The notes under the pieces: model-generated | The model's input: only the letters and a program-made list of their open reading frames with translations | Told to the model about the DNA's origin: nothing | The model's database searches: none | Assembly (NCBI GenBank): GCA_030018275.1 | Contig: JASEGB010000003.1 | Span: 9,600-73,599, forward strand | Origin: Actinomycetota bacterium | GTDB lineage: Bacteria; Actinomycetota; Aquicultoria; Subteraquimicrobiales; Subteraquimicrobiaceae | Length of the DNA stretch: 64,000 nucleotides | Reading direction: 5' to 3' | In this document: in pieces, positions 1 through 64,000 of the stretch | How positions within the stretch are numbered: position 1 is the stretch's first letter | How the letters are laid out: each line of letters starts with the position of its first letter | Program-made: the position numbers and the translations under genes

Positions 1-1230
1 AAGGATATCTCCTTTGAGGTCTCAAAGATCGTTCAGACTCTGGATGGAAGATTGATCGTGGGGGATGCTCACAAATTGATATCCGGAAATGTGCTCATTG
101 GAGCCATGCTTCCTCAAACGATGGTTAATTACATCGTACCCGGAGACATCGTGATCGTGGGCGATCGGGAAAGGGCACAGAAAGCAGCTTTAGAGAGAAA
201 GGTTTCGTGCCTGGTGATCACGGGCAATTTCGATCCCCCTCCCGAGATCATACAACTGGCAAAGGACCAAGGAGCGACCATTATCGTTACACCTCATGAT
301 ACATATGCGGCTGCAAGACTCATAAATTTGAGCATCCCCTCGGAGAAAATCATGCAAAGGGAGATATTCACCGTGGAGGAAGAGGATTTGTTGAGCGAAG
401 TGACCGAGGATGTGATGACTTCCGAACACAGGCAGGCCCTGGTCGTCGATTCCGAAAATCGCCTCATGGGAATCTTAACCCGAAGCGATCTCGTAAATCC
501 CATTCCAAGGAAAGTCATCCTGGTGGATCACAATGAGATAAAGCAATCCGCCGATGGCATAGAGCAGGCGAATATCTTGGAGATAATTGATCACCATCGG
601 TTAGGAGATGTACAGACCAAGGAGCCCATTTTGGTCGTAAACAAACCCCTTGGTTCCACGGCGACCATCATTTGGAGAAGATTTAGGGAGCTCGGTGTGG
701 AAATCCCTAGCGAGATTGCCGGTATCTTGATGGCATCCATCCTCTCGGACACCGTTCTTTTTAAATCGCCGACGACCACCGAAGAGGATAAGATGGCCGC
801 CGAAGAATTGGCGAAAATTGCCAGGATTGAGGATCCCATCGAACTTGGGATTCGAATGTACCATGAATCCTCAGAGATAGTTTCCATGAAATCTAAGGAT
901 TTGATATTCGCGGATTTTAAGACCTACAACTTTGGGGATTTAAGAGTGGGGATAGGACAGGTGGAAACGATCGATTCCAATATCATATTAAAGAACAAAG
1001 CTGAGATATTACAGACCATGGAGCAAATTCGCCTGGATAAAGAGTTCGACATATTGGTACTGATGCTCACGGATATCATGGAAGAGGGGACAGAACTCTT
1101 GGCTGTGGGTAAGACGAGGTTTATAGAAAGAGCTTTTGGAAGAAAGTTGGAGCATGGAAAGATGTTTCTCCCCGGTGTTATCTCCAGGAAAAAGCAGGTC
1201 GCTCCACCATTGGCAAAAGCCATTGGATAA
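1..1230 (+). CDS. CBS-domain-containing family II (DHH/DHHA2) inorganic pyrophosphatase, N-terminus cut by window edge
   Basis: Frame 1 is open from base 1. The protein has a DRTGG-like segment, a CBS pair, DHH motifs (ILVDHNE, IIDHHRLGD) and a DHHA2-like C-terminus. Confidence 0.6.
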   Translation, partial: KDISFEVSKIVQTLDGRLIVGDAHKLISGNVLIGAMLPQTMVNYIVPGDIVIVGDRERAQKAALERKVSCLVITGNFDPPPEIIQLAKDQGATIIVTPHDTYAAARLINLSIPSEKIMQREIFTVEEEDLLSEVTEDVMTSEHRQALVVDSENRLMGILTRSDLVNPIPRKVILVDHNEIKQSADGIEQANILEIIDHHRLGDVQTKEPILVVNKPLGSTATIIWRRFRELGVEIPSEIAGILMASILSDTVLFKSPTTTEEDKMAAEELAKIARIEDPIELGIRMYHESSEIVSMKSKDLIFADFKTYNFGDLRVGIGQVETIDSNIILKNKAEILQTMEQIRLDKEFDILVLMLTDIMEEGTELLAVGKTRFIERAFGRKLEHGKMFLPGVISRKKQVAPPLAKAIG

Positions 1231-1315
1231 GCTTCCTTTTGCCTATTCCTTATTAAAGAGCAAGGCGGATATGTCGATTATATTTAAAGAGTAGTATTAT
1301 TCTGGGGGAATTAAA

Positions 1316-1849
1316 ATGAGATGGTATGTGAAAAAATTCTCTGAATTTTTCGATGAATGGCGGAAAGGGGAGCTTTATCTGAAAAATGGCCAGAGCTATA
1401 TGGGAACCGTGGAGGAGTTCACGGTAGATGGCGATTTCAAGGAAAGCAAAATCGAATTTAAATACGAAAAGGGAGAGAAAGCCATTCCCCTCAAGGATAT
1501 AAAGCATTTCCGGGTTTTAAACGGTCCCATCTTAAATATCGAAAAGTATTTGAACATAATTGAGCTGGCGAAACAAAGTGAGGAGCAAAAGGAAGAGTCG
1601 GATGAAAAAGGGTTGGTCTGTGTAGCCTTTGGCCTTGAATTTTACACCTCAAAGAAAGTGGCCAATTTACTCAAATCCAATGTAAAGGATATTTTATTCA
1701 CCGGATTAAAGAATTTGCCCCTTTTGATGATCAAGGATCAACCCGCTGTTGACATGACCCCCACTTTTACCTCTTCGATTAAAAAATTGAAATCCATACT
1801 TGGGGTCAGACCTCGCCACCCCCATTTACCAGGCACAATAAATTCTTAA
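1316..1849 (+). CDS. hypothetical protein
   Basis: 177-aa ORF between two repeat-bearing intergenic regions; no recognisable motifs. Confidence 0.35.
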   Translation: MRWYVKKFSEFFDEWRKGELYLKNGQSYMGTVEEFTVDGDFKESKIEFKYEKGEKAIPLKDIKHFRVLNGPILNIEKYLNIIELAKQSEEQKEESDEKGLVCVAFGLEFYTSKKVANLLKSNVKDILFTGLKNLPLLMIKDQPAVDMTPTFTSSIKKLKSILGVRPRHPHLPGTINS

Positions 1850-1907
1850 TCCCAATTTTTATACTCCAATGCGGACTTAGAGCCACTCTGTGTGTTAAAA
1901 ATTCACC

Positions 1908-1976
1908 AGTAGTGCTAAAATGAGAGATAATTTTTGCGGGGGACCCATAGGGGCAAGCTAAGCCCCCGCACTACTT
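1908..1976 (+). promoter_or_regulatory. structured hairpin in the 5' leader of the homocysteine/methionine cassette; candidate attenuator or riboswitch-like element
   Basis: Perfect 8-bp stem TGCGGGGG(1935-1942)/CCCCCGCA(1963-1970) with a 20-nt loop, nested in an outer complementarity AGTAGTGC(1908-1915)/GCACTACT. It lies 70 nt upstream of the DUF39 gene. Confidence 0.25.
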
Positions 1977-1984
1977 GATAACTA

Positions 1985-2025
1985 GCACGGTTAACCGTGA
2001 ACAGTGAACCATGAATGGTGAACCA
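1985..2025. repeat. REP-like module A (GTGAAC-N-GTGAAC repeats)
   Basis: ggttaaccgtgaacagtgaaccatgaatggtgaacc; the same module recurs at 4868-4915, 9241-9280 (inverted) and 24806-24840. Confidence 0.6.
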
Positions 2026-2043
2026 AAATAAGGGGGTGTCTCT

Positions 2044-3207
2044 ATGTCCAAGACTTACCAGGAGATAAACGAAAAAATAAAAAAAGGTCAGGCCGTTGTG
2101 GTTACCGCCGAGGAGATCATCGACCTTGTTGCCGAAAAGGGCACCCAGTGGGTTGCCAGGGAGGTCGATGTGGTGACTACAGCGACCTTTGGTCCAATGT
2201 GTTCTACGGGTGCTTTCATCAATTTCGGTCACGCCGACCCTCCCATAAAGATGGCGAGGGTATGGTTAAATGATGTCCCAGCTTATACTGGTATTGCTGC
2301 GGTCGATGCCTATATTGGGGCCACGGAGCTTTCCGAAACTCAAGGTTTGAGTTATGGTGGAGCACACGTAATCGAGGACTTAATCGTGGGAAAGTCCGTA
2401 AAACTGAAGGCTGTGGCATACGGCACGGATTGCTATCCCCGCAAGGATATAGAAACCTATATTACGAAGGATGACATCAATCAGGCATATTTATATAACC
2501 CCAGGAATTCCTATCAGAATTATTGTGTCGCCGTGAATTCATCCGATAGGACGATCTTCACATATATGGGTATACTCCTCCCCAAGATAGGAAATGCCAC
2601 CTATTCCAGCGCCGGACAGCTCAGCCCTTTACTTAACGATCCCTATTATCGGACGATTAGCATCGGAACTAGGATCTTCTTAGCTGGAGCCATTGGTTAC
2701 GTTGCCTGGGAGGGAACCCAGCACAACCCGGTTCAAGAAAGGGCACCGCATGGAATCCCAATTGGCTCGGCGGGTACCCTTGCTCTCATTGGAGATTTGA
2801 AACAGATGAGCACCAATTACATTAGAGCCGCGAACTTTTATAGGTATGGAACAACCATATACGTGGGGGTGGGCATCCCCATTCCCATATTGGATGAGGA
2901 AATGGTAGAATTTGTGAAAGTGAGCGATGCGGAAATTTATACCACCATCATCGATTATGGCGTCCCTCGTCGATCAAGACCCATGCTGGGGAAGGTGAGC
3001 TATGGGGAGCTCAGGAGTGGAGAGATCACAATTAAAGGCAAGAAGGTACCCACCGCGCCCCTGTCGAGCTATGCCAAGGCACGGGAGATCGCCAACGCCC
3101 TAAAATCCTTGATTCGAGAGGGGAAATTCCTGCTTCAGGAACCCATCGAAAGACTTTCTTTGGAAAGAACCTTCAAACCTCTGGAGATTTCAAGGGAGGG
3201 GATATAA
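2044..3207 (+). CDS. homocysteine biosynthesis protein, DUF39/COG1900 family (sulfide-dependent route)
   Basis: 387-aa ORF in the DUF39 size range, immediately followed by a small NIL/ferredoxin gene, the pairing described in methanogens. Confidence 0.55.
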   Translation: MSKTYQEINEKIKKGQAVVVTAEEIIDLVAEKGTQWVAREVDVVTTATFGPMCSTGAFINFGHADPPIKMARVWLNDVPAYTGIAAVDAYIGATELSETQGLSYGGAHVIEDLIVGKSVKLKAVAYGTDCYPRKDIETYITKDDINQAYLYNPRNSYQNYCVAVNSSDRTIFTYMGILLPKIGNATYSSAGQLSPLLNDPYYRTISIGTRIFLAGAIGYVAWEGTQHNPVQERAPHGIPIGSAGTLALIGDLKQMSTNYIRAANFYRYGTTIYVGVGIPIPILDEEMVEFVKVSDAEIYTTIIDYGVPRRSRPMLGKVSYGELRSGEITIKGKKVPTAPLSSYAKAREIANALKSLIREGKFLLQEPIERLSLERTFKPLEISREGI

Positions 3208-3615
3208 GTGGTTCGGAAAAAACTCGTATTGACCTTTCCTCCTGAAAGAGTGGATAAACCTATAACCTACCATTTGGTCAAGGATTTCGATCTCGTCATC
3301 AACATCCTCCGAGCTGAAATTCACGAAGAAGAAGTGGGAAGAATGGTCCTCGATGTGGAAGGAGATGAAGAAAGGATAAATCAAGGAATTGCCTATTTAA
3401 AAAGCCAGGATGTTAAGGTTCAGGAGGCTGCAAGGGATATCACACTCGATGAGTCGAGGTGTGTGGATTGCGGAGCATGCACGGCGGTTTGCCTCCCCAA
3501 AGCGTTACGTCTAAATAACGAGACTTGGAAGTTGGAGTTTGACAAGGAAAAATGCATCTTTTGTGAATTGTGCGTGAAATCCTGCCCTCTGGGAGTTATC
3601 GAGATTAAATTTTAA
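3208..3615 (+). CDS. NIL-domain / 2x[4Fe-4S] ferredoxin protein (COG2122-like partner of DUF39)
   Basis: C-terminal CVDCGACTAVCLP and CIFCELCVKSCP ferredoxin motifs; translationally coupled to the upstream gene. Confidence 0.55.
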   Translation: MVRKKLVLTFPPERVDKPITYHLVKDFDLVINILRAEIHEEEVGRMVLDVEGDEERINQGIAYLKSQDVKVQEAARDITLDESRCVDCGACTAVCLPKALRLNNETWKLEFDKEKCIFCELCVKSCPLGVIEIKF

Positions 3616-3636
3616 CGGGAAGCATTAAAGGGGAAG

Positions 3637-4692
3637 GTGAACTCGGTGGTGGGATTTAAACCATGTTGCATACCAACGGCAATTGGGAGTATGCCCCATA
3701 CCGATGCAAAAAGGGCTTGCCAGATCGTATTGGAAAATTTTCCAGAGGTACCCGTTTGGCCTCAGCTGCCACGTCTATCCCTTCGAGAGAATATGTACAT
3801 CCAATACAGCGAAGGCATGCCCTGTGTAGTTATGGATGAGCAAAGACATCGAATCTTCTTCGACACATCAGTGGATGTCACCTCAAAAATTGAGAAATTT
3901 TATGAAAGATATCTCGCTAAGGATATCGAAGCCTTTGCTCTAACCCCCGATTACGCCCAGGGCTTTCACGTCTTCGTCGATATCTTGAAGAAAAGTAGAC
4001 CAAAGGAGCTCAGGTTGCTCAAGGGACAGGTCACTGGTCCCATTAGCTTTGGCTTAACCGTAACCGATGAGAATAAGAAGGCGATTATATACAATGAGGC
4101 GATCTTCGATACCGTATTGAAGACCCTTGCCCTAAAAGCGAAATGGCAGGAGAGAGAGTTCACCCAAATTGCCCCAGAGGATGTTGGAACACTCATCTTC
4201 TTCGATGAGCCCTACCTGGTTTCCTTCGGCTCAGCCTTTGTCAGCTTGCAGAGAGACCAGGTTATCAATTATCTCAATGAGTGCGTGGGTACCATTGATG
4301 GTTTGAGTGGTGTTCACTGTTGTGGACGGACCGACTGGGCAATTCTCATGGATACTAAGGTGGATGTGGTAAGCTTCGATGCCTATAACTACTTCGAGAG
4401 CTTGACGCTATACCCCAAGGAATTGAAGGAATTCCTTGAGCGTGGCGGTCTTTTGGCTTGGGGGATTGTTCCTACCTCGGAGGATATCGCCGGGGAAAGC
4501 ACTGAAAGCCTGATGAAGAGATTCGAATCGAACATCGATCTTTTGGGTAATAAGGGTATAGATAAGGAGCTCTTACTCCAATCTTCCTTCGTGACGCCGA
4601 GCTGTGGAACGGGTTCTCTCCCGGTTGAACTCGCCGAGAGGGTACTCAATCTCACAAGGAGTCTCTCAAAGGCGATGAGAGAGAAGTACTGA
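3637..4692 (+). CDS. cobalamin-independent methionine synthase catalytic-domain protein (core-MetE-like, about 350 aa)
   Basis: N-terminal TAIGSMPHT resembles the MetE IGSFPQT motif. GVHCCG and TPSCGTG resemble the MetE zinc-ligand motifs. It sits next to the homocysteine genes. Confidence 0.5.
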   Translation: MNSVVGFKPCCIPTAIGSMPHTDAKRACQIVLENFPEVPVWPQLPRLSLRENMYIQYSEGMPCVVMDEQRHRIFFDTSVDVTSKIEKFYERYLAKDIEAFALTPDYAQGFHVFVDILKKSRPKELRLLKGQVTGPISFGLTVTDENKKAIIYNEAIFDTVLKTLALKAKWQEREFTQIAPEDVGTLIFFDEPYLVSFGSAFVSLQRDQVINYLNECVGTIDGLSGVHCCGRTDWAILMDTKVDVVSFDAYNYFESLTLYPKELKEFLERGGLLAWGIVPTSEDIAGESTESLMKRFESNIDLLGNKGIDKELLLQSSFVTPSCGTGSLPVELAERVLNLTRSLSKAMREKY

Positions 4693-4720
4693 ATTCCTCT
4701 CCAGGATGCCCGCCGTCCCA

Positions 4721-4915
4721 CAAAAATATGAGCTTAATCTCGATATAATCACTACGCATGTCATAATTTCAAAATTACTGTTTAATGCTCCCCGACGAGT
4801 CGGGGCGACGCCGTCGCTCACACTCGCTCGTGCGAGGCCATGAGCCAAGTTTATGGTTTTATGACTTAACTTAATTACTGTGAACCGTGAACGGTCAACT
4901 GTGAACGGTGAATTA
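4721..4915. repeat. composite intergenic repeat (modules C + E + A)
   Basis: aaaaatatgagcttaatctcgatataat is shared with 24783-24815. The hairpin ccccgacgagtcgggg plus gcgacgccgtcgctcacactcgct...caagtttatgg is shared with 28310-28435. The gtgaaccgtgaacggt module follows. Confidence 0.6.
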
Positions 4916-5071
4916 CGCTTTTGCTTTGGGCTTGAGATTGGAGGTAAAATAGGATTAGTTCCAAACTAGCATACAAAAACTTAAAACAAGCTTTTGACCA
5001 GGTCATTCTAAAATTCTTAAGAATATTGGAATATAAAATGGAAAAATTAGGAAGAAAATGTAAGACATTAT

Positions 5072-6841
5072 ATGTTGGGGGGAACGATGGATTACGAGCT
5101 CATTGCCGAGGCTTATGAGAAGATCGAGCGTACAAGCAAAAGATTGGAGATGACCGATTACCTAGTGGATCTAGTCAGGAGAACCCCTAAAGAAGCTATA
5201 GGTAAGGTGGTCTACCTCACTCAAGGAAAACTATACCCTGATTATATGGGCATAGAGATCGGAATAGCCGAGAAGCTGGCCATAAGGGCAGTTACCTTAG
5301 CCGCAGATGTTGGTGAGGACAAGGTCAAAAAGAGCTATAGGGAAACCGGCGATTTGGGGGAGACCATCCAAAGGATTCTTGAGGGGAAAGCACATCATGT
5401 GGAAAAACCCCTCACCGTGGAAGAGGTCTATGAAACGTTGGATAAGATGGCCAAAACCACGGGATCGGGCACTATCGAAATGAAGATGAATTTACTCTCC
5501 TCTCTACTTAAGAAAGCAAAGCCAAAGGAGGCAAAGTACATCATCCGAACGGTCACGGGCAAGCTCAGATTGGGAATCGCCGATATGACCATGCTCGATG
5601 CACTGGCCATCGTCTACGCCGGAGGAAAGCATTTTCGGGGGGAAGTGGAAAGGGCCTACAATATCTCCTCGGATTTGGGGGAGGTTGCCAGTACCATCGC
5701 CAAGGGTGGGCTAAAAGGGATAAGAAAGTTTGGAGTCCACGTGGGGAAGCCCATCCGACCGATGCTCGCGGAGAGACTCCCCTCGGCTCAAGGGATATTG
5801 GATAAAATGGGGGGGAGCTGCGCGGTGGAGTATAAATACGATGGCGAGAGAATCCAAATCCACAAAAAGGGGGATGAAGTCTTCCTTTTCTCCCGAAGGT
5901 TGGAAAATATCACCCATCAATATCCAGACGTTTTGGAGCTGGTGCGGAAAAATATAAGAGCCAAAGAGGCTATAATCGAGTGCGAGTGTGTAGCTGTGGA
6001 TTTGGATACCGGGGAGATGAAACCCTTTCAGGAACTCATGCACAGGCGCAGGAAATATGGGATTGAACAGGCAATGGAGGAGTACCCCGTCTCAATTTTT
6101 GCCTTCGACGCCCTTTATGTTGATGGAAGGGATTTAACCCTTTGTTCTTATCCCGAAAGGAGAAAGACGCTGGAAAAGATCGTAAGGATAAATGATAGAG
6201 TCAGTTTAACACCTTACCTTGTGACCAACGATGTTGAAGAGTTGGAGAAGTTCTTTGAGAAAGCAATCGAGGATGGTTGCGAGGGTTTGGTTTGTAAAGC
6301 CACCGGTCCCCATGCGATCTATCAGGCGGGAGCAAGGGGCTGGCTGTGGATAAAGTACAAGCGCGAATACAAGAGTGAGATGACGGACACCGTTGATCTA
6401 GTCGTTGTCGGTGCCTTTCATGGGAGAGGTAAGAGGGCTGGAACTTATGGTGCTCTGCTTCTGGCAGCATACGATCCGGAAGGGGACATCTTTCCCACGG
6501 TGACGAAGTGCGGAACAGGCTTTACCGACAAGGATCTCGCCGAATTACCGGGCAAACTGGGAAAGTATAGGATCTCCCATAAGCATCCGAGAGTTGGCTC
6601 ACTAATTGAGGCGGATGTGTGGTTTACCCCCGGTTTCGTTTTGGAAACCATCGGTGCCGAGATCACCTTGAGTCCGGTTCATACCTGCGCCTTGAATAAG
6701 ATCAGGAGGGAAAGCGGTCTAGCCATCAGATTCCCCCGGTTCACGGGCAATTTTAGATTCGATAAGGCTCCTGAAGATGCTACAACGGTACAGGAAATTG
6801 TGGAGATGTACCAGAGTAGGTTAAGAAAAGTCTCAGCTTGA
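5072..6841 (+). CDS. ATP-dependent DNA ligase (archaeal/eukaryotic Lig type)
   Basis: Adenylation motif I (VEYKYDGERIQI) and 589 aa including an N-terminal DNA-binding domain. Confidence 0.8.
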   Translation: MLGGTMDYELIAEAYEKIERTSKRLEMTDYLVDLVRRTPKEAIGKVVYLTQGKLYPDYMGIEIGIAEKLAIRAVTLAADVGEDKVKKSYRETGDLGETIQRILEGKAHHVEKPLTVEEVYETLDKMAKTTGSGTIEMKMNLLSSLLKKAKPKEAKYIIRTVTGKLRLGIADMTMLDALAIVYAGGKHFRGEVERAYNISSDLGEVASTIAKGGLKGIRKFGVHVGKPIRPMLAERLPSAQGILDKMGGSCAVEYKYDGERIQIHKKGDEVFLFSRRLENITHQYPDVLELVRKNIRAKEAIIECECVAVDLDTGEMKPFQELMHRRRKYGIEQAMEEYPVSIFAFDALYVDGRDLTLCSYPERRKTLEKIVRINDRVSLTPYLVTNDVEELEKFFEKAIEDGCEGLVCKATGPHAIYQAGARGWLWIKYKREYKSEMTDTVDLVVVGAFHGRGKRAGTYGALLLAAYDPEGDIFPTVTKCGTGFTDKDLAELPGKLGKYRISHKHPRVGSLIEADVWFTPGFVLETIGAEITLSPVHTCALNKIRRESGLAIRFPRFTGNFRFDKAPEDATTVQEIVEMYQSRLRKVSA

Positions 6842-6907
6842 TTCCAAAAAAGGAACAACTTTTAGCTTGTCAATTTTCTACTACTGGCTCTCCTGTGTCT
6901 GGTTTCC

Positions 6908-7753
6908 ATGTGGTTGCTTGAGGGAGTAGGATTCGGTCTTTTAATTCATGGAGTGGGTAAATTTATTCCATTTTTAAGCCTGGTTAGGATTTTTTTAGCC
7001 AGCAATTTTGTGGGTTTTGTTACTCCCTTCGGCTCAGGGGGAGTGCCCACGCAGATTTATCTTCTAACAAAGAAGGGACTCTCTGCTGGGGAATCAACGG
7101 CTGTAGTATCCACTAGAGCTCTTTTATCCTCCTGGTTTTTTGGTATTATTGGACCGGTAGTCTTTTTCTTGCTGCGCCCTCATTTGTCTCTTAGATCTTC
7201 TTGGATTGATTTTTTTGGCCCCACACTTGTAGCTTTATTTTTATTTACACTCCTATTTCTTTATCTTCTGTGGAGACCACAGAAAGGGGGACATCTTGCC
7301 TCTGCCTGCTGCAATTGGTCTCCCTTGGTAAGGTGTTTTGGAACCGAGCGTATGAAAAGAATCCAAACCTCCATTGCTCATGAGATTGAGAAGTTACATC
7401 AAGGTCTCTCACTTCTCTTTCGCTCCAATTTTTTGATGGTCCTGGCTGTTGCCGGCTGTATAATTTTATGTTGGCTACTTTTGTTTGCGATTGCACCTTT
7501 GTTGCTTTTGGGGTTGAGGGTCAAGATCAATGTGGTACAGGTCCTCTTTTACCAATTTGTATTATTTTTCCTCATTCCTCTTTCGCCCACGCCAGGAGGT
7601 AGTGGAGCAGCGGAGCTAGGATTTGCCGCCTTACTAGCTTCTCTAGTTCCCAAACATTTATTAGCGGTTTTTGTTTTGTTATGGCGATTTCTAACCTATT
7701 ATCTAAACTTGGTTGTGGGAGGGGCTATTCTAGTTTTATTTTTAAGGAAGTAA
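6908..7753 (+). CDS. UPF0104 / lysyl-phosphatidylglycerol-synthase TM-domain-like membrane protein
   Basis: Polytopic membrane protein with FGSGGVP and TPGGSGAAELGF motifs typical of UPF0104. Confidence 0.45.
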   Translation: MWLLEGVGFGLLIHGVGKFIPFLSLVRIFLASNFVGFVTPFGSGGVPTQIYLLTKKGLSAGESTAVVSTRALLSSWFFGIIGPVVFFLLRPHLSLRSSWIDFFGPTLVALFLFTLLFLYLLWRPQKGGHLASACCNWSPLVRCFGTERMKRIQTSIAHEIEKLHQGLSLLFRSNFLMVLAVAGCIILCWLLLFAIAPLLLLGLRVKINVVQVLFYQFVLFFLIPLSPTPGGSGAAELGFAALLASLVPKHLLAVFVLLWRFLTYYLNLVVGGAILVLFLRK

Positions 7754-7776
7754 GTAAACTCTTTAGGAAGGGGGAG

Positions 7777-7956
7777 ATGGCGGTGAGGTATCTTCTAATA
7801 CTTCTGGGCGTTGTGCTGCTCGTTCTTGGTGTGTATGGTATTGCAAGCTTTTGGTGGGACGAATTGTACATCTTAATTAAGGGAGGAGTGGGGCTCCTCC
7901 TTCTCATTGCCGGCCTCATTTCACTAATTTCGGGCATTTCTGATCTACGCCAATGA
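7777..7956 (+). CDS. small two-TM membrane protein (hypothetical)
   Basis: Short hydrophobic ORF starting MAVRYLLILLG downstream of the previous gene. Confidence 0.2.
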   Translation: MAVRYLLILLGVVLLVLGVYGIASFWWDELYILIKGGVGLLLLIAGLISLISGISDLRQ

Positions 7957-8005
7957 GCAAAGTAAGACTTAAGGGGGAGTCTGGGAGGCAGGAAAGAAGG
8001 GGAAA

Positions 8006-9193
8006 TTGTCCAAAGAAGTGGAAAGAGAGAAAGATTTTATCCTCCGGGGAATAACGAAAAATGTTTTCATCCTGGGAATGGTGAGCTTATTCACCGACAT
8101 CAGTAGCGAGATGATATATCCTCTCATTCCCATCTTCTTGACCGCCGTTTTGGGTGCCCCCATGGCCATCGTTGGGGTAATCGAGGGTATTGCAGAGAGT
8201 ACCGCCAGCATCTTGAAGGTATTTTCAGGATGGTTCTCCGACAAATTGGGCAAGCGGCGTTCCTTCATCGTCTCCGGTTATAGCTGTTCCGCTGTGGCCA
8301 AACCGCTTTTAGCTGCGGCTTTCAGTTGGCCGGTGGTCCTGGTCGCCCGCTTCATCGATCGATTCGGTAAAGGGGTAAGGACTTCAGCCAGGGATGCGAT
8401 GATCGCCGATGAAACCAATACCCAGAATCGGGGAAAAGCTTTCGGTTTCCATCGAGCGATGGATACGAGTGGAGCGGTTCTCGGTCCTCTCTTGGCTTTG
8501 GTCCTTTTGACTCTTCTTGAAGAGAATTATCGTCTTATCTTTTTAATCGCTCTCATTCCGGCGGTTACAGCCGTTGTACTCCTACTTTTATTCGTGAAGG
8601 AGAGGGTAAAGATAGCATTGTCCCCTGCTGAAGTGCCGAAGTTCAACTTAGGTCAGTTTGACCGCAGGTTCAAACTCTTTCTCTTAATCATTTTGATCTT
8701 CGGATTGGGTAATTCCAGCGATGTTTTCCTGATCATGCGGGCGAAGAATTTGGGATTCTCAACGATGCTGGTTGTGGTCGCCTATGTGCTTTATAACTCC
8801 GTCTATGCCCTCCTTTCGACTCCAGCAGGGATCCTCTCCGACAGAATTGGACGAAGAAGGGTCATAATGACTGGTTTCTTCATCTTTGCCGCGGTATACT
8901 TCGGTTTCGCCTTCGTGAGGACAAGTATTTACGTTTGGGGACTTTTTGCCATCTACGGATTTTATGTGGCCATGACCGAGGGTGTGAGCAGGGCTTTTGT
9001 CTCGGATTTGGTTCCCACTGAAAAAAGGGGTACGGCTTTGGGTATATTCCATACAACCACTGGGCTGGTAACCTTTGCCGCTAGCTTTATCGCCGGTCTC
9101 TTGTGGACCTACGTGAGTGTCCCCGCGCCCTTCATTTATGGAGGAATTATGGCCGCCCTTGCTGCTATATTATTCTTTAGACTTTTACCTTAA
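8006..9193 (+). CDS. MFS transporter
   Basis: About 12 predicted TM helices; motifs DRFGKG and GRRR between TM2 and TM3 and between TM8 and TM9. Confidence 0.7.
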   Translation: MSKEVEREKDFILRGITKNVFILGMVSLFTDISSEMIYPLIPIFLTAVLGAPMAIVGVIEGIAESTASILKVFSGWFSDKLGKRRSFIVSGYSCSAVAKPLLAAAFSWPVVLVARFIDRFGKGVRTSARDAMIADETNTQNRGKAFGFHRAMDTSGAVLGPLLALVLLTLLEENYRLIFLIALIPAVTAVVLLLLFVKERVKIALSPAEVPKFNLGQFDRRFKLFLLIILIFGLGNSSDVFLIMRAKNLGFSTMLVVVAYVLYNSVYALLSTPAGILSDRIGRRRVIMTGFFIFAAVYFGFAFVRTSIYVWGLFAIYGFYVAMTEGVSRAFVSDLVPTEKRGTALGIFHTTTGLVTFAASFIAGLLWTYVSVPAPFIYGGIMAALAAILFFRLLP

Positions 9194-9211
9194 ACTCTGA
9201 ACCCTAAATGT

Positions 9212-9280
9212 ATTAATCACAGACATTGGTTACACTCTACATGGTTCACCGTTCACGGTTCACAGCTCACAGTAATTATA
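9212..9280. repeat. REP-like modules B + A (inverted copy)
   Basis: tattaatcacagacattggttac is the reverse complement of gtaaccaatgtctg(c/t)gattaata at 24852 and 34924. The following ggttcaccgttcacggttcacagctcac is the reverse complement of the GTGAAC module. Confidence 0.6.
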
Positions 9281-9295
9281 TCAAGATTAAGTTCA

Positions 9296-9500
9296 CATTT
9301 TTAGGACGGGGTATCCTGGAGAGTGCATCTTAAGAGAACCGTTAAGCGAGCAAGGCTCGAACAGCAGCGGCAACGGCCCGACCCGAACTTATGGAGGGTG
9401 TTCGCCCTTAAGAGAGCAGCGAGTAGGCTCGCAGCAGCTAGCACTCGGAAGGATGCCATCGAACAATATAAGTGTTACCAATGCAAAGCAAGGAAAAGGT
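9296..9500. repeat. ~190-bp repeat element D, copy 1 (candidate MITE or structured ncRNA)
   Basis: About 95% identical to the reverse complement of 34706-34900. It contains an internal direct duplication (CTTAAGAGA...GAGCAAGGCTCG versus CTTAAGAGA...GAGTAGGCTCGC) and complementary termini (GGTATCC / GGATGCC). Confidence 0.65.
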
Positions 9501-9504
9501 CAGA

Positions 9505-10152
9505 TTAACCCTTATAAGCAAATTGGATAAAGGAAATTCCGAGAATTACCAGGAAAATCCCGCTGCCAACCACAATGTATTTAAGTAGAATGTCGCTCAA
9601 AAATTTCTTTCCTTTATCGATGGAGTAGCTAACAAAACCGAACCAACCCAAATCCGCGCTGATATGTCCAATCAGAAAAGCCGTGAAGCCAATTATTCCC
9701 GCGAACTCTATGCTCTTGTACATGATGGGCATACCTATCGCTGCCCACCATAAAAAGAAGTGGGGATTGGAGACGCTGGTCAGAAATCCCTCAATGGGAA
9801 GACCATAAGCGGAGAATTGAGTTTCTCCGACTGGACTCGGTTCTATGTCGAGATGAACACCCCTGGAAACAATCATTAGGTAAAATCCCATCAGCATGAG
9901 CATAACTCCACCTATGTAGCCGATGGCGACTCTAACCGATGCCGATTCCAATGCAGCACCTAGACCTAAGAAAAGCAAGATGATTATGATTGTTTCGATC
10001 ATGAAATGACCCAGTATAATCAAAGGTCCTGCGATATAACCTCGTTTTATGGATTCAGCAATAGTGACCGCAAAAACGGGTCCGGGCACAATAGCCCCTG
10101 ATAATGCCGCCAGGAATGAGGCAACTATCAATCCCAGAAGTCCCAATACCAT
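9505..10152 (-). CDS. LysE/RhtB-like membrane protein (putative amino-acid exporter)
   Basis: Polytopic membrane ORF. The start is chosen at MVLGLLG because the track's longer ORF would leave no divergent intergenic space. Confidence 0.35.
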   Translation of the reverse strand: MVLGLLGLIVASFLAALSGAIVPGPVFAVTIAESIKRGYIAGPLIILGHFMIETIIIILLFLGLGAALESASVRVAIGYIGGVMLMLMGFYLMIVSRGVHLDIEPSPVGETQFSAYGLPIEGFLTSVSNPHFFLWWAAIGMPIMYKSIEFAGIIGFTAFLIGHISADLGWFGFVSYSIDKGKKFLSDILLKYIVVGSGIFLVILGISFIQFAYKG

Positions 10153-10247
10153 CTCTTGGATCGACCCCCGGTATAGCTTTTTATCATAGCTATGGTAGTA
10201 TGACAAATATATAATAAAGGTAAATCTGTTTAAAGTGAGGGGCAAAT

Positions 10248-12959
10248 ATGAGAAGGATCAAATGGATTCTGATTTTAATCATTTTATTGATCCTGCTCAG
10301 CTTGGGGAGGATAGCTGGACTTTACACCGACTGGTTATGGTTTAAAGAACTTGGATACGCTTCAGTCTTTTTGAAAATTCTTTCAACCCAAATTCTCCTC
10401 GCGTTATTCTCGGGGGCTCTCTTCTTCGCCATCCTTTTCATAAACGCCCTCCTCACCAGGTATCTTTCTCCGAAATATGTAACCATCGAACAGGAATTAA
10501 TCGAGATCTATAGAGGGGTGTACAGGAGATACTTCAATTTAATCTTACTAGTCATTGCATTATTTTTTAGCGCCATCGCCGCGAGTAGTACTGCAGACCA
10601 TTGGGATATGGTTTTACGCTATCTCCATCAAGTCCCTTTCAAAATTACCGATCCCATATTCCATCGCGGTGTAGGTTTTTATGTTTTCAACCTGCCCCTT
10701 TACCGCTATCTATGGGGATGGTTACTGTGTGCCCTCGTGGCTGCCGTGCTCATTTCGATCTTCGTGTATTGGTTTGAAGGAGCCATTCTCTTAAGGAGAA
10801 GGGAGACTCGCCTCTCAAGACTGGTGAGGATCGTGCCCCAGGCTAAAGCGCATCTTTCGGTACTGTGCGGATTAATTTTGGTCGTCATCGCTTGGGGCTA
10901 CAGGCTGAATATATACGAACTTTTATATTCCCCGCGAGGGGTGGCTTTTGGAGCGAGCTATACCGATATCCACGCTCAGCTTCCAGCCTTGAGACTAATG
11001 ATCATCATGTCCCTATTCTGCGCTGCTCTTTTCATAATCAATATCTATTACCGTGGTTGGAGGCTCCCCGCCACGGGCATAAGCTTACTCATACTAGCTT
11101 CAATCGTAGCCGGTACCATCTATCCTGCCATCATCCAGCAGTATCGGGTTCTGCCCAATGAAATTGCCAGAGAAAAGCCATATATCGTGTTGAACATCAA
11201 ATATACACGAAAAGCCTACGATTTAAACAAAATAAAGGAGCGGGAATTTCCAGCCACGGAGACTTTGACTTTGGATGATATCCGAAAGAATGAGGCCACG
11301 ATAAAAAATGTAAGGCTCTGGGATTGGCGCCCCTTAAGGAAAACCTATGGTCAGATACAGGAAATAAGATTGTATTATAATTTCCGAGACGTCGACATCG
11401 ACCGCTATCACTTGGATGGTGAGTATCGACAAGTTACCCTATCTGCAAGGGAATTGGCACAGGATCAACTTCCCGCGGCTGCAAAAACTTGGATTAACCG
11501 GCATTTGGTCTATACCCATGGACATGGTCTGGTCATGAATCCCGTGAATACGGTTACTCCAGAGGGCTTGCCAGAGTTACTCATCAAGGATATCCCACCG
11601 AAGTCAAAGGTCAATCTGAAAATCAATCGCCCAGCGATATATTACGGAGAAATAGCCAATGAGTATGTCATAGTGAAAACCAAGGAAAGGGAGTTTGATT
11701 ATCCCAAGGGCGACAAAAATAAGTGGACCACTTATAGGGGGCGGGGCGGAGTTCCAGTCAGATCGCTCCTCAGAAAGCTCGCCTTCGCTTTGAGATTTGA
11801 GAGCGTGAAGATTCTTCTTTCCGATGCAATCACGCCCAGAAGTAGATTCATGTATTATCGCCAAATTACTCAACGTGTAAGGAAAATAGCTCCATTTTTG
11901 ACTTACGATCCTGATCCATACCTCGTCGTCTCCGAGGATGGCAAGCTCTACTGGATCCTAGATGCCTATACCATTACCGATATGTATCCCTATTCTGAAC
12001 CCTTTAAGGGTAGAAACCTTGGCAAGGGTAACTACATCCGAAATTCTGTGAAGGTGGTCATTGATGCCTATAATGGAGATACCGTTTTCTATCTCATTGA
12101 CAAAGAGGATCCACTCATAAATACCTACGCCAAAATTTTTCCCGGTTTATTCATGCCTTTTGAGGCAATGCCCTTTGATTTGAAGAAGCACATTAGATAC
12201 CCTGAAAAGTTATTCAGAATCCAGGCTCAAATGTACTGCACCTACCATATGCAAGATCCTCAAGTCTTCTACAATAAGGAAGATTTGTGGACTCTTCCAG
12301 AGGAGATTTATGAGGAAGGTGAGCAGAAGATAGAGCCATATTATATCATCATGAGATTGCCGGATCATCCAAAGGAAGAATTCATCCTCATGTTACCGTT
12401 TACACCCGCGAATCGGGATAACATGATCGCTTGGGTGTGTGCCAAGTGCGACCTACAGGATTATGGGGAGCTTTTAGTGTACAAGTTTCCCAAGGAAAAG
12501 CTGATTTACGGACCGATGCAGATCGAGGCACGTATCAATCAGCATCCTGGAATTTCTAGACAATTGACCCTTTGGGGCCAGAGAGGGTCTCGGGTGATTC
12601 GAGGTAACTTGCTCGTCATCCCAATTGAACAATCACTCCTCTATATTGAGCCCCTTTATTTGGAGGCGGAGCAAACCGAGCTCCCCGAGCTAAAGAGGGT
12701 AATCGTCGCCTTCAGCAATCGCATTGCCATGGAGGAGAACCTCGATACGGCTTTGCGCGCTATATTCGAAGAGAAAAAAGTCCGCGAGCGGATAAAACCT
12801 CCCGAAGAGGAAGAATTGCCCATAGCCAAGCTCATCGATGCCGCTGTTGAGCACTTCAATAAGGCTCAAGAGCGACTCAAAGCTGGTGATTGGGCAGGCT
12901 TCGGTGAAGAGATCAAGAAACTGGAAAGCTACTTAAATATGCTCAAAGAACGAACGTAA
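10248..12959 (+). CDS. UPF0182 family membrane protein (COG1615)
   Basis: 903 aa with N-terminal TM helices and a large soluble domain, matching the size and topology of the UPF0182 family. Confidence 0.6.
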   Translation: MRRIKWILILIILLILLSLGRIAGLYTDWLWFKELGYASVFLKILSTQILLALFSGALFFAILFINALLTRYLSPKYVTIEQELIEIYRGVYRRYFNLILLVIALFFSAIAASSTADHWDMVLRYLHQVPFKITDPIFHRGVGFYVFNLPLYRYLWGWLLCALVAAVLISIFVYWFEGAILLRRRETRLSRLVRIVPQAKAHLSVLCGLILVVIAWGYRLNIYELLYSPRGVAFGASYTDIHAQLPALRLMIIMSLFCAALFIINIYYRGWRLPATGISLLILASIVAGTIYPAIIQQYRVLPNEIAREKPYIVLNIKYTRKAYDLNKIKEREFPATETLTLDDIRKNEATIKNVRLWDWRPLRKTYGQIQEIRLYYNFRDVDIDRYHLDGEYRQVTLSARELAQDQLPAAAKTWINRHLVYTHGHGLVMNPVNTVTPEGLPELLIKDIPPKSKVNLKINRPAIYYGEIANEYVIVKTKEREFDYPKGDKNKWTTYRGRGGVPVRSLLRKLAFALRFESVKILLSDAITPRSRFMYYRQITQRVRKIAPFLTYDPDPYLVVSEDGKLYWILDAYTITDMYPYSEPFKGRNLGKGNYIRNSVKVVIDAYNGDTVFYLIDKEDPLINTYAKIFPGLFMPFEAMPFDLKKHIRYPEKLFRIQAQMYCTYHMQDPQVFYNKEDLWTLPEEIYEEGEQKIEPYYIIMRLPDHPKEEFILMLPFTPANRDNMIAWVCAKCDLQDYGELLVYKFPKEKLIYGPMQIEARINQHPGISRQLTLWGQRGSRVIRGNLLVIPIEQSLLYIEPLYLEAEQTELPELKRVIVAFSNRIAMEENLDTALRAIFEEKKVRERIKPPEEEELPIAKLIDAAVEHFNKAQERLKAGDWAGFGEEIKKLESYLNMLKERT

Positions 12960-13319
12960 TATTGTCACCTCGGAGTCAAACCTATTTTAGAGTTGCATCG
13001 AATTGTCAATAGTTTATTGTGTTATGCGAATTTAAGTTTGTTAACATCACGTTTAGGCGAAATGCTCGCTTGCTGCCGGTAGATAAAAGCTGAGCTTTAA
13101 AAAGGGAAACTGAAAAAAGCCGGCTGCTCCAATATCAGAGTATTTAGGTTCAACCAAGGAATAGATAAAAGACCAGTCAATGGAATCAAAGATTTGTTTG
13201 ATAGGATTCGACAAGAAAGCTTTAGAATCCTACTCAAAAGTGGGGGTGAAAGCAAAAATTTTAGTCTAAAACATTGTTTTAGAATTAAACAGCCATTTTA
13301 TATTTTGGGAGGTGAAAGC

Positions 13320-13555
13320 ATGAAAATACAAATTGCGGGACCTGGTTGCCCCAGGTGTCAACAGAGAAGAATGTAATCGACGCCTGTGCTGAACTGAACC
13401 TTGCCGCTGATATCTCACACCTTTATGATGTAAGGGAATATGCAAAGCTCGGTGTAATGATGACACCAGCAGTGATTGTGGATAGCAAGGTTGTGGTATC
13501 TGGAAGAGTTCTCACGGTGGAGGAAGTGAAGAAGCTCCTCTCCTCTATTGAGTAA
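13320..13555 (+). pseudogene. thioredoxin-fold 'redox-active disulfide protein 2', frameshifted
   Basis: MKIQIAGPGCPRCQ (frame 0, good RBS gggaggtg) stops 6 codons after the CxxC. The family's remaining sequence (TEKNVIDACAELN...GVMMTPAVIVDSKVVVSGRVLTVEEVKKLL) continues in frame +2 from 13346. A 1-nt deletion near 13357-13360 would explain it. Confidence 0.6.
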
Positions 13556-13635
13556 TGCATTCATCTTGAATTTGACCACTTCTAATAATTTCCGCTGCTC
13601 CACGCCTTGAGGGGGGACTGTCCCCAAAAGATCGC

Positions 13636-14052
13636 TTATCGTACCAAGATTATTCCAGCAACTATTAGAATGATTCCGACTATCTTCGGGATGGTGAGGG
13701 CTTCACCGAGCAGGGATATCCCCAATACTGCTGCAATTAAAGGATATGTTCCGCACACGGGGACGACCCTAGAGCTTTCACCGAGTTTTAGCGCGGCGAA
13801 ATAAAACACTTGACCCAGAAGTCCAGCCAAGATGCCACCGATGGCTATATAAATCAAGCTTTTCAATTCAACCCTGGGTATTGTCGTTATTTCCTTTGTA
13901 AGAATGACGGAGATGATGAGGATTATGGAAATGACAACGCTTCTTACGGTAACAGCAACAAGGGGACTCATCTTCCCTATCCCTACTTTTTCAAAGATGG
14001 GAGCGCTACCCCAGCATAAGGCAGCCAAAATCGCAAACCAGAACCACTGCAT
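13636..14052 (-). CDS. small DMT/EamA-like 4-TM membrane protein
   Basis: 138 aa with four hydrophobic helices and an EamA-like half-transporter pattern. Confidence 0.4.
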   Translation of the reverse strand: MQWFWFAILAALCWGSAPIFEKVGIGKMSPLVAVTVRSVVISIILIISVILTKEITTIPRVELKSLIYIAIGGILAGLLGQVFYFAALKLGESSRVVPVCGTYPLIAAVLGISLLGEALTIPKIVGIILIVAGIILVR

Positions 14053-14226
14053 TTCATTCCCTCCTAATCGAGATAATTCTTGTGATTAGACCAAACAAAT
14101 TTATTGCGGTAAGCAAAGGATACTAAAATGAGAACAGAATAAAAAGAAAATTCTTCCAAATTTAGCTTAAAAATGAATGCGAGTGTTGATAAACTTAAAT
14201 TGTAGAGGCGATAAATTTTTATAGGG

Positions 14227-15555
14227 GTGGTTTTTGTGGTCAAGGCAATCAAAATAACACCAAAAAATACAGAGTTCGTGGTCATATCCTTTGAAGGACC
14301 GGATAAATATTATTCTCAAGCAGGAGGTTTGGGGGTGAGGGTCTCCGAGCTCACTCAAGTTTTGGCTTCAAAGGGGTTTACTACCCACGTCATCTTCATC
14401 GGAGATCCGAAGAAGCCGGGTGAAGAATGCTTGCAGGAGGGGAGATTGATTCTCCATCGCTGGTCTCAGTGGATAAGTGACTATTACCCGATTGGGGTGT
14501 ACCAAGGTGAAAGTGAAAAGCTGTACGACTTCAACGACACTGTGCCCACTTTTGTCATGAATGATATCGTTAAGCCCGCGGTGGAAAGAAAAAAATTGGT
14601 GGTTATAATGGGAGAGGAATGGCATACCGCCGCTGCGATGATCAACATCAGTGACATCCTTCACTATAATGGTCTCAGGGATAAAGTATTGATGCTTTGG
14701 AATGCCAACCACACTATGTCCTTTCATCGGATAGATTGGGGTAGGCTGAACTACACCACAACCATCACCACTGTGAGCAAATATATGAAGCATTGCATGT
14801 GGGGTTTAGGTGTAAATCCTATGGTGATATCCAATGGGATTCCCAAAAGAATGCTGGAGGAGCACGATCATGAACTCTATAAAGAATTTCGGACAATTTT
14901 CCCTTCCGATTTGGTGCTGTTCAAGATAGGGAGATGGGACCCCGATAAACGCTGGAATATGGCTGTGGAAGCGGTTGCTTGCTTGAAGAGGATCGGTGTT
15001 TCCACGACTTTCTTGATTAGAGGAGGTAAGGAAACCTACGAGGGAGAAGTGATGCATAATGCAAAAAAGCTGGGTTTAATGGTCAAGGAAGTTAGGGTCA
15101 AAGAGCCAGATATTAAAAATTCCCTTGATGCATTCCGCCGAGCCTTACCCGCTGATATTTTGAATCTCAAGTTTTATCTCTCTGAAGACCTTCTGAGGCT
15201 CATCTACCGTGACTCCGATGCAGTCTTGGCCAATAGTGGAAGGGAGCCCTTTGGGCTGGTGGGTTTGGAGGTAATGGCCGCCGGAGGGGTGGCGATAACT
15301 GGGTCAACTGGTGAGGATTATGTGACCCCCTTCCAAAATGCCATCGTTTTGGAAACCGATGATCCCCGAGAGTTAGTCCAATATTTGCTCTTCTTAAAGG
15401 AACATCCTAATGAGGAGAAAAGGATTAGGAGAGAAGCACGGATAACTGCCAAGCAATACACCTGGGACGAAATCCTCAAAAACCTAATTTACAGGCTAGA
15501 GTTCATAGCGTTCACCAAAAATATCCAAATGGGGGAAAATCCCCATGGCCAGTGA
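14227..15555 (+). CDS. GT4 family glycosyltransferase (sucrose(-phosphate)-synthase-like GT-B)
   Basis: N-terminal GPDKYYSQAGGLGVRVSEL...ASKG and a C-terminal GT-B E-x7-E region; first gene of the alpha-glucan cluster. Confidence 0.55.
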   Translation: MVFVVKAIKITPKNTEFVVISFEGPDKYYSQAGGLGVRVSELTQVLASKGFTTHVIFIGDPKKPGEECLQEGRLILHRWSQWISDYYPIGVYQGESEKLYDFNDTVPTFVMNDIVKPAVERKKLVVIMGEEWHTAAAMINISDILHYNGLRDKVLMLWNANHTMSFHRIDWGRLNYTTTITTVSKYMKHCMWGLGVNPMVISNGIPKRMLEEHDHELYKEFRTIFPSDLVLFKIGRWDPDKRWNMAVEAVACLKRIGVSTTFLIRGGKETYEGEVMHNAKKLGLMVKEVRVKEPDIKNSLDAFRRALPADILNLKFYLSEDLLRLIYRDSDAVLANSGREPFGLVGLEVMAAGGVAITGSTGEDYVTPFQNAIVLETDDPRELVQYLLFLKEHPNEEKRIRREARITAKQYTWDEILKNLIYRLEFIAFTKNIQMGENPHGQ

Positions 15556-16753
15556 TCTGGTAGTCTACGTTGTCGTTCATCAGCCTCAAAGGTTGAAGTT
15601 GCCTGCTCAACCTATACCTAAGGGAGCTATACCCGATGATATTGAGAGATGTGTTTTCGATTCTGAGCTTAATCGATTTTACTTTGAGAAGGTTTCAAAG
15701 ACATGTTACCACCCAGCTACCAGCCTGTTTCTTCAGATGGTAGAAAGTGGTTTCAAGATGTCCATCGGTTTTTCCGCTTCCTTCATCAAACAGGCCTTAG
15801 CCTGGGGACCAGATGTTTTGGAAGGTTTTAAAAATCTGGTCAAGCATCCCAATGTAGAGTTAGTCTGCGTGGAGCCCTCTCATAGCTTCATTTTTTTCTT
15901 CGACGTAGAAAAGTTCATTGATCGGATGAAATGGTGGAGGGGTTATCTTAAGGAGATTTTTGGATTTGAGCCCAAGGTAACCGATACCACCGAGATGTAT
16001 ATCTCAAATGATGTTTATTTTGCTCTTTTACAGGCGGGATTCGAAGGTGCACTAATGGACGGCAGGGAGTGGGTGCTGGAATGGCGTGATCCCACCCACC
16101 TTTACACTTATGTGGGGAAGAAACTCAAACTCCTCCCCAGGCATTATGATTTGAGCGACGATGTTGGCTATAGGTTCTCCAATTGGAGATGGGAGGGCTG
16201 GCCTCTCAAAGCTGAAACCTATGCCCGCTGGCTTAAAGAGGCAAGGGGAGATTTTGTGCTCATCGGTTGGGATATGGAAACCTTCGGTGAGCATCAAAGG
16301 GAAGATTCGGGAATTTTTTGGTTTATGGGATCATTACCTCGAGAACTTGAGTGGAGGAACATCACCTGCCTTACGCCAAGTGAAGCCATAGCAAAGTATG
16401 AGGATAAGACCCATGATCTCCCTTTGCCGGAATTCGGTTGCACCTGGGCGGGAAGCGGGGGGATGGAGTTTTTCCTGGGAAACTCCGCACAATTGGCGAT
16501 ATTCAGGCTCATGCAGCACGTCTACAACAAAGCCAAACTCACTGGACATGAGAGGTTGCTGGACATCGCCATGTGGCTTACACAATCGGATAACCTGCAC
16601 ACGATTCAATGGTTTGGGCGTACTGGTGAGGAAGCCGAGGTATCGGCCTACTTCACCCCAAGACGGTGGTGGGAACTCGGTCCGGATAGAATAATTTGGG
16701 AGCAACAACAGGTATACAAGAATGTAATTCGGGCCATGGATCATTATCTATAA
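15545..16753 (+). CDS. GH57-family-like protein
   Basis: N-terminal VVVHQP motif as in GH57 catalytic domains; overlaps the GT4 gene by 11 nt, suggesting an operon. Confidence 0.4.
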   Translation: MASDLVVYVVVHQPQRLKLPAQPIPKGAIPDDIERCVFDSELNRFYFEKVSKTCYHPATSLFLQMVESGFKMSIGFSASFIKQALAWGPDVLEGFKNLVKHPNVELVCVEPSHSFIFFFDVEKFIDRMKWWRGYLKEIFGFEPKVTDTTEMYISNDVYFALLQAGFEGALMDGREWVLEWRDPTHLYTYVGKKLKLLPRHYDLSDDVGYRFSNWRWEGWPLKAETYARWLKEARGDFVLIGWDMETFGEHQREDSGIFWFMGSLPRELEWRNITCLTPSEAIAKYEDKTHDLPLPEFGCTWAGSGGMEFFLGNSAQLAIFRLMQHVYNKAKLTGHERLLDIAMWLTQSDNLHTIQWFGRTGEEAEVSAYFTPRRWWELGPDRIIWEQQQVYKNVIRAMDHYL

Positions 16754-16807
16754 AAATGTTTTTCAACGGATCACGAATTTGACAATCATTGCATCTCTGG
16801 GAGACGT

Positions 16808-18943
16808 ATGATCAGGAGAATTAGTTTTGTTTTGGGACTACATAGCCATCAACCCGTCGGAAACCCCCCCTCGGTAATTGAACTTGCATACCAGCAAGCT
16901 TACCTTCCCTTTCTTCAGGTATTGGAGTCTCACCCCAGGATTAAGGCAACTCTGCACTATAGCGGAGTTCTCCTTGAGTGGATTTTACAGACTCATCCCG
17001 AGTTACTAGAGATGCTTGGACGATTAATCGATGCAAAGCAGATTGAGATAAAAACTGGGGGTTTCTACGAACCTATCCTACCCATCATCCCAGACGAGGA
17101 TAAGGTGGCACAGATCAATAAGTTAACCCATTTTATCCAGTCTCATCTCCATTATTCTCCTCGGGGTATGTGGCTTGCCGAGCGAGTTTGGGAACCACAT
17201 CTTGCAAAGCCCATTTCCGATGCAGGGGTAGAATATGTGGTGGTCGATGACTCTCATTTTAGATACTCCGGTTTGAAGGATGAGGAGATGGTGGGATACT
17301 ACGTCACCGAGGAGCAAGGAGCTGCCCTCAAGGTTTTTCCCTCGAGCATGAAGCTCAGATATCTCATCCCCTTTAAAGAGCCCAAGCGAATAATCGATTA
17401 TTTGCATAGCCTGGCTACGGATAGAGGTGACAGAATAGCCATAATTGATGACGATGGAGAGAAGTTTGGAGCTTGGCCAGAAACCTACAAGACCGTCTAC
17501 CGAGAGGGCTGGCTAGAAAATTTCTTCAATCTGCTTGAAGAAAATTCGGATTGGATCGATGTCCTTACTTTCGCTGAATGCCTTGACAAATTTGATCCTC
17601 GTGGAAGGATATACCTAACCACCGCATCCTATACAGAGTTAATGGAGTGGGCTCTCCCCACCCCCATGGCTCTGGAATATGAGAGAATTGTGAGGGAATT
17701 AAGTGAGTCGCAGACCTTACAGCGATATTCTCCTTTTCTAAGAGGGACGCTTTGGAGGAATTTCTTGGTAAAGTACCCCGAGAGCAATAACATGCATAAA
17801 AAGATGCTTTATGTGAGCCAAAAGGTTCACCGGACCAATGACCCCAAAGCCCTGGAGGAGCTATGGCGAGGTCAGTGCAATGATGCTTATTGGCACGGCG
17901 TTTTCGGCGGTCTTTATCTTCCCCACCTTAGATCCGCCATCTACGAGCATTTGATCAGTGCGGAGGCGTTGGAGGATGAGCGATTGCATGGCAGCAAAGC
18001 TTGGGCAGAGGTTAAATTACTCGATTTCGATAAGGATGGGCTAGATGAGGTGCTTGTGGAGACATCGAGGTTGAATCTATATTTTGATCCCGCGGAAGGA
18101 GGGACCCTCTTTGAGCTGGACTACAAACCGAAACTAGTAAATTTATTGAATACGCTGGCCAGAAGACCAGAACCCTATCATGAAAAGATCCTCCAACCGC
18201 AGGAGCAAAAGGAAATACAAGGCTCTAAAGCGAAAACCATCCATGAGCTCATTCGGGTGGGTAAAGAGGATTTGAGACCTTATTTGCATTACGACCGGTA
18301 TAGGCGTCTCTCTTTAATAGATCATTTTTTGTCTCCGGATGCGAATTTAAGCTCTTTTAAAGAATGCGATTATGAAGAACAGGGTGATTTCGTGGATCAA
18401 CCCTATGAAGCTCAAGTGATTGGCTCCGATCCCCCTGTAATTTTGCTCAAGCGGAGGGGAATCATATTTAAGCGATCCTTAAGGCTACCCCTTCAGGTTC
18501 AAAAGAGGATAGAGATTCCCAAAGAACATTCCAGATTCACCATCGATTATGAGATTAAAAATCCTGCTACTCGCCGAAGCTCGGATATCTGGTTTGGAGT
18601 AGAATTTAATTTTTCCATGCCCGGAGGTTGCGAGCATGCTTATTATCACATTCCTGGGAAAAAATTGCCCGATAATAAGTTGAGTAGTATGGGAGAAAGT
18701 TCGGGAACTTCGACGGTGGGCATTCGGGATGAGTGTAAGAAGCTCAACATCACTCTCATGTTTGACAAAGATGCCTTCTTATGGAGATTTCCCATCGAGA
18801 CGGTATCCCAATCGGAAGAGGGCTTTGAGAGAACTTATCAGAGCTCTGTGTTGATGCCTAGCTGGAAATTTATCCTGGAATCACAAGAAAGTTGGAAAGT
18901 TAGAATCATTCACGAGATTGAAGAGGCAAGGTGTCATGGGTAA
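16808..18943 (+). CDS. GH57 4-alpha-glucanotransferase (Thermococcus TLGT-like)
   Basis: LHSHQP, ERVWEPHL, VVDDSHF, KLRYLIPF, DDGEKFGAWP, YPESNNMHK and QCNDAYWHGVFGGLYLPHLR blocks match the TLGT family. Confidence 0.65.
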   Translation: MIRRISFVLGLHSHQPVGNPPSVIELAYQQAYLPFLQVLESHPRIKATLHYSGVLLEWILQTHPELLEMLGRLIDAKQIEIKTGGFYEPILPIIPDEDKVAQINKLTHFIQSHLHYSPRGMWLAERVWEPHLAKPISDAGVEYVVVDDSHFRYSGLKDEEMVGYYVTEEQGAALKVFPSSMKLRYLIPFKEPKRIIDYLHSLATDRGDRIAIIDDDGEKFGAWPETYKTVYREGWLENFFNLLEENSDWIDVLTFAECLDKFDPRGRIYLTTASYTELMEWALPTPMALEYERIVRELSESQTLQRYSPFLRGTLWRNFLVKYPESNNMHKKMLYVSQKVHRTNDPKALEELWRGQCNDAYWHGVFGGLYLPHLRSAIYEHLISAEALEDERLHGSKAWAEVKLLDFDKDGLDEVLVETSRLNLYFDPAEGGTLFELDYKPKLVNLLNTLARRPEPYHEKILQPQEQKEIQGSKAKTIHELIRVGKEDLRPYLHYDRYRRLSLIDHFLSPDANLSSFKECDYEEQGDFVDQPYEAQVIGSDPPVILLKRRGIIFKRSLRLPLQVQKRIEIPKEHSRFTIDYEIKNPATRRSSDIWFGVEFNFSMPGGCEHAYYHIPGKKLPDNKLSSMGESSGTSTVGIRDECKKLNITLMFDKDAFLWRFPIETVSQSEEGFERTYQSSVLMPSWKFILESQESWKVRIIHEIEEARCHG

Positions 18944-21167
18944 ACTTCTAAATGTAGCCTTTGTTTGGCATATGCATCAGCCTTATTATGGGAATGACTC
19001 CTACACCTTCCCTTGGGTTCGAATGCATGCTATAAAAGACTACGCCGACATGGTTGCCATCCTCAAAGGTTATCCCCATCTTCACCTAACTTTCAATCTC
19101 ACCCCTTGCCTTCTCAGGCAAATTCAAGACCATGGTCAGGGTGATGTCGAAGACGTGTATTGGCAAATGACCATGAAACGGGCGGATGCACTCACCCCTT
19201 CCGAAAAACTCTTCATCGTCAAGCGGTTCTGCAATCCCATTTGGTATAAAAGAATCTCCCCTTATCCTCGATACCTTGACCTCTGTAAAAGGATTGAGTT
19301 TCTAACAACTTTATCCCCCACAGCTGCTATCGAAATTCTTACCCAGCAGGATATGCTCGATCTGCAGATTTGGTTCAACTTATCCTGGTTTGATCCTTTC
19401 TGGATCGAGACCGATGAAAAATTGCAATCTTTAGTGAATAAGGGGAGGAATTTTAAAGAGGAAGACAAAATGGTCATAGCTCAAAAGCAAAAGGAGATAA
19501 TTAAGAGGATCATTTCCTTGTATAAGGAAGCGCGGGAAAGAGGTCAGATTGAGGTTACAACCTCTCCTTACTATCATCCCATCCTTCCTCTTTTGAACAA
19601 TATCAACATCGCAAGACTTGCCATGCCACAAATAGTGTTTCCCATGAGGCAATTTGCTTTTCCAGAGGATGTAAAGGAACAGATAAAGATGGGTATAGAT
19701 TGCTACCAAAACCACTTTGGCGAGTTACCTCGAGGACTTTGGCCTCCGGAATTGGCTGTGGGAGAGGATATCCTTTCAATGGTGGGGGGATCCGATATAT
19801 CCTGGCTGATCAGCGATGAAGGCATTTTAGCCAAATCGCTTGGGATCGAGATCTCTCGTCATGGTATAGGTCATGTAAACGAACCCAAAGTGCTTTACCG
19901 AGCCTATCGCATAGAGAGAAAAGGGTTCTCTCTCGCAATCGTATTTCGCGATCGGGTTTTGTCTGATTTGATAAGTTTCACTTATTCTTCGTGGTCTCCC
20001 GAGGATGCGGCAACAGATTTAGTGAGGAGGTTAAATCATGTCCAGACTGCCTTGGGAGATAAGAGCAGTGAGCATTTAGTAACCATCGCCTTGGATGGTG
20101 AAAATTGTTGGGAATTTTATGAAAATGATGGTCATCAGTTTTTGCATACTCTTTACGGATTGCTGGAGAAAAGCCAAACCCTACGAACGGTGACCATCAG
20201 TGAATATTTGGCAGAAAATCCTCCGAAAGAGGAACTTTCCTGGCTTTATACCGGTTCTTGGATAGGTGCTAACCTGCGTGATTGGATTGGAGACCCCACG
20301 CAAGCCAAAGCATGGGATATTCTATCGGAAACCCGATCTTTTTTATCTCGGTTCAAGGAGCATCGAAGTAAGAAATGTGAGGAAACATGGAAAATGTCGT
20401 TAAACGAGGTATATATAGCGGAGGGTAGCGATTGGTTCTGGTGGTTCAGTGACCTTCATCGGTCCGAATTCAATGACATTTGGGATAGCCAGTTTCGCCA
20501 GCATCTTCGCCGAGTTTACAAACTATTGGATAAGCCCGTCCCTCACGATCTTTTCCGTCCAATTCGAGAAAAACCGTCACTGTCTCCTGTGGTTTATCCC
20601 CTGGGAAGTATCTGTCCCGAAATCGATGGGAAGGTCACAGATAATGAATGGATTCTCGCAGGATATTACGATTTTTCCACGTTAATGGGCACTCAATCTT
20701 GGACGGAGAAGGTCATCGAGAGGATTTACTACGGCTGGGATTACGAGAATCTATACTTACGAATGGATACACATTTTAGCCCTGACGAATTTGAGATAAG
20801 TAATATCTGGTTTGAGCTCTATTTTTCCCATCCAAGAAAGGAACCCCTGAACTCCTCCTGTCCTTATTGGGGTCTTCATTCCAACACGGGTGAGCTGGGT
20901 TTCGGTCTGGCTTATCGAATGGAATTAAAATTTAGTCCAAATGGAATCGTTGCCTTTCTTTCCTCGGCCAGGGGAGAGAATAAATGGGAAGGAAAAAGAG
21001 AGTTAAAAGACGTAGCTAAGGGCGAATGCATTGAACTAAAGATTCCCTTTTCCGATTTGGAATTAAAATCGGGCGATAGACTCGATTTTGCTTTAATTTT
21101 GATAAAAGAAGGAATTGAGTTAGAAAGGGCACCAAAAGAGGGTACGATCTCGATCGCGGTTCCCTAA
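18918..21167 (+). CDS. GH57 family alpha-glucan enzyme (alpha-amylase or branching-enzyme-like)
   Basis: FVWHMHQPYY N-terminus; 749 aa. Confidence 0.5.
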   Translation: MKRQGVMGKLLNVAFVWHMHQPYYGNDSYTFPWVRMHAIKDYADMVAILKGYPHLHLTFNLTPCLLRQIQDHGQGDVEDVYWQMTMKRADALTPSEKLFIVKRFCNPIWYKRISPYPRYLDLCKRIEFLTTLSPTAAIEILTQQDMLDLQIWFNLSWFDPFWIETDEKLQSLVNKGRNFKEEDKMVIAQKQKEIIKRIISLYKEARERGQIEVTTSPYYHPILPLLNNINIARLAMPQIVFPMRQFAFPEDVKEQIKMGIDCYQNHFGELPRGLWPPELAVGEDILSMVGGSDISWLISDEGILAKSLGIEISRHGIGHVNEPKVLYRAYRIERKGFSLAIVFRDRVLSDLISFTYSSWSPEDAATDLVRRLNHVQTALGDKSSEHLVTIALDGENCWEFYENDGHQFLHTLYGLLEKSQTLRTVTISEYLAENPPKEELSWLYTGSWIGANLRDWIGDPTQAKAWDILSETRSFLSRFKEHRSKKCEETWKMSLNEVYIAEGSDWFWWFSDLHRSEFNDIWDSQFRQHLRRVYKLLDKPVPHDLFRPIREKPSLSPVVYPLGSICPEIDGKVTDNEWILAGYYDFSTLMGTQSWTEKVIERIYYGWDYENLYLRMDTHFSPDEFEISNIWFELYFSHPRKEPLNSSCPYWGLHSNTGELGFGLAYRMELKFSPNGIVAFLSSARGENKWEGKRELKDVAKGECIELKIPFSDLELKSGDRLDFALILIKEGIELERAPKEGTISIAVP

Positions 21168-21197
21168 TCAAAAGTTCAAGGCAATCTGTGTTTCGGT

Positions 21198-22664
21198 ATG
21201 GGGGTGGAGATGATGACCGATAAATTGAAAATTCTCATGATCGCCGCTGAGGCTGTTCCCTTCGTTAAGATTGGGGGGCTCGCGGACGTGGTTGGGTCGT
21301 TACCGAAAGCTTTGAGGAAGCTGGGGCACGACGTGAGAATCTGTATTCCGGGCTATGCCTTTATTGACCGTGCTAAATTTCGGTTTAAGAGGACTGCTGA
21401 GATATTGGTTCCCATGGGTGATGACCATCACGAGCCTGCGTTGATCGAAGAGGCTCTCCACGAAGGCAATATCCCAGTTTATGCTATTGGAAATACTAGA
21501 TATTTCGGCAGGGAGAGGGTATATGGGTACTCCGATGATGATGAAAGATTCCTCTTTTTTAGCAGGGCGGTTTTGGAGATGCTCAAAAAGTCCGAGTGGT
21601 GCTCCGATGTCTTACATTGCAATGATTGGCATACGGGGGTCATACCCAATTACCTAAAGACCATTTATGAGAATGATCCCTTTTTTAAGCATGCTGCAAC
21701 GGTTTTCACCATCCACAATTTGGCCTATCAAGGTGCATGTGGACCTGGCACTTGGAGGAAAGGGGAATTGGAGGGATACGATTCTAAATATACCGAAATT
21801 GCGGAATTTTCCAGTTTCATGAGCAGAGGGATCTTCTTTTCAGATGTGGTAAACACCGTTAGTGAGAAATACGCGCTGGAAATCCAAACTCCTGAATATG
21901 GAGAGGGACTTGACTTATTATTCCGTAAGAGGCGGGAAAGGCTCTTTGGAATATTGAATGGTCTCGATTATGAGGACTATGATCCAGCTACTGACAAGCG
22001 AATTCCCGTTAACTATGATGCTACAGCCATCGAGAAGAAGAAAGCAAACAAGTTGGCATTGCAAAAGGAGTGTAATTTACCGGTTAATTCCAGAATGCCA
22101 CTCATGGGCATAGTCTCTCGCTTAGTGAGTCAGAAGGGACTAGACCTGGTCGCTAACGCCATTCATGGCATCCTGCTACACGATCTTCAGCTTGTATTTT
22201 TGGGGACCGGGGACGAATATTTTGAGCGTCTCTTTAGAGGAATTGCCCAAAAATTTCCCACAAAGATTTGTGTTAATATTTCTTTTGATCCCGATCTGGC
22301 ACGAAGGATTTACGCTGGCAGTGATATGCTTTTGATGCCTTCTCAATTCGAACCCTGTGGCTTGAGCCAACTTATCGCCATGCGCTATGGCACGGTTCCG
22401 GTGGTGAGAGCCACAGGAGGCTTGGCTGATACGGTTAAGGATTTCAACCCGTCTACCGGTAAAGGGAATGGTTTTGTCTTTGAACTCTACAACCATTGGG
22501 TACTATTTTCGACCATCGTTAGAGCCGTTGAGACTTTCAAACACAAAGCTATTTGGTCTGAGTTGATTAAACGGGGTATGAGTGCCGATCACTCCTGGAT
22601 GAGCTCAGCGAGAAACTATGTACAATTGTATAAAAAAGCTTTAGAGTTCAGAAGGAAGAGTTGA
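21198..22664 (+). CDS. glgA: glycogen (starch) synthase
   Basis: KIGGLADVVGSLPKAL nucleotide-sugar-binding motif and GT5 architecture. Confidence 0.75.
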   Translation: MGVEMMTDKLKILMIAAEAVPFVKIGGLADVVGSLPKALRKLGHDVRICIPGYAFIDRAKFRFKRTAEILVPMGDDHHEPALIEEALHEGNIPVYAIGNTRYFGRERVYGYSDDDERFLFFSRAVLEMLKKSEWCSDVLHCNDWHTGVIPNYLKTIYENDPFFKHAATVFTIHNLAYQGACGPGTWRKGELEGYDSKYTEIAEFSSFMSRGIFFSDVVNTVSEKYALEIQTPEYGEGLDLLFRKRRERLFGILNGLDYEDYDPATDKRIPVNYDATAIEKKKANKLALQKECNLPVNSRMPLMGIVSRLVSQKGLDLVANAIHGILLHDLQLVFLGTGDEYFERLFRGIAQKFPTKICVNISFDPDLARRIYAGSDMLLMPSQFEPCGLSQLIAMRYGTVPVVRATGGLADTVKDFNPSTGKGNGFVFELYNHWVLFSTIVRAVETFKHKAIWSELIKRGMSADHSWMSSARNYVQLYKKALEFRRKS

Positions 22665-22699
22665 CACTTTGTTGCTGGTTTGGATATAATTACCTGTAA

Positions 22700-22976
22700 C
22701 TTTAGCTTTCTAAAGGCTGTGAAGGGGAGTAGTAGATTTAGCATTTGTCACAGCGAACCGGGATTGGTGAAAGCCGGGACAGTTTGCCGAATTGAATGTC
22801 GCCCTGGAGCTATCAAGCCCAAAAGAGTGGAAGGGATGTAACTTTTAGTAGGTTTGATCGGTTAGCAGCCGTTACAATGCTATGAGTGCCTCCGTTTAGG
22901 AGGAATTTGGGTGGTACCGCGGAAGAAGAACTCTACGAGTTGTAGACCTCTCGTCCCTTGGATGAGGGGTTTTATT
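22700..22976 (+). promoter_or_regulatory. T-box leader (tRNA-sensing riboswitch) upstream of ilvD
   Basis: Canonical T-box sequence aatttGGGTGGTACCGCGG at 22904-22922, followed by an intrinsic terminator. Confidence 0.6.
22947..22976 (+). terminator. intrinsic terminator of the T-box leader
   Basis: CCTCTCGTCC-CTT-GGATGAGGGG 10-bp stem followed by TTTTATT. Confidence 0.5.
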
Positions 22977-23071
22977 GTATGGTCACCAGACGCAAGATGC
23001 AGGTTGCATATTATAGATATTTTGACGACTTCTGGAAATATCAAGGAAGTCAATGCAAGGGAGGAAGGATC

Positions 23072-24742
23072 ATGAATTTGAGAAGCGATGTCATGAAAAA
23101 GGGGCTAAGCAAAGCTCCCCATCGATCGTTACTTAAAGCAGCTGGATTGAGCGATGAGGAGATAAATCGGCCCTTAATCGGTATCGTCAACTCAGCTAAT
23201 GAAATCATCCCGGGCCATATTCATCTTGATAAGATCGCTCAGGCTGTGAAAGCGGGGGTGCGCATCGCCGGCGGGACTCCCCTTGAATTTTGTACCATTG
23301 GTATCTGCGATGGTATCGCCATGAATCATCCGGGTATGAAATATTCTTTGCCCAGCCGTGAGGTGATTGCCGATTCCATAGAGCTCATAGTGGAAGCGCA
23401 TCGCTTTGATGCCCTGGTCATGATCCCCAACTGCGACAAAATAGTTCCGGGGATGCTCATGGCGGCGATGAGGATAAACATCCCAACCATCTTCATTAGC
23501 GGTGGTCCCATGCTCACGGGGCGATACAAGCGTCGGGATATCGATTTGATCTCCGTTTTTGAAGCCGTTGGCGCCGTTGAAGCTGGTAAAATGAGTCAGG
23601 AAGAGCTGGCTAGAATTGAGGATTATGCCTGTCCCAGTTGTGGTTCCTGCTCAGGGATGTTTACCGCGAATACCATGAATTGTTTGACCGAGGCTTTGGG
23701 TATGGCTTTACCGGGCAATGGCACTATTCCCGCCGTTTACTCCGAAAGGATTAGATTGGCGAAAAGGGCTGGGATGCAGATAATGGAGCTTTTACAGAGG
23801 GATATAAAACCCCGCGACATCATGACGCTTGCGGCTTTTGAGAACGCATTGGCTGTGGATATGGCCCTTGGTGGTTCAACGAATACGGTGCTTCACCTTC
23901 CGGCCATCGCATGTGAGGGAGGAATAAATCTCGATTTGGATATCGTTGATAAGATCAGCAACAGTGCTCCCAATCTTTGTCAGATAAGTCCGGCGAGCAC
24001 TACCCACATTTATGAATTAAATGAAGCCGGTGGGATACCAGCGCTTATGGCCGAACTAGCCAGGGCGAATTTGATACATACCGGTACGATTACGGTGACG
24101 GGTAAAACCATTGGAGAAAATATCAAGGATGTTGAAAATCTTAACCCCGAAGTCATAAGACCCATAACCAATCCCTACTCAACGACGGGGGGTCTGGCAA
24201 TCTTAAGCGGAAATTTGGCTCCCGAAGGAGCGGTGGTCAAACAATCGGCAGTTTTGCCGGAGATGCTTCGGCATTCCGGTCCCGCCAGGGTCTTTGATTC
24301 TGAGGAACAAGCCGTTGAGGCAATCATGGGAGGCAAAATAAATAAGGGAGACGTTATCGTCATTCGTTACGAAGGACCGAAGGGTGGTCCGGGAATGAGG
24401 GAGATGCTCACTCCCACCTCGGCGGTCGTGGGCATGGGGCTGGATAGGGATGTAGCCCTAATTACTGATGGGCGCTTTTCGGGGGGCACGAGAGGTGCAG
24501 CAATTGGACACGTTTCTCCCGAAGCCCAAGAGGGCGGACCCATCGCCATCATACGAGAGGGGGATTTAATCGAAATAGATATCCACGGAAGAAAATTGAA
24601 TTTAAAATTGGATCAAAGCGAAATGGATAGGAGGATGAAAGAGTGGTCACCTCCTCCTCTTAAAGTCAAGGAAGGATATTTGGCTTTATACGCAAAATTG
24701 GTATCATCTGCTTCTGAAGGAGCAATAATTAAGAGGAGTTGA
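23072..24742 (+). CDS. ilvD: dihydroxy-acid dehydratase
   Basis: [18 protein letters not shown] cluster motif; RBS gggaggaagg before the ATG at 23072. Confidence 0.85.
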
Positions 24743-24780
24743 TAGTCTCTTAGTCGGGAGTTAGGAGTCAATCCCCCATC

Positions 24781-24958
24781 CCAAAAAATATGAGCTTAAT
24801 CTAGAATATAATTACCGTGAATGGTGAACGGTGAACCAGGTAAGAGTGTAACCAATGTCTGCGATTAATACAGTTGGGAGTTAAGGTATTAGATTTTTCA
24901 CTACCGACTAATCACTACCGACTATCAACTAAGCCGAAGGCTTGAAAGGGGTGGTAAG
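24781..24958. repeat. composite intergenic repeat (modules C + A + B plus a 2x cactaccgacta tandem)
   Basis: aaaaaatatgagcttaatctagaatataat + ccgtgaatggtgaacggtgaacc + gtaaccaatgtctgcgattaataca + cactaccgactaatcactaccgacta. Confidence 0.6.
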
Positions 24959-26659
24959 GTGAAGCTAACGGGAGCCCAAGCAATAGTGAAGAGTTTGGAA
25001 AAGGAGGGGGTAGAGGTCATCTTCGGAATTCCGGGGGGAGCCACGCTTCCCATCTACGATGCCCTTCGGGAATCGAAGATAAAACACATTTTGATGAGGC
25101 ATGAACAAGTCGCAGCGCATGCTTCTGATGGATATGCGAGGGCGACGGGGAAGGTCGGAGTATGCATGGCTACCTCCGGACCGGGAGCGACCAATCTAGT
25201 TACCGGCATAGCTAATGCATATATGGATTCGATACCAATCGTGGCCATCACCGGTCAGGTTCCCACACCCGTAATCGGCACCGATGCTTTCCAGGAAGCT
25301 GACATCACTGGAATCACCCTTCCCATAGTCAAGCACAGCTATTTAGTGAAGGATGCCAATGAACTACCGAGGGTGATAAAGGAGGCATTTTATATAGCTT
25401 CCACCGGGCGACCGGGACCGGTGCTTATCGATGTTCCCAGGGATGTATCTCAAGTTGTCATAAATTATAAATATCCCGAGAGCGTTGATTTATCCGGCTA
25501 TAAACCCACTTATAGAGGACACGCCAAGCAAATAAGATTAGCGGCGAAAGCCATTATTGAGGCCCAGCGCCCAATCATCTATGCTGGAGGGGGAGTCATC
25601 ACTTCCGGAGCCTCCGAGGAATTGAAGAAACTCGCTGAGCTGACCCAAATTCATGTGACCACCACGTTGATGGGGAAGGGTGCTTTCCCTGAAACACATC
25701 CCCTTTCTCTGGGAATGTTGGGGATGCACGGCACCCGTTATGCCAATTATGCCATGTGCGAAACCGATCTCATCATCGCTGTGGGCGCCCGTTTCGACGA
25801 CAGGGTGACGGGCAAACTCTCCACTTTCGCTCCCAAAGCAAAGATAATCCACATCGATATAGATCCGGCTGAGATAGGAAAGAATGTGACCACTCATATT
25901 CCCATCGTGGGCGATGCCCGATTCATCCTTCATGATCTCATCGCCATCCTCGAGAAACTCTTAGCGGGGGAAAAGATGCAGAATAGGGTGGCATGGAACG
26001 AGCAAGTAGAAGAATGGAGGAAGAAATATCCCCTTACTTACAGCAAAGAAGGTGGTTTGAAACCGGAATTCATCGTAGAGCAAATTTATGATCTAACGAA
26101 GGATAAAGAGACCATAATAACCACTGGAGTGGGGCAGAACCAAATGTGGGCTGCTCAATATTATAAGGTCACTAAACCCCGGACGTTTCTTTCATCGGGA
26201 GGTTTGGGAACCATGGGATTTGGTATGCCCGCGGCAATTGGTGCCCAATTCGGTCGCCCCGATGCCATAGTTATAGATATCGATGGGGATGGTAGTCTGC
26301 AAATGGTCTCGCAGGATATTGCAACGGCGGTTATAAATAAGTTGCCCATCAACATCGTCATCATGAACAACGGCTATCTGGGGATGGTCAGACAGTGGCA
26401 GCAGCTTTTTTATGAACATCGGTATTACGCTGTCGATTTGATGCCCGGAATTCCGGATTTTGTAAAGCTTGCTGAGGCTTATGGAGCCAAGGGTATGAGG
26501 ATAACCAAACCGGAGAAGGTAAGACCAGCCTTAGAGGAGGCAATCGCCTCCCCCATGACTGTGATAATAGATTGCTGGATAGAGAGGGAGGAGAATGTAT
26601 TTCCCATGGTTGCCCCAGGAGCACCCCTTAGCCAGATGATCGGAGGTGAGGGAGAGTGA
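24959..26659 (+). CDS. ilvB: acetolactate synthase large subunit
   Basis: TPP-enzyme motifs ([21 protein letters not shown]). Confidence 0.85.
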
Positions 26660-27144
26660 GACATACCCTATCCGTATTGGTTGAAAATAAACCAGGGGTT
26701 TTAGCCAGGGTGTCGAGTCTCTTTAGACGCAGAGGCTTTAATATCCACAGCCTGGCTGTGGGACCCACTGAAAATCTTGAGGTCTCCAGGATGACCATAG
26801 TAGTCGATGTCGAGGAGCGCCCCTTGGAGCAAGTGACTAAGCAGCTTCATAAGCTGGTGAATGTGATCAAGATAAGCGATCTCGATCCAAAAGAGTCCGT
26901 GGAGAGGGAGTTGGTTTTGATTAAAGTCAACGCCACCGCGGAGGTTAGACCGGAGATCATCGAGATAGTGGATATATTCAGAGCCAAGATAGTGGATGTC
27001 AGTCAGACGACTCTTACCATAGAGGTCACGGGAACGGGGGATAAGATCGAGGCGATTGAGGATTTACTTCGACCCTATGGCATAAGAGAGTTGGTTCGCA
27101 CGGGTAAGGTTGCCTTGCCCAGGGGAGCTAAGGTGGGAGGATAA
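26656..27144 (+). CDS. ilvN: acetolactate synthase small (regulatory) subunit
   Basis: N-terminal ACT domain ([27 protein letters not shown]); overlaps the ilvB stop. Confidence 0.75.
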
Positions 27145-27165
27145 GTAACAAGGAAAGGAGGTCAA

Positions 27166-28158
27166 ATGGCTAAGATCTACTATGACAAAGATGCCGATTT
27201 AGATGTACTTAAGGGCAAGAAGATTGCAATTATCGGCTTTGGTAGTCAAGGACACGCCCATGCCCTCAACTTAAATAATAGCGGTCTGGATGTCATCGTT
27301 GGTTTACGCAAAGGGGGCAAATCGTGGCGGAAAGCTCAAGAGAGTGGCCTAAATGTGATGACAATAGCCGATGCTGTAAAATCATCGGATCTTGTAGCCA
27401 TGCTCACCCCGGATCAAACCCATAGGGATATTTATTATAGCCAAATCCAACCCAACTTGAATAATGGCAATGCGATCCTTTTTGCTCACGGATTTAATAT
27501 TCACTTCCATCAAATTATCCCCGAACCGAATACGGATGTGATAATGGTTGCTCCAAAGGGACCTGGTCATCTTGTGCGGAGGACTTATCAGGAAGGCACC
27601 GGAGTCCCAGCTTTATTAGCTGTTTATCAAGATTATACTGGTAACGCCAAGGAGATAGGATTAGCTTATGCAAAGGGTTTGGGAGCCACTCGAGCCGGAG
27701 TCATCGAGACAACCTTCAAGGAGGAAACCGAGACCGACCTATTTGGCGAGCAATGTGTCCTCTGTGGAGGAACAGCGGAACTGATAAAGGCCGGTTTCGA
27801 CACCCTAGTTGAAGCGGGTTATCAGCCGGAGATAGCCTATTTCGAATGTTTGCACGAGCTCAAACTTATAGTAGACTTAATATACGAAAGTGGCATCAGC
27901 GGAATGAGATACTCCGTCAGCGATACCGCGGAATACGGTGATCTTACCCGAGGTAAGAGGATCATAAGCGAGCAAACACGGGATGAGATGCGAAGAATTC
28001 TTAGGGAGATTCAATCCGGGGAATTTGCCAAGGAATGGATTTTGGAAAATCAAGCGGGACGCCCCGTTTTTAACGCACTACGAAAGCGCGAGGCTGAGCA
28101 CTTGATAGAAAGGATAGGAAAAGAGCTTCGGTCCATGATGAGTTGGATCAAAAAATAG
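27166..28158 (+). CDS. ilvC: ketol-acid reductoisomerase
   Basis: [17 protein letters not shown] Rossmann motif; 330 aa. Confidence 0.85.
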
Positions 28159-28309
28159 TTGCCAGATTTCTGGACCCAGATCCCAGTCGAAATATCTCAA
28201 AGATTTTCACCGGCATCTGGTGACTGGAATCTGGGAATTTTGTAAATTGGTTTGTGATTAAAGGCTCAAAATAATAGTATGCACATGAGTCATTTTCAAA
28301 TGCAAAGTG

Positions 28310-28435
28310 CTCAAGGGCCGCCCTTGAGCTTCGGGTGCATCGGGTTGCTCGAATTGCGCTCGCGACGCCGTTGCTCACATTTGCTCTGTAAGCGGCTCTT
28401 GGCAGCAAGTTTATAGCTTATGACCTAACTATAAT
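28310..28435. repeat. REP-like module E copy
   Basis: Hairpin ctcaagggccgcccttgag plus gcgacgccgttgctcacatttgct...caagtttatagcttatgacctaactataatt, about 80% identical to 4797-4870. Confidence 0.55.
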
Positions 28436-28448
28436 TGGGAGGTAGAGT

Positions 28449-29603
28449 ATGAAAAAGGAATATTTAATGACACCGGGACCCACTCCTGTGCCAACCGATG
28501 TGCTTCTCGCTCAAGCGAGATGCATGATACACCATCGCACGCCTCTTTTTACGGAAACTCTGCTTTCTTTGATAGGGGACCTTAAATATATCTTTCAAAC
28601 GAAAAACGACGTACTCATCTTCGCCTCTTCAGGTACGGGAGCCATGGAATCAGCAGTTGTCAATCTATTTTCTCCGGGCGATAAGGTTATCGCCGCAAGC
28701 AACGGTAAGTTTGGGGATAGATTTATAAAACTTGCCGAGGTCTATGGTCTCAACGTTGCAAAACTCGAGTACGAATGGAACAAGGTGGTAAATCCAGATG
28801 ATATTGCAAACCTGCTTGAAAAGGACAAGAATATAAAAGGTATACTGGTGGTCCAAAGTGAGACCTCCACGGGAATCCTCAATGATATTAAGACTATAGG
28901 AGAGATCGTTGAAGACCATCCGGCCGTTTTGGTGGTGGATTCCATAACTGGAATAGGCGCCGTGGAGTGCAAAACCGATGAGTGGCACCTGGATGTGGTC
29001 ATGACCGGGTCTCAAAAGGGTTTGATGCTCCCACCTGGTTTAGCCTGCGTGAGCGTAAGCGATAAGGCTTGGGAGGCGGTTGAAAGGTCTACTTTGCCGA
29101 AGTTTTATTTTAGTTATAAGAAGTATCGCGATGCATTGGGTAGATCCTCCCCTCAAACTCCCTTTACCCCCCCAATTTCACTGATGATGGCATTGAGGGA
29201 GGCTTTAAGGCTGATCAGGGAAGAAGGGTTGGAAAACGTTATTAGGCGCCACGCCATTTTGGCTGAGGCTGTCCGCCAGGGAGTCCAAGCTTTGGGTTTG
29301 GAGCTTTTTGCTCCCCCTGGAGGGAGAGGAAATGCGGTGACACCCGTTAAGGTCCCCCAGGGGATAGATGGAACGAAAATTGTAAAAATCATGCGTGATA
29401 AATATGGAATTACCATAGCCGGTGGTCAAGAGCACCTGAAGGGAAAGATTTTCAGAATTGGTCATCTGGGCTATTTTGATAGGTTTGACATCATCACCAC
29501 CCTATCGGGTTTGGAGAGCACTCTCTCCGAGTTGGGTTACCCCCTCGAATTTGGAACCGCGATTAAGGCGGCGGAGGAAGTATTCAGGGAAAATCCACTC
29601 TAA
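28449..29603 (+). CDS. class V aminotransferase (phosphoserine / serine-pyruvate aminotransferase type)
   Basis: AGXT-family fold with a PLP-lysine region (TGSQKGLM); located directly upstream of serA. Confidence 0.55.
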   Translation: MKKEYLMTPGPTPVPTDVLLAQARCMIHHRTPLFTETLLSLIGDLKYIFQTKNDVLIFASSGTGAMESAVVNLFSPGDKVIAASNGKFGDRFIKLAEVYGLNVAKLEYEWNKVVNPDDIANLLEKDKNIKGILVVQSETSTGILNDIKTIGEIVEDHPAVLVVDSITGIGAVECKTDEWHLDVVMTGSQKGLMLPPGLACVSVSDKAWEAVERSTLPKFYFSYKKYRDALGRSSPQTPFTPPISLMMALREALRLIREEGLENVIRRHAILAEAVRQGVQALGLELFAPPGGRGNAVTPVKVPQGIDGTKIVKIMRDKYGITIAGGQEHLKGKIFRIGHLGYFDRFDIITTLSGLESTLSELGYPLEFGTAIKAAEEVFRENPL

Positions 29604-29680
29604 TGATAAATGGGTGAATGGGTGAATGGGAAACAATAACCCAATAACCCAGTAACTTAGTAACCCAATAACCGAGGTTG
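29604..29680. repeat. tandem short-repeat array (GGGTGAAT x2 and CCCAATAA-type x4)
   Basis: aaatgggtgaatgggtgaatggg followed by aacccaataacccagtaacttagtaacccaataacc. Confidence 0.6.
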
Positions 29681-29692
29681 GAGGGAAGATAA

Positions 29693-31309
29693 ATGAAAGT
29701 CTTAATCACGGAAAAGATCGCAGAAAATGGGATCGAACAGCTAAAGGCAGCAGGCTTCGATGTTGATGTTAAACTAAATATAGCCCCAGAGGAGCTCAAG
29801 GAATGCATCAAAGATTATGATGCCCTGATAGTTCGAAGTGGAACCAAGGTCACCGAGGAAGTTATATCTAACGCCAAGAACCTCAAAATAATCGGCAGAG
29901 CGGGTATTGGAGTCGATAATATCGATGTTAATGCCGCTACAAAGGGGGGAATAATTGTAGCCAATGCTCCTCAGAGCAATATCATTTCCGCGGCGGAGCA
30001 TACCATTGCCTTGCTCTTTGCCCAGTGCAGAAATATTCCATCGGCTCATGTCCATTTGAAATCGGGAAAGTGGGAAAGATCCAAATTCCAGGGTGTTGAG
30101 GTGTGTGATAAGACATTGGGCATCGTAGGTTTGGGACGCATTGGTACATTGGTGGCTACTAGAGCACACGGTTTGGGGATGAAGGTAATCGCCTATGACC
30201 CATACGTTTCCGAGGAGCGCTTTGAGCAGTTGGGTGTGGAGCGAGCGGAAAAGCTCGAGGATTTATTGAAGGTTTCCGACTTTATATCCGTTCATGTCCC
30301 CAAGACCAAGGAGACAACGGATATGTTTGGAGAGAAGGAATTCACGCTGATGAAAGAGGGCGTACGCATAGTGAACACTGCTCGAGGAGGTATCTTCCAA
30401 GAAAAAGCCCTCATAAAGGCCCTTAAGGGGGGGAAAGTCGCCAGTGTGGCGGTCGATGTTTTCGAGAAAGAACCCTGTACTTCGAGCCCTTTGTTTGAAT
30501 TTGAGCAGGTCGTGGTGACTCCCCATCTTGGCGCTTCGACTCAGGAAGCTCAGGATAAAGCGGGAATCATGATCGCTGAGCAAATAATCGCCGCCCTCAA
30601 GGGTGGAGTGGTCACGAATGCGGTAAACATCCCAGTGGTCCCGACGGAGGTAGCTGAAGCGCTGAAACCATTTCTGCCTCTCGCGGAGCAGTTGGGCAAC
30701 CTCTATATTCATTTAGCGAAGGGGAAGTTGGGTCATCTGGAGGCCGAATACTCCGGAGAAATTGCCCAGTGCGATACGAGACTCCTCACCAATTCCATAC
30801 TCAAGGGTTTATTCGCTTCCGTGGTTGAGGAACCCATAACCTTGGTCAATGCACCAGTTATTGCTAAGGAAAGGGGAGTAAGGATAAAGGAGAGCAAGAG
30901 CACCATCTCCAGGGATTATATCAACCTCATCACTCTTAGGGGCAGGGATGCCCAGGGAGAATTATCCGTTGCCGGCACGGTCATAGGCAAAAAGGATGAA
31001 CCTCGTTTTGTGGGTATTTACGAGTATGAAATAGATATAATACCCTCAAAGTATATGTTGTTTGTGAAGTACATCGACCGCCCAGGGATGATCGGTGCCG
31101 TGGGTTCTAGCATGGGGCGAGCGAATATTAATATTGCCAGCATGCAGGTGGGGCGGAAGAGGATCCGAGGCGAAGCGGTTATGGGACTCAACTTGGACGA
31201 TCCCGTACCCGATCACGTGGTGGAGCAAATCAGGCAAATTCCTGGGATTTCCGATGTATGGTTCATCGTTTTGGAGGGAGCGCAGGAAAAAATTGGCATC
31301 ATTGAATAA
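29693..31309 (+). CDS. serA: D-3-phosphoglycerate dehydrogenase (with C-terminal ACT domain)
   Basis: GLGRIGTLVA NAD motif and a 538-aa long form. Confidence 0.75.
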   Translation: MKVLITEKIAENGIEQLKAAGFDVDVKLNIAPEELKECIKDYDALIVRSGTKVTEEVISNAKNLKIIGRAGIGVDNIDVNAATKGGIIVANAPQSNIISAAEHTIALLFAQCRNIPSAHVHLKSGKWERSKFQGVEVCDKTLGIVGLGRIGTLVATRAHGLGMKVIAYDPYVSEERFEQLGVERAEKLEDLLKVSDFISVHVPKTKETTDMFGEKEFTLMKEGVRIVNTARGGIFQEKALIKALKGGKVASVAVDVFEKEPCTSSPLFEFEQVVVTPHLGASTQEAQDKAGIMIAEQIIAALKGGVVTNAVNIPVVPTEVAEALKPFLPLAEQLGNLYIHLAKGKLGHLEAEYSGEIAQCDTRLLTNSILKGLFASVVEEPITLVNAPVIAKERGVRIKESKSTISRDYINLITLRGRDAQGELSVAGTVIGKKDEPRFVGIYEYEIDIIPSKYMLFVKYIDRPGMIGAVGSSMGRANINIASMQVGRKRIRGEAVMGLNLDDPVPDHVVEQIRQIPGISDVWFIVLEGAQEKIGIIE

Positions 31310-31366
31310 ACCCGTTAACAGGTAAATAGGTCACCCAACAACCAAATAAGTATGGAAGGGATTTTC

Positions 31367-32872
31367 ATGAAGAAACGAGTTTATATTTTCGACACAACTT
31401 TAAGGGACGGGGAACAATCTCCGGGCATCAGTCTCAATGTCAGGGAGAAAGTGGAAATAGCCGAACAACTAGCTAGGCTGGGAGTGGATGTAATTGAGGC
31501 TGGTTTTCCCATCACCTCTGTGGGAGACTTTGAGGCGGTGAAGGCTATCGCTAAGAAGGTCAAGGGACCCGTCATTTGTGCGCTCGCCCGAGCTGTCAGT
31601 GAGGATATCGATCGGGCTTGGGAAGCCGTTAAATGCGCTGAAAGGCCCCGCATCCATACTTTCATTGCCACTTCGGATATCCACATCGAGCGCAAGCTCA
31701 GAAGAACCCGCGAGGAAGTACTTCAGATGACCGAGGAAGCCGTGAAGCGAGCCAAGAGGTATACCCCGGATGTGGAATTTTCTCCGGAGGATGCCACGCG
31801 CTCCGAATTCGAATATCTGTGTAAGGTCATAGAGGTGGCTTTGGAAAGTGGAGCCACTGTGATAAATATCCCCGATACCGTGGGTTATGCTCTCCCTGAG
31901 GAATTTGGCAAGCTCATTCGGAATTTGAGAAAGTCCGTTCCAGGTCTCGGTGAGGTCATTTTGAGCGTTCATTGCCATAATGATCTGGGCTTGGCTGTAG
32001 CCAATTCCCTAGAAGCGGTCATAAACGGTGCCAATCAGGTTGAATGTACGATCAATGGTCTTGGGGAGAGAGCGGGTAATGCCTCCCTTGAGGAGATAGT
32101 AATGATTTTGGATACCCGCTACCGCTCTCTGGGCAAAAGAACAAACATCAATACAGAGGAAATAATGAGAACTAGCAGGTTGGTGAGTTCTCTCACCGGC
32201 TATCACGTTCAATATAATAAGGCCATCGTGGGAGCCAACGCTTTTGCCCATTCTTCGGGAATCCACACTGATGGGATGCTCAAGGATAGAACCACTTACG
32301 AAATTATTGATCCTCGGAAGATAGGTCTTGCGGCGAGCAGATTGGTATTGGGAAAAACTTCGGGACGGCACGGTTTCAGAAAACGCCTTGAGGAGTTGGG
32401 TTACACCTTAAGCGATGAAGAATTCGAAAGGGCCTTCAACCGATTCAAAGATTTAGCGGACAAGAAAGCTCAGATCACCGATGATGATCTTGAAGCCATA
32501 GTAGCCGATGAGATATATACCGGCATTGAAGCCTATCGTCTGAATTATCTTGAGGTCACAAGCGGCACAGGAGTGACGCCAAAGGCAACCGTCAAACTCG
32601 TCAGAAATAGCCAAGTCTTTGAGGAATCAGCCAGGGGAGATGGTCCAGTCGATGCAGCGTTTAAGGCCATCGATAAAATCATTGGTTTAAAGAATAAGCT
32701 CTTGAACTTTTCCATCAGTGCCGTCACAGGGGAGAAAGAGGCTCTGGGGGAGACAAATTTACGATTGGAAGTTGAAGGGCGAATAGTATTTGGTAGGGGT
32801 GTAAGCACCGATATTATAGAAGCGAGCGTCAGAGCATATCTTAACGCATTGAACAAGATACTCACTAAATGA
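31367..32872 (+). CDS. leuA: 2-isopropylmalate synthase
   Basis: [13 protein letters not shown] and [14 protein letters not shown] motifs, plus a C-terminal LeuA regulatory domain. Confidence 0.7.
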
Positions 32873-32881
32873 AGTGGTAAT

Positions 32882-34141
32882 ATGGGGATGACCATAACCG
32901 AAAAAATTTTGGCGGTTCATGCTAGCAAACGCGAGGTAAGTCCGGGTGAGCTAATTAATGTAAAATTGGATGTAGTTTTGGGAAATGATGTCACCACACC
33001 CTTAGCCATTGAGGGATTTAAAAAAATTGGGGTATCCAAGGTTTTCGATCCAAATAAGGTGGTGCTCGTTCCGGATCATTATACTCCTAACAGGGATATA
33101 AAAGCGGCAGAGCAATGTAAAATCTTACGAAATTTTGCCCACGAACAGGGTTTAACCCATTATTACGAAGTCGGCCGGATGGGCATAGAACATGCTCTCC
33201 TCCCGGAAGAGGGATTGGTTCTTCCAGGAGAGGTGATCATTGGAGCGGATTCTCACACATGTACCTATGGTGCCCTGGGTGCTTTCGCCACGGGTGTGGG
33301 GAGCACCGATATGGCTGCGGGAATGGCTCTGGGAGAGCTTTGGTTTAAAGTTTCCCCCACCATTAAATTCGTTTATTACGGAAAGCTTAATGATTGGGTT
33401 ACTGGCAAAGATCTCATTCTTTATACCATAGGAAGAATAGGTGTAGATGGAGCTCTCTATAGGACCCTGGAGTTTTGTGGAGAGGTCATCAGTAATCTAT
33501 CCATGGATAGCAGATTCACGATGGCGAATATGGCCATTGAAGCCGGAGCCAAAAGTGGAATCATTGAACCAGACCAGATAACTTTGGATTATGTAAACCC
33601 CAGAGCACGGCGCCCTTTTACGGTTTATAAAAGCGACGAAGATGCAAATTACGAGAGAACATTTGAATTCGATGTCTCACGGATAGAGCCCCAAGTTGCT
33701 TTCCCTCATCTACCATCAAATGTGAAGCCCATAAGTGAGGTAGGAGATGTACCCATTGATCAAGTTGTCATCGGTTCCTGTACCAACGGTCGTCTTGAAG
33801 ATCTCCGAATCGCGGCTCGGATTTTAAGGGGACGAGAGGTCTATCCAAAAGTTCGCTTGATTATAATCCCTGCCACTCAAGGAATATATGCACAGGCTAT
33901 ACGGGAAGGCTTGATTGAGGTATTCATAAGTGCTGGAGCAGCTGTGAGCACCCCTACTTGCGGTCCCTGTTTGGGGGGACATATGGGAGTCCTTGCCGAG
34001 GGGGAAAGGGCTTTAGCAACCACCAATCGGAATTTCGTTGGTCGGATGGGACATCCAAAGAGTGAAGTTTATCTGTGTGGACCGGCAGTGGCTGCTGCCT
34101 CTGCAGTGCTTGGGAAAATTGCAGGTCCCAACGATTTGTAA
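32882..34141 (+). CDS. leuC: 3-isopropylmalate dehydratase large subunit
   Basis: Aconitase-family cysteines (GSCTNGR, TCGPCLG); 419 aa. Confidence 0.8.
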
Positions 34142-34177
34142 AGGAATGACTGGTCCCTTATCCCTTTGGAGGTATAA

Positions 34178-34678
34178 GTGATTTACCAGGGCAAGGCGCA
34201 TAAATATGGGAGAGATATAAATACGGATGTCATAATCCCGGCCAGATATCTAACGACATTTGATCTTCAGGAGCTGGGCAAGCACTGTATGGAGAATTTG
34301 GATCCGAGTTTTATCTTTAAAATAGAAAAGGGAGATATTCTCGTGGCTGAGGAGAATTTCGGTTGTGGATCCTCAAGGGAACACGCTCCCCTTGCCATCA
34401 AAGCAGCTGGTATTTCCTGTATCATAGCTAAATCCTTTGCCAGGATATTTTTCCGCAACGCGATCAATATTGGGCTCCCCATTTTGGAATGTCCGAAAGC
34501 GGTGGATGGAATAAACACTGGGGACCAGATAAAGGTGGATACTGAGAAGGGGCAGATAATTAATCTATCCACGGGAAAAATTTTTGAAGTCAAACCATTC
34601 CCCGATTTCATCCAAGAGATAATCGAGCGGGGCGGGCTCATAAATTATGTGAAAGAGCGATTGAAGGTTAAAGGTTAA
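34178..34678 (+). CDS. leuD: 3-isopropylmalate dehydratase small subunit
   Basis: Aconitase swivel domain; 166 aa. Confidence 0.8.
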   Translation: MIYQGKAHKYGRDINTDVIIPARYLTTFDLQELGKHCMENLDPSFIFKIEKGDILVAEENFGCGSSREHAPLAIKAAGISCIIAKSFARIFFRNAINIGLPILECPKAVDGINTGDQIKVDTEKGQIINLSTGKIFEVKPFPDFIQEIIERGGLINYVKERLKVKG

Positions 34679-34700
34679 AAGGTTAAAGGTTCTAGGTTGT
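34663..34700. repeat. (GGTTAAA)n tandem array overlapping the leuD stop
   Basis: aaggttaaaggttaaaaggttaaaggttctaggtt. Confidence 0.55.
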
Positions 34701-34705
34701 GGGTG

Positions 34706-34900
34706 TAATGTTCACGAACATTGGTAACACTTATATTGTTTGGGGCATCCCTCCGAGTGCTAGCTGCTGCGAGCCTACTCACTGCTCTCTTAAGGGCAAC
34801 ACCCTCCATAAGTTCGGGTCGGGCTGTTGCCGCCGCTGTTCGAGCCTTGCTCGCTTAACGGTTCTCTTAAGATGCACTCTCCAGGATAACCCCAAATTAC
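34706..34900. repeat. ~190-bp repeat element D, copy 2 (inverted relative to copy 1)
   Basis: Its reverse complement aligns end-to-end with 9296-9500. Confidence 0.65.
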
Positions 34901-34920
34901 TATGAAATTCTCAAGAGAGT

Positions 34921-34950
34921 GGTAACCAATGTCTGCGATTAATACATGTA
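34921..34950. repeat. REP-like module B copy
   Basis: ggtaaccaatgtctgcgattaatacat. Confidence 0.55.
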
Positions 34951-34979
34951 GGTTCTAAGTTAAGGTTAAAGGTGAAAGT

Positions 34980-36074
34980 ATGTCTAACGAACAACGAACA
35001 ACGAACAGCGAGCAACGATATAGGATCGGTGTCATTCCCGGCGATGGTACCGGACCGGAGGTTATCCGAGAGGGCTTAAAGGTTTTGAGGTCGGTCAGCG
35101 GAGTTATGAGGTTTCAATGCGAGTTTGTGGAATACGACTTTGGAGGGGAGAGATACTTACGCACCGGGGAAACAATTCCAGACTCCGCAATCGAGGAATT
35201 CAAAAGACTGGACGCCATATATTTGGGGGCAATAGGACATCTCCAGGTGAAGCCCGGTATTCTGGAGCGGGGCATTTTGTTGAAGATAAGATTCGCTCTC
35301 GATCAATACATAAATCTAAGGCCGGTAAAGCTCTACCCGGGAGTGGAGACGCCAATAAAGGGGAAGGGACCCGAGGATATAGATTTCGTGGTGGTCAGAG
35401 AGAACACCGAGGGACTATACGTCGGAGCAGGTGGGTTTCTGAGGAAGGGAACGCCAAATGAAGTGGCCATCCAGGAGAGCATCAACACCCGGAGGGGTGT
35501 GGAAAGATGCATCAGATACGCCTTTGAATTCTGCAGAAAAAGGGATAAAGCCAAGAAGGTTACCCTCTGTGGAAAAACCAATGTTCTAACCTATGCCCAC
35601 GATCTATGGCAGCGAACCTTCGACGAGGTTGGGAGGGAATATCCCGATATAACCAAGGATTATGCCCATGTTGATGCAATCTGCATGTGGATGGTCAAGA
35701 ATCCTGAATGGTTCGATGTCATCGTCACCGATAACATGTTCGGGGATATCATCACCGATTTGGGAGCCATGATTCAAGGGGGAATGGGTATAGCCGCCGG
35801 TGCCAATATTAATCCTGAAGGCACTTCTATGTTTGAGCCCATCGGCGGTTCAGCGCCGAAGTATGCTGGGAAAAATGTGATTAATCCATTGGCGGCAATC
35901 TCAGCTGCACAGCTCATGTTGGATTTTTTGGGGGAGAGTAAGGCTGCAAAACTCGTTGAGAAGGCGATCATCAAGGTGACCAGTGAGAAGATCAAGGGTC
36001 TTGCAGCTGGGCAAATGGGTTACACCACCACCGAGGTCGGGGATATGGTTGCCCAATTCGTAACCGAAGGCTAA
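34980..36074 (+). CDS. leuB: 3-isopropylmalate dehydrogenase
   Basis: [12 protein letters not shown] motif and isocitrate/IPMDH fold. Confidence 0.85.
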
Positions 36075-36140
36075 TGGGTTAAAGGTTAAAGGTTGATGGG
36101 AACCCAATAACCCAATAACCCAAATTATCCCAAATAAGGG
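36075..36140. repeat. paired tandem arrays (GGTTAAA)x2 + (CCCAATAA)x3
   Basis: gggttaaaggttaaaggttgatggg aacccaataacccaataacccaaattatccc. GGGTTA is complementary to TAACCC. Confidence 0.6.
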
Positions 36141-36149
36141 GGGAATGTT

Positions 36150-37064
36150 ATGCCCATACAAAAGGTGGAGAAAATATGGATGAATGGCAAGTTGGTCGAT
36201 TGGGATGATGCCAAGGTTCATGTTTTAACTCACGCCCTCCATTATGGCTCTGGGGTATTTGAGGGAATTCGTGCCTATGAAACCAATAAAGGTACCGCCA
36301 TCTTTCGCCTCACCGATCACATGAAAAGGCTAGAACGTTCAGCGAGAATCTACCTCATGGAACTGCCCTACAGTGTGGAAGAACTCGTTAGGGCCACAAA
36401 GGAAACCATTCGCGTCAACAATCTCAAAAGCTGCTACATTCGTCCCATAGCCTTTCGAGGCTATGGGGAGATGGGTCTCAATCCTCTTCAAGCACCCGTC
36501 GATGTAGCCATCGCAGTCTGGCCTTGGGGAGCTTATCTCGGTGAAGAGGGAATAAAACATGGCATTAGAGCCATGATCTCCTCCTTTCATCGCATAGATC
36601 CGAATTCCCTTCCCCCCGTGGCTAAGGCAACCGGGCAGTACATCAATTCTATCCTCGCAAAAATTGAAGCCATCTTTGGTGGATACGATGAAGCGATTTT
36701 GCTGGATTCAAGAGGCTTTGTCTCTGAGGGATCTGGTGAGAACATCTTCGTGATAAAAGATGGTATTATATATACACCTTCCACGGCATCCAGCATCTTG
36801 GAGGGAATTACCAGGGATACGGTGATGAAGACCGCTGTCGATATGGGTTATCAGGTGATTGAGAGAGATCTGGTTAGAAGCGATTTATTCCTCGCCGATG
36901 AGGTTTTCTGTACGGGGACGGCGGCGGAAATTACTCCCATCAGGGAGATAGATAAGCGCTTCATCGGCGAACCTGGACCGATAACACGAAAGTTGCAGGA
37001 GAAATTCTATGCTATAGTACGGGGTGAGGAAGAAAAATACATGCATTGGCTGGAATTTGTGTAA
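36150..37064 (+). CDS. ilvE: branched-chain amino acid aminotransferase (class IV)
   Basis: 304 aa with fold-type IV motifs ([12 protein letters not shown]). Confidence 0.8.
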
Positions 37065-37115
37065 TTGAAGGAATAAGGCTTGCGCCTTAGTTCCTTTGAA
37101 GTAAGTGTGATTAAA

Positions 37116-38699
37116 ATGGCAATGGCGAAGGTAAAGTTATATGATACGACCTTGAGGGATGGAGCTCAGAGGGAAGGTCTATCCTTCACGGTCGATGATA
37201 AATTGAAAATCGCTCAAAAGCTGGACGAGCTTGGCATCCACTATATCGAAGGTGGATGGCCTGGCTCGAACCCAAAGGATATTGAATTTTTCAGGGGGAT
37301 TAAGGATTATCCCATCAGAAATGCAACGATTGTCGCCTTCGGCAGCACAAGGCGTAAAAATACCCTTCCCGATGAAGATCAAAATCTTAAGGCTTTGATC
37401 AAAGCGGGTACACCCGCGGTGTGCATTTTCGGGAAAAGTTGGGATGTTCATGTGACCAGCGCTTTGGTCACCACACTTGAGGAGAATCTCAAGATGATCT
37501 TCGATTCCGTTTCATTCTTGAAGAATCGTGGTTTTGAGGTCATCTATGACGCTGAACATTTCTTCGATGGATACAGAAATAATGAAGATTACGCCATGAA
37601 GACCCTAAAAGCCGCTGTGGATGCCGGTGCCGATTGGATTGTTCTGTGCGATACAAATGGAGGCACATTACCCCTGGAAATAAGAGAGATTATTAGAGCC
37701 GTTAAAGCTAAAATAAAAGTTCCCTTGGGGATACACGCCCATAACGATGCCGATTGCGCTGTTGCCAATTCCATCGTCGCCGTTGAAGAGGGTGTAACCC
37801 AGGTACAGGGAACAATCAACGGATACGGCGAGAGGTGCGGTAATGCTAATCTCGTGTCCATTATCCCCAATTTAGTCCTTAAGCTTGGCATACCTTGTTT
37901 GAGTCGAGAGAAGCTTCCCTTGCTTACGGAGGTTTCCCACCACGTAAGCGAGATTGCCAACATCGCCCCTGATACTCATCAGCCCTACGTGGGACAGAGC
38001 GCCTTTGCTCACAAGGGAGGAGTCCACGTCAGCGCCATTTTAAGGCAAAAGGGAGCGTATGAGCATGTAGATCCAGAAGTTGTGGGCAATGTGCAACGCA
38101 TCTTGGTTTCCGAGCTATCCGGGACAACCACCCTTCTACAGAAAGCCAAGGAGCTCGGTATCGATCTCATGGAGAAGAAAGACCGGATGGCCGATATCCT
38201 AAAGAAGCTGAAGAAGCGTGAGCACGAAGGCTATCATTTTGAAGTTGCTGATGGGTCATTCGCCCTGTTCATTCTGAAGAACATTGGAACTTATCGACCT
38301 CTGTTTGAGCTGGAGAGCTTTGAGGTGGGAATCGACAGATGGCGTACGGGAAGATTCGAGACTCAGGCCATCGTAAAGTTGCGAGTGAAGGGCAAAAGGA
38401 TCGTGGAGGTGGCTGAGGGCAATGGTCCAATTAATGCGCTTGATCGTGCCCTGCGTAGGGCGTTGGAACCCCTGTATCCGGATCTTTCCCGCATAAAGCT
38501 GACCGATTATAAAGTACGCGTTCTGGATAGGAGAAAGGGAACCGCTGCAGTCGTACGCGTCCTCATAGAAAGCACGGATGGGGAAAGTACCTGGGGCACC
38601 GTGGGGGTCTCCGAAAATATCATTGAAGCCAGTTGGCAGGCTCTAGTCGACGGAATCGAATATGGACTGTTACGAAAGGCGTTGAAAGCCAAGTCATAA
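37116..38699 (+). CDS. cimA: LeuA-family (R)-citramalate synthase candidate
   Basis: [11 protein letters not shown] and [13 protein letters not shown] motifs; a second LeuA paralog of about 528 aa, matching the CimA subfamily architecture. Confidence 0.5.
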
Positions 38700-38713
38700 G
38701 GTGAACAGAGAGA

Positions 38714-39517
38714 ATGAAATTGGTGCGATTTCTGCATGGTCATAGGGTGCGTTTTGGAATTCTTGAGCGTGGTGTGATTCGATCCATCTTTGGTACCGCT
38801 TTTGAAGTTTGCTCGTCAAAGAGTGGCTGTGAACAGGATCCAAAATTTACTGGTGAGGAGTATTCTATTGAGGAAGTTAAAATACTTGCCCCAGTGGAGC
38901 CATCCAAGGTAGTCGCGGTGGGATTAAACTATGTCGACCATGCCAAAGAACTTAATATGCCTTTACCGGACGAACCCATCCTCTTTTTGAAACCCTCGAC
39001 TTCGGTCATCGGTCCCGAGGAGGATATAATTTATCCCCTAATGTCAAAACGCGTGGATTACGAAGCTGAACTGGCTGTGGTTATTGGGGGCAAAGTGAGA
39101 TATCTATCTCCGGAGGAAGCTCCCGAGCATATTCTCGGTTTTTGCTGCTCTAATGATGTTACCGCCCGAGACTTGCAGAGCAAAGATGTACAGTGGACGA
39201 GAGCGAAAAGTTTTGACACTTTTACCCCCATTGGTCCCTGGATTGTTACGGATTTAGATCCGAGTGACCTCCGCATCGAATTACTGCTCAATGGCAAAGT
39301 GAGACAATCTTCCTCCACTTCGAAGATGATTTTCGATGTCAATCATTTGGTCAGTTTTATTTCCCAGATTATGACCCTTCTTCCAGGCGATGTAATCATG
39401 ACCGGTACCCCTCCAGGTGTTGGCTCCATGAAGGTTGGAGATGTCGTCGAAGTCCGCATCGAAGGAATCGGAGTTTTAAGAAATCTCATTGCCACCCAAG
39501 TGTCCGACACTAAATAA
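38714..39517 (+). CDS. fumarylacetoacetate hydrolase (FAH) family protein
   Basis: FAH-fold motifs (DYEAELAVVIG, GTPPGVG). Confidence 0.65.
   Translation: MKLVRFLHGHRVRFGILERGVIRSIFGTAFEVCSSKSGCEQDPKFTGEEYSIEEVKILAPVEPSKVVAVGLNYVDHAKELNMPLPDEPILFLKPSTSVIGPEEDIIYPLMSKRVDYEAELAVVIGGKVRYLSPEEAPEHILGFCCSNDVTARDLQSKDVQWTRAKSFDTFTPIGPWIVTDLDPSDLRIELLLNGKVRQSSSTSKMIFDVNHLVSFISQIMTLLPGDVIMTGTPPGVGSMKVGDVVEVRIEGIGVLRNLIATQVSDTK
39500..39514. repeat. 15-bp palindrome-containing repeat GTGTCCGACACTAAA (left copy, inside the FAH 3' end)
   Basis: An identical sequence, apart from the central base of the 11-nt palindrome, occurs at 39963-39977; the two flank the transposase remnant. Confidence 0.6.
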
Positions 39518-39622
39518 GCCTTTTACCTGGCACAATGAAAAAATAACTGCATATTTGGTTGGCTTTGAAATATTGTTGAAATATAATTCATAAATTAATA
39601 ACTATCTAAGGAAAAGGTTATT

Positions 39623-39929
39623 ATGCCCAGACCTCCACGAGAAATTGTTCCGGGTGGCATCTATCACATAACCACCAGGGGAAATAACCGACAAGATATA
39701 TTTCTCGACAAAGAAGACAGACAAACTTACTTAAGTTTCTAGTTATCTCTCATACATAGATTGCAAATCAGATGAGCTTCTTGACCATAAGGAGATCTTG
39801 AGCCTGTTCGGGAAGAAGGATTCCACTCAGAGGAGAAAATATCGGCAGTTTGTTGAAGATGGAATTGCCCTTTGGAAATTGTATGTACCAAGGAAGTTCA
39901 ACGAAAATCAGTTCAGTAAAATGTGGTGA
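39623..39929 (+). pseudogene. IS200/IS605-family (RAYT-like, COG1943) tyrosine-transposase remnant with an internal deletion
   Basis: N-terminal MPRPPREIVPGGIYHITTRGNNRQDIFLDKEDRQTYLSF* (39623-39742). The family C-terminal tail DELLDHKEILSLFGKKDSTQRRKYRQFVEDGIA... (39771-39929) is in another frame. The catalytic HuH/Tyr core is missing. Confidence 0.55.
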
Positions 39930-39962
39930 GGGCAGCGAAAGTGCTGGTGAAATATTTGCGAG

Positions 39963-39977
39963 GTGTCGGACACTAAA
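39963..39977. repeat. 15-bp repeat GTGTCGGACACTAAA (right copy)
   Basis: Partner of 39500-39514. Confidence 0.6.
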
Positions 39978-39988
39978 AGGGAGCGCTC

Positions 39989-40207
39989 ATGAACACGGCC
40001 AAATTGGAGAGATTTAAACCGTTCTTGTTAATTCTTCTAATTTTACTTTTATTTCCTTCGACGGTCTATGCGGATAAAGGCATGATCCCTCTTTCTGATG
40101 TCTCTCCTTATGAACCCGGTCAAAAAGCGATCCTTGCATGCAATGGTGAGGAAGAAGTGCTCATCCTCTCAACGGATGTTTCCGCCAGCAAACATTCTTT
40201 ATTTTAG
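39989..40207 (+). CDS. small secreted protein (signal peptide); possibly the N-terminal part of a split gene
   Basis: MNTAKLERFKPFLLILLILLLFPSTVYA signal-like N-terminus. Confidence 0.3.
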   Translation: MNTAKLERFKPFLLILLILLLFPSTVYADKGMIPLSDVSPYEPGQKAILACNGEEEVLILSTDVSASKHSLF

Positions 40208-40269
40208 AAGTCTTACTTCTACCTTCAAAACCGGAAATTAAGGAGGGAACCATTAAATCCTTTGAGAGG

Positions 40270-41031
40270 ATGGAGAAATTGATCGGCGAGCGAATGAAAG
40301 ATGTCTATGGACTACGGGGGTTGAAAGAAGGGGCTCCGGGTGTAGAAATAATCTTCCACAAGAGGATAGGAGCCCATGACCTCACCGTGGTCAAGGTGAG
40401 AAGTTATCAAGAATTTTTGAAATGGATTGCTGATTTTCTCAAAGATAAGAAGATCAAACACGAGGTTGATTCACCGAGGTTGCGCGAATTAATCTCAATA
40501 TATTTGGAGCAGGGACTAAATTTCTTTGTCTTTGACCTCATAACGGTTGATCCGGAGCCACGGAGTATAAAGCCCTTAATATACAAATTTAAGAGCGACT
40601 CTCTTTATTATCCATTGGAGATTTCCTCCCTTGCTTCGGGCAATACTAGACTCTCGCTGTTCATCATCACCAAAGATAAATTAGACTCTTCGTCCCTTGA
40701 GAAAGTTCGATTGTATCCCGGTCTAACCCCTCCCTTTCGCGTGGGGGAAGACGAGCTCAGAAAGATCAGTCCAGAGGTCTCCCGGTTGTTTAATGGTTAT
40801 GCTTGGCTTACTCCTGCCCATTACATCGGTCCGATTCAATTTTTGAGCGGAGATTTGCAGATACCCATAAAATCGAGGATTGAAGATAGGGGCATTGAGC
40901 GGTTGATGCCTATAGTCTTGGCGATTTTCGTGGCGATGTTTAGCTGTATTTTAGCTTGCCTTCTTATTTTGCTGAGGTTACAAAGAAGAATTGTTGAACT
41001 GGAGGAAAAGCTTCGGAAAGGAAATCAGTGA
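40270..41031 (+). CDS. hypothetical protein with a C-terminal TM anchor
   Basis: 253 aa with a C-terminal hydrophobic helix (LMPIVLAIFVAMFSCILACLLILL); overlaps the next gene's start. Confidence 0.4.
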   Translation: MEKLIGERMKDVYGLRGLKEGAPGVEIIFHKRIGAHDLTVVKVRSYQEFLKWIADFLKDKKIKHEVDSPRLRELISIYLEQGLNFFVFDLITVDPEPRSIKPLIYKFKSDSLYYPLEISSLASGNTRLSLFIITKDKLDSSSLEKVRLYPGLTPPFRVGEDELRKISPEVSRLFNGYAWLTPAHYIGPIQFLSGDLQIPIKSRIEDRGIERLMPIVLAIFVAMFSCILACLLILLRLQRRIVELEEKLRKGNQ

Positions 41032-41507
41032 TGGAATATCTTTTCAGACCGTGGAGGATGAAATATATCATGAGCGAGAAAGCCAAAGGTTGCATCTTTT
41101 GTGATAAACCTAAGGAAAACAGGGATAAAGAGAACTACATCCTTTACAGGGCTAAAACCTGCTTCATTATGCTAAATATCTATCCCTACAACAGTGGTCA
41201 TCTTATGATCGCTCCCTACAAGCACATTCCGGATTTGGAAGGACTGGAGGATCACGAGCTCTCAGAGTTGATGCTGGTCACAAGGAAGAGCATCCAAATC
41301 CTCACCAAGGCGATAAAGCCCGATGGGTTCAATATCGGCATGAATCTGGGAAGAGTGGCGGGTGCAGGTGTAGAGGAGCACATCCACATTCATATGGTCC
41401 CAAGATGGAACGGGGACACGAATTTCATGCCTACGATTGGGGATACCAAAATCATCCCCGAACTCCTGGATGCCACATACGAAAAACTCAAACAAGCCTT
41501 AAAATAA
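41028..41507 (+). CDS. HIT-family hydrolase
   Basis: Histidine triad HIHIHMVPR. Confidence 0.65.
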   Translation: MMEYLFRPWRMKYIMSEKAKGCIFCDKPKENRDKENYILYRAKTCFIMLNIYPYNSGHLMIAPYKHIPDLEGLEDHELSELMLVTRKSIQILTKAIKPDGFNIGMNLGRVAGAGVEEHIHIHMVPRWNGDTNFMPTIGDTKIIPELLDATYEKLKQALK

Positions 41508-41728
41508 GCCACCTCCACAATCTTCAGGTGGACATGCTCGTTTTCCATCGATGCATGTTGAGTAATTGATATTTTTATTTCGATGAAGGATCTTTTCCAA
41601 TTTTACTCTATGGTCCCAATTATCGTGTGTAATCGATAAGCAGGGGATAAACAAAATTGTGATTATTAAAATGTTGACAATCATGTACATTTAGGGTGTA
41701 CTTTAAGATGTGACAAAGGAGTGGTCTC

Positions 41729-42025
41729 ATGAGTAAAATTATAGGGGTTACCGAAGCTCGCTCAAAATTAAGGAAGATTCTCGATGAGATTTCGAAAAAA
41801 AGAGAGCCTTACATATTAACGAGGGGAAGCAAACCCGAGGCAGTTATAATTCCATATGAGGAGTATCTGGCAATTGAGGAGCGAACAAAAAAACTCTGGA
41901 ATGAGCGTTTTGAGCTAGCTCTTAGGAAGTCTCGCGCGCTCTTTAACGAGTGGTTGCGCAAGAAGGGTTACGATCCAGAAAAGCTGACAGAGGAAGAGGT
42001 AGAAAGGATAATTCGAAGTGCCTGA
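41729..42025 (+). CDS. type II antitoxin, Phd/YefM family
   Basis: MSKIIGVTEARSKLRKILDEI...PEAVIIPYEEY pattern; 98 aa. Confidence 0.7.
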   Translation: MSKIIGVTEARSKLRKILDEISKKREPYILTRGSKPEAVIIPYEEYLAIEERTKKLWNERFELALRKSRALFNEWLRKKGYDPEKLTEEEVERIIRSA

Positions 42026-42428
42026 GGAGCCGCGGGTTGTCCTCGACACTAACGTTTTTGTCTCCGGCATTCTCTTTGGTGGATTATCGGGTGAGATTAT
42101 TGAATTGTGGCGGGAAGGGGCTTTCAATCTCATCATCTCTCCTGAAACTTTGGCTGAGCTCATTGGAAAGCTAAAGTTTAAATTTGGCCTGCCCAGTGAA
42201 CTTGCCAATGAGTGGCAAGATCTTTTAAGCGAGCGTAGTATCCCCGTTATCCCCGAATACACCACTAAAATCTGTCGCGATCCCGAGGACGATAAGTTCA
42301 TCGACGTGGCTTTGGCAGCTAAGGCTGATTACTTGGTTACAGGAGATAAGGACTTGCTCGTGCTTAAAAACTATCGCGGGGTGAAGATTTTAAAGCCAAA
42401 AGAATTCCTGGCGTTGATGAGAAAATAG
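42018..42428 (+). CDS. PIN-domain toxin (VapC-like)
   Basis: VVLDTNVF N-terminus with acidic PIN residues; 8-nt overlap with the antitoxin. Confidence 0.7.
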   Translation: MPEEPRVVLDTNVFVSGILFGGLSGEIIELWREGAFNLIISPETLAELIGKLKFKFGLPSELANEWQDLLSERSIPVIPEYTTKICRDPEDDKFIDVALAAKADYLVTGDKDLLVLKNYRGVKILKPKEFLALMRK

Positions 42429-42456
42429 ACCATCTGAGCATTTCGTCTTCTTTTTT

Positions 42457-42620
42457 TATGCTGTTAACCATCCACCATCAACAACTACTGTATGTCCCGT
42501 GATGTATTCGCTCTCATCACTTGCTAAAAAGGCGACTGCGTTTGCAATATCATTGGGTTTATATTCACAAAGCCCCCTTTGTCGCACAATAGATATTTTA
42601 CAAGGAGGGCGTTTAATTAT
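42457..42620 (-). pseudogene. short-chain dehydrogenase/reductase (SDR) C-terminal fragment
   Basis: The minus strand encodes ...[34 protein letters not shown], a canonical SDR C-terminus; the upstream part of the gene is absent. Confidence 0.5.
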
Positions 42621-42635
42621 GGCATCATTAGTGAG

Positions 42636-42797
42636 CTAGGAATCATCTGCATGGCTTGGCTTTTTGAAGTTCATATATAAAACATCAGCCTCTTTATCGT
42701 ATGCTGTCCAAATCCTTGAATATGGGACTTTCAATAACTCAGGCACAATCCATATTCTCTCAATTCCTCTTGCAAATATTAAGATTGCTCATAGGCA
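42636..42797 (-). pseudogene. DUF2283-like small protein fragment
   Basis: The minus strand encodes ...IWTAYDKEADVLYMNFKKPSHADDS*, resembling the DUF2283 N-terminal motif, with no ATG start. Confidence 0.3.
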
Positions 42798-42819
42798 TGA
42801 CGCCACGATAGGCAAAATG

Positions 42820-42910
42820 GAGCGCCAGCGAGATTTTGCCTAACGTGTTGAGCGTATCTGAAGTCCAGCCATTAGGCTGGAGTTAGGCGAAGGTGTGAAG
42901 CATCGTAGCC
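42820..42910. repeat. island intergenic repeat R1 (GTTAGGCGA / GGCGAAG motifs)
   Basis: ttgcctaacg, gagttaggcgaagg and ctgttaggcgacgtggcgaa are shared with 47461-47560, 48495-48620 and 51885-51920. Confidence 0.5.
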
Positions 42911-42922
42911 AAATACGCTCTG

Positions 42923-43441
42923 TTAGGCGACGTGGCGAATTATTTCAAGAATATCTTTTACAAGGTTAGGTAATATCATCTTTAGTGTCGAAGATAATTC
43001 CATAGAGGGAAATAGATTCGCCGGTTGAATGGCGAAGATTATGACCGTTTCTGGGCATTCACCTAATTTATTGGAGAGCTCAATCATATTTAATAAATCG
43101 TATTCGTGAGTGGACTGCCCTGAACTTCGTTTGATAGATTTTATATTTTCTGGACTAAAACATCGTTTTTCACCTGGCGAGCCCCCAAAATCTACAGCAT
43201 CAACTATTATTGCAGCATCAAGTTCAGTTAGAGCATGAAGTAAATTCAGACTACTCATTCCTATATCAATAATAAAAACATTTTCAGGCAGGGTTTCATT
43301 CTTCAGTAGTGCCAATACAGCAATACCTACACCATCATCACCCATGAGGCTATTCCCTACTCCAATTATACCTATCCTCTTTGGTTTCTTTGACCTCGAC
43401 CTCGAAAGGGAATCACTGCTGCTACTTACAGCTACTTTCAT
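42923..43441 (-). CDS. hydrogenase maturation endopeptidase (HycI/HyaD family)
   Basis: IGIIGVGNSLMGDDGVGIAV motif; its ATG overlaps the large-subunit stop (ATGA). Confidence 0.65.
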   Translation of the reverse strand: MKVAVSSSSDSLSRSRSKKPKRIGIIGVGNSLMGDDGVGIAVLALLKNETLPENVFIIDIGMSSLNLLHALTELDAAIIVDAVDFGGSPGEKRCFSPENIKSIKRSSGQSTHEYDLLNMIELSNKLGECPETVIIFAIQPANLFPSMELSSTLKMILPNLVKDILEIIRHVA

Positions 43442-44733
43442 ACAAATCGTACCTGTAAATAATGGGTAGAACACGATATGCAAGGATCATATGCCCTAAC
43501 AAGCATCTCCAATTTATGTTCAATTTCATTTCTAGGTTGATCCAGAAGAGTCGGGGCAAAGGCTTCCATATCTTTTTGTATATTTTCGTGATTTTGATTA
43601 GTCGGTATAATATAATTGGCATTGATGCATTTACCATGTTCGTCGAAGGTATAATCGTGAAATAGTATACCACGGGGAGCTTCAACCACACCTATACCGC
43701 GACCAGCCTTTACTACTATTTCCACTTTTTCTTCTTCTAATCCATTATCAAGCAGCCTTTCAATGATGCAAATAGACTCTTCCAAAGAATGGACAACCTC
43801 TACTAATTGTGCGACATTATTCATGAATGGATTAAAACACGGTACCTTCAAACCAAATCTTTCAGCGACTTCTTTTGCTAAAGCCGTCAACCTTGAACTG
43901 CTAAGGTTACATCTTGCTAAAGCACCAACCATATACGAATCTCTATCGTGCTTTGTATGTTTTGCAGTAGAATGCGGCACCACAAATTCGTTTGTGATCG
44001 ATAGGTAATCCACGAGTTCGTGTTTTCCTGTATCTGTAGAGCCTATCATACCATCGTACAAGGCGTACTCCTCGTCTGATATTAAACCAATATACTCGGT
44101 TTCACGGCTGAAGTCGGGTAATTTATCAACATTAGCCGATACAAACCCAGCGACATCCAATGCTGTTTCAATTGCATTCACGAGTCTTGCTTTGAAATCT
44201 ATTAATTCCTTCTCCTCTGGTAGCTTTGTAAAACCGCCGACAATGAAACAGATAGGATGTGTTGTCCTTCCACAAATTAAATCCGATAATTCATTTCCAA
44301 GACGATGAATGTTAATAATTTTGACCACCGCTTCCTTGTGTATCTCAATAAGTGGGAACACACTTCCAACACCAAATAGGTCCGGTGCTACGAGATATCC
44401 AACATGAAGGATATGACTTTGTATATTCTCGGCATGTTTAGTTAATTTTCTGAGAAGCAACGTTTGGTTTGAAATATTAACGCCCATCGCATTTTCTGTA
44501 GCTTTCAGAGACGCCAATGCGTGAGATATTGAACATATTCCGCAGATTCGAGATGCAATGTGAGAAAGCTCACTATAATCCCTCCCAACCATCATTGCTT
44601 CAAAAAAACGAGGGGCTTCTGGGACTTGCCACTGAACAGACAGGAGCTTTCCGTTCTTTGCATCCAGAACAATGTTTCCATGCCCCTCTACCCGCGTGAT
44701 ATGTTCTAATCGAATTTTCAGTTCTTGACTCAT
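43438..44733 (-). CDS. [NiFe] hydrogenase large (alpha) subunit, group 3b sulfhydrogenase type
   Basis: N-terminal RICGICSISH and C-terminal DPCISCSTH Ni-Fe ligand motifs. Confidence 0.8.
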   Translation of the reverse strand: MSQELKIRLEHITRVEGHGNIVLDAKNGKLLSVQWQVPEAPRFFEAMMVGRDYSELSHIASRICGICSISHALASLKATENAMGVNISNQTLLLRKLTKHAENIQSHILHVGYLVAPDLFGVGSVFPLIEIHKEAVVKIINIHRLGNELSDLICGRTTHPICFIVGGFTKLPEEKELIDFKARLVNAIETALDVAGFVSANVDKLPDFSRETEYIGLISDEEYALYDGMIGSTDTGKHELVDYLSITNEFVVPHSTAKHTKHDRDSYMVGALARCNLSSSRLTALAKEVAERFGLKVPCFNPFMNNVAQLVEVVHSLEESICIIERLLDNGLEEEKVEIVVKAGRGIGVVEAPRGILFHDYTFDEHGKCINANYIIPTNQNHENIQKDMEAFAPTLLDQPRNEIEHKLEMLVRAYDPCISCSTHYLQVRFV

Positions 44734-45476
44734 TTGGATATCACCCCCTTATAGCAAAATAGTTCAAACCGATTTAGCGCATCCTCTACCGTGAGACCAT
44801 ATTTTTGCAGGATCTCTAGTTCGGAATCTAAGTTGGGATCTGCCACCAGCCCCCTGCAACCTTTACACTCGTTCCTGTTTGTTGGGCAGATTGCATCGCA
44901 ACCTGCTCGAGTCACAGGTCCAAGACAGAACTTTCCTTCCTCAAATACACAGATATTTTCGCGCTTTTTGCATTCAACACATACAGGATAATTTGGGATT
45001 TCGGGCTTTTTTCCTAGAGCGAGTGAGGTTATAACTTTTGCAAGTTCATCTCTATTTATCGGGCAGCCTGGAACATAATAATCAACTTTAACTACATCAT
45101 CAACTGATTTCGTTGGGAATACATCAAAGTATGGGTTATTCTTTAGATCTGCACCACCATACACCTTCTTCACTTCATTTATTGGAAAACGATTCCTCAA
45201 TGCATTTATGCCACCGATACAGGCACACGCACCCAGCGGTACGAGGATATTTGCACGGCTACGAATTACTTTCAATCGTTCTTCATCTATGGGTCTGGCA
45301 ATAGAGCCTTCGATAAATGCTATATCATAATCATCTGAATGTTCTTTCATAGCTTCTCTAAACGAAACCACATCAACGATGTCGATTAAATCAATTACCG
45401 ATTCTTCAAGATTTATTACCTGAAGTTGACAGCCTTCACAAGATGCGAAATCAAAAAATGCAACCTTCGGTTTCAT
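44730..45476 (-). CDS. [NiFe] hydrogenase small (delta) subunit
   Basis: FASCEGCQLQ proximal-cluster motif. Confidence 0.7.
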   Translation of the reverse strand: MKPKVAFFDFASCEGCQLQVINLEESVIDLIDIVDVVSFREAMKEHSDDYDIAFIEGSIARPIDEERLKVIRSRANILVPLGACACIGGINALRNRFPINEVKKVYGGADLKNNPYFDVFPTKSVDDVVKVDYYVPGCPINRDELAKVITSLALGKKPEIPNYPVCVECKKRENICVFEEGKFCLGPVTRAGCDAICPTNRNECKGCRGLVADPNLDSELEILQKYGLTVEDALNRFELFCYKGVISK

Positions 45477-46306
45477 TATAATGCCTCCTGTAAATCTTTA
45501 ATCTCAGTATAATTGAACACAGGTCCGTCCTGACATACATAAATACCATTAATCTGACAATGCCCACACTTACCAACACCACATTTCATCCTGCGTTCAA
45601 GCGAAAGTATAATATGGTCATCTGGTAAGTCTCTCTCCTTAAGTGATTTTATGACGAATTTGTACATAATTGGTGGACCACAAACTACTGCATAAGTTGT
45701 ATTAATGTCAAAATCAACTTTTGGAATAAGCGTTGTTATAACTCCTACATTGTAATTCCAATGTTCCCCCTCAGGAACTGCATCAACTGTTAAATGGAGT
45801 TCAGTATCTTTTCGTTGGCCCCAGGCTGTAACCTCATTAGTAAAAAGGAGTTCATGGGGTGCCTTACAACCGTATAAGATCGTTACTTTCCTATAATCCG
45901 CTCTATGCTCGAAGACGTAATTAATTAAGGACCGTAAGGGCACAATTCCAAGCCCACCACATATAAACAAAATATCTTTGTCTTTCAAAAACTCTGTATC
46001 AAAACCAATTCCAAACGGCCCTCTAATACCTACTTTGTCGCCTTTTTTCAGTCTATGCATTGCATTAGTAACATTTCCTACCCTACGCACACAAAGTTCG
46101 AATGTTTGGCTTTGGGTAGGTGACGATGAGACAGATATCGGTGCTTCTCCAATACCCATAATAGAGACTTCTACAAATTGACCAGGTTTATGGCCTAGCG
46201 GGTTTCCATCATCAAGCGTGATTTCAAAGAGATTTTCTAACTCCGTAAATCTATTGATATTTTTTATTGTTGCCGCCCTTGGTAGATATATTGAGTCATT
46301 ATTCAT
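45476..46306 (-). CDS. sulfhydrogenase gamma subunit (FAD/NAD(P)-binding, [2Fe-2S])
   Basis: Ferredoxin-NADP-reductase-like fold with CGVGKCGHCQ. Confidence 0.65.
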   Translation of the reverse strand: MNNDSIYLPRAATIKNINRFTELENLFEITLDDGNPLGHKPGQFVEVSIMGIGEAPISVSSSPTQSQTFELCVRRVGNVTNAMHRLKKGDKVGIRGPFGIGFDTEFLKDKDILFICGGLGIVPLRSLINYVFEHRADYRKVTILYGCKAPHELLFTNEVTAWGQRKDTELHLTVDAVPEGEHWNYNVGVITTLIPKVDFDINTTYAVVCGPPIMYKFVIKSLKERDLPDDHIILSLERRMKCGVGKCGHCQINGIYVCQDGPVFNYTEIKDLQEAL

Positions 46307-47394
46307 TCGATCACCTCCTTTAGCGAGTTAAAGACTTTGCATGGGTCTGCAATATCTGGAAGACAACTTGATGCACATCTCCCACACCCAATACACGCAA
46401 TAAATCCAAATTTATCATAAAGGTATTTTCCTTTTCTCATAAACCTATGCCTGTATCTTGCAGCTCTATCCTTTCTGAAGTTTTCTCCGGTGGCAACCTT
46501 TGCAAAATCCTCAAGCAAGCATCCATCCCAAGTTCGAATCCTTTCGCCAGTCTTCAAATTTAGTTCTGTTATATCCTGTACATCGAAGCAGTAACATGTA
46601 GGACACACAAAATTGCAAGACCCACAAGATAGGCACTTTTGTGCATTTTTCTCCCATAGCTCATTATCATAATTTTCTTCTAAAAGTTTAGGCAGTTCTT
46701 CAGATGAAAAATTGAGTTGCTTTTCGAATTTTGATCCTATTTCTGTTTTGATACGTTGAACTTCTCTCGTAGTATCATTATCCGCTTCTGAGACTTTTGC
46801 ATACTTTTCAATAAGATTTTTTCCTTTTATAGAACCGATTTCTATAGCATATTTATCACCGATATTTGTTAACATAAGATCAAAACCACGATCTGTAGTT
46901 GCTGCTCCCATACTGCCTGAAAATGCATATGACGAAACATTTTGTATATTTGTGCCTATAAGGATTGATGCCTCGCGCTTTCTAATGTAATTATAGTCCG
47001 GATTTGAATCTTTAAACACTTTGTCCATCTGTTCAATCGCAATAAGATCATAAGGATGTATGCCGATAATAATTAAAGGCGTGACTTCATTTACCGCTTG
47101 CACCGAAAATTTGCCTGTAAAATCATATCTTAATAATGTTTCAGTTGGCGGCAAAAAATACTTATTAGGCGACAGCATTGTCACATCATACTCAAGTCGA
47201 AGTTCATCAGCTGAATTTAGCGTATCATATATAAATTTATTCCTTTTAGATTTCACTCCTACAACAGTTCTTGAATCATTCTTTATCAGCGTATTAACAA
47301 AGTTTAAGAAATCATCTTTCTTAACGAGTTTCATACCAAATCCTCCCTTATTCTTATCGTGTTTCGCAGCATCCGCATATTTATCTTCTTGCAT
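46303..47394 (-). CDS. sulfhydrogenase beta subunit (Fe-S; AsrA-like)
   Basis: CLSCGSCNFVCPTCYC and CIGCGRC cysteine clusters. Confidence 0.65.
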   Translation of the reverse strand: MQEDKYADAAKHDKNKGGFGMKLVKKDDFLNFVNTLIKNDSRTVVGVKSKRNKFIYDTLNSADELRLEYDVTMLSPNKYFLPPTETLLRYDFTGKFSVQAVNEVTPLIIIGIHPYDLIAIEQMDKVFKDSNPDYNYIRKREASILIGTNIQNVSSYAFSGSMGAATTDRGFDLMLTNIGDKYAIEIGSIKGKNLIEKYAKVSEADNDTTREVQRIKTEIGSKFEKQLNFSSEELPKLLEENYDNELWEKNAQKCLSCGSCNFVCPTCYCFDVQDITELNLKTGERIRTWDGCLLEDFAKVATGENFRKDRAARYRHRFMRKGKYLYDKFGFIACIGCGRCASSCLPDIADPCKVFNSLKEVIE

Positions 47395-47460
47395 TGTTAT
47401 CTACTCCTTTTATTTTAATTTTTTTGAATCCCTACCATATCTCTCTTTAGCCGTCGAATG

Positions 47461-47560
47461 ATTGATAGCGCCATGTCGCCTAACGTTTTGCGGATAAAAG
47501 AAGTTTTTGCGAAGCGAAAATTTGGGTAAAGGCTAAAAGTCTGAACCTTTTATGCTGTGT
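47461..47560. repeat. island intergenic repeat R2
   Basis: gccatgtcgcctaacg...ggataaaagaagtttttgcgaagcg. Confidence 0.5.
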
Positions 47561-47592
47561 TATACGCCGTGCCGTATACCATATCTTCATAA

Positions 47593-48474
47593 CTATTCTT
47601 CCCCCGATATCTTTGAGATTCTATCAAATTCTTCTCTTAGTTTTTTATACGCTTCATCTAATTCTTCTGCTTTACCTTCCAAATTTTTAAAGTGAGTCCT
47701 ATAAAAAACTCGCCATATTTCATCGATCTCGCCAAATCGTTGTGAAAGCCTAACGAGATTTTTCCTCACTTTTTCTGCATCTTCGGAAAGTTTCTTTGCA
47801 TAAGCACCCGCCTTTATAAGTTCGATTTTATGTGAAAGGGTCAGTGGCGATACTACTTGGACTCCATTTTTTGTATAATCTCGTAGCATTTCGAATGCTT
47901 CATTTACTAAGAAATAGTAAACTCCTTCAGAAGGAATATAAGCAAAAGCAAACTCAGCGGATCCCTTTTCTGGACAAACGTAATCATCGGCAATCTTATT
48001 GAGGTGACCTTGGACATCTCTAAGGAATCGTTTTTTGAATTCTTCTCTTTCGTTGGTTTCTTCTATATTTAACATCTTTCCAAAATTATCCAAAGGAAAC
48101 TTAGAGTCTATGCAAATAATCCCCACCGTTGATCTTATGTTCGCATCTGGAGTCTTTCCATCAAGAGTTCTCTCTCTAATACCATACATATCTTTTGGAA
48201 GTTGGTCTGAAAGTATCGTCTCCAGAGAGAGCTCTCCAAAAGATGCCCTTTCTGTTGGTACTCGAAGCATCTGTTCAAAAGATTTGTAACTGTCTCTAAT
48301 ATCCTTAGCATGGCTTTCCACTGCACCTATTTTTTCATCTAATCCCAGCTTTATCCAACTTCTTGATACAGCAGTTTCAATATCCTTCGGCTCAACTCTT
48401 TTACTTCGTAAAATCAAGAATATCAATGCAAACAGAAGCACAACGATAATTATAAGCAAGATTTCCATTATCAT
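47593..48474 (-). CDS. RmuC-domain protein (short form; N-terminal TM, coiled coil, nuclease-like RmuC domain)
   Basis: PDANIRSTVGIICIDSKFPLDNF and FAFAYIPSEGVYY blocks match RmuC conserved regions. Confidence 0.55.
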   Translation of the reverse strand: MIMEILLIIIVVLLFALIFLILRSKRVEPKDIETAVSRSWIKLGLDEKIGAVESHAKDIRDSYKSFEQMLRVPTERASFGELSLETILSDQLPKDMYGIRERTLDGKTPDANIRSTVGIICIDSKFPLDNFGKMLNIEETNEREEFKKRFLRDVQGHLNKIADDYVCPEKGSAEFAFAYIPSEGVYYFLVNEAFEMLRDYTKNGVQVVSPLTLSHKIELIKAGAYAKKLSEDAEKVRKNLVRLSQRFGEIDEIWRVFYRTHFKNLEGKAEELDEAYKKLREEFDRISKISGEE

Positions 48475-48494
48475 ATCACCTACGTTATTATTTT

Positions 48495-48620
48495 AAGCAT
48501 GGCGTATAACCTTTTGGGGATAAAAGAAGTTGCCAAAGGCATTTGGGCGAAGCGTAGCGAAGCCTTTTATCCGCTGTTAGGCGACCCGAAGGGCGAGCCA
48601 CGATAGTGGCGAAGCGTATC
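48495..48620. repeat. island intergenic repeat R3
   Basis: ggataaaagaagtt, three gcgaagcg copies, ctgttaggcgac and gtatcccgcagcc (the reverse complement of ggctgcgggatac at 51888). Confidence 0.5.
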
Positions 48621-48652
48621 CCGCAGCCACCCCTACATCTCTCTCACCATTG

Positions 48653-50077
48653 TTATCCCGCAGCAATTTCTTTTAATCTTCTTTCAAGCATTTTTATTGC
48701 TTTATCTTCAATTTGGTTGGATTTGTCTCTTTTGTCGTATGCTTCAAAAACAAAATTGCCGATTTTATCTCGTATGTCTTTTGGCGGTACTATGATATTT
48801 ATGTCTTCTAAAAGACTTGTATCTCGCTCTCCAATTTCATCTACCACAGCTCCATAGATTTTTCCCTTAATTTGATATTCCCCATAAGGAGAACTTAAGA
48901 AGGCTGCAATATACCCAGAATGTATTTCTGGTTTTATTATAATCCTCAACACATGTTCACTTGCTGCCCAATCTTCCCAACCACTTCTTACAACTCCTAT
49001 TCTTCCAACCGTGCCAGAACGAGTCATTAGAACCCAATCTTTTTTTATCAATATATTTTTGAGATTTCTAGTTCCACTCCAAAGATATTTAACATCCATG
49101 GGTTTTATCTGTGGAATGTGAGAACCTTGTAAGAATGCGACACCTGAACTCGGGTCATCAACATAAGGGCGTTTAAAGCGGGTTGGGATGAATATTTTAT
49201 CTATCACTTCCCTAAATTTCATATCTTCAAATTCTGATTTTGAGAGGTTTTCTTCGATTTGTTGTAAAATCGGTATATGAGACGATGCATCCAACCGCAA
49301 ATTTAAATCACTTGCCTTAAGTTCAAAGCTTTTAACAATTTTCCCCTTATCTCCTTCAAAATACTCAACATTATCTTCATCTATTTTAGGCAAGCCCAAT
49401 TCTGAATATATCATCTCTTCGGCTTTCAAAAGAAGTTCCTGGGCTTCTTCCCTTAATCGGTGGGCTTTTAAAATTTTTTGGTTTATCTCTTCTTCTAATC
49501 CAGGGATGCGAGGGACTGGTATATCGTAAAGATGATGTGGCAAAATGTGGTCAACCGTAATACCAAATTTAGGAGATTTAATAAGTGCTGAGCCAATCCA
49601 AGTTGATAAGAAAGCGTATAGATAACCTCTTATTTTTTCATCAGTGATTACTCTTATCGGATTCGGAGAAATGATAAACTGCTCCAAATATTTTGTTGCT
49701 ATTGTTACTCTTCCAATAGTGCCTGACTGAGAGATGAGCAAATAGCCATTTTTAACCCGCCATTTGTCAGGTTCTGTTAGCTTTCTTATGTCAACTTTTT
49801 TCCTTGCCTTAGGCAAAAAGAATTCTACCTCGGATTGCGTCAAATATGGCTCACCATAATCTGAAAATGGAATGGTTATTTTTAAAGCAGGCATGTAAAT
49901 GTTTTCAACACCAACTAAACCTGAAAGTTTTACAATTTCAGTTTTTTGCGACGCTTTTTCTAAAATTAGTCGTGCAGCAATCACATCTTGAGAGTAAAAG
50001 GAGGCATTTAATCTAAACTCTCCTTCAGCTACCCAGTGGCTTGGCACCTCAACTGTTTGGATTACTGCATCCATCAT
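48653..50077 (-). CDS. hsdS: restriction-modification specificity subunit (HsdS-like, two target-recognition domains)
   Basis: 474 aa with two repeated TRD halves separated by conserved coiled-coil spacers. Confidence 0.7.
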   Translation of the reverse strand: MMDAVIQTVEVPSHWVAEGEFRLNASFYSQDVIAARLILEKASQKTEIVKLSGLVGVENIYMPALKITIPFSDYGEPYLTQSEVEFFLPKARKKVDIRKLTEPDKWRVKNGYLLISQSGTIGRVTIATKYLEQFIISPNPIRVITDEKIRGYLYAFLSTWIGSALIKSPKFGITVDHILPHHLYDIPVPRIPGLEEEINQKILKAHRLREEAQELLLKAEEMIYSELGLPKIDEDNVEYFEGDKGKIVKSFELKASDLNLRLDASSHIPILQQIEENLSKSEFEDMKFREVIDKIFIPTRFKRPYVDDPSSGVAFLQGSHIPQIKPMDVKYLWSGTRNLKNILIKKDWVLMTRSGTVGRIGVVRSGWEDWAASEHVLRIIIKPEIHSGYIAAFLSSPYGEYQIKGKIYGAVVDEIGERDTSLLEDINIIVPPKDIRDKIGNFVFEAYDKRDKSNQIEDKAIKMLERRLKEIAAG

Positions 50078-51873
50078 ACCATTCCCTTCCTTCTAATCCA
50101 TTCTTTAAACATCTCAGCCACCAGGGGAATATGGTCATCAATTGCAGGTTGTCCGTTTGCAGCCAATTCTATTTCTCCTTCTGGCGTGGTCTTGAATACC
50201 GGATTTCCCCTTCGGTCATGTCCCACTTTCTCTGGTATTGCCATGAAAATATCGTAATCCTCTTTTAGTTTTTCTTGTTCTGATGTCTTCTTTTTTAAGA
50301 TGAGAATGCTTGTCTGTGTCCCCGTATGTGGCTCAAAAGTTTCTACTGGCAAATCAACACTTGCTATTATGTAAGTCTTTTTTAGAATCCACTCTCTGAT
50401 CCATATTAATCCAGGATTACTCAAGATGCTGTCAGGAAGAACAATACCCAAAATACCGCCGGGTTTTAGAAAATCTAAACATCGCTCAATAAATAATTGT
50501 TCTGGTGGAAGTGCAGTCCTTGGAGAACCTACCTTGAAAGTGGTTAACTCAAATTGGCTTAATATATCGGGATTGTCTATTACTGCTTTCGTTCCAAACG
50601 GCGGATTGGTTACAACTATATCAAACTCTTCTAAATGCACTTTTCTTTTAGCTTCATCATTCCAATTTGATAATTTTTCAAGAGAGTTAGCATGTACAAT
50701 ATTTGAAGAACCATCACCATGCATAACCATGTTCATTTGAGAGACTTTTACCAAGAACGGGTTAAACTCTATACCATAAAAGTTGGTGTTTACCACATCT
50801 CGAACTAAATCTCTTAATTGGTCGTATCTAAATCCTCGCTTTAAGAACATCTGTTTTATCTTTTGTACGCCTGCTATTAAAAATCCACCTGTCCCAACAG
50901 CTGGATCAAGGATTTTTAACGCTCCTGGACTTGTTAATTTCTCCTCAGGAAATAGTGAAAAGAGCATTTCTATTGCCATACTACAAACATTTCTTGCAGT
51001 GAAAAACTCCCCTCTATCTCCCCTCAAATTAGGACCTACTACTTCCTCGTAAGCTTCACCCTTTACATCTGTCTCAGTATCTACAAAGCTAAATCTCTGT
51101 AACTCTGAAACAATATAACTAAGCACCGAGTCATTTAGTTCAAGTGTCTCGTTCCCTTTAAAAATATATTTGTATCTTTCTTGCACCTTTTGAAAAACCT
51201 TTGTTAATCTATTTCTGACTTTTGAGATGTCTTCACCGGGCAAGATGTAGAATTGTAATGTTGGGTCGTATTGTTCATCATAAACCTTTATAAAAATCAA
51301 TTTTTGGAGTTCTTCAAAAGCCTTATCTTTCTGAAAACCTTGATTAACATATATGTAATTATGAACACGTTTGAACACTTGTTTTAGGTTTACAGCAGGA
51401 ACAAGTCGCCCACTTGTAGGTTTAGGGATAGTAGTTTCTCTTCTTTTAGGTACATCTGGGATCCGAGTTAAAACTCGTTTTCCCCTCTCCTCTACAACCG
51501 TAAACGCTAATCTTTCATTACCTACCCAGAGGGCAAATGCACTATTAGGAGATGCCGCAACATAGCTTCCAAGCTGCCCGACTCCTTCTTTTCTGTCTGA
51601 TGGCTTAACATCTTCGGTTTTTACTTCAGCAATTATGTAGATATTTTCTTGCGTATGTTCTCCATCTTCAGAAAAAATAACAATGTCTGCCCGCTTTTTC
51701 GCCCTTCCCATTTTTATAGGGAACTCAACATCAATATCACTTTTGTTATAGCCATACTCCTCAACAAGACTTCTGACTACATCTTGCCTTATTCTTTCCT
51801 CGGATGTATCTTTTCTTAGTTTCCCAGTAATGAAACACTTTATTTTTCCTGGTGGTATTACTTCTTCAGGCAT
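50074..51873 (-). CDS. N6-adenine DNA methyltransferase (HsdM-like) with N-terminal PD-(D/E)xK nuclease-like (HsdR_N-type) domain
   Basis: VVTNPPFG motif IV and AdoMet motif I (LDPAVGTGGF). The N-terminal 130 aa carry D...EVK (ADIVIFSED...IIAEVK). Overlaps the hsdS start. Confidence 0.7.
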   Translation of the reverse strand: MPEEVIPPGKIKCFITGKLRKDTSEERIRQDVVRSLVEEYGYNKSDIDVEFPIKMGRAKKRADIVIFSEDGEHTQENIYIIAEVKTEDVKPSDRKEGVGQLGSYVAASPNSAFALWVGNERLAFTVVEERGKRVLTRIPDVPKRRETTIPKPTSGRLVPAVNLKQVFKRVHNYIYVNQGFQKDKAFEELQKLIFIKVYDEQYDPTLQFYILPGEDISKVRNRLTKVFQKVQERYKYIFKGNETLELNDSVLSYIVSELQRFSFVDTETDVKGEAYEEVVGPNLRGDRGEFFTARNVCSMAIEMLFSLFPEEKLTSPGALKILDPAVGTGGFLIAGVQKIKQMFLKRGFRYDQLRDLVRDVVNTNFYGIEFNPFLVKVSQMNMVMHGDGSSNIVHANSLEKLSNWNDEAKRKVHLEEFDIVVTNPPFGTKAVIDNPDILSQFELTTFKVGSPRTALPPEQLFIERCLDFLKPGGILGIVLPDSILSNPGLIWIREWILKKTYIIASVDLPVETFEPHTGTQTSILILKKKTSEQEKLKEDYDIFMAIPEKVGHDRRGNPVFKTTPEGEIELAANGQPAIDDHIPLVAEMFKEWIRRKGMV

Positions 51874-51884
51874 ATTCTTACCTC

Positions 51885-51920
51885 CTTTTAAGGCTGCGGG
51901 ATATGTCGCCTAACTTAATA
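51885..51920. repeat. island intergenic repeat R4
   Basis: ggctgcgggatatgtcgcctaac. Confidence 0.5.
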
Positions 51921-52135
51921 TATACGAAATTCGCTTTATGTTCCCAAACTTTAGTATATACGAACTTCGTGTTATTCCCCAATATTGGTTATGCGCTTCA
52001 AATGATAATTCTTGCTATTACCTTCCCCTCAAGATTATATCTAAATGGACTTTTAATCTTTCCTAAATCTAGTAAACCAGTGGTATCAACCGCCATTTCG
52101 TTTTCCTCGTGTAGGTCTGGTATTCCTCGCCAAAC

Positions 52136-52510
52136 TCAGTAACCAGCATTTTTTCTTCGTGTTGAATGCGCCATAGAGAAATGGCACCGGGGAATCGGTC
52201 CGACAAAATGGGCATATTCCCATGGCGGCATAAAGGTAAGGAGGGGCACGGTCACAAGCCCGAAGGCTATAACCATCACGCGTTGACTCCGGTCATAGGC
52301 CGACGGTGTACCGATTTGCCGCCCCAGTGCAGTCACCAGCCACCATACTACCCACAAAACCAGGTAAGCCACTTCCACTGGTCGGTGGAGGAAGGTTATT
52401 CCCCCGCCAGCCACGATAATAATCACACAGGAAGCCGCTATGAAGATAAATCGTCCGATAAGCATCTTGGTCACTTTCAAGCTTCCGACAAATAGGTTAA
52501 TCAAACTCAC
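52136..52510 (-). CDS. hypothetical membrane protein (possibly a C-terminal piece of the adjacent split antiporter)
   Basis: 124 aa, hydrophobic; overlaps the end of the upstream fragment by 14 nt. Confidence 0.25.
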   Translation of the reverse strand: MSLINLFVGSLKVTKMLIGRFIFIAASCVIIIVAGGGITFLHRPVEVAYLVLWVVWWLVTALGRQIGTPSAYDRSQRVMVIAFGLVTVPLLTFMPPWEYAHFVGPIPRCHFSMAHSTRRKNAGY

Positions 52511-53668
52511 TTTGATTGGGAGTGATATCTCCTTTAATCATCATTCTATTGAAGATCCATTTTACCAGTATTGGGGAGCTTAACGAGGTAACTACCGACA
52601 TCACCACCACTGCGTTAAAAATGCCCACCGGAATGATTCCCATTTCTCTCCCCACGACGGTTGCTGTTAAGGTGACCGCCAGTTGAGGTAAGGTCATGAA
52701 GCCCAGTGCAAGCGAGCGATGGATTCCGTAGTTAAAAGTTCTTCCACTTAGCAAACCTGCTGCAATTTTTGCTAGGATTAGTCCCAAAACGATGGACGAT
52801 GTTGTGACCAGAGACTGGGCTTTGCTTATCAGGATGGTTAAATTTGCATTCATCCCCACCACTATTAGAAATATGGGTATGAAAAATCCCCGTCCAAAGA
52901 AGTACACTTCCCTAAGGGCTGGTCATCGGCATGATACTTTAAACCTGCGGATAATGCTATTCCGGCTAGAAAGGCTCCAACTGCGGCATGAATCTTGATT
53001 ATCTCGGCCAAAACTGCTGTGATTAGTAAAATCAAGATGATGAAGTGAAAATCCGAACGTTTGGCGCGATCAAGTTCAAAGAACTTCTTAGCTAATCGAG
53101 GTACTCCTCCCAAGATAACCAGCACAAAAATGACGAATAAAATCCCCAATTGAATGAATTCAGGGCCTACCGCCCTCCCAGCTTTTGCTGCTACTATGAG
53201 TGCCAATATAAGCAGCGCAGCAGTATCTGTTAATACTGTTCCCAGGAAAGCTATGGAAACAACTTCCTCGTTCATCAGTCCACGGTCCTTTAATAAGGGA
53301 TACGTGATGATGGTGTGAGAGGATAAGATTGAACCAAGAATGATGCTACCCAAGAGGTCTAAGTGAAAGTACCTTCCGATCGAAAATCCTACGATGAACG
53401 GAATCGTGAATGTGAATATCCCAAAAGTTACTGCCCTTAAGCCGATTTTTCTGATACGTTCTGTTGGGATATCCAATCCGGCCAGAAATAGCATGTATAT
53501 GAGCCCGATTGAGGCTAAGGCTTGTACGCTCTCACCCAAAGGGAGGATTCTAAAACCATGGGGTCCGACCAGTATCCCCGCAATCATGAAGGCTGTTTCC
53601 AGTGGGATTCTCGTCCGATTAAGTACACTGGAGACGATCAAAATGATGGTGATTAGAACCATAAACAC
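52497..53668 (-). pseudogene. cation:proton antiporter (CPA1/CPA2, Na+/H+ exchanger family), frameshifted
   Basis: Exchanger N-terminus (MFMVLITIILIVS...GLDI) at 53668-52865 continues in another frame at 52907-52497 (YFFGRGFFIPIFLIVVGMNANL...). The frame switch is near 52900-52915, where the downstream frame has a TGA. Confidence 0.55.
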
Positions 53669-53815
53669 GAAGAATATGCTCCACCGTTACTTCACCTTTT
53701 GTTGAAGTCTTGTCTAATTTTAGAATAGAAATTTCGGAATTAGAATAAAAATTTCTTGACAGTTATTTGAGCAAGTGTATACTTCTAAATATATACTATG
53801 GGAGAATTATAGGAG

Positions 53816-54061
53816 ATGGGTTTGATGGAGGTAAAGGCAAAAGAGCTCAGAACACGGACTTCTTCTATTATAAAAGCTGTTAAAAGCGGTGAAGAGGTTA
53901 CGATAACCTATCGCGGCAAACGGGTTGGGGTAATTAAACCTCTTTTAGGCAAGAGGAAAACCTTTAATCCAGTTGGCTTTGGTCTTTGGTTAGGACGGGA
54001 AGATTTAAAAGACGTCGAGACATGGATCCGAGAAAAGAGAGCAGCTCGATACGGAAAGTAA
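53816..54061 (+). CDS. type II antitoxin (Phd/YefM-like)
   Basis: MGLMEVKAKELRTRTSSIIKAVKSGEEVTITYRGKRVGVIKPL pattern. Confidence 0.55.
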   Translation: MGLMEVKAKELRTRTSSIIKAVKSGEEVTITYRGKRVGVIKPLLGKRKTFNPVGFGLWLGREDLKDVETWIREKRAARYGK

Positions 54062-54453
54062 TATTCGATACAGACATTCTCATTTGGTATTTTCAGGGGG
54101 ACGAGAGCGCCAAAGCTTTTTTGGCTAATTTTCCATTTCGGTCAAGGACGGTTTCTTCTCTAACTCTGATGGAATTAATTCAAGGTGCACTTAGCAAGGC
54201 TGAGCTGAGAACCATCAAAAAATTCATTGAAGAAAATTTTAGCGAGGTTTTTCACCCAAATGAGGCAGTTTCAAGGCGAGCAATTATTTTGCTGGAGAGA
54301 TATGCTTTATCCCATGGTTTAACCACAGTGGACGCTCTTCTTGCAGCAACTGTCCTTGTTTTCAAAAGCAAGCTTGCGACAGCCAACGCAAAGCACTTTC
54401 GTTTCATAAAGGGGTTAGAGGTTATTCCTTTCGTGCCAGCTTCTTTTGGCTAA
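54022..54453 (+). CDS. PIN-domain toxin (VapC family)
   Basis: IFDTDILIWYF N-terminus typical of VapC; overlaps the antitoxin 3' end. The start is uncertain (54022 or downstream). Confidence 0.6.
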   Translation: MDPRKESSSIRKVIFDTDILIWYFQGDESAKAFLANFPFRSRTVSSLTLMELIQGALSKAELRTIKKFIEENFSEVFHPNEAVSRRAIILLERYALSHGLTTVDALLAATVLVFKSKLATANAKHFRFIKGLEVIPFVPASFG

Positions 54454-54639
54454 CTTCCTCTCTAGCACTTAATGCGCTCAAGCAGCTAATAGCGCTCCTC
54501 TTGAGGATTAGCATTTTGTGTCCGAAAATAATTCTCATTTTCTCCCCAAAATCTTGTTAGCGAACAAGTGTTCTGATATATTAAAAGATACATGATTGCA
54601 AAGGTTTGAAATTTAACCTGTATTATTGACAAGATGGGT

Positions 54640-54830
54640 TAACACCATGGTCGGGGTGAAGTGCTCCGAAAACACCCCGAAGAACGCTGTCGCGTCTACG
54701 GGGCAGGCGCAGTTAAGGCCGTTTACCCCATTGGCGAGTGAAACGAGTCCTTCGGGGTCGCTCGGTCTCGCCTCGCTACAGAAGTGTGAATCTGTTCAGA
54801 AGTTTTCATAGGCGAGGCTCCGACACTTTC
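54640..54830 (+). other. GC-rich structured segment in the dnaE 5' region (possible leader or small RNA)
   Basis: Follows TTGACA at 54627. Contains GGGGTG/CACCCC and GCCTCGC/GCGAGGC stems and a CC-UUCG-GG tetraloop hairpin. Confidence 0.15.
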
Positions 54831-54906
54831 TTAAGCACTTACCCCCTTAAATGTATGTGTAAACCAAACTCGCTAATAGTCCATTTAACCTCATAGGAGT
54901 GGAACT

Positions 54907-57900
54907 ATGTCAGTGAATTTTGTTCATCTTCACACCCATTCTGAATTTTCCCTCCTTGATGGAGCTGCCCGGATAGAGGACTTAGTTCTCAGGGCTAAGG
55001 AATTGGGAATGCCCGCGCTCGCCCTTACCGATCACGGAGTCATGTATGGGGTCATCGATTTCTATGAGGCCGCCAATAAGCATGGTATAAAGCCCATCAT
55101 TGGCTGTGAGGTTTACGTCGCACCCCGAACCAGGTTTGAGAAATCTCCAAAGAAGGCAGATTCCCCCTATCACCTGGTATTACTGGCTGAGGATAATGAG
55201 GGTTATCGGAACCTCATGCACTTAGTAACTCATGGATTTTTTGAGGGTTTCTACTACAAACCTCGTGTGGACAAGGAGTTACTGGAGAAGTATCACCGCG
55301 GTCTCATAGCCTTGAGTGGTTGTCTAACCGGTGAGGTAGTAAAACTAATTGAAGCCGGGAAGATTGAGCAGGCCAAGCAAGCGGCTTCGAACTTAAGGGA
55401 CATATACGGCGATGGAAACTTCTTCCTGGAGATTCAGGACCAGGGACTCGAGGAACAAAGTTCCGTAAATGAGCATCTCATCAGGATATCTTCTGAAACC
55501 GGGATTCCCCTGGTTGCCACCAACGATGTTCACTACACCAATCAATTGGATAGTACGGCTCACGATGTACTACTCTGCATCCAGACGGGTTCAACCCTTG
55601 AGGAAAAAGATAGATTGAGATTTAGGTCGAATCAATTCTATCTGAAGTCCTCTCAGGAGATGGAGCAGGTATTTCCGGACCTCCCTCAAGTCCTCAAAAA
55701 TTCCTTGGAGATCGCCGAGCGATGTAATGTAACCATGGAACTCGGTAAGATTTACCTGCCCCATTATGAAGTCCCACCGGGCTATGATCTTGATTCCTAT
55801 CTTGAGAAACTTTGTCTGGAAGGCGTCAAGAAAAGATATTCCAAGGTAACACCATCGATAATGGAACGATTAAAGCATGAATTGGAGGTGATAAAGAGGA
55901 CCGGTTTTTCCGGCTATTTCCTAGTGGTCTGGGATTTTGTCAAGTTCGCTAAAGAACATGGAATCAAGGTGGGTCCAGGGCGTGGGAGCGCGGCGGGGAG
56001 CATCGTTGCCTATGTTTTAGGGATAACAAATGTCGATCCCTTGAGGTACGGTTTGCTCTTTGAAAGATTTTTGAACCCCGAGAGGGTGAGCATGCCCGAT
56101 ATAGATATAGACTTCTGCTACGAGCGTCGAGACGAGGTCATCGAATACGTAGCCGAGAAATATGGTCGGGATAAGGTGGCTCAAATCATCACCTTTGGAA
56201 CGATGGCTGCGAGGGCGGCGACGAGAGATGCTGGGAGAGTATTTGGCATTCCCTACGGGAAAGTGGATAAAATTGCCAAACTCATCCCCGATAGTCCCAG
56301 CACCACCATCGAAGAGGCTTTACGAAACGTCCCCGAATTACGCCAAGAATGTGAGAGTGATGAAACCACTAGGCGCATCATAGACACCGCCAGGACATTG
56401 GAGGGATTGGCCAGGCAGGATTCCATCCATGCGGCCGGAGTCGTTATTTCTCGAGATGAGCTCACCAACTACACTCCCTTGCAAAGAAAAGGTACCCCTG
56501 AAACGATTACCCAATATCATATGGATGCCATCAAGAGGATCGGTCTTTTGAAGATGGATTTTCTGGGGCTTCGCACCCTTTCGGTCATCGATAATGCGGT
56601 AAAGATAATCAAGAGAACCACAGGCAATGATTTGGACATAGATGATGTCTCCCTTGAGGATTCAAAAACCCTCGAGATGCTTCGAAGAGGCGAAAGTATA
56701 GGGGTATTCCAGCTTGAAAGCACTGGAATGCGCTCACTCCTAAAGGATTTACAACCCACGACCTTTGAAGATATTATAAATATTTTAGCCCTTTATCGCC
56801 CTGGTCCTTTGGGCAGCAATATGGTTCAGGATTTCGTCGACCGAAAGCATGATCGCAAGCCCATTTCTTACGTCCATCCCTCCCTTGAGTCCATATTGAA
56901 GGATACTTATGGAATCATCGTCTATCAGGAGCAGGTTATGAGGATAGCCTCCGAGTTGGCCGGATTCAGCATGGCCGAAGCCGATATTTTGCGGGCGGCG
57001 ATGAGCAAGAAGAAACCCCATGTTCTGGCGGAGCAAAGAGAAAAATTTGTTAAAGGAGCAAAGTCCAGGGGAATAGATGCCGAAACGGCACAGAAAATCT
57101 TCGATCTGATGGCCTATTTCGCTGGCTATGGCTTCAATCGTGCACATTCAGCCGCTTATGCAGTTATTTCTTATCAAACTGCTTATCTTAAAGCGAACTA
57201 TCCCGTGGAATATATGGCCGCTCTTCTCACATCCGTGATGGGAAATAAGGACAAGGTGGCCCAGTACGTAAATGAATGTCGACGTTTGGGGATAAAGGTC
57301 TTACCTCCGGATGTGAATGAGAGTTTCAAGAGTTTTACGGTGATCGGGGAAACCCGCCTGCCGCAGCGAGGTACGATCGGGCAGGCCATTAGATTTGGAC
57401 TTTCGGCAGTTCGCAATGTGGGCAGTAGCGTCATCGATTCAATTATCCAGGCAAGGGAGAAGGGAGGCTCCTTCAAATCCATTTACGATTTCTGTGAAAG
57501 AGTTGATTTGACCGTGATCAATAAAAGAGCCTTGGAGAGTTTAATCAAGGGTGGAGCCTTCGATTCCTGTGGAGATACTCGAAAACATCTTTTAAGCATT
57601 TACGAACGGGCTATGGAGGCAGGATTGCGCAAGCGAAGGGATAGGGAGGTAGGACAATTCACCTTTTTCGATCTTCATCAAGACGAGTTCCGCGAGACCT
57701 CTGAACAACGCGCTGAAGATGAATTTTCCAAGGAAGAATTGCTCGCCCACGAAAAGGAGATGCTCGGTCTGTACGTGAGCGATCATCCCTTGTTGGGGGT
57801 AGAAAAATTACTTCGGAATCGCACCACAACCTCCATTGGTGAACTGCGGGAGCAGGGGGAAGGGGGTTCCGTTCGCATTGGCGGTATCATCACTCGCATA

Positions 57901-58389
57901 AGCCGCATTACCACCAGGAGAGGTGAAATAATGGCCTTTTTGACCTTAGAGGATCTGGAGGGTTCCGTTGAGGTTGTTCTTTTCCCCACGGTTTATCAAA
58001 AGCACAGAGAATTGCTGAAGGAGGATAGGATAATCGAGGTCAAAGGGCGAGTCGATGTCAAAGAGGAAGATATCAAAGTCATAGGTCAAGAGGTTGAGAT
58101 GTTAAATAATAACAGCAACCGCAGCAGCAAGAGCCCTTTTCCTTTATGTATCAAGTTGCCTCTGAAAAGCTTCAATAGGAAGCTCATTGACCAAATCAAA
58201 GAGATTTTAGAGACCCATCCCGGTTCCTCCCCAGTATACCTCCAACTTACCGAAGAAAATAAGACGACCACTTTTCGATTGGGTGTCAAATATCGCGTGA
58301 AAACTCAAAGTAGCTTATTTGCTGAACTAAAGGAGCTCCTCGGGGAGGACAGCGTTTTTATTGACAATGGTCGCAACCAGCACATATAA
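54907..58389 (+). CDS. dnaE: DNA polymerase III alpha subunit
   Basis: N-terminal PHP domain (HLHTHSEFSLLDGA); 1160 aa. Confidence 0.9.
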   Translation: MSVNFVHLHTHSEFSLLDGAARIEDLVLRAKELGMPALALTDHGVMYGVIDFYEAANKHGIKPIIGCEVYVAPRTRFEKSPKKADSPYHLVLLAEDNEGYRNLMHLVTHGFFEGFYYKPRVDKELLEKYHRGLIALSGCLTGEVVKLIEAGKIEQAKQAASNLRDIYGDGNFFLEIQDQGLEEQSSVNEHLIRISSETGIPLVATNDVHYTNQLDSTAHDVLLCIQTGSTLEEKDRLRFRSNQFYLKSSQEMEQVFPDLPQVLKNSLEIAERCNVTMELGKIYLPHYEVPPGYDLDSYLEKLCLEGVKKRYSKVTPSIMERLKHELEVIKRTGFSGYFLVVWDFVKFAKEHGIKVGPGRGSAAGSIVAYVLGITNVDPLRYGLLFERFLNPERVSMPDIDIDFCYERRDEVIEYVAEKYGRDKVAQIITFGTMAARAATRDAGRVFGIPYGKVDKIAKLIPDSPSTTIEEALRNVPELRQECESDETTRRIIDTARTLEGLARQDSIHAAGVVISRDELTNYTPLQRKGTPETITQYHMDAIKRIGLLKMDFLGLRTLSVIDNAVKIIKRTTGNDLDIDDVSLEDSKTLEMLRRGESIGVFQLESTGMRSLLKDLQPTTFEDIINILALYRPGPLGSNMVQDFVDRKHDRKPISYVHPSLESILKDTYGIIVYQEQVMRIASELAGFSMAEADILRAAMSKKKPHVLAEQREKFVKGAKSRGIDAETAQKIFDLMAYFAGYGFNRAHSAAYAVISYQTAYLKANYPVEYMAALLTSVMGNKDKVAQYVNECRRLGIKVLPPDVNESFKSFTVIGETRLPQRGTIGQAIRFGLSAVRNVGSSVIDSIIQAREKGGSFKSIYDFCERVDLTVINKRALESLIKGGAFDSCGDTRKHLLSIYERAMEAGLRKRRDREVGQFTFFDLHQDEFRETSEQRAEDEFSKEELLAHEKEMLGLYVSDHPLLGVEKLLRNRTTTSIGELREQGEGGSVRIGGIITRISRITTRRGEIMAFLTLEDLEGSVEVVLFPTVYQKHRELLKEDRIIEVKGRVDVKEEDIKVIGQEVEMLNNNSNRSSKSPFPLCIKLPLKSFNRKLIDQIKEILETHPGSSPVYLQLTEENKTTTFRLGVKYRVKTQSSLFAELKELLGEDSVFIDNGRNQHI

Positions 58390-58678
58390 TTAATCCAAGT
58401 TGGAAGTTGCGGGGGGCTCTTTGGCAAGTTTAAAATCCCCGTAGCACGGGGGCTTGTTTGCCCACATGAGTGCCCCCGCAATACTTTGGTTATTAAACTC
58501 CTTAGTTTGGCAAATTTCAATTCCAGATAAGTGGTTTTATCTGCATAAATACTCTCTTCCGTAGCAAATGTAAAATGCAAAACTAAAAATGTAAAATGAC
58601 AAAGAAAAATTTAAAATGACTGTGCAAACTTAAATTTTGCCAAGGTACAGGAAGATATTCCAATTGAGGGGTTCAGTG

Positions 58679-59977
58679 ATGATGCCAATCATTAAAATCG
58701 AGAAATTCGATGAGACCAAGGTCGAGGAATTTCTGGCACGCCCTGTATTGGAAGACGAGGCTGCTCTAAAGGCGGTGCGGCAAATACTTGAGGATGTACG
58801 AAGAGAAGGGGATCGAGCTCTACTCAAATATACGAAGGAGTTTGATGGAGCCGATTTGACAGAAATGGGATTGGCGGTAAGAAAAGAAGAGATTCATGAG
58901 GCTTACTCGAGCGTGGGTGAGGAGTTTGTCGCTGCGATTAGGTTTGCCAAAGAGCGCATTCTCGGTTTCCATGAGAAACAGAAGACGAGTTCGTGGTTTA
59001 CAACTGAGAAAGAGGGCATCTGGCTTGGGCAGTTGATTCGTCCAATTACCAGAGTTGGAATTTACATTCCCGGCGGTTTAGCTTCCTATCCCTCCACGGT
59101 GCTCATGAATGCCATTCCCGCCAGCGTGGCTGGGGTGAAGGAAATTGCCATGTGCGTTCCACCGAGATCCGATGGCAAGATGAACCCTTTCACCCTAGTA
59201 GCAGCGGAGGAAACGGGCGTAGATGAAATTTACAAACTGGGAGGAGCTCAAGCTATAGCAGCTTTAGCTTATGGAACGGAAACTGTAAAGAAGGTGGATA
59301 AGATCACAGGTCCGGGAAACATCTATGTGAACCTGGCTAAAAAACTCGTTGTGGGTCATGTTGGCATCGATATGTTGGCGGGTCCAAGCGAGGTGTTAAT
59401 TCTCGCCGATGAAAAGGCTGATCCGAGGTTTATAGCCGCTGATATGCTTGGTCAGGCAGAGCACGCACCGGATGCCACCGCTTTACTCATCACCACCTCC
59501 CTTAAGCTTGCTGAGAGGGTTAATTCGGCTGTTCATGAACAACTTTCTGGCTTGAAGCGGCGGGAGGTTGCCGAGGAATCCATAAAGAATCGAGGGAGAG
59601 TGTTTGTCGTCTCGGATATAGAGATGGGAATAAAATTGGCCAACGCCATTGCCCCCGAACACCTGGAGTTAATGGTTGAAGAGCCCTTAAAATTTTTAAA
59701 TGATATCGAGAACGCCGGAGCCATTTTTCTCGGTCCCTATTCCACCGAGGCGCTGGGTGATTATATGGCTGGGCCGAACCATGTCCTTCCCACTGGAGGA
59801 AGTGCCCGGTTTTCCTCGCCCTTGGGCGTGGATGACTTCGCCAAGAAATCGAGCGTGCTCATCTTCACAAAGAGTGGGTTGGAAAAGCTCGCGAAGGCCG
59901 TCACCGTTCTAGCTCAGGCCGAGGGACTGGAAGGCCATGCAAAGTCCGTGAAGATAAGAGTCGAGGGCAGCGAATAG
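58679..59977 (+). CDS. hisD: histidinol dehydrogenase
   Basis: HisD blocks (IYIPGGLASYPSTVLMNAIPA, HLELMV); start chosen at the ATGATG after a gagggg RBS. Confidence 0.8.
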   Translation: MMPIIKIEKFDETKVEEFLARPVLEDEAALKAVRQILEDVRREGDRALLKYTKEFDGADLTEMGLAVRKEEIHEAYSSVGEEFVAAIRFAKERILGFHEKQKTSSWFTTEKEGIWLGQLIRPITRVGIYIPGGLASYPSTVLMNAIPASVAGVKEIAMCVPPRSDGKMNPFTLVAAEETGVDEIYKLGGAQAIAALAYGTETVKKVDKITGPGNIYVNLAKKLVVGHVGIDMLAGPSEVLILADEKADPRFIAADMLGQAEHAPDATALLITTSLKLAERVNSAVHEQLSGLKRREVAEESIKNRGRVFVVSDIEMGIKLANAIAPEHLELMVEEPLKFLNDIENAGAIFLGPYSTEALGDYMAGPNHVLPTGGSARFSSPLGVDDFAKKSSVLIFTKSGLEKLAKAVTVLAQAEGLEGHAKSVKIRVEGSE

Positions 59978-61003
59978 ATGCCATTCTCCCACAAATTCGT
60001 GGAGGTTCAACCGCATCTTCTTGTGCGAAAAGAGATGATGGGCATCTTACCTCTAATTGATGGTTTGGTGCTGGACATAGACGGAGTAATCCTCGATGTA
60101 TCCCGATCCTTCAGAGTCGCCATAAGCAAGACCACTCAATATTATTTTTCAAAAATACTCAATTGGGGGGGCAGTTCCACGCTGATTAGACCTAAGGAGA
60201 CTCAACTTTTTAAACTCGCAGGAGGATTTAACAATGATTGGGAGTTAACCTATGGAGTCGTTCTCTTTTATCTGGGAAAATCCCAGAAATTTTCGAGCCA
60301 AAATTTGGATTTTTTAAGATCGGAGGGCGAATCCCTGGAGGAATTTACGGAGAAGGTTCGAGATTTAGGTGGAGGGCTCAAAACGTTAGAAAAGTTGATA
60401 TTTAGCTCTCTACCCCAGGGACAGCAACGCAAGGTCACCGAACTCTGGCGAAAGGACGTGATAAAAAGGGTTTTTCAAGAGTATTACGGAGGGGTGGATT
60501 ATTGTCAAAGGTTATACGGTTTTAATCCGACCCTCGTTAAACAAAAAGGATTGCTCAATGAAGAGAGGGTTCTTATGGATAGAGAGAAAATAAAATTCTT
60601 TTACCCCAAAGTTGCCGTGATCACAGGAAGGACGGGAAAGGAAACGGTAGTAGCCTTGGAGAGAGCCAATTTAGCCGATCTTATTCCATCTCACCTGGTT
60701 TTATCCGATGATGGCGGTGTCCTTAAAAAGCCAAATTCCGAGGTTCTTCTAAGCTTAGGGATCAAAATGCAAACTCGGGTGGGAATATATATGGGTGACA
60801 CATGGGATGACCTGCAAACGGTCCGTAATTTCGGGAAAATCCACACGCAAATGAGATTCCTTTCCTGCATCATTTCTCGCAAGCGATCTGAAGCACCCAT
60901 TTACATTGAAGGTGGAGTGGATATCCTAGCCAGGAATCCCAATGGTGTATTATCATTTATTATAAAATCAAAGGAGATGGAGGAGGAAAGTGGAGCGAAC
61001 TAG
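59978..61003 (+). CDS. HAD-superfamily hydrolase (candidate histidinol-phosphate phosphatase)
   Basis: HAD motif I (LDIDGVILD) and motif IV (GDTWDD); translationally coupled between hisD and hisB. Confidence 0.45.
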   Translation: MPFSHKFVEVQPHLLVRKEMMGILPLIDGLVLDIDGVILDVSRSFRVAISKTTQYYFSKILNWGGSSTLIRPKETQLFKLAGGFNNDWELTYGVVLFYLGKSQKFSSQNLDFLRSEGESLEEFTEKVRDLGGGLKTLEKLIFSSLPQGQQRKVTELWRKDVIKRVFQEYYGGVDYCQRLYGFNPTLVKQKGLLNEERVLMDREKIKFFYPKVAVITGRTGKETVVALERANLADLIPSHLVLSDDGGVLKKPNSEVLLSLGIKMQTRVGIYMGDTWDDLQTVRNFGKIHTQMRFLSCIISRKRSEAPIYIEGGVDILARNPNGVLSFIIKSKEMEEESGAN

Positions 61004-61580
61004 CACGGTAAAAAGGGAGACCAAAGAGACTTCAATCAACATTTCCTTGGATATCGATGGGAAGGGTTTGTCCAAAATCGATACCGGTATACCCTTCCTC
61101 GACCACATGCTTGAGCTATTTGCTAAGCATGGTCTATTCGATTTGACCATCGAAGCGAGGGGAAATTTACACATCGATGCACACCACACCATAGAAGATG
61201 TGGGCATTTGCTTGGGTCAAGCATTTCGGCAGTGTTTGGGGGATAAAAAGGGGATAAGAAGATTTGGTTTTAGCATCGTTCCCATGGACGAAGCTCTTGT
61301 TCTGACCTCTTTGGATATAAGTGGGCGCTCCCGTCTTTTCTACGATGTGGAGCTCCCCATGGAAGCCATCGGGAATTTCGATGTGAGCCTGATTCATGAA
61401 TTCTTTCATGCCTTTGTGAACCACTCTGCCATCACCCTCCATATCAAGGTTTTATTTGGTAAGAACACCCATCATATCATTGAGGCAATATTCAAGAGCT
61501 TGGGCACAGCTTTGGATATGGCTACAGCGATCGACCCCAGGAGAATGGAGGAAGTACCCTCCACCAAGGGCCAACTCTAA
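60990..61580 (+). CDS. hisB: imidazoleglycerol-phosphate dehydratase
   Basis: HHTIEDVGI and HIIEAIFKSLG motifs. Confidence 0.8.
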   Translation: MERTSTVKRETKETSINISLDIDGKGLSKIDTGIPFLDHMLELFAKHGLFDLTIEARGNLHIDAHHTIEDVGICLGQAFRQCLGDKKGIRRFGFSIVPMDEALVLTSLDISGRSRLFYDVELPMEAIGNFDVSLIHEFFHAFVNHSAITLHIKVLFGKNTHHIIEAIFKSLGTALDMATAIDPRRMEEVPSTKGQL

Positions 61581-61665
61581 TCCTGTTGGCTGTTGGCCAA
61601 TTTGCTGGTTAGCTAAAAAATTAAACCTAGCCAATTAACAAACCAGCAAACCAGTTTAAGGGTGA

Positions 61666-62295
61666 ATGGAATTGATAGTGATAGTGGATTATGGAATGGG
61701 GAATTTAAGGAGTGTGCAAAAGGGTTTTGAAAAAGTTGGGTACGAAGCCTTTATAATCTCCGATCCGGAGGTGATTCGCAAATCTTCTGGTGTGGTGCTT
61801 CCCGGAGTAGGAGCCTTCGCTGATGCCATGCACAATTTACGGGCTTCTGGATTAGGTGATGCTGTTTTGGAAATTCTCTCTCAAAGTAAGCCCTTTTTGG
61901 GTATTTGTTTGGGACTACAACTCCTCTTTACTGAGAGTGAGGAGGATGGCTTGCACAAGGGTCTTGGTATAATAAAGGGTCGAGTTTTGCGTCTTCCACC
62001 GGAAGTTAAAGTTCCGCATATGGGGTGGAATCGGATAAAAAAGGTGTGCGAAGCGCCTATCCTTCAAGGTATCTCCGATGGTTCTTATTTCTATTTCGTC
62101 CATTCCTACTATGTGGATCCAAAAGACAGCGATATCGTCTGCACCACTACTGAATATGGTATCGAGTTCACTTCCAGCATCTGGAAGGATAATATTTTTG
62201 CAGTTCAATTTCACCCGGAGAAAAGCAGCAAGTTGGGATTAAAAATATTAAAGAATTTTGGAGGTATGGTTTATGCTCATCTATCCCGCAGTTGA
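61666..62295 (+). CDS. hisH: imidazole glycerol phosphate synthase, glutamine amidotransferase subunit
   Basis: Class I glutamine amidotransferase triad (GICLGLQ, HPE). Confidence 0.8.
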   Translation: MELIVIVDYGMGNLRSVQKGFEKVGYEAFIISDPEVIRKSSGVVLPGVGAFADAMHNLRASGLGDAVLEILSQSKPFLGICLGLQLLFTESEEDGLHKGLGIIKGRVLRLPPEVKVPHMGWNRIKKVCEAPILQGISDGSYFYFVHSYYVDPKDSDIVCTTTEYGIEFTSSIWKDNIFAVQFHPEKSSKLGLKILKNFGGMVYAHLSRS

Positions 62296-63010
62296 TATCC
62301 TGGGCGGAAAATGTGTACGCCTTTTTCAGGGAAGATTTGAAACCGTGAAGGTTTATTCCGAAGATCCTGCGGAGATGGCGAAGAGGTGGGAGGATGAAGG
62401 CGCTCAATTCTTGCATGTCGTGGATCTTAACGGTGCTGCCTCTGGTAAATCTCAAAATTTACCGGCCATCGAAAAAATCATCAAATCTGTGGGTATTCCC
62501 ATCCAAGTTGGTGGAGGAATAAGAGATATTAAAACTGTGGAAAAGATATTGGATTTGGGAGTTCGAAGAGCTGTCTTGGGAACCGCGGTTATAAATGCTC
62601 CAGAGTTTGTTGCCGAAGCATGCCTGAAATTTGGACCTAAAATCGTAGCCGCCATCGATGCCCGAAGTGGGAAGGTAGCCATAAGCGGCTGGAGAGAGAG
62701 TACGGAATATGATGCATGGGAGGTCGCTCGGGAGTTGAAGATGCTTGGCATTTCGCGTTTAATTTACACGGATATCCTCTCCGATGGAACACAGCGTGGG
62801 ATCAATTTTGACGCTGTGCGAGACATGGTTCAAACGATTGACATCTCTCTGATCGTTTCCGGGGGAGTATCCAGTTTGGAAGATATCATAAATCTCAAAA
62901 GGTTGGAGCCTTTAGGAGTGGAGGGCGTCATCGTTGGTACAGCCCTATATGAGGGAACATTTTCTCTTAAAGAAGCGATGGCTGCAGCGGGTTGTGCTAC
63001 CGGTAGGTGA
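62273..63010 (+). CDS. hisA: ProFAR isomerase
   Basis: [17 protein letters not shown]-terminus and (beta-alpha)8 fold. Confidence 0.75.
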
Positions 63011-63786
63011 AGGAAGTGCTGACTAAACGGATCATTCCTTGCCTGGATGTGAAAGAGGGCAGGGTGGTAAAGGGAGTAAAATTTGTGAACCTCAGAGATG
63101 CGGGGGATCCCGTAGAGTTAGCAGCGGTCTATGACAGGGAAGGTGCGGATGAACTGGTCTTTCTGGACATCACTGCCTCCTATGAGAAGCGAGGGATAAT
63201 GGTGGATGTGGCTCGGCGCACCGCGGAGGAGGTTTTCATCCCATATACGGTGGGCGGGGGCATCAGAACCATGGAGGATATCAGAAATCTTCTTTCTGCT
63301 GGTGCCGACAAGGTCTCTTTAAATACCGCTGCGGTGAAGAATCCGCAGATTGTAAGGGAAGCTTCTAAGAAGTTTGGAAGCCAGTGCATCGTGGTTGCCA
63401 TAGATGCGAAGAGAGTTCACGGTTCACTCCCGACTTTAAAGTGGGAAGTTTACATAAATGGGGGAAGAACACCCACCGGTTTGGATGCTGTGGAATGGGC
63501 AAGGAAGGTTGAGAGCCTTGGGGCGGGAGAAATCTTGCTTACCAGCATGGATAGGGATGGCACAAAGAATGGGTATGATATCGCGCTAACCCGAGCCGTC
63601 TCAAGCGCCATTAATATACCCGTCATCGCCTCGGGAGGTGCTGGAAAGTTGGAGCATTTCCTCGAAGTGATCGTTGAAGCGAATGCAGATGCCGTGCTCG
63701 CCGCCTCTCTTTTCCATTACGGAGAGTTAATAATCAAAGAAGTTAAAGAATATTTAAAAGAGCATGGAATTCCCGTAAGATTGTGA
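63007..63786 (+). CDS. hisF: imidazole glycerol phosphate synthase cyclase subunit
   Basis: RIIPCLDV N-terminus; highly conserved HisF blocks. Confidence 0.85.
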
Positions 63787-63923
63787 AAAATTTCTCCAAA
63801 GGAATTTCTCCTTTCTTTATAATGTAATGGAGCAAATAGAATCAGAGGAAAGGGAATGATCTTTGCATTTTAAATTTGTCATTTGAGGTTTCTAGTGTTG
63901 CTTGAGTATAGGAAGGAGTTCAC

Positions 63924-64000
63924 GTGAAGAAGGATATACTCAGTGAGGTAAAGTTAAAATTCGATGAGAGAGGATTGATCCCTGCCATAGTCCAGGATTT
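63924..64000 (+). CDS. hisI: phosphoribosyl-AMP cyclohydrolase, cut by window end
   Basis: GTG start after a ggaaggag RBS; encodes ...ERGLIPAIVQD, a HisI N-terminal motif. Confidence 0.45.
   Translation, partial: MKKDILSEVKLKFDERGLIPAIVQD

Follow-up and report, generated by a model that had tools for sequence, protein, structure and literature searches.

A group 3b [NiFe]-hydrogenase operon on a probable integron-type gene cassette in a Candidatus Aquicultoria (Actinomycetota) genome

How did a complete hydrogenase operon and a set of restriction-modification (RM) genes come to lie in an AT-rich block of an actinobacterial genome? We analysed a window of 64 kb of Candidatus Aquicultoria (Actinomycetota) DNA in which the initial annotation had proposed one AT-rich accessory island (39500-54500), the hydrogenase having been acquired together with the RM genes.

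Composition and synteny of the variable slot

GC content is 0.355-0.42 across 43-52 kb versus 0.43-0.51 in the rest of the window. All eight genes of the 42.8-51.9 kb block have a GC3 of 0.28-0.34, compared with 0.508 ± 0.048 (minimum 0.383, n = 36 ORFs) for the backbone (Mann-Whitney p = 1e-5). Composition is therefore not uniform, which confirms the AT-rich block, but low GC3 does not extend beyond the three cassettes described below, and the foreign AT-rich stretch comprises 42.8-51.9 kb only. The GC of these cassettes is 0.366-0.389, that of the backbone 0.463, and that of contigs carrying the same family of attC-like sites 0.381 ± 0.046. At 39.5-41.5 and 52.2-54.6 kb composition is backbone-like and relatives are syntenic, with about 95% identity; the anomalous and variable segment is thus narrower than proposed. 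REP modules are absent from the region, as the initial annotation had stated, but this is uninformative, since the heptamer modules are missing from 10-24 kb and 55-64 kb too.

The sister lineage (93-95% identical; three independent assemblies) keeps the order FAH, IS200-like gene, DUF2330, HIT, antiporter, right Phd-PIN, dnaE; conserved genes, and not a direct FAH-dnaE junction, are found there. A small methyltransferase gene occupies the slot in which this genome has 10.4 kb. Positions 41508-51910 are missing from relatives L002, L207 and L208, their sequence parting from that of the window precisely at the stop codon of HIT and the GTTA of element R4. The block is not conserved in all relatives: the hydrogenase/RM genes are absent from the same slot both in the sister lineage and in an outgroup MAG. 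This absence, together with low GC3, supports the conclusion that they are accessory and compositionally foreign. The sequence after HIT is common to outgroup L211 and L207, which makes the state of the window the derived one.

The left conserved backbone (39623..41507, plus strand) includes an IS200-like Y1 transposase remnant (39623-39742), a disrupted DUF2330 gene (39989-40207 and 40270-41031, plus) and HIT (41028-41507, plus). These genes are intact and in unchanged order in L002, L207, L208 and L211 (91-95% identity). On the right, the conserved backbone (52136..54453) holds orf124 (minus), a split Na+/H+ antiporter gene (52497-53668, minus), already recognised as a remnant, Phd (53816-54061, plus) and PIN (53986-54453, plus); 52187-54617 is collinear with L207 and L208 at 95% identity, with dnaE next there, as in the window. 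Because these flanking genes are conserved in relatives, the transposase remnant, although present, is not an island edge, and the two Phd-PIN pairs (41729-42428 and 53816-54453), although correctly located, do not bracket an island, the right one being backbone.

Between HIT and the first cassette, the distal part of the variable block (41508..42843) contains the left Phd (41729-42025, plus) and PIN (42018-42428, plus), followed by the two remnants initially annotated, an SDR C-terminus (42456-42635, minus; E = 1.6e-10) and a weak DUF2283-like sequence (42636-42788, minus). Neither L002/L207 nor L211 has this segment. An attC-bearing contig (L107) includes a stretch with 86% identity to the DUF2283 remnant. 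Since no distal site was detectable between R1 and HIT, and none was found at the sister-lineage methyltransferase gene either, cassette insertion alone does not explain the whole replacement.

A classical island of about 15 kb (39.5-54.5 kb), acquired with the RM genes in one event and stabilised and bracketed by two Phd-VapC pairs, with the repeats as incidental features, would be in keeping with the low GC, the toxin-antitoxin genes, the pseudogene debris and the transposase remnant, all of which were found, and with the divergence from near-identical strain L082, which climbs from 0.06% to about 1.4% rightwards of 39.9 kb. Synteny already contradicts it: the transposase gene, DUF2330, HIT, the antiporter and the right Phd-PIN are kept in the sister lineage (about 95% identity), and the difference is confined to 41.5-51.9 kb. 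Moreover, the repeats mark off three units with integron-type chimeric ends. We consider a single island very unlikely.

Cassette boundaries and attC-like sites

Judging from the organisation of the DNA, region 42844-51913 most probably represents three integron-type gene cassettes without a nearby integrase, that is, a CALIN-like cluster (a CALIN being a cluster of attC sites that lacks an integron integrase; Cury et al. 2016, PMC4889954; Ghaly et al. 2022, PMC9668308). The slot of the array is variable and lies between the conserved HIT gene and the conserved antiporter operon; each cassette is a promoterless minus-strand gene block followed by an imperfect-palindrome site of 85-97 nt. The three cassettes are foreign in composition and missing from sister lineages.

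All four elements of the private repeat family initially described, R1-R4, were located, but their nature as recombination sites had been missed, and R4 falls outside the attC profile, which was built from metagenome sites. R1-R3 have ends of the type RYYYAAC...GTTRRRY and consist of R'' (RYNYAAC) and, after a 1-nt spacer, an 11-bp L stem, followed by a variable loop, L', a spacer of 5 nt and R' (GTTA...). All lie on the minus strand: R1 (42838-42931; profile E = 6e-7; hairpin of -25 kcal/mol, z = -4.7) belongs to the hydrogenase cassette, R2 (47475-47568; E = 4e-13; R'' GGCGTATAAC, R' GTTAGGCGAC) to the RmuC cassette and R3 (48501-48585; E = 6e-20) to the RM cassette, the latter two being chimeric.

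Read on the gene strand, the ends are ..TTAAG|TTAGGCGAC for R4, GTCGCCTAAC..G|TTATACGCC for R3, GGCGTATAAC..G|TTAGGCGAC for R2 and GTCGCCTAAC..G|TTAGGCAAAATC for R1. The 5' end of each cassette complements the R'' of its own site at 10/10 positions, and not that of the abutting site. In the hydrogenase cassette, the first nine bases, TTAGGCGAC, plus the preceding G complement GTCGCCTAAC; in the RmuC cassette, TTATACGCC and GGCGTATAAC are perfectly complementary; in the RM cassette, TTAGGCGAC complements GTCGCCTAAC. End sequences are thus exchanged between neighbouring sites as in integron attC sites, with boundaries at G|TT, and the sites are chimeric as successive attC x att recombination yields. 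Native R2 is no better folded than shuffled sequences (z = -0.06), and the same holds for R3 (z = -0.8). When each site is rejoined with the 5' end of its own cassette, as in the circle, the rebuilt sites fold at z = -3.5 (R2), -3.3 (R3) and -4.8 (R1; -21.8 kcal/mol). Horizontal acquisition, as initially proposed, stands insofar as the genes are accessory and foreign; instead of one joint event, three separately delimited, attC-bounded cassettes are found.

R4 (51905-51990, minus), the presumed site of cassette insertion, is an AT-rich junction element that holds two direct repeats (CGAANTTCGTATATANTAA) and was not detected by the attC profile. The sister lineage has it too, at 79% conservation, and diverges from this genome exactly after ...TATATTAAGTTA. 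R4 may be attI-like, a secondary site or a degenerate attC. A tyrosine recombinase of the integron-integrase type, encoded elsewhere or lost, would have inserted circular cassettes successively at the GTT of R4, and transcription of the array would come by read-through from the antiporter operon, which lies upstream on the minus strand. Neither an integron integrase nor any tyrosine recombinase was found in the 64-kb window.

Gene content of the cassettes

The hydrogenase cassette (42844..47483, minus; 4640 nt; GC 0.389) comprises a 90-nt leader, five genes and its own site R1; no attC-like site was detected inside it by profile search. A Logan contig of 4645 nt is identical to 42841-47485 of the window, and both the left junction and the hydrogenase cassette recur in L082, an independent assembly. 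As initially annotated, the operon is a complete group 3b set in the Pyrococcus hydBGDA order plus hycI (42923-47394, all minus strand). hydB (46303..47394; beta subunit, 4Fe-4S, AsrA-like, 363 aa) matches Pfam Fer4_22 and, as best NCBIfam models, sulfhyd_ShyB and HydB, scoring below the equivalog cut-offs of both. hydG (45476..46306; gamma subunit, FAD/NAD(P)-binding with 2Fe-2S, 276 aa) matches NAD_binding_1, FAD_binding_6 and DHODB_Fe-S_bind (NCBIfam ShyC, HydG), and hydD (44730..45476; delta or small subunit, 248 aa) Oxidored_q6 (NCBIfam sulfhyd_HydD, ShyD). hydA (43438..44733; [NiFe] large subunit, 431 aa) has the motifs RICGICSISH and DPCISCSTH plus an 8-aa tail; among solved structures it matches best, along its whole length, the P. 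furiosus sulfhydrogenase I alpha subunit (9nez, 9e15) and T. kodakarensis 5yxy. The HycI-type maturation endopeptidase (42923..43441; 172 aa; Pfam HycI, TIGR00072) takes its start codon from the gene call on identical contig L001.

Subunits, gene order, HycI-type protease, both CxxC motifs and the C-terminal tail are those of group 3b enzymes such as P. furiosus sulfhydrogenases I/II and the T. kodakarensis cytosolic hydrogenase. All subunits, however, score far under the NCBIfam equivalog cut-offs (alpha, 295 bits versus 700), which makes this a distant group 3b member. The closest homologues are 76-79% identical in alpha, with about 75% nucleotide identity over the operon. They are ordinary loci without attC-like sites on low-GC contigs, one with archaeal context, and some have promoter-like sequences of their own, whereas the operon studied here has a leader of only 90 nt and lies in a presumably mobile cassette. 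By this cassette, the host would gain all four subunits (alpha, delta, beta, gamma) of a cytosolic, NAD(P)-coupled [NiFe]-hydrogenase and the protease for its C-terminal processing. If hyp maturation genes are present elsewhere in the genome, the enzyme would allow exchange between H2 and NAD(P)H.

That the hydrogenase is ancestral here and was lost in sister lineages, the palindromes being REP- or terminator-like without a role in gene movement, appears very unlikely. Group 3b hydrogenases do vary in presence among related actinobacterial clades (PMC7325909), two assemblies have the block, and no recombinase was found; against this stand the GC3 of 0.30 versus 0.51, the distance and low-GC, partly archaeal context of the nearest homologues, and an outgroup whose post-HIT sequence is that of the block-less lineage. 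REP/BIME elements with their RAYT (IS200-like Y1 transposase) resemble the sites in being short intergenic palindromes, and an IS200-like gene is nearby in the sister lineage; yet REPs neither delimit genes by swapped complementary ends nor make ORF-plus-site arrays, and the heptamer-tract modules of this genome are a different family, located elsewhere. An assembly or binning artefact that joined a low-GC fragment of another organism to the actinobacterial contig at repeats is extremely improbable. The window probably derives from a metagenome-assembled genome, the site family recurs in metagenomes and Logan contigs break at its sites; but the HIT-Phd-PIN-debris-R1-hyd-R2-RmuC junctions recur in GCA_030019535.1, an independent assembly, and the right junction is R4, conserved beside the antiporter operon in the sister lineage, with divergence exactly at the GTT core.

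The other two integron-type cassettes would bring a nuclease-like protein of the RmuC family and a type IIB-like RM pair. The RmuC cassette (47484..48509, minus; 1026 nt) has one gene (47593-48474, minus; 293 aa; Pfam RmuC). The RM cassette (48510..51913, minus; 3404 nt) encodes a PD-(D/E)xK (HSDR_N_2)-N6-methyltransferase fusion (50074-51873, minus; 599 aa; Pfam N6_Mtase, HSDR_N_2) and a specificity subunit (48653-50077, minus; 474 aa; Pfam Methylase_S), in agreement with the RM cassette initially annotated. The best PDB match is the type IIB enzyme RM.BsaXI. A predicted nuclease-methyltransferase fusion with a separate two-domain specificity subunit is common to type IIB systems (BsaXI/BcgI type) and to MAD2/MAD5 of MADS; the latter are the best NCBIfam models but below cut-off (510 versus 720; 331 versus 400), and the remaining MADS genes are all absent here.

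Relation to integrons and to metagenome arrays

With integron cassettes and CALINs the array shares imperfect palindromes of 75-120 nt with AAC/GTT core ends, a G|TT crossover giving chimeric sites, tightly packed same-strand promoterless ORFs each followed by its site, the lack of a nearby integrase, and RM and toxin-antitoxin genes as typical cargo. It departs from canonical attC in its asymmetric spacers (1 nt, 5 nt) and a conserved CCAAAT loop motif, and the L stem of the family showed no bulged extrahelical bases. Most integron cassettes are a single CDS, the median length being 0.36-0.58 kb (PMC5371416), unlike the five genes and 4640 nt found here; as over 4 kb separate the two sites that flank the hydrogenase cassette, R1 would be discarded as a singleton under the usual 4-kb clustering rule. 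The host phylum is also unusual: in surveys of complete genomes, Actinomycetota have no complete integron and few CALINs. A complete five-gene [NiFe]-hydrogenase operon would thus travel on one 4.6-kb cassette in a phylum with hardly any known integrons.

The same site family occurs on at least 120 metagenome contigs (one pattern scan), the partner arm being present in 101 of 122 among the matches listed. No recombinase could be linked to the family, the two near metagenome arrays being Patescibacteria housekeeping Xer-like genes and no more than chance would give. By profile search 179 sites were obtained, in same-strand arrays of 2-4; these arrays are made of single-gene cassettes of about 0.9 kb each, on low-GC contigs. 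Of 47 inter-site segments, 46 have their longest ORF on the strand of the site, and in most segments this ORF takes up more than 80% of the length. L-stem covariation is evident, with 85% of cells paired in register versus 39-56% when shifted, and with compensatory pair types at 8/11 positions. End swapping is the same as in the window: compared with the R'' of site n+1, the tail of site n agrees at 5.77 of 7 positions (perfectly in 16/35), versus 3.88 of 7 against its own R'' and 3.82 of 7 for random pairs.

The interval between FAH and dnaE

The region studied is flanked by glycogen, ilv and leu genes, which occupy the left part of the window, and by dnaE and his genes in its right part. The protein encoded by FAH (38714-39517), beside the region, is 92% identical to its homologue from Candidatus Subteraquimicrobium carltonvillense UBA2594 (Actinomycetota, class Ca. 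Aquicultoria). FAH is followed by a remnant of an IS200-like Y1 transposase gene (39623-39742), a disrupted DUF2330 gene and HIT, a Phd/PIN pair (41729-42428) and two minus-strand remnants, one of an SDR C-terminus (adh_short_C2, E = 1.6e-10) and one, weakly matched, of a DUF2283-like gene. The genes hycI, hydA, hydD, hydG and hydB (42923-47394) come next, then those for RmuC, a specificity subunit (S) and a nuclease-methyltransferase fusion (M), a split Na+/H+ antiporter gene and a second Phd/PIN pair (53816-54453) preceding dnaE. The initial annotation had joined this content into one AT-rich island (39500-54500), and all the genes that it named were found in the window by domain and homology searches. 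The AT-rich composition was confirmed, over a shorter interval than stated: GC drops to 0.355-0.42 only within 43-52 kb. GC3 of the eight genes located there (0.28-0.34) does not overlap with that of 36 backbone ORFs (0.508 ± 0.048, minimum 0.383). Scanning the island for promoters and terminators gave counts no higher than the shuffled expectation.

Three sister-lineage assemblies (L002/L209, L207 and L208), sharing 93-95% nucleotide identity, have a single common gene order: leuA, FAH, Y1 transposase, DUF2330, HIT, a split SAM-methyltransferase, a small ORF, antiporter, Phd, PIN, dnaE and hisD. FAH does not directly precede dnaE in any of the three, the arrangement that the initial annotation had suggested looking for in relatives, and hence much of the supposed island is backbone. 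The segment from window position 41508 to ~51910 is missing from these assemblies, which carry ~0.9 kb in its stead. Identity between both lineages ends on the left exactly at the HIT stop codon, and on the right directly after '...TATATTAAGTTA' within R4 (51905-51990), a conserved junction element. Absence from close relatives and deviant composition coincide only for 41508-51913. The initial observation was largely right, with its limits set too far apart. Instead of one island bracketed by toxin-antitoxin pairs, we propose that three cassettes form an integron-type array which would have been inserted at R4.

A further metagenome-assembled genome, L211, is equally distant from the window lineage and from the sister lineage (~90-91% identity to each) and can therefore serve as outgroup. 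Its slot contains other genes again, together with an IS5-like transposase. Since the first ~85 nt after HIT in L211 are common to the sister lineage and not to the window, the window state is derived. A near-identical strain (L082, GCA_030019535.1) is 99.9% identical to the window over 33293-39732 and 98.6% identical over 39879-47915. The two differ by 0.06% to the left of 39.7 kb and by ~1.4% from 39.9 kb on. The hydrogenase cassette has 58 mismatches, a 432-nt stretch of RmuC has 15, and DUF2330 has 19. Because this divergence spans DUF2330 as well as the cassettes, the whole neighbourhood, and not the cassettes alone, appears to be prone to recombination.

Two other differences were observed. 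The gene in the sister-lineage slot (L002 13552-14385; L207 10547-11458) encodes a class I SAM-methyltransferase whose conserved D-A-x-x-L-P-F-E-D region contains an interrupting in-frame TAA in all three assemblies. Upstream of dnaE, the window has a 289-nt stretch (54618-54905) where the sister lineage has 34 nt.

attC-like palindromes and cassette boundaries

R1 (42838-42931), R2 (47475-47568) and R3 (48501-48585), all on the minus strand, are imperfect palindromes of 85-97 nt whose ends fit the inverse core and core of integron attC sites (GCCTAAC or GTATAAC at one end, GTTAGGC or GTTATAC at the other). Read on the gene strand, R4 (..TTAAG|TTAGGCGAC) is followed by M and S, R3 (GTCGCCTAAC..G|TTATACGCC) by RmuC, and R2 (GGCGTATAAC..G|TTAGGCGAC) by hydBGDA-hycI, the last site being R1 (GTCGCCTAAC..G|TTAGGCAAAATC). 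The arm after each G|TT is a perfect 10-nt complement of R'' of the next downstream site, not of its own; the 5′ end of each cassette accordingly complements the site of that same cassette at 10 of 10 positions, in three of three cassettes. Integron arrays have exactly such chimeric sites, which arise by crossover between G and TT (PMC4889954). The boundaries so defined delimit a hydrogenase cassette of 4640 nt (42844-47483), an RmuC cassette of 1026 nt (47484-48509) and a restriction-modification (RM) cassette of 3404 nt (48510-51913), with all eight genes co-oriented with their sites.

As they stand in the array, R2 (z = -0.06) and R3 (z = -0.8) fold no better than shuffled sequence. When the sites are rebuilt as they would occur in an excised circle, they fold with z = -3.5, -3.3 and -4.8, the strand opposite the genes giving the more stable fold in all three. 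Poor folding in the array and good folding of the rebuilt sites agree with the sites being chimeric. We infer cassette mobility from these sequence features: excision of the hydrogenase cassette would leave the circle junction ...CTCAACACG|TTAGGCGACATGG, and an empty site in which the body of R2 is joined to TTAGGCAAAATC. Alternative junctions were suggested by a Logan hydrogenase contig with CGTTA at both ends, which was set aside because the site family is repeated in that metagenome.

A profile of the site family (described below) detects R1 (E = 6e-7), R2 (E = 4e-13) and R3 (E = 6e-20) in the window and nothing else there. Relaxing the search to E values up to 50, across 39-55 kb and the sister assembly L002, yielded no site beyond R1-R3 and left R4 undetected. 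An Rfam scan of the window, with a library that holds no attC family, gave no match for the repeats, and its only hit was a T-box leader upstream of ilvD (22710-22961, 114 bits). Conservation of R4 extends to genomes that lack the cassettes, and two direct repeats lie upstream of its GTT, the point of divergence between the genomes. Candidate roles for R4 are those of an attI-like site, of a secondary site of integration and of a degenerate attC.

No distal site was found for the segment from R1 to HIT, which contains the left Phd/PIN pair and gene debris, and so cassette insertion cannot by itself account for the full replacement. Beyond R1, the DUF2283 remnant shares 86% identity with a stretch of one contig carrying the site family, a resemblance which suggests that this debris stems from older cassettes.

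The site family in metagenomes and the search for a recombinase

A degenerate 22-nt pattern covering L', spacer and R' matched at least 120 metagenome contigs, and a complementary L'' arm lies upstream in 101 of the 122 matches listed. The profile, built from 89 of the listed sites, finds at least 179 sites; many contigs contain two to four of them on the same strand, 0.6-2 kb apart. The 129 unique sites among the matches listed share AAC and GTT without exception. The family consensus (R'' [G/A][T/C][A/C/T]TAAC; R' GTTA[T/G/A][A/G/C][C/T]) is looser than the textbook one at its inner positions. Viral contigs gave no match to the site pattern.

Three properties were evaluated among the matches listed. 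The seven variable bases after GTT of a site agree with R'' of the following site at 5.77 of 7 positions (perfectly in 16 of 35 cassettes), compared with 3.88 for the site's own R'' and 3.82 for random pairs. In register, 85% of the 11-bp L stem is paired, compared with 39-56% under shifts, and compensatory pair types occur at 8 of its 11 positions (e.g., GCGGATAAAAG/CTTTTATCCGC, GAGCGTATCTG/CAGATACGCTC and GCGGACATACG/CGTATGTCCGC), as expected of a conserved structure. The longest ORF lies on the strand of the site in 46 of 47 inter-site segments and fills more than 80% of the length in most, so that same-strand arrays carry co-oriented ORFs as cassette arrays do. End swapping, L-stem pairing and ORF orientation thus match integron behaviour at the population level. 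Contigs with the site family have a GC content of 0.381 ± 0.046 among the matches listed; the window cassettes (0.366-0.389) match these contigs and not their own backbone (0.463). The median cassette in the listed metagenome arrays is ~0.9 kb long, which places the hydrogenase cassette among the largest.

The family differs from canonical attC sites in its asymmetric spacers, a single nucleotide on the 5′ side (A in 118 of the 129 sites listed) and 5 nt on the 3′ side (AAAAC in 93 of 129), and in having no bulged base within the L stem of the predicted folds; an unpaired central spacer with extrahelical bases is therefore not the geometry seen here. The spacer asymmetry may serve the strand-marking role of the extrahelical bases. 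The loop of the site is branched and bears a conserved CCAAAT motif. In mixed-subtype sites (e.g., L154 and L147), the L'' arm GAGCGTATCTG of one subtype is combined with the L' arm CTTTTATCCGC of another, which suggests exchanges not only at G|TT but also within the loop. A subset of sites, R3 included, has directly upstream of R'' a conserved module of ~50 nt (..CTCTGCGG, a hairpin and CTTGCCCTTCGGGTC), found at window 48586-48640 and at many metagenome loci (e.g., L105, L123, L129 and L186).

Neither a motif scan nor Pfam searches of ORFs of at least 150 aa detected a tyrosine recombinase in the 64-kb window, so the array is at most CALIN-like, i.e., a cluster of attC sites without integron integrase. 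A complete integron has adjacent intI and attI; here, R4 is a candidate insertion site only. Extending the motif scan to all loci analysed revealed tyrosine recombinases, among the matches listed, in two contigs (L089 and L193), which were rejected as the cognate integrase. They are XerA-like and match the integron-integrase model only as two split pieces below cut-off, their homologues (74-94% identity) are housekeeping recombinases of Patescibacteria, two cases in at least 120 contigs correspond to chance expectation, and their orientations relative to the array are opposite. All that they show is that Patescibacteria are among the hosts of the site family.

Tentatively, and with more doubt than confidence, we consider that these sites could represent an unrecognised, environmentally widespread integron-like class, distinguished by the asymmetric 1-/5-nt spacers and the branched CCAAAT loop and served by a putative recombinase. 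Such a class would move among uncultivated low-GC lineages, Patescibacteria among them, and would have the capacity to package entire metabolic operons (here that of a five-gene [NiFe]-hydrogenase with partly archaeal nearest relatives) and to carry them into phyla regarded as almost free of integrons. Arrays of cassettes that lack an integrase are common, and cassettes with RM or toxin-antitoxin genes are familiar (PMC4889954, PMC10661359). Most cassettes have one CDS and a median length of 0.36-0.58 kb, those of 1.5 kb or more being very large (PMC5371416). What is unusual is that a single cassette holds a five-gene, 4.6-kb metabolic operon, that the host is actinobacterial and that the spacers depart from the canonical geometry. 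In the phylum Actinobacteria, surveys of complete genomes have reported only a few CALINs and not one complete integron. As the 4.6 kb between R1 and R2 exceed the customary limit of 4 kb for attC clustering (PMC9668308), R1 would be discarded under that rule. If the interpretation is correct, standard screens systematically miss large cassettes, and cassette systems are able to transfer multi-subunit enzymes in the form of complete modules, which would be one possible route to the patchy distribution of group 3b hydrogenases. The site family provides a searchable handle both for the recombinase and for the frequency of operon-sized cassettes.

Cassette cargo and further repeats

The hydrogenase has the heterotetrameric architecture of group 3b (alpha, delta, FeS beta and a gamma subunit with FAD/NAD(P) and 2Fe-2S domains). 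For all four subunits the best models are those of Pyrococcus Hyd/Shy, with scores far below the equivalog cut-offs. The large subunit contains the motifs RICGICSISH and DPCISCSTH and an 8-residue tail for a HycI-type protease; its best solved relatives, over the full length, are Pyrococcus furiosus sulfhydrogenase I (9nez, 9e15) and the Thermococcus kodakarensis cytosolic hydrogenase (5yxy), which rank ahead of Mvh, Frh and Hox. Placed by similarity ranking alone, it is a putative group 3b enzyme. No hyp genes were found within the window.

With the near-identical strain (97%) left aside, identity to the nearest large subunits is 76-79%. One cluster of them includes a Ca. Altiarchaeales sequence, and another close relative is encoded on a contig with PGF-CTERM and KaiC-like genes. 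The homologous operons share ~75% nucleotide identity along their whole length and have a GC content of 0.38-0.45; no palindromic sites surround those of L084-L086 and L212-L214. Some of them have promoter-like sequences of their own, and the window cassette retains a 90-nt leader only. In the closest non-cassette operons (L212 1040-1110; L213 1650-1720), a promoter-like TTGACA...TATAAT is followed by the palindrome GTGAAAAATTTCAC, a possible operator, which is missing from the cassette version. Since the occurrence of group 3b enzymes varies among related actinobacterial clades (PMC7325909), the enzyme is not new to the group; its manner of arrival is. A text search found no paper tying hydrogenase operons to integron cassettes.

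In the RM cassette, a 599-aa fusion of HSDR_N_2 and N6-methyltransferase domains and a two-domain S subunit constitute a type IIB-like pair, with RM.BsaXI as best PDB match. PADLOC reported M and S among its generic type I/II RM and MADS models, and gave no match for the toxin-antitoxin pairs. The NCBIfam scores for MAD2 (510 bits, cut-off 720) and MAD5 (331 bits, cut-off 400) are both below cut-off and other mad genes are absent, so that the pair does not qualify as a MADS system. An exact look-up found no record of the M protein. A methyltransferase 37% identical to it is encoded at L147 5886-7121, within a 7.2-kb inter-site segment, which is unusually long.

Other repeats were observed elsewhere in the window. 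The palindromic heptamer modules that the initial annotation called REP modules are intergenic, consist of tandem GGTGAAT, GGTTAAA and GTGAACG types and are confined to the left 36 kb (4865-4912, 9203-9285, 24817-24888, 29600-29659, 34663-34691, 34922-34962 and 36066-36130). The IS200-like Y1 transposase, possibly RAYT-like, is degraded in the window and intact in the sister lineage (204 aa, same place). Its gene decays stepwise: compared with the sister lineage (L002 11366-11671), the window copy lacks 306 nt, and L082 has a further deletion of 146 nt (window 39733-39878). In L211 no such gene is present between FAH and DUF2330. Finally, a 150-nt element without Rfam match occurs in two inverted copies that are 97% identical (9308-9457 and 34744-34892), one of them between leuD and leuB. 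The folding energy of its RNA is -63 kcal/mol (z = -4.0), and the element is also present in the sister lineage with ~85% identity.

Follow-up and report, generated by a model that had tools for sequence, protein, structure and literature searches.

A probable remnant of a single-copy RAYT group 1/TIRYT transposase unit with inverted palindromic termini in a Candidatus Aquicultoria genome

Introduction

Subclass 2.1 of the TnpA-Y1 transposases (Quentin et al. 2018, PMC6006769) is the group described as RAYT group 1 by Bertels et al. 2017 (PMC5581495), and the TIRYT/TIRtron family (Di Nocera et al. 2013, PMC3733652) corresponds to it as well. Its signature consists of NHVH (the HuH motif), FQ or W[EQ], Y[IV]HLNP and an SS tail (PMC6006769). 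Genes of the TIRYT branch are described as flanked by terminal inverted repeats and not by dispersed canonical GTAG REPs (PMC6006769, PMC3733652); the published TIRYT motif is GGGGWSAS, and REP-like sequences were not found beside subclass 2.1 genes by Quentin et al. (PMC6006769).

Here we describe a locus that very probably contains what is left of such a unit. The window, that is the whole stretch of DNA analysed, comprises 64,000 nt from the Actinomycetota bacterium GCA_030018275.1 (contig JASEGB010000003.1, positions 9,600-73,599, forward strand; GTDB lineage Bacteria; Actinomycetota; Aquicultoria; Subteraquimicrobiales; Subteraquimicrobiaceae). The host belongs to Ca. Aquicultoria, a candidate class of Actinomycetota represented by MAGs only. 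The locus was compared with L002/L003 (contigs of GCA_022735775.1 and of a JGI metagenome), with L017 (Candidatus Subteraquimicrobium carltonvillense UBA2594, DDKQ01000042.1; Actinomycetota, class Ca. Aquicultoria) and with a third relative, L005/L006 (GCA_040755895.1), which has a FAH protein of 88% aa identity. The features of the locus in the window are:

38714..39517, + strand: FAH-family hydrolase gene, 267 aa (Pfam FAA_hydrolase, E = 4.3e-72)
39499..39511: left terminal palindrome AGTGTCCGACACT, core GTGTC-C-GACAC at 39500-39510
39559..39587, + strand: promoter-like TTGGCT-17-TATAAT, 5´ of the remnant (consensus match only, 10/12)
39623..39742, + strand: transposase N-terminal fragment, codons 1-39, followed by a TAG stop created by the frameshift
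39737..39740, + strand: deletion junction with TTCT microhomology, 308 bp of the ortholog missing (DNA alignment, blastn break points)
39741..39929, + strand: transposase C-terminal fragment, 62 codons and stop, shifted to +1 with respect to the frame of the N-terminal fragment
39963..39974: right terminal palindrome GTGTCGGACACT, core GTGTC-G-GACAC
39989..41031, + strand: DUF2330 gene, next gene downstream, interrupted by loss of 1 nt near 40200

Results

The transposase fragments and their intact ortholog

The ORF at 39623-39742 encodes MPRPPREIVPGGIYHITTRGNNRQDIFLDKEDRQTYLSF, and the frame opening at 39741 and ending with the stop codon 39927-39929 gives SYLSYIDCKSDELLDHKEILSLFGKKDSTQRRKYRQFVEDGIALWKLYVPRKFNENQFSKMW. 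In Pfam, no relevant match was obtained for the two fragments or for their concatenation; in NCBIfam, the best match of the fragments alone was REP_Tyr_transpos with E = 0.03 for the N-terminal fragment, which is below threshold. Since the window fragments alone do not reach the threshold of any curated family, the family assignment rests on the ortholog. The closest homolog of the FAH protein (93% aa) is encoded on L002/L003, and there a 204-aa Y1_Tnp gene is located between FAH and DUF2330. L017 contains a 100% identical 204-aa gene, again between FAH and DUF2330. The N-terminal 39 aa of the remnant are 100% identical to residues 1-39 of this intact ortholog, here called P0122 (tblastn E = 1.5e-22), and the C-terminal 62 aa are 95% identical to its residues 143-204 (tblastn E = 1.6e-36). 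The original prediction of a RAYT-like (COG1943) Y1 transposase in decay was thus borne out via a syntenic intact ortholog.

With more distant RayT-annotated proteins, the N-terminal fragment shares 55-57% identity (E about 1e-8). With the two fragments joined as query, a word-indexed protein search gave one match, which led to a related, frameshifted copy (L001). A PDB search with the 39-aa fragment pointed to designed 'Pizza' beta-propellers, which we judged spurious, with only summed repeat scores behind the match. The 64 kb window contains no second Y1 gene, so the earlier statement that the only RAYT-like gene here is dead holds within the window; in the species representative one transposase locus was found, at the scope of draft MAGs.

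Family assignment of the intact protein

P0122 matched Pfam PF01797 Y1_Tnp with E = 1.1e-15 (58.2 bits, gathering score 23). It passed the NCBIfam model NF047646 REP_Tyr_transpos (89.2 bits, cut-off 80) and failed the IS200 model NF033573 (20.4 bits, cut-off 55). The sole match in a PDB sequence search was E. coli TnpA-REP (4ER8; E = 9.5e-4, residues 6-144), in an alignment that spans the HUH motif and the YI.INP / Y..NP region. The protein contains the motifs TNHVHLL, NLFQPKYF, RYIHLNP and YPYSSY, and NHVH, FQ, YIHLNP and SS therein agree with the subclass 2.1 signature in Table 1 of PMC6006769. Relatives with 45-50% identity have a Bac_DnaA_C tail, which is typical of subgroup 2.1.2, and carry the JGI name 'REP element-mobilizing transposase RayT'. 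Judged by its motifs and model scores, the intact protein belongs to RAYT group 1/TIRYT/TnpA-Y1 subclass 2.1 and not to IS200. The remnant in the window is an ordinary decayed gene and a member of a previously classified, widespread family.

Comparison with described systems

The locus resembles the TIRYT systems (subclass 2.1, RAYT group 1) in the NHVH, FQ, YIHLNP and SS tail motifs of the intact ortholog, in its low or single copy number with no dispersed GTAG REPs seen, and in being bracketed by inverted termini. The core of these, GGTGTCSG here and GGTGTCAG or GGGGTCAG in relatives, may be a form of the GGGGWSAS motif, which it matches fully or in part. Unlike in TIRYT, the termini are very short here (11-13 nt) and fully self-complementary, and the window copy is a pseudogene without the catalytic core. 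A further difference is the host, which comes from the MAG-only candidate class Ca. Aquicultoria.

With the E. coli TnpA-REP (RayT/YafM) REPtron the locus shares a gene bracketed by inverted palindromes, and P0122 passes the REP_Tyr_transpos model and aligns with 4ER8 through HUH and Y..NP. It differs from this system by the lack of a GTAG foot, of a long bulged stem and of dispersed copies in the 64 kb. In addition, P0122 is of subclass 2.1, whereas TnpA-REP is of subclass 2.2, and the W of the WQ motif, located in the GTAG-recognition region, is replaced by F. Elements of the IS200/IS605 type such as IS608 and ISDra2 also combine an HUH/Y1 catalytic domain with short palindromes close to either end. 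However, P0122 has Y---NP and not Y---Q, the IS200 model failed, tnpB is absent, and the gene is single copy and vertically inherited. Furthermore, the palindromes of IS200/IS605 are both on one strand, whereas the palindromes here are inverted.

Deletion of the catalytic core and decay of the gene

The DNA alignment of the window with L002 contains a clean 308-bp gap with TTCT at both break points (blastn). The missing 308 bp encoded approximately residues 40-142, a stretch that contains both the HUH motif (TNHVHLL) and the tyrosine helix (RYIHLNP). The window copy lacks the HUH motif as well as the catalytic tyrosine and is a pseudogene. As 308 cannot be divided by three, the two remnants do not share a frame; the gap relative to the ortholog agrees with the earlier description of an N-terminal 39-aa piece and a C-terminal tail in different frames with the catalytic core deleted. 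The promoter-like site is identical in sequence in the intact ortholog of L002.

L005 carries a different deletion of 556 bp that extends from the promoter region to codon ~177 (aligned position). Over about 3.2-3.4 kb, nucleotide identity is 95.2% between the window and L002, 91.3% between the window and L005 and 91.4% between L002 and L005. These values place L005 as the outgroup and make the two deletions independent events. The same insertion site in three genomes with 91-95% nucleotide identity argues for vertical inheritance, and the alignments indicate that an intact gene was present at the FAH-DUF2330 site in the common ancestor of the three Ca. Subteraquimicrobium-like genomes. Both palindromes are kept in all three of them (window, L002 and L005). 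It may be that the 308-bp gap or the frameshift in the neighbouring DUF2330 gene is an assembly error.

The segment 39506-39738, comprising the left end, the promoter and the first 39 codons, differs from L017/L002 at 1 of 233 positions, and the flanking genes differ at 4-5%. The low divergence of this segment suggests that the deletion is very recent, that the segment is under local constraint or that recombination occurred here recently.

The terminal palindromes

The 15-mers GTGTCCGACACTAAA at 39500-39514 and GTGTCGGACACTAAA at 39963-39977 are the sole two matches in the window at up to two mismatches; 0.16 matches were expected, and 1 of 100 shuffles reached two. The 11-nt core GTGTCNGACAC occurs exactly twice in the 64 kb, and the core of both termini can be written as GTGTCSGACAC, in a looser form as GGTGTCNG. 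The palindromic 15-mers flank the remnant as originally described and are not ubiquitous within the window.

A palindrome of 11-13 nt necessarily reads as a direct as well as an inverted repeat. In direct orientation the two 15-mers match at all positions but the centre base; outside the 12-13 nt palindrome they have nothing but AAA in common. Palindromy and these three A's thus account for the apparent direct repeat of 15 nt. The left AGTGTCCGACAC and the right GTGTCGGACACT have 12-nt arms that are 100% complementary. Since GTGTCCGACAC is the reverse complement of GTGTCGGACAC, the two ends are mutually inverted. The earlier reading as 15-bp direct repeats is correct in that the match is present, but the sequences behave as inverted termini, with C as centre base upstream and G downstream.

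No additional copies of the palindrome were found in 12.8 kb of the sister genome (Ca. Subteraquimicrobium carltonvillense, about 95% nt identity). With zero additional copies in the 64 kb, the palindromes probably do not form a dense REP family (one per 5-10 kb); a sparse or moderate family may exist across the genome. The canonical REP foot GT[AG]G is absent from the termini. The hairpins predicted for the termini as ssDNA have 4-5 bp and -1.7 to -2.8 kcal/mol, with z-scores of -0.8 to +0.6, and are no better than those of shuffled sequence. The right copy GGTGTCGG and the inverted-repeat consensus GGTGTCSG agree with GGGGWSAS at 6 of 8 positions, the left copy, read as AGTGTCCG, at 5 of 8. 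An Rfam scan of the region gave no family match, and a terminator scan of the region gave no terminator-like site and no T run.

Other repeats and regions of the window

The REP-like modules of the window had been linked to this RAYT. We reject them as REPs of the transposase: they are heptamer arrays of unrelated sequence that do not resemble GTGTCSGACAC, and no further copy of the palindrome is present in the 64 kb. These tandem heptamer/octamer arrays are intergenic, at 1987-2022, 4877-4912, 24814-24835, 29600-29673, 34663-34691 and 36066-36122. Arrays of GTGAACN x4-5 are located at about 1990, 4880 and 24815, arrays of GGTTAAA x4 and of TGGGTGAA / AATAACCC at about 29600, 34665 and 36070; the latter consist of TGGGTGAA x3 followed by AATAACCC x3-5 in an inverted arrangement. 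About 10.6 kb of the window (~41508-52186) are absent from the otherwise syntenic L002. This part encodes a NiFe-hydrogenase cluster (HycI protease, large and small subunits, FAD/NAD and Fe-S subunits) as well as RmuC and a type I/IIG restriction-modification pair.

The neighbouring genes

The last five codons of FAH (VSDTK) and its TAA stop are located within the left terminus, and the codons read inside the left palindrome agree with the prediction that it encodes ...VSDTK*. The FAA_hydrolase match ends at residue 259 of 267. In an alignment with 18 orthologs the conserved FAH domain ends with ...GIGVLRN, and the tail beyond it varies in length and sequence. On visual inspection, the sequence 3´ of the left palindrome looks alignable with the unit's left end in L001 and L013; for blastn it is too short. 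This similarity suggests that the FAH stop codon is probably located in unit-derived DNA. In the window lineage the variable tail continues into the left terminus. A 1-nt difference in L005 puts FAH into another frame, so that its translation continues through the palindrome and terminates 30 nt beyond, which shows that the FAH tail is not constrained.

On the other side, the right palindrome ends 11 nt before the start codon of DUF2330 and abuts the ribosome-binding sequence AAGGGAG. DUF2330 is intact in both relatives (346-347 aa; 347 aa in L002) and is present in the window as two ORFs, 39989-40207 (72 aa) and 40270-41031 (253 aa). The lesion changes TTTAATTTT of L002 to TTTATTTT in the window and is the single gap in a 1772-nt blastn alignment; it could be a real frameshift or a sequencing error.

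Termini and genes in other genomes

Five independent contexts carry the same core: the window lineage, L001, L013, L016 and L099 (genes 66-100% identical). The genes in L001 (itself frameshifted), L013, L016 and L099 are 66-72% identical to P0122 and have unrelated neighbours. The presence of the same core beside related genes at four unrelated loci shows that it travels with the gene and is not a local target; judged by this co-occurrence, the palindromes are part of the gene unit. Upstream, every copy (window lineage, L001, two in L016, L099) has C in the centre, in five of five lineages; downstream, the centre is G in four of four lineages (window lineage, L001, L013, L016), with A in L002.

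In a 60%-identical clade (L007-L015), the sequence upstream of the gene is GGTGTCAGGCACC, and the downstream one, GGTGCCTGACACC, is exactly its reverse complement. Among about 130 loci of greater distance that were scanned, most are bracketed by palindromes or inverted repeats. Flank cores of 33-47% relatives include GGTGTCAGGC, GGGGTCAGGC, GGTGTCAGACACC and GGTCSGACC, which fit or nearly fit GGGGWSAS; among the termini of relatives, GGTGTCAG agrees with this motif at 7 of 8 and GGGGTCAG at 8 of 8 positions. In a Nitrospirota MAG (L018/L019) two 97%-identical copies are homologous almost exactly from terminus to terminus; the homology extends ~7 nt (GAAACAA) beyond the left TIR on its upstream side and one base beyond the right TIR. 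At least there, it was the whole unit, terminus to terminus, that was duplicated. An empty site, that is FAH-DUF2330 carrying one GTGTCSGACACYAAA, was not found; the next FAH relatives have no DUF2330 downstream.

Further observations concern the layout of these loci. In the 60%-identical clade the gene is located within four direct copies of ~60 nt, two on each side (222-345 and 1000-1120 in L010). In the downstream copies only the 13-nt core is flipped to its reverse complement, the 45-nt tail stays direct, and the stop codon of the transposase is located inside the first downstream core. L014 has a CCCCTTA x4 array, similar to the heptamer arrays of the window, directly upstream of the left terminus. 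The L017 assembly contains 340 N (2544-2883) exactly at the centre of the left palindrome, GTGTCC[N340]GACACC, where other assemblies of the same species are continuous, and the metagenome contigs L007, L008 and L013 start at or inside the left palindrome. This suggests that assemblies break at the left palindrome, which may be repeated or may lie where the population varies.

A Y1_Tnp gene downstream of FAH in L098, a relative with 66% aa identity, was considered as a case of deep synteny and rejected as an unrelated classical IS200. It is a 142-aa TnpA (5160-5700; YHIVW...) with hairpins of its own of the CCGCGGACGTAAGTCCG type and chance-level similarity to P0122. The presence of two different Y1 elements beside the same FAH gene is a coincidence.

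Discussion

Taken together, the comparisons make it very probable that 39499-39977 is the dead remnant of a single-copy unit of RAYT group 1/TIRYT/TnpA-Y1 subclass 2.1 with inverted palindromic termini. The unit consists of a gene for an HUH/Y1 ssDNA endonuclease-transposase and two short inverted palindromes, the left one with C and the right one with G in the centre. The comparisons show that it was located between FAH and DUF2330 as early as the common ancestor of the three genomes, and that the sister of the window genome has kept it intact. The lineage of the window lost 308 bp between the TTCT microhomologies, and with them the HUH motif, the catalytic tyrosine and the reading frame, and the lineage of the outgroup L005 suffered the separate 556-bp loss, with the termini persisting in all three genomes. 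By analogy with E. coli TnpA-REP and IS608 TnpA, the intact enzyme may have recognised the termini, probably as strand-specific small hairpins or as a palindromic duplex site, and may have cut and joined single-stranded DNA there. The gene in the window is now unable to encode such an activity.

The locus could instead be the remnant of an autonomous insertion sequence of the IS200/IS605 type that was recently inserted and is being purged. The Y1_Tnp fold of the protein, the terminus-to-terminus duplication in the Nitrospirota MAG and the close relatives in unrelated contexts, by which the unit must have moved at some time, are in line with such an element. We consider it improbable, since P0122 reached 20.4 of the 55 bits of the IS200 model and passed the REP-associated one, and the tyrosine motif is YIHLNP of class 2 and not the Y---Q of IS200. 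Furthermore, there is no tnpB and the neighbours are FAH and DUF2330, the gene is present in one copy per genome at the available resolution, and an insertion site common to three genomes with 91-95% nucleotide identity indicates vertical inheritance.

The two 15-mers might also be direct repeats made by the insertion, either a target-site duplication or att-like sites of a cassette. They do match directly at all positions but the centre, and the left copy overlaps the target gene's end, a common arrangement for att sites. Nevertheless, this origin is very unlikely: related genes at four further loci, unrelated to this one, have the same core on their flanks, the centre base flips consistently from C on the left to G on the right, as expected for inverted termini, and AAA is all that is common beyond the 12-13 nt palindrome. 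In addition, target duplications are not known from HUH/Y1 enzymes of this superfamily (IS200/IS605). Slightly less likely still is that the palindromes are regulatory or terminator elements of a host operon of FAH and DUF2330 and are found beside the transposase by coincidence. Their position exactly at the FAH stop and the DUF2330 ribosome-binding site and their conservation in three genomes while the interior decays would fit a host function. However, no terminator T run and no Rfam match were found in the region, the hairpin energies are no better than those of shuffles, and the palindromes are absent from the rest of the 64 kb and accompany homologous genes beside entirely different neighbours.

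A pseudogene of a known family with an intact counterpart in a sister genome matters little alone. For the decayed subclass 2.1 unit, the same locus is now available in an intact, a 308-bp deleted and a 556-bp deleted state in three related genomes, a natural series of modest value in which a single-copy RAYT-like gene was lost repeatedly and the termini stay embedded in the ends of neighbouring genes. The sequence GTGTC-S-GACAC from the close clade is a clean candidate for the DNA site of subclass 2.1. Possibly, though this is a tentative and rather doubtful extension, short termini, often fully palindromic, with a GTC-N-GAC / GGKGTCWG core on either side of the gene and a flipped centre are the family-wide cognate sites of subclass 2.1, and neighbouring genes come to depend on them. 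If this were true, a large group of domesticated HUH enzymes would gain a defined DNA substrate, and the termini would outlive the gene with neighbours dependent on them, as for the FAH stop on the left and the DUF2330 ribosome-binding site on the right.

Follow-up and report, generated by a model that had tools for sequence, protein, structure and literature searches.

A Type IIB-like RM–S gene pair and a short RmuC gene, probably carried on two independent integron-type cassettes of an Actinomycetota genome

Restriction enzymes of the BcgI/BsaXI 'RM + S' class join a nuclease, a connector and a gamma-class methyltransferase in one polypeptide – accompanied by a separate specificity (S) subunit with two target-recognition domains (TRDs) – and have no helicase. 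The other known Type IIB layout is a single chain to which the TRDs are fused, and in BsaXI itself the residues E73/E75, D90, E105 and K107 are essential for cleavage (PMC11997821). A larger assembly is found in MADS (methylation-associated defence system), an eight-gene system in which M and S alone are insufficient and defence also needs mad3, mad4 and mad6-8 (bioRxiv 10.1101/2023.03.30.534895), so that an M/S pair of this kind need not be a complete restriction enzyme. MADS recognises the bipartite site TCAGNNNNTCC.

Genes of this sort may also travel in integrons, of whose arrays restriction-modification (R-M) and toxin–antitoxin contents are typical. Integron cassettes and CALIN, including those of archaeal integrons, consist of co-oriented ORFs, each with an imperfect palindrome, RYYYAAC...GTTRRRY, behind it (Ghaly et al. 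2022, PMC9668308). The ends of a cassette are complementary to its own attC site, one and the same cassette can occur in different arrays with a G|TT junction, and some cassettes of archaeal integrons are common to an archaeon and a bacterium (PMC9668308).

Here, we describe a locus that resembles both kinds of system, located in a 64-kb stretch of DNA from an Actinomycetota MAG (hereafter, the window). In our reading, which we hold to be probable, the region consists of two independent integron-type cassettes, one carrying a two-gene, Type IIB-like 'RM + S' enzyme and the other a separate gene for an RmuC-family protein.

The RM subunit (599 aa; 50074-51873, minus strand) is encoded by an intact ORF. 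From Pfam, a family profile and a fold model, an N-terminal PD-(D/E)xK endonuclease domain is followed by a helical connector, then by a gamma-class N6-adenine methyltransferase and finally by a C-terminal helix, which occupies residues 583-596 of the structure model. The endonuclease domain (residues 25-142; 51448-51801, minus strand) matches Pfam HSDR_N_2 at 2e-19. The methyltransferase domain (residues 268-535; 50269-51072, minus strand) matches N6_Mtase at 2e-33, and also Eco57I; its motif I (DPAVGTGGF) and motif IV (NPPF) are invariant in two family alignments. In the AlphaFold model, residues 1-165 (pLDDT 94.2) adopt a PD-(D/E)xK fold, for which the best match in the PDB is the RM protein of BsaXI (E=5e-5), followed by the HsdR fragment 3h1t; Cas4 and Card1 also rank below BsaXI. 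In 66 diverse relatives (34-67% identical), conservation is 90% or higher at each of four positions of this domain, E50, D63, E83 and K85. These residues align in a profile alignment with the cleavage-essential residues of BsaXI, and E50 (or D48), D63, E83 and K85 are the putative catalytic residues. The Pfam match, the confident model and the conserved residues bear out the initial annotation of this DNA, made from its letters alone, in which the methyltransferase was said to carry its own N-terminal nuclease-like fold.

BsaXI is likewise the closest match of the protein as a whole. RM.BsaXI (8w0p) is the closest solved relative by sequence, found at E=2e-25 with the single sequence and at E=1.4e-48 with the family profile, the latter match spanning the connector and the methyltransferase; it is also the top PDB fold match of the complete RM model (1.9e-20, about 610 aligned columns). 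The N-domain taken alone is only weakly similar by sequence (about 4 bits), and for this part the link to BsaXI therefore rests on the fold, the HSDR_N_2 match and the retained E...D...ExK motif. As described for BcgI-like members (PMC11997821), the C-terminal helix is a lone one. Two relatives, P0307 (874 aa) and P0332 (1093 aa), have TRDs fused at their C-termini, which makes them single-chain R-M-S proteins. There are also clear differences from BsaXI: identity is only about 20%, with the likeness of the N-domains detectable mainly through the fold, the 599-aa RM is devoid of the 'knob' and 'paddle' elements, and the S subunit has no sequence match to S.BsaXI. No characterised member of the M-S clade was found in the literature.

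The partner gene, likewise intact and sharing 4 bp with the RM gene, encodes an S subunit of 474 aa with two TRDs (48653-50077, minus strand). Two Methylase_S stretches found by Pfam confirm that it is a full two-TRD subunit, as had been annotated, and PADLOC matches it to Specificity_II (1.7e-24) and mad5 (4e-25). Among 22 related, non-redundant loci, 20 have an S gene directly 3' of M, and such M-S loci span Bacillota, Aquificales, Planctomycetia, Dehalococcoidia, Thermoplasmata, Methanosarcinales, Asgard archaea and Methanobrevibacter. When the flanking ORFs from about 20 of these loci were clustered all against all, no third gene was common to them; in about 20 unrelated genomes, M and S move as a pair on their own.

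By analogy with BsaXI, RM and S would form an (RM)2S complex reading a bipartite site. This complex would use AdoMet to methylate host adenines, and its two tethered nuclease domains would cut unmethylated DNA on both sides of the site, at fixed distances from it. Since the proposed enzyme would not need ATP-driven translocation, HsdR would not be required. A BcgI-like Type IIB enzyme was among the candidates named in the initial annotation, and it is the one supported by the conserved PD-(D/E)xK fold, by RM.BsaXI as the closest solved protein and by the autonomy of the M-S pair.

Alternatively, M and S could be a modification module only, or an incomplete system, if the N-domain is not a working endonuclease – being perhaps regulatory or DNA-binding instead – or if restriction partners are encoded elsewhere, as in MADS with its dependence on further mad genes. 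The best curated families for the two proteins are indeed those of MADS, MAD2 for RM (510 bits over residues 9-571, N-domain included) and MAD5 for S (331 bits), and the motif residues are lost in a few family members, such as P0355 and P0327. However, both scores are below the NCBIfam cut-offs (720 and 400 bits, respectively), and MAD6-8, which define MADS and are mandatory in it, are missing, together with MAD1, MAD3 and MAD4, from the window and the related loci, the flanks of about 20 of them included. Furthermore, conservation of the catalytic tetrad across such diverse proteins would be unexpected for a vestigial nuclease, and a mobile two-gene cassette must function alone in every new host. 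We thus consider a modification-only or incomplete system unlikely, if still worth bearing in mind.

A Type IIB-like enzyme would also account for the missing HsdR. The window has 47 ORFs of 150 aa or more, and Pfam scans of 34 of them – a set that comprises all ORFs above 450 aa save one of 1160 aa at 54907-58389, read as DnaE from its sequence – found no HsdR or helicase, which upholds the annotated absence of HsdR nearby. A classical Type I system with its HsdR encoded elsewhere in the genome, of which 64 kb are visible, would fit the two-TRD layout of the S subunit and the label 'type I restriction enzyme M protein' that JGI gives to homologues. This is nevertheless very improbable, as Pfam matches no HsdM_N in the M protein, which has an HsdR-kind nuclease domain instead, as none of the 22 related loci has an HsdR adjoining M-S, and as the nearest solved enzyme is of Type IIB rather than Type I.

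The gene that follows, rmuC, is intact as well and encodes a short RmuC-family protein (293 aa; 47593-48474, minus strand; Pfam RmuC 5e-32), in which an N-terminal hydrophobic helix, MIMEILLIIIVVLLFALIFLILRS, precedes a PD-(D/E)xK RmuC domain with an intact PD...DSK motif; a membrane-anchored RmuC-domain protein had been annotated here correctly. An N-terminal membrane anchor followed by an RmuC-family domain is also the arrangement of E. coli RmuC and of ShdA, although both references are much longer (the NCBIfam RmuC model spans 475 positions and ShdA about 524 aa), and the NCBIfam RmuC equivalog, with a cut-off of 810, gives the protein 22 bits. Members of its clade are either housekeeping genes – placed between ruvC-ruvA and uvrB in L050 and its relatives, a repair neighbourhood (ruvC-ruvA-rmuC-uvrB) that is conserved in Dehalococcoidia – or cassette-borne. 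Conservation of rmuC-hsdS-hsdM as a block in relatives, a check suggested with the initial annotation, was not observed: unlike the S gene, RmuC accompanies M in none of the 22 loci, 13 of which reach at least 1.2 kb beyond S, and M or S in turn occur in none of 37 RmuC loci, with 3.5 kb of flank or more available for 17 of them.

What separates the two units is a series of repeats. Exact copies of the 10-mer GTCGCCTAAC lie at 42922, 47475, 48576 and 51905, with no fifth copy in the 64 kb, and a 34-nt direct repeat flanks rmuC on either side (47472 and 48498, a spacing of 1026 nt). Of the repeats previously reported at each gene boundary, those that precede M, separate S from rmuC and follow rmuC are present, but there is none between S and M, because these genes overlap. 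The boundary repeats are attC-like cassette boundaries, and this explains why the genes are adjacent, low in GC (0.37-0.39 in the cassettes vs 0.46 in the rest of the window) and nearly identical across phyla.

Four such sites, all on the minus strand, delimit the array. Site A, of the rmuC cassette (47475-47568), has the boxes R'' GTATAAC and R' GTTAGGC; site B, of the M-S cassette (48501-48585), has R'' GCCTAAC, L'' GGATAAAAG, L' CTTTTATCC and R' GTTATAC; and site C (42835-42931; fold z-score -5.7, covariance model 86 bits) closes the cassette beyond. In all three, RYYYAAC stands at the start and GTTRRRY at the end. Site D (51908-51997), which lies upstream of the M-S cassette, has GTTAGGC as its terminal core and is matched weakly by the covariance model (E=0.036); it is of a different sequence type from the others, and the same type of element is found 5' of other cassettes in L025 and L031. 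The calls are based on motif, covariation and a covariance model derived from nine sites, rather than on IntegronFinder or HattCI. In the stem formed by L'' and L', 8 of 12 pairs show compensatory changes, and the 16-pair structure of this stem plus four R-box pairs is paired in 93.8% of cells, the corresponding figures being 79% for shuffles and 20-46% for slid controls.

The cassettes that these sites define have matching ends. In gene orientation, the M-S cassette (3404 nt; 48510-51913, minus strand) begins with TTAGGCGAC and ends with AAAAGG, and its 5' end together with its last G is complementary at 10 of 10 positions to its own R'' box, GTCGCCTAAC. The rmuC cassette (1026 nt; 47484-48509, minus strand), which begins with TTATACGCC, likewise matches its own R'' box, GGCGTATAAC, at 10/10, whereas its match to the boxes of neighbouring cassettes is only 7/10. 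Next to it lies a 4.6-kb cassette with a five-gene hydrogenase operon (42844-47483), closed by site C, whose ends also match at 10/10.

Both of the cassettes considered here recur in other contexts. L004, L006-L010, L012 and L018 have a G|TTRRRY core 35-55 nt ahead of M, and in L004, L006, L009 and L010 sites recognised by the covariance model adjoin M-S. The rmuC cassette is present in a Methanobacteriota archaeon and on other contigs – with 81-90% amino acid identity and with unrelated upstream DNA each time – and its homology to L025, L031 and L033 starts exactly at G|TTATA (G|TTATACGCC). Hence rmuC is an independent cassette gene, outside the R-M system, and M-S and rmuC are probably neighbours only through cassette stacking. 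That RmuC, S and M are instead one three-gene defence system, with M and S recognising and methylating DNA and the membrane-anchored RmuC supplying cleavage, as once suggested, is hardly credible: the genes are co-oriented, adjacent and all low in GC, RmuC domains do serve defence elsewhere (e.g. ShdA of Shield; PMC10270631), and the PADLOC RTasRmuC model gives a weak match (1e-5), but the two never co-occur in the 22 M-S and 37 RmuC loci, a complete attC-like site lies between S and rmuC, the rmuC cassette has matching ends of its own and adjoins unrelated genes elsewhere, and a conserved nuclease domain is already part of M. Shield, moreover, is known from Pseudomonas only.

Site-specific recombination at the attC-like sites, with its crossover at G|TT, would stack the M-S, rmuC and hydrogenase cassettes. 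No integron integrase or attI was seen in the 64-kb window, and the array is therefore a CALIN. It differs from described integrons also in the asymmetric spacers between its R and L boxes (1-3 nt vs 5-7 nt, not the textbook geometry), in a five-gene operon cassette that is far above the usual size, and in its host, integron elements being extremely rare in Actinomycetota (PMC9024848). Site C is conserved in the only close relative genome, L068, the sequence of which stops within rmuC.

Three intact open reading frames lie head-to-tail on the minus strand of the locus, encoding the RM subunit (M), the specificity subunit (S) and RmuC. M, a protein of 599 aa (50074–51873), carries Pfam matches to HSDR_N_2 at residues 25–142 (2e-19) and to N6_Mtase at residues 268–535 (2e-33), with methyltransferase motif I (DPAVGTGGF) and motif IV (NPPF) both invariant in alignments of relatives. 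Its gene shares a 4-bp overlap with that of S (48653–50077; 474 aa), which has two Methylase_S stretches (Pfam), and the third gene (47593–48474) encodes a 293-aa RmuC protein with an N-terminal hydrophobic helix, a Pfam RmuC domain (5e-32, most of the model covered) and a retained PD...DSK motif. No HsdR helicase-nuclease was found among the 34 window ORFs, out of 47 of at least 150 aa, that were scanned against Pfam (a 1160-aa ORF at 54907–58389, outside this set, reads as DnaE by sequence), and a helicase domain is likewise absent from M, from S and from the scanned ORFs. These 34 ORFs are ordinary metabolic or housekeeping genes, except for a hydrogenase operon, a split Na+/H+ exchanger and two Phd–PIN pairs. 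ORFs and Pfam thus agree with the initial annotation, which had described a methyltransferase with an N-terminal nuclease-like domain, an S subunit with two target recognition domains (TRDs) and an adjoining RmuC, with no HsdR nearby.

Structural modelling indicates that the N-terminal domain of M genuinely adopts a nuclease fold. For residues 1–165, modelled on 66 diverse relatives (pLDDT 94), the best fold match in the PDB is the RM chain of BsaXI, a Type IIB enzyme (E=5e-5), followed at lower rank by an HsdR nuclease fragment, a restriction-endonuclease-like protein, Cas4 and Card1. BsaXI is also the best solved relative of M by sequence, both for the single sequence (2e-25) and for the family profile (1.4e-48, from the helical connector onward), and the best fold match of the whole-chain model; the latter, made from 34 close homologues, is poor (pLDDT 61, below 50 in the N-terminal domain) and serves for this coarse match. 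Each of the residues E50, D63, E83 and K85 is conserved in at least 90% of the 66 proteins, whose identity to the N-terminal domain is 34–67%. In the profile alignment, D63, E83 and K85 fall on BsaXI D90, E105 and K107, and E50/D48 on the E75/E73 segment; E73, D90, E105 and K107 are essential for cleavage by BsaXI (PMC11997821).

Type IIB enzymes comprise a single-chain 'RMS' class and an 'RM + S' class, in which an R domain, a multi-helical connector, an EcoKI-like methyltransferase and a lone C-terminal helix packing against S follow one another (PMC11997821). M has the same domain order as the latter, joining a PD-(D/E)xK endonuclease domain and a gamma-class N6-adenine methyltransferase in a single polypeptide and including the C-terminal helix (583–596 in the whole-protein model), and, as in Type IIB systems, an S with two TRDs is encoded beside the RM gene, with no ATP-dependent translocase or helicase subunit in the scanned ORFs. 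Moreover, two relatives of M (P0307 and P0332) have TRDs fused to their C-termini, forming R-M-S fusions. On the strength of the domain order and these fusions, we file the pair, by analogy, as a Type IIB-like RM+S enzyme, with HsdR missing because the nuclease domain is built into the methyltransferase. Type IIB enzymes cleave both strands on either side of a bipartite site and are stimulated by AdoMet. If the enzyme works as BsaXI and BcgI do, it would assemble as an (RM)2S complex: S would recognise a bipartite site, the two methyltransferase domains would methylate one adenine per half-site, and the two tethered nuclease domains would cut to either side of the site when the DNA is unmodified, without ATP. 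The closest PDB sequence match of S is a weak one, to 'Esub1' (1e-6).

A different reading of the pair – that it modifies DNA only, or requires partners – draws on its kinship with MADS, the eight-gene methylation-associated defence system. The closest curated families in NCBIfam are MAD2 for M (510 bits, cut-off 720) and MAD5 for S (331 bits, cut-off 400), and the M/S core is insufficient for defence in MADS (10.1101/2023.03.30.534895), which is the main reason for keeping this reading in play, albeit as an unlikely one. Set against it are the conserved catalytic residues. Sequence and fold, agreeing on BsaXI, support the BcgI-like Type IIB candidate of the initial annotation. Membership of MADS itself is ruled out: its authors regard MAD6–8 as mandatory and MAD2/MAD5 as accessory, owing to their resemblance to restriction-modification (R-M) parts (10.1101/2023.03.30.534895), and no other mad genes, including the mandatory MAD6, MAD7 and MAD8, occur in the window, so that the locus is not MADS; the scores of M and S also fall below the cut-offs. 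The genes flanking the pair encode instead hydrogenase subunits, RmuC, a 124-aa ORF without a family match and the split Na+/H+ exchanger. A Type I R-M system is made very unlikely by the lack of HsdR in the scanned window ORFs and in 22 related loci, by HSDR_N_2 standing in M in place of HsdM_N, and by a score of 51 bits against the TIGR00497 hsdM model (cut-off 243). The M–S pair is therefore best described as an uncharacterised member of the known Type IIB RM+S kind, related to MAD2/MAD5; we found no biochemically described member of the HSDR_N_2-methyltransferase + S clade. As a free-standing counterpart of the MAD2/MAD5 core, the family may help explain how MADS evolved.

Homologues of M are extremely common, with 72–91% identity in matches named as Actinomycetota, Thermoplasmata and Pseudomonadota. 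The 22 non-redundant M loci compared here come from Bacillota, Aquificales, Planctomycetia, Dehalococcoidia, Thermoplasmata, Methanosarcinales, Asgard archaea, Methanobrevibacter and others, and S directly follows M in 20 of them, the other two being a contig that ends inside M and a remote 30% match. Clustering of all flanking ORFs revealed no third gene common to these loci; the pairing of M with S is obligate. Among viral contigs there is a single distant M–S match (49%, L067), and hence nothing to suggest that phages are the main carriers of the pair. A widespread and highly conserved Type IIB-like family of this sort could yield new specificities for enzymes that excise short fragments. 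Some relatives (L004 at 13275–14804, L005, and L012 at 3744–5273) carry a third gene within the M–S cassette, after S and before an attC-like site; it encodes a 509-aa protein with a Pfam RNase_HII match (7.8e-14), is present in two independent genomes and may be an accessory component in some members of the family.

RmuC is no partner of the M–S pair. None of the 22 M loci contains it, and 13 of these loci reach at least 1.2 kb past S; conversely, an M/S pair of the same family occurs in none of 37 non-redundant loci encoding a short RmuC (58–90% identity), 17 of them with flanks of 3.5 kb or more. The initial annotation had raised an undescribed pairing, with RmuC supplying the cleavage, and had proposed looking for a conserved rmuC-hsdS-hsdM block in relatives; with zero co-occurrence in the two sets the pairing falls away, no such block exists among these loci, and a false lead – a new RmuC-dependent restriction system – is removed. 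The one close relative (L068), whose contig stops within rmuC, is nearly the same strain (98.6–99.9% nucleotide identity).

A large group of Dehalococcoidia-like contigs (L047, L050, L052–L059, L062 and similar) has a conserved ruvC-ruvA-rmuC-uvrB order with a short RmuC 64–66% identical to ours. This DNA-repair neighbourhood is probably the native one of the short RmuC, which suggests a native role in DNA repair and this clade as the source of the cassette-borne copies. On its cassette, RmuC could provide a carried-along repair or anti-recombination function, or act as a stand-alone membrane nuclease defence akin to ShdA of the Shield system (PMC10270631), with which it shares a transmembrane helix followed by an RmuC domain. 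A PADLOC scan returned RTasRmuC alone (1e-5) and no Shield match, from a release that may be without a ShdA model. In one Dehalococcoidia contig with a non-cassette rmuC (L029/L030), a 1205-aa MmeI-like Type IIG enzyme is encoded three genes away, and about 5 kb downstream two attC-like sites (E=5e-14 and 0.02) flank GIY-YIG and RNase_H_2-like ORFs; the features of this observation lie at 1579–5196 and 13863–15643.

The repeats that the initial annotation had called island-specific are real: the exact 10-mer GTCGCCTAAC occurs in four copies, all between 42.9 and 51.9 kb and none elsewhere in the window. The intergenic elements open, in gene orientation, with an inverse-core-like box RYYYAAC (GCCTAAC or GTATAAC) and close with a core-like box GTTRRRY (GTTAGGC or GTTATAC), enclosing an internal stem, and the spacing from R to L boxes is asymmetric. 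Nine such sites from the window and other loci align well, with a 12-pair inner stem that shows compensatory changes at 8 pairs. In the 16-pair structure formed by the inner stem and four R-box pairs, 93.8% of cells are paired, versus 79% in shuffles and 20–46% with slid partner columns. Single-strand folds of sites A (47475–47568), B (48501–48585) and D (51908–51997), all on the minus strand, are unremarkable (z-scores 0.34, 0.20 and -0.80, respectively); it is comparative and covariation evidence, not thermodynamic stability, that singles these sites out. We accordingly refer to them as attC-like, being called by motif, covariation and a nine-site covariance model and not by IntegronFinder. 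The model matches site D weakly (E=0.036), finds further sites beside M–S in four loci (L004, L006, L009 and L010) and elsewhere in L029, and a G/TTRRRY core (the slash marking the assumed crossover point) lies 35–55 nt upstream of M in eight loci (L004, L006–L010, L012 and L018). A model match at 54503–54596 (E=0.27) was rejected, as its sequence has no RYYYAAC or GTTRRRY boxes; hand-written attC scanners, based on regular expressions and arm complementarity, proved too strict or no better than shuffles and were replaced by the covariance model. Rfam gave a T-box leader as its sole match and none at the repeats; to our knowledge, Rfam has no attC family.

A second attC-like type (ACGAAGTTCGTATATAC...GCGAATTTCGTATATA..G/TTAGGC) is seen at 51908–51997 of the window, at 7040–7087 of L025 and upstream of rmuC in L031, recurring ahead of unrelated cassettes in an archaeon and in the window bacterium; its arm may resemble a XerC-type half-site. 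At its two ends, just inside the R boxes (51892–51903 and 48617–48628), the M–S cassette carries a 12-nt perfect inverted repeat, GGCTGCGGGATA / TATCCCGCAGCC, which would extend the attC stem once the cassette is circularised, or would pair the 5' UTR with the 3' UTR; a third copy is at the end of the S ORF (48653–48664), and similar motifs occur in L007 and L008.

If crossover is taken to occur at G/TT, as in integrons, these sites delimit three cassettes on the minus strand (coordinates in gene orientation): an M–S cassette from 51913 to 48510 (3404 nt, GC 0.380), an rmuC cassette from 48509 to 47484 (1026 nt, GC 0.366) and a hydB/G/D/A-hycI cassette from 47483 to 42844 (4640 nt, GC 0.389), the GC of the remaining window being 0.461. 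Since integration splits the attC of a cassette, the first bases of the cassette must complement its own R'' box, and in all three the 5' end does so at 10/10 positions. The box type of the rmuC cassette is different (GTTATACGCC / GGCGTATAAC), and its match to the boxes of the neighbouring cassettes is only 7/10. The rmuC cassette recurs, with 81–90% protein identity, in a Methanobacteriota archaeon (L025, L026 and L032) and on contigs L031, L033 and L035; the upstream DNA is unrelated each time, homology begins exactly at G/TTATACGCC, and the junctions are seen in L025, L031, L033 and L035. In two further loci (L040 and L042), a 70% relative is flanked by GC-rich, textbook-looking attC sites (GCCTAAC...GTTAGCC). 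Together, these results show the boundaries of the M–S, rmuC and hydrogenase cassettes.

No Phage_integrase match, as an integron integrase would give, was found in the 34 scanned window ORFs, and the array is bordered by host genes at either end, so that it fits, at most, a CALIN, an attC array without an integrase. A CALIN is defined as two or more attC sites separated by less than 4 kb (PMC9668308); the spacing here is 1.0 kb from B to A and 3.3 kb from D to B. Such arrays often carry R-M and toxin-antitoxin cassettes, and some attC sites are shared between archaeal and bacterial arrays (PMC9668308); mobility of M–S as an attC-bounded cassette agrees with what is known of integrons. CALINs are very rare in Actinobacteria (PMC9024848). 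What is unusual here is the sharing of cassettes across domains, the actinobacterial host and the size of the hydrogenase cassette. The locus offers a clean example of attC-bounded cassettes common to an archaeon and an actinobacterial MAG and lends support to the proposal of gene movement between domains by integron-type recombination.

The hydrogenase cassette (42844–47483, minus strand) holds a complete group-3 [NiFe]-hydrogenase operon of four subunits and the HycI protease between site A and site C (42835–42931). With five genes in 4.6 kb and ends matching at 10/10, it greatly exceeds the usual size of integron cassettes. The near-identical MAG L068 shows the same arrangement, and the nearest other hydrogenase operons (L069–L071, 77% aa identity) are without attC-like flanks.

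Taken together, these observations lead us to a joint reading in three parts, which we put forward tentatively and consider possible rather than probable. Its first part holds that the HSDR_N_2-methyltransferase and S form a compact clade of self-sufficient Type IIB-like enzymes, with thousands of members 72–91% identical across bacterial and archaeal phyla, that may spread between domains of life as an integron-type cassette; its second, that the short RmuC, too, moves as a cassette, was recruited from the Dehalococcoidia ruvCA-rmuC-uvrB locus and may act alone as a Shield-like membrane nuclease defence; and its third, that a complete five-gene [NiFe]-hydrogenase operon constitutes a single 4.6-kb cassette. 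Were the last of these true, entire metabolic operons could enter Actinomycetota, a phylum with almost no known integron elements, by attC-based capture.

Several further features surround the array. The Na+/H+ exchanger gene beside it (52497–53668), probably a pseudogene, is broken into two ORFs. An inverted repeat of 14 nt with 93% complementarity connects site D (arm at 51976–51989) with a GTTAAGC core-like sequence in the 3' part of the exchanger gene (arm at 52564–52577); this repeat could be a trace of array insertion. Two Phd/YefM–PIN toxin-antitoxin pairs on the plus strand (41729–42428 and 53816–54453) bracket the array, and between site C and the first of them lie decayed gene fragments, namely an SDR C-terminus (42456–42587) and a short ORF (42636–42746). 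Elsewhere in the window, a T-box leader (Rfam RF00230, 114 bits; 22710–22961) is located directly upstream of an ilvD-like gene (22958–24742) that heads a branched-chain amino-acid biosynthesis cluster.
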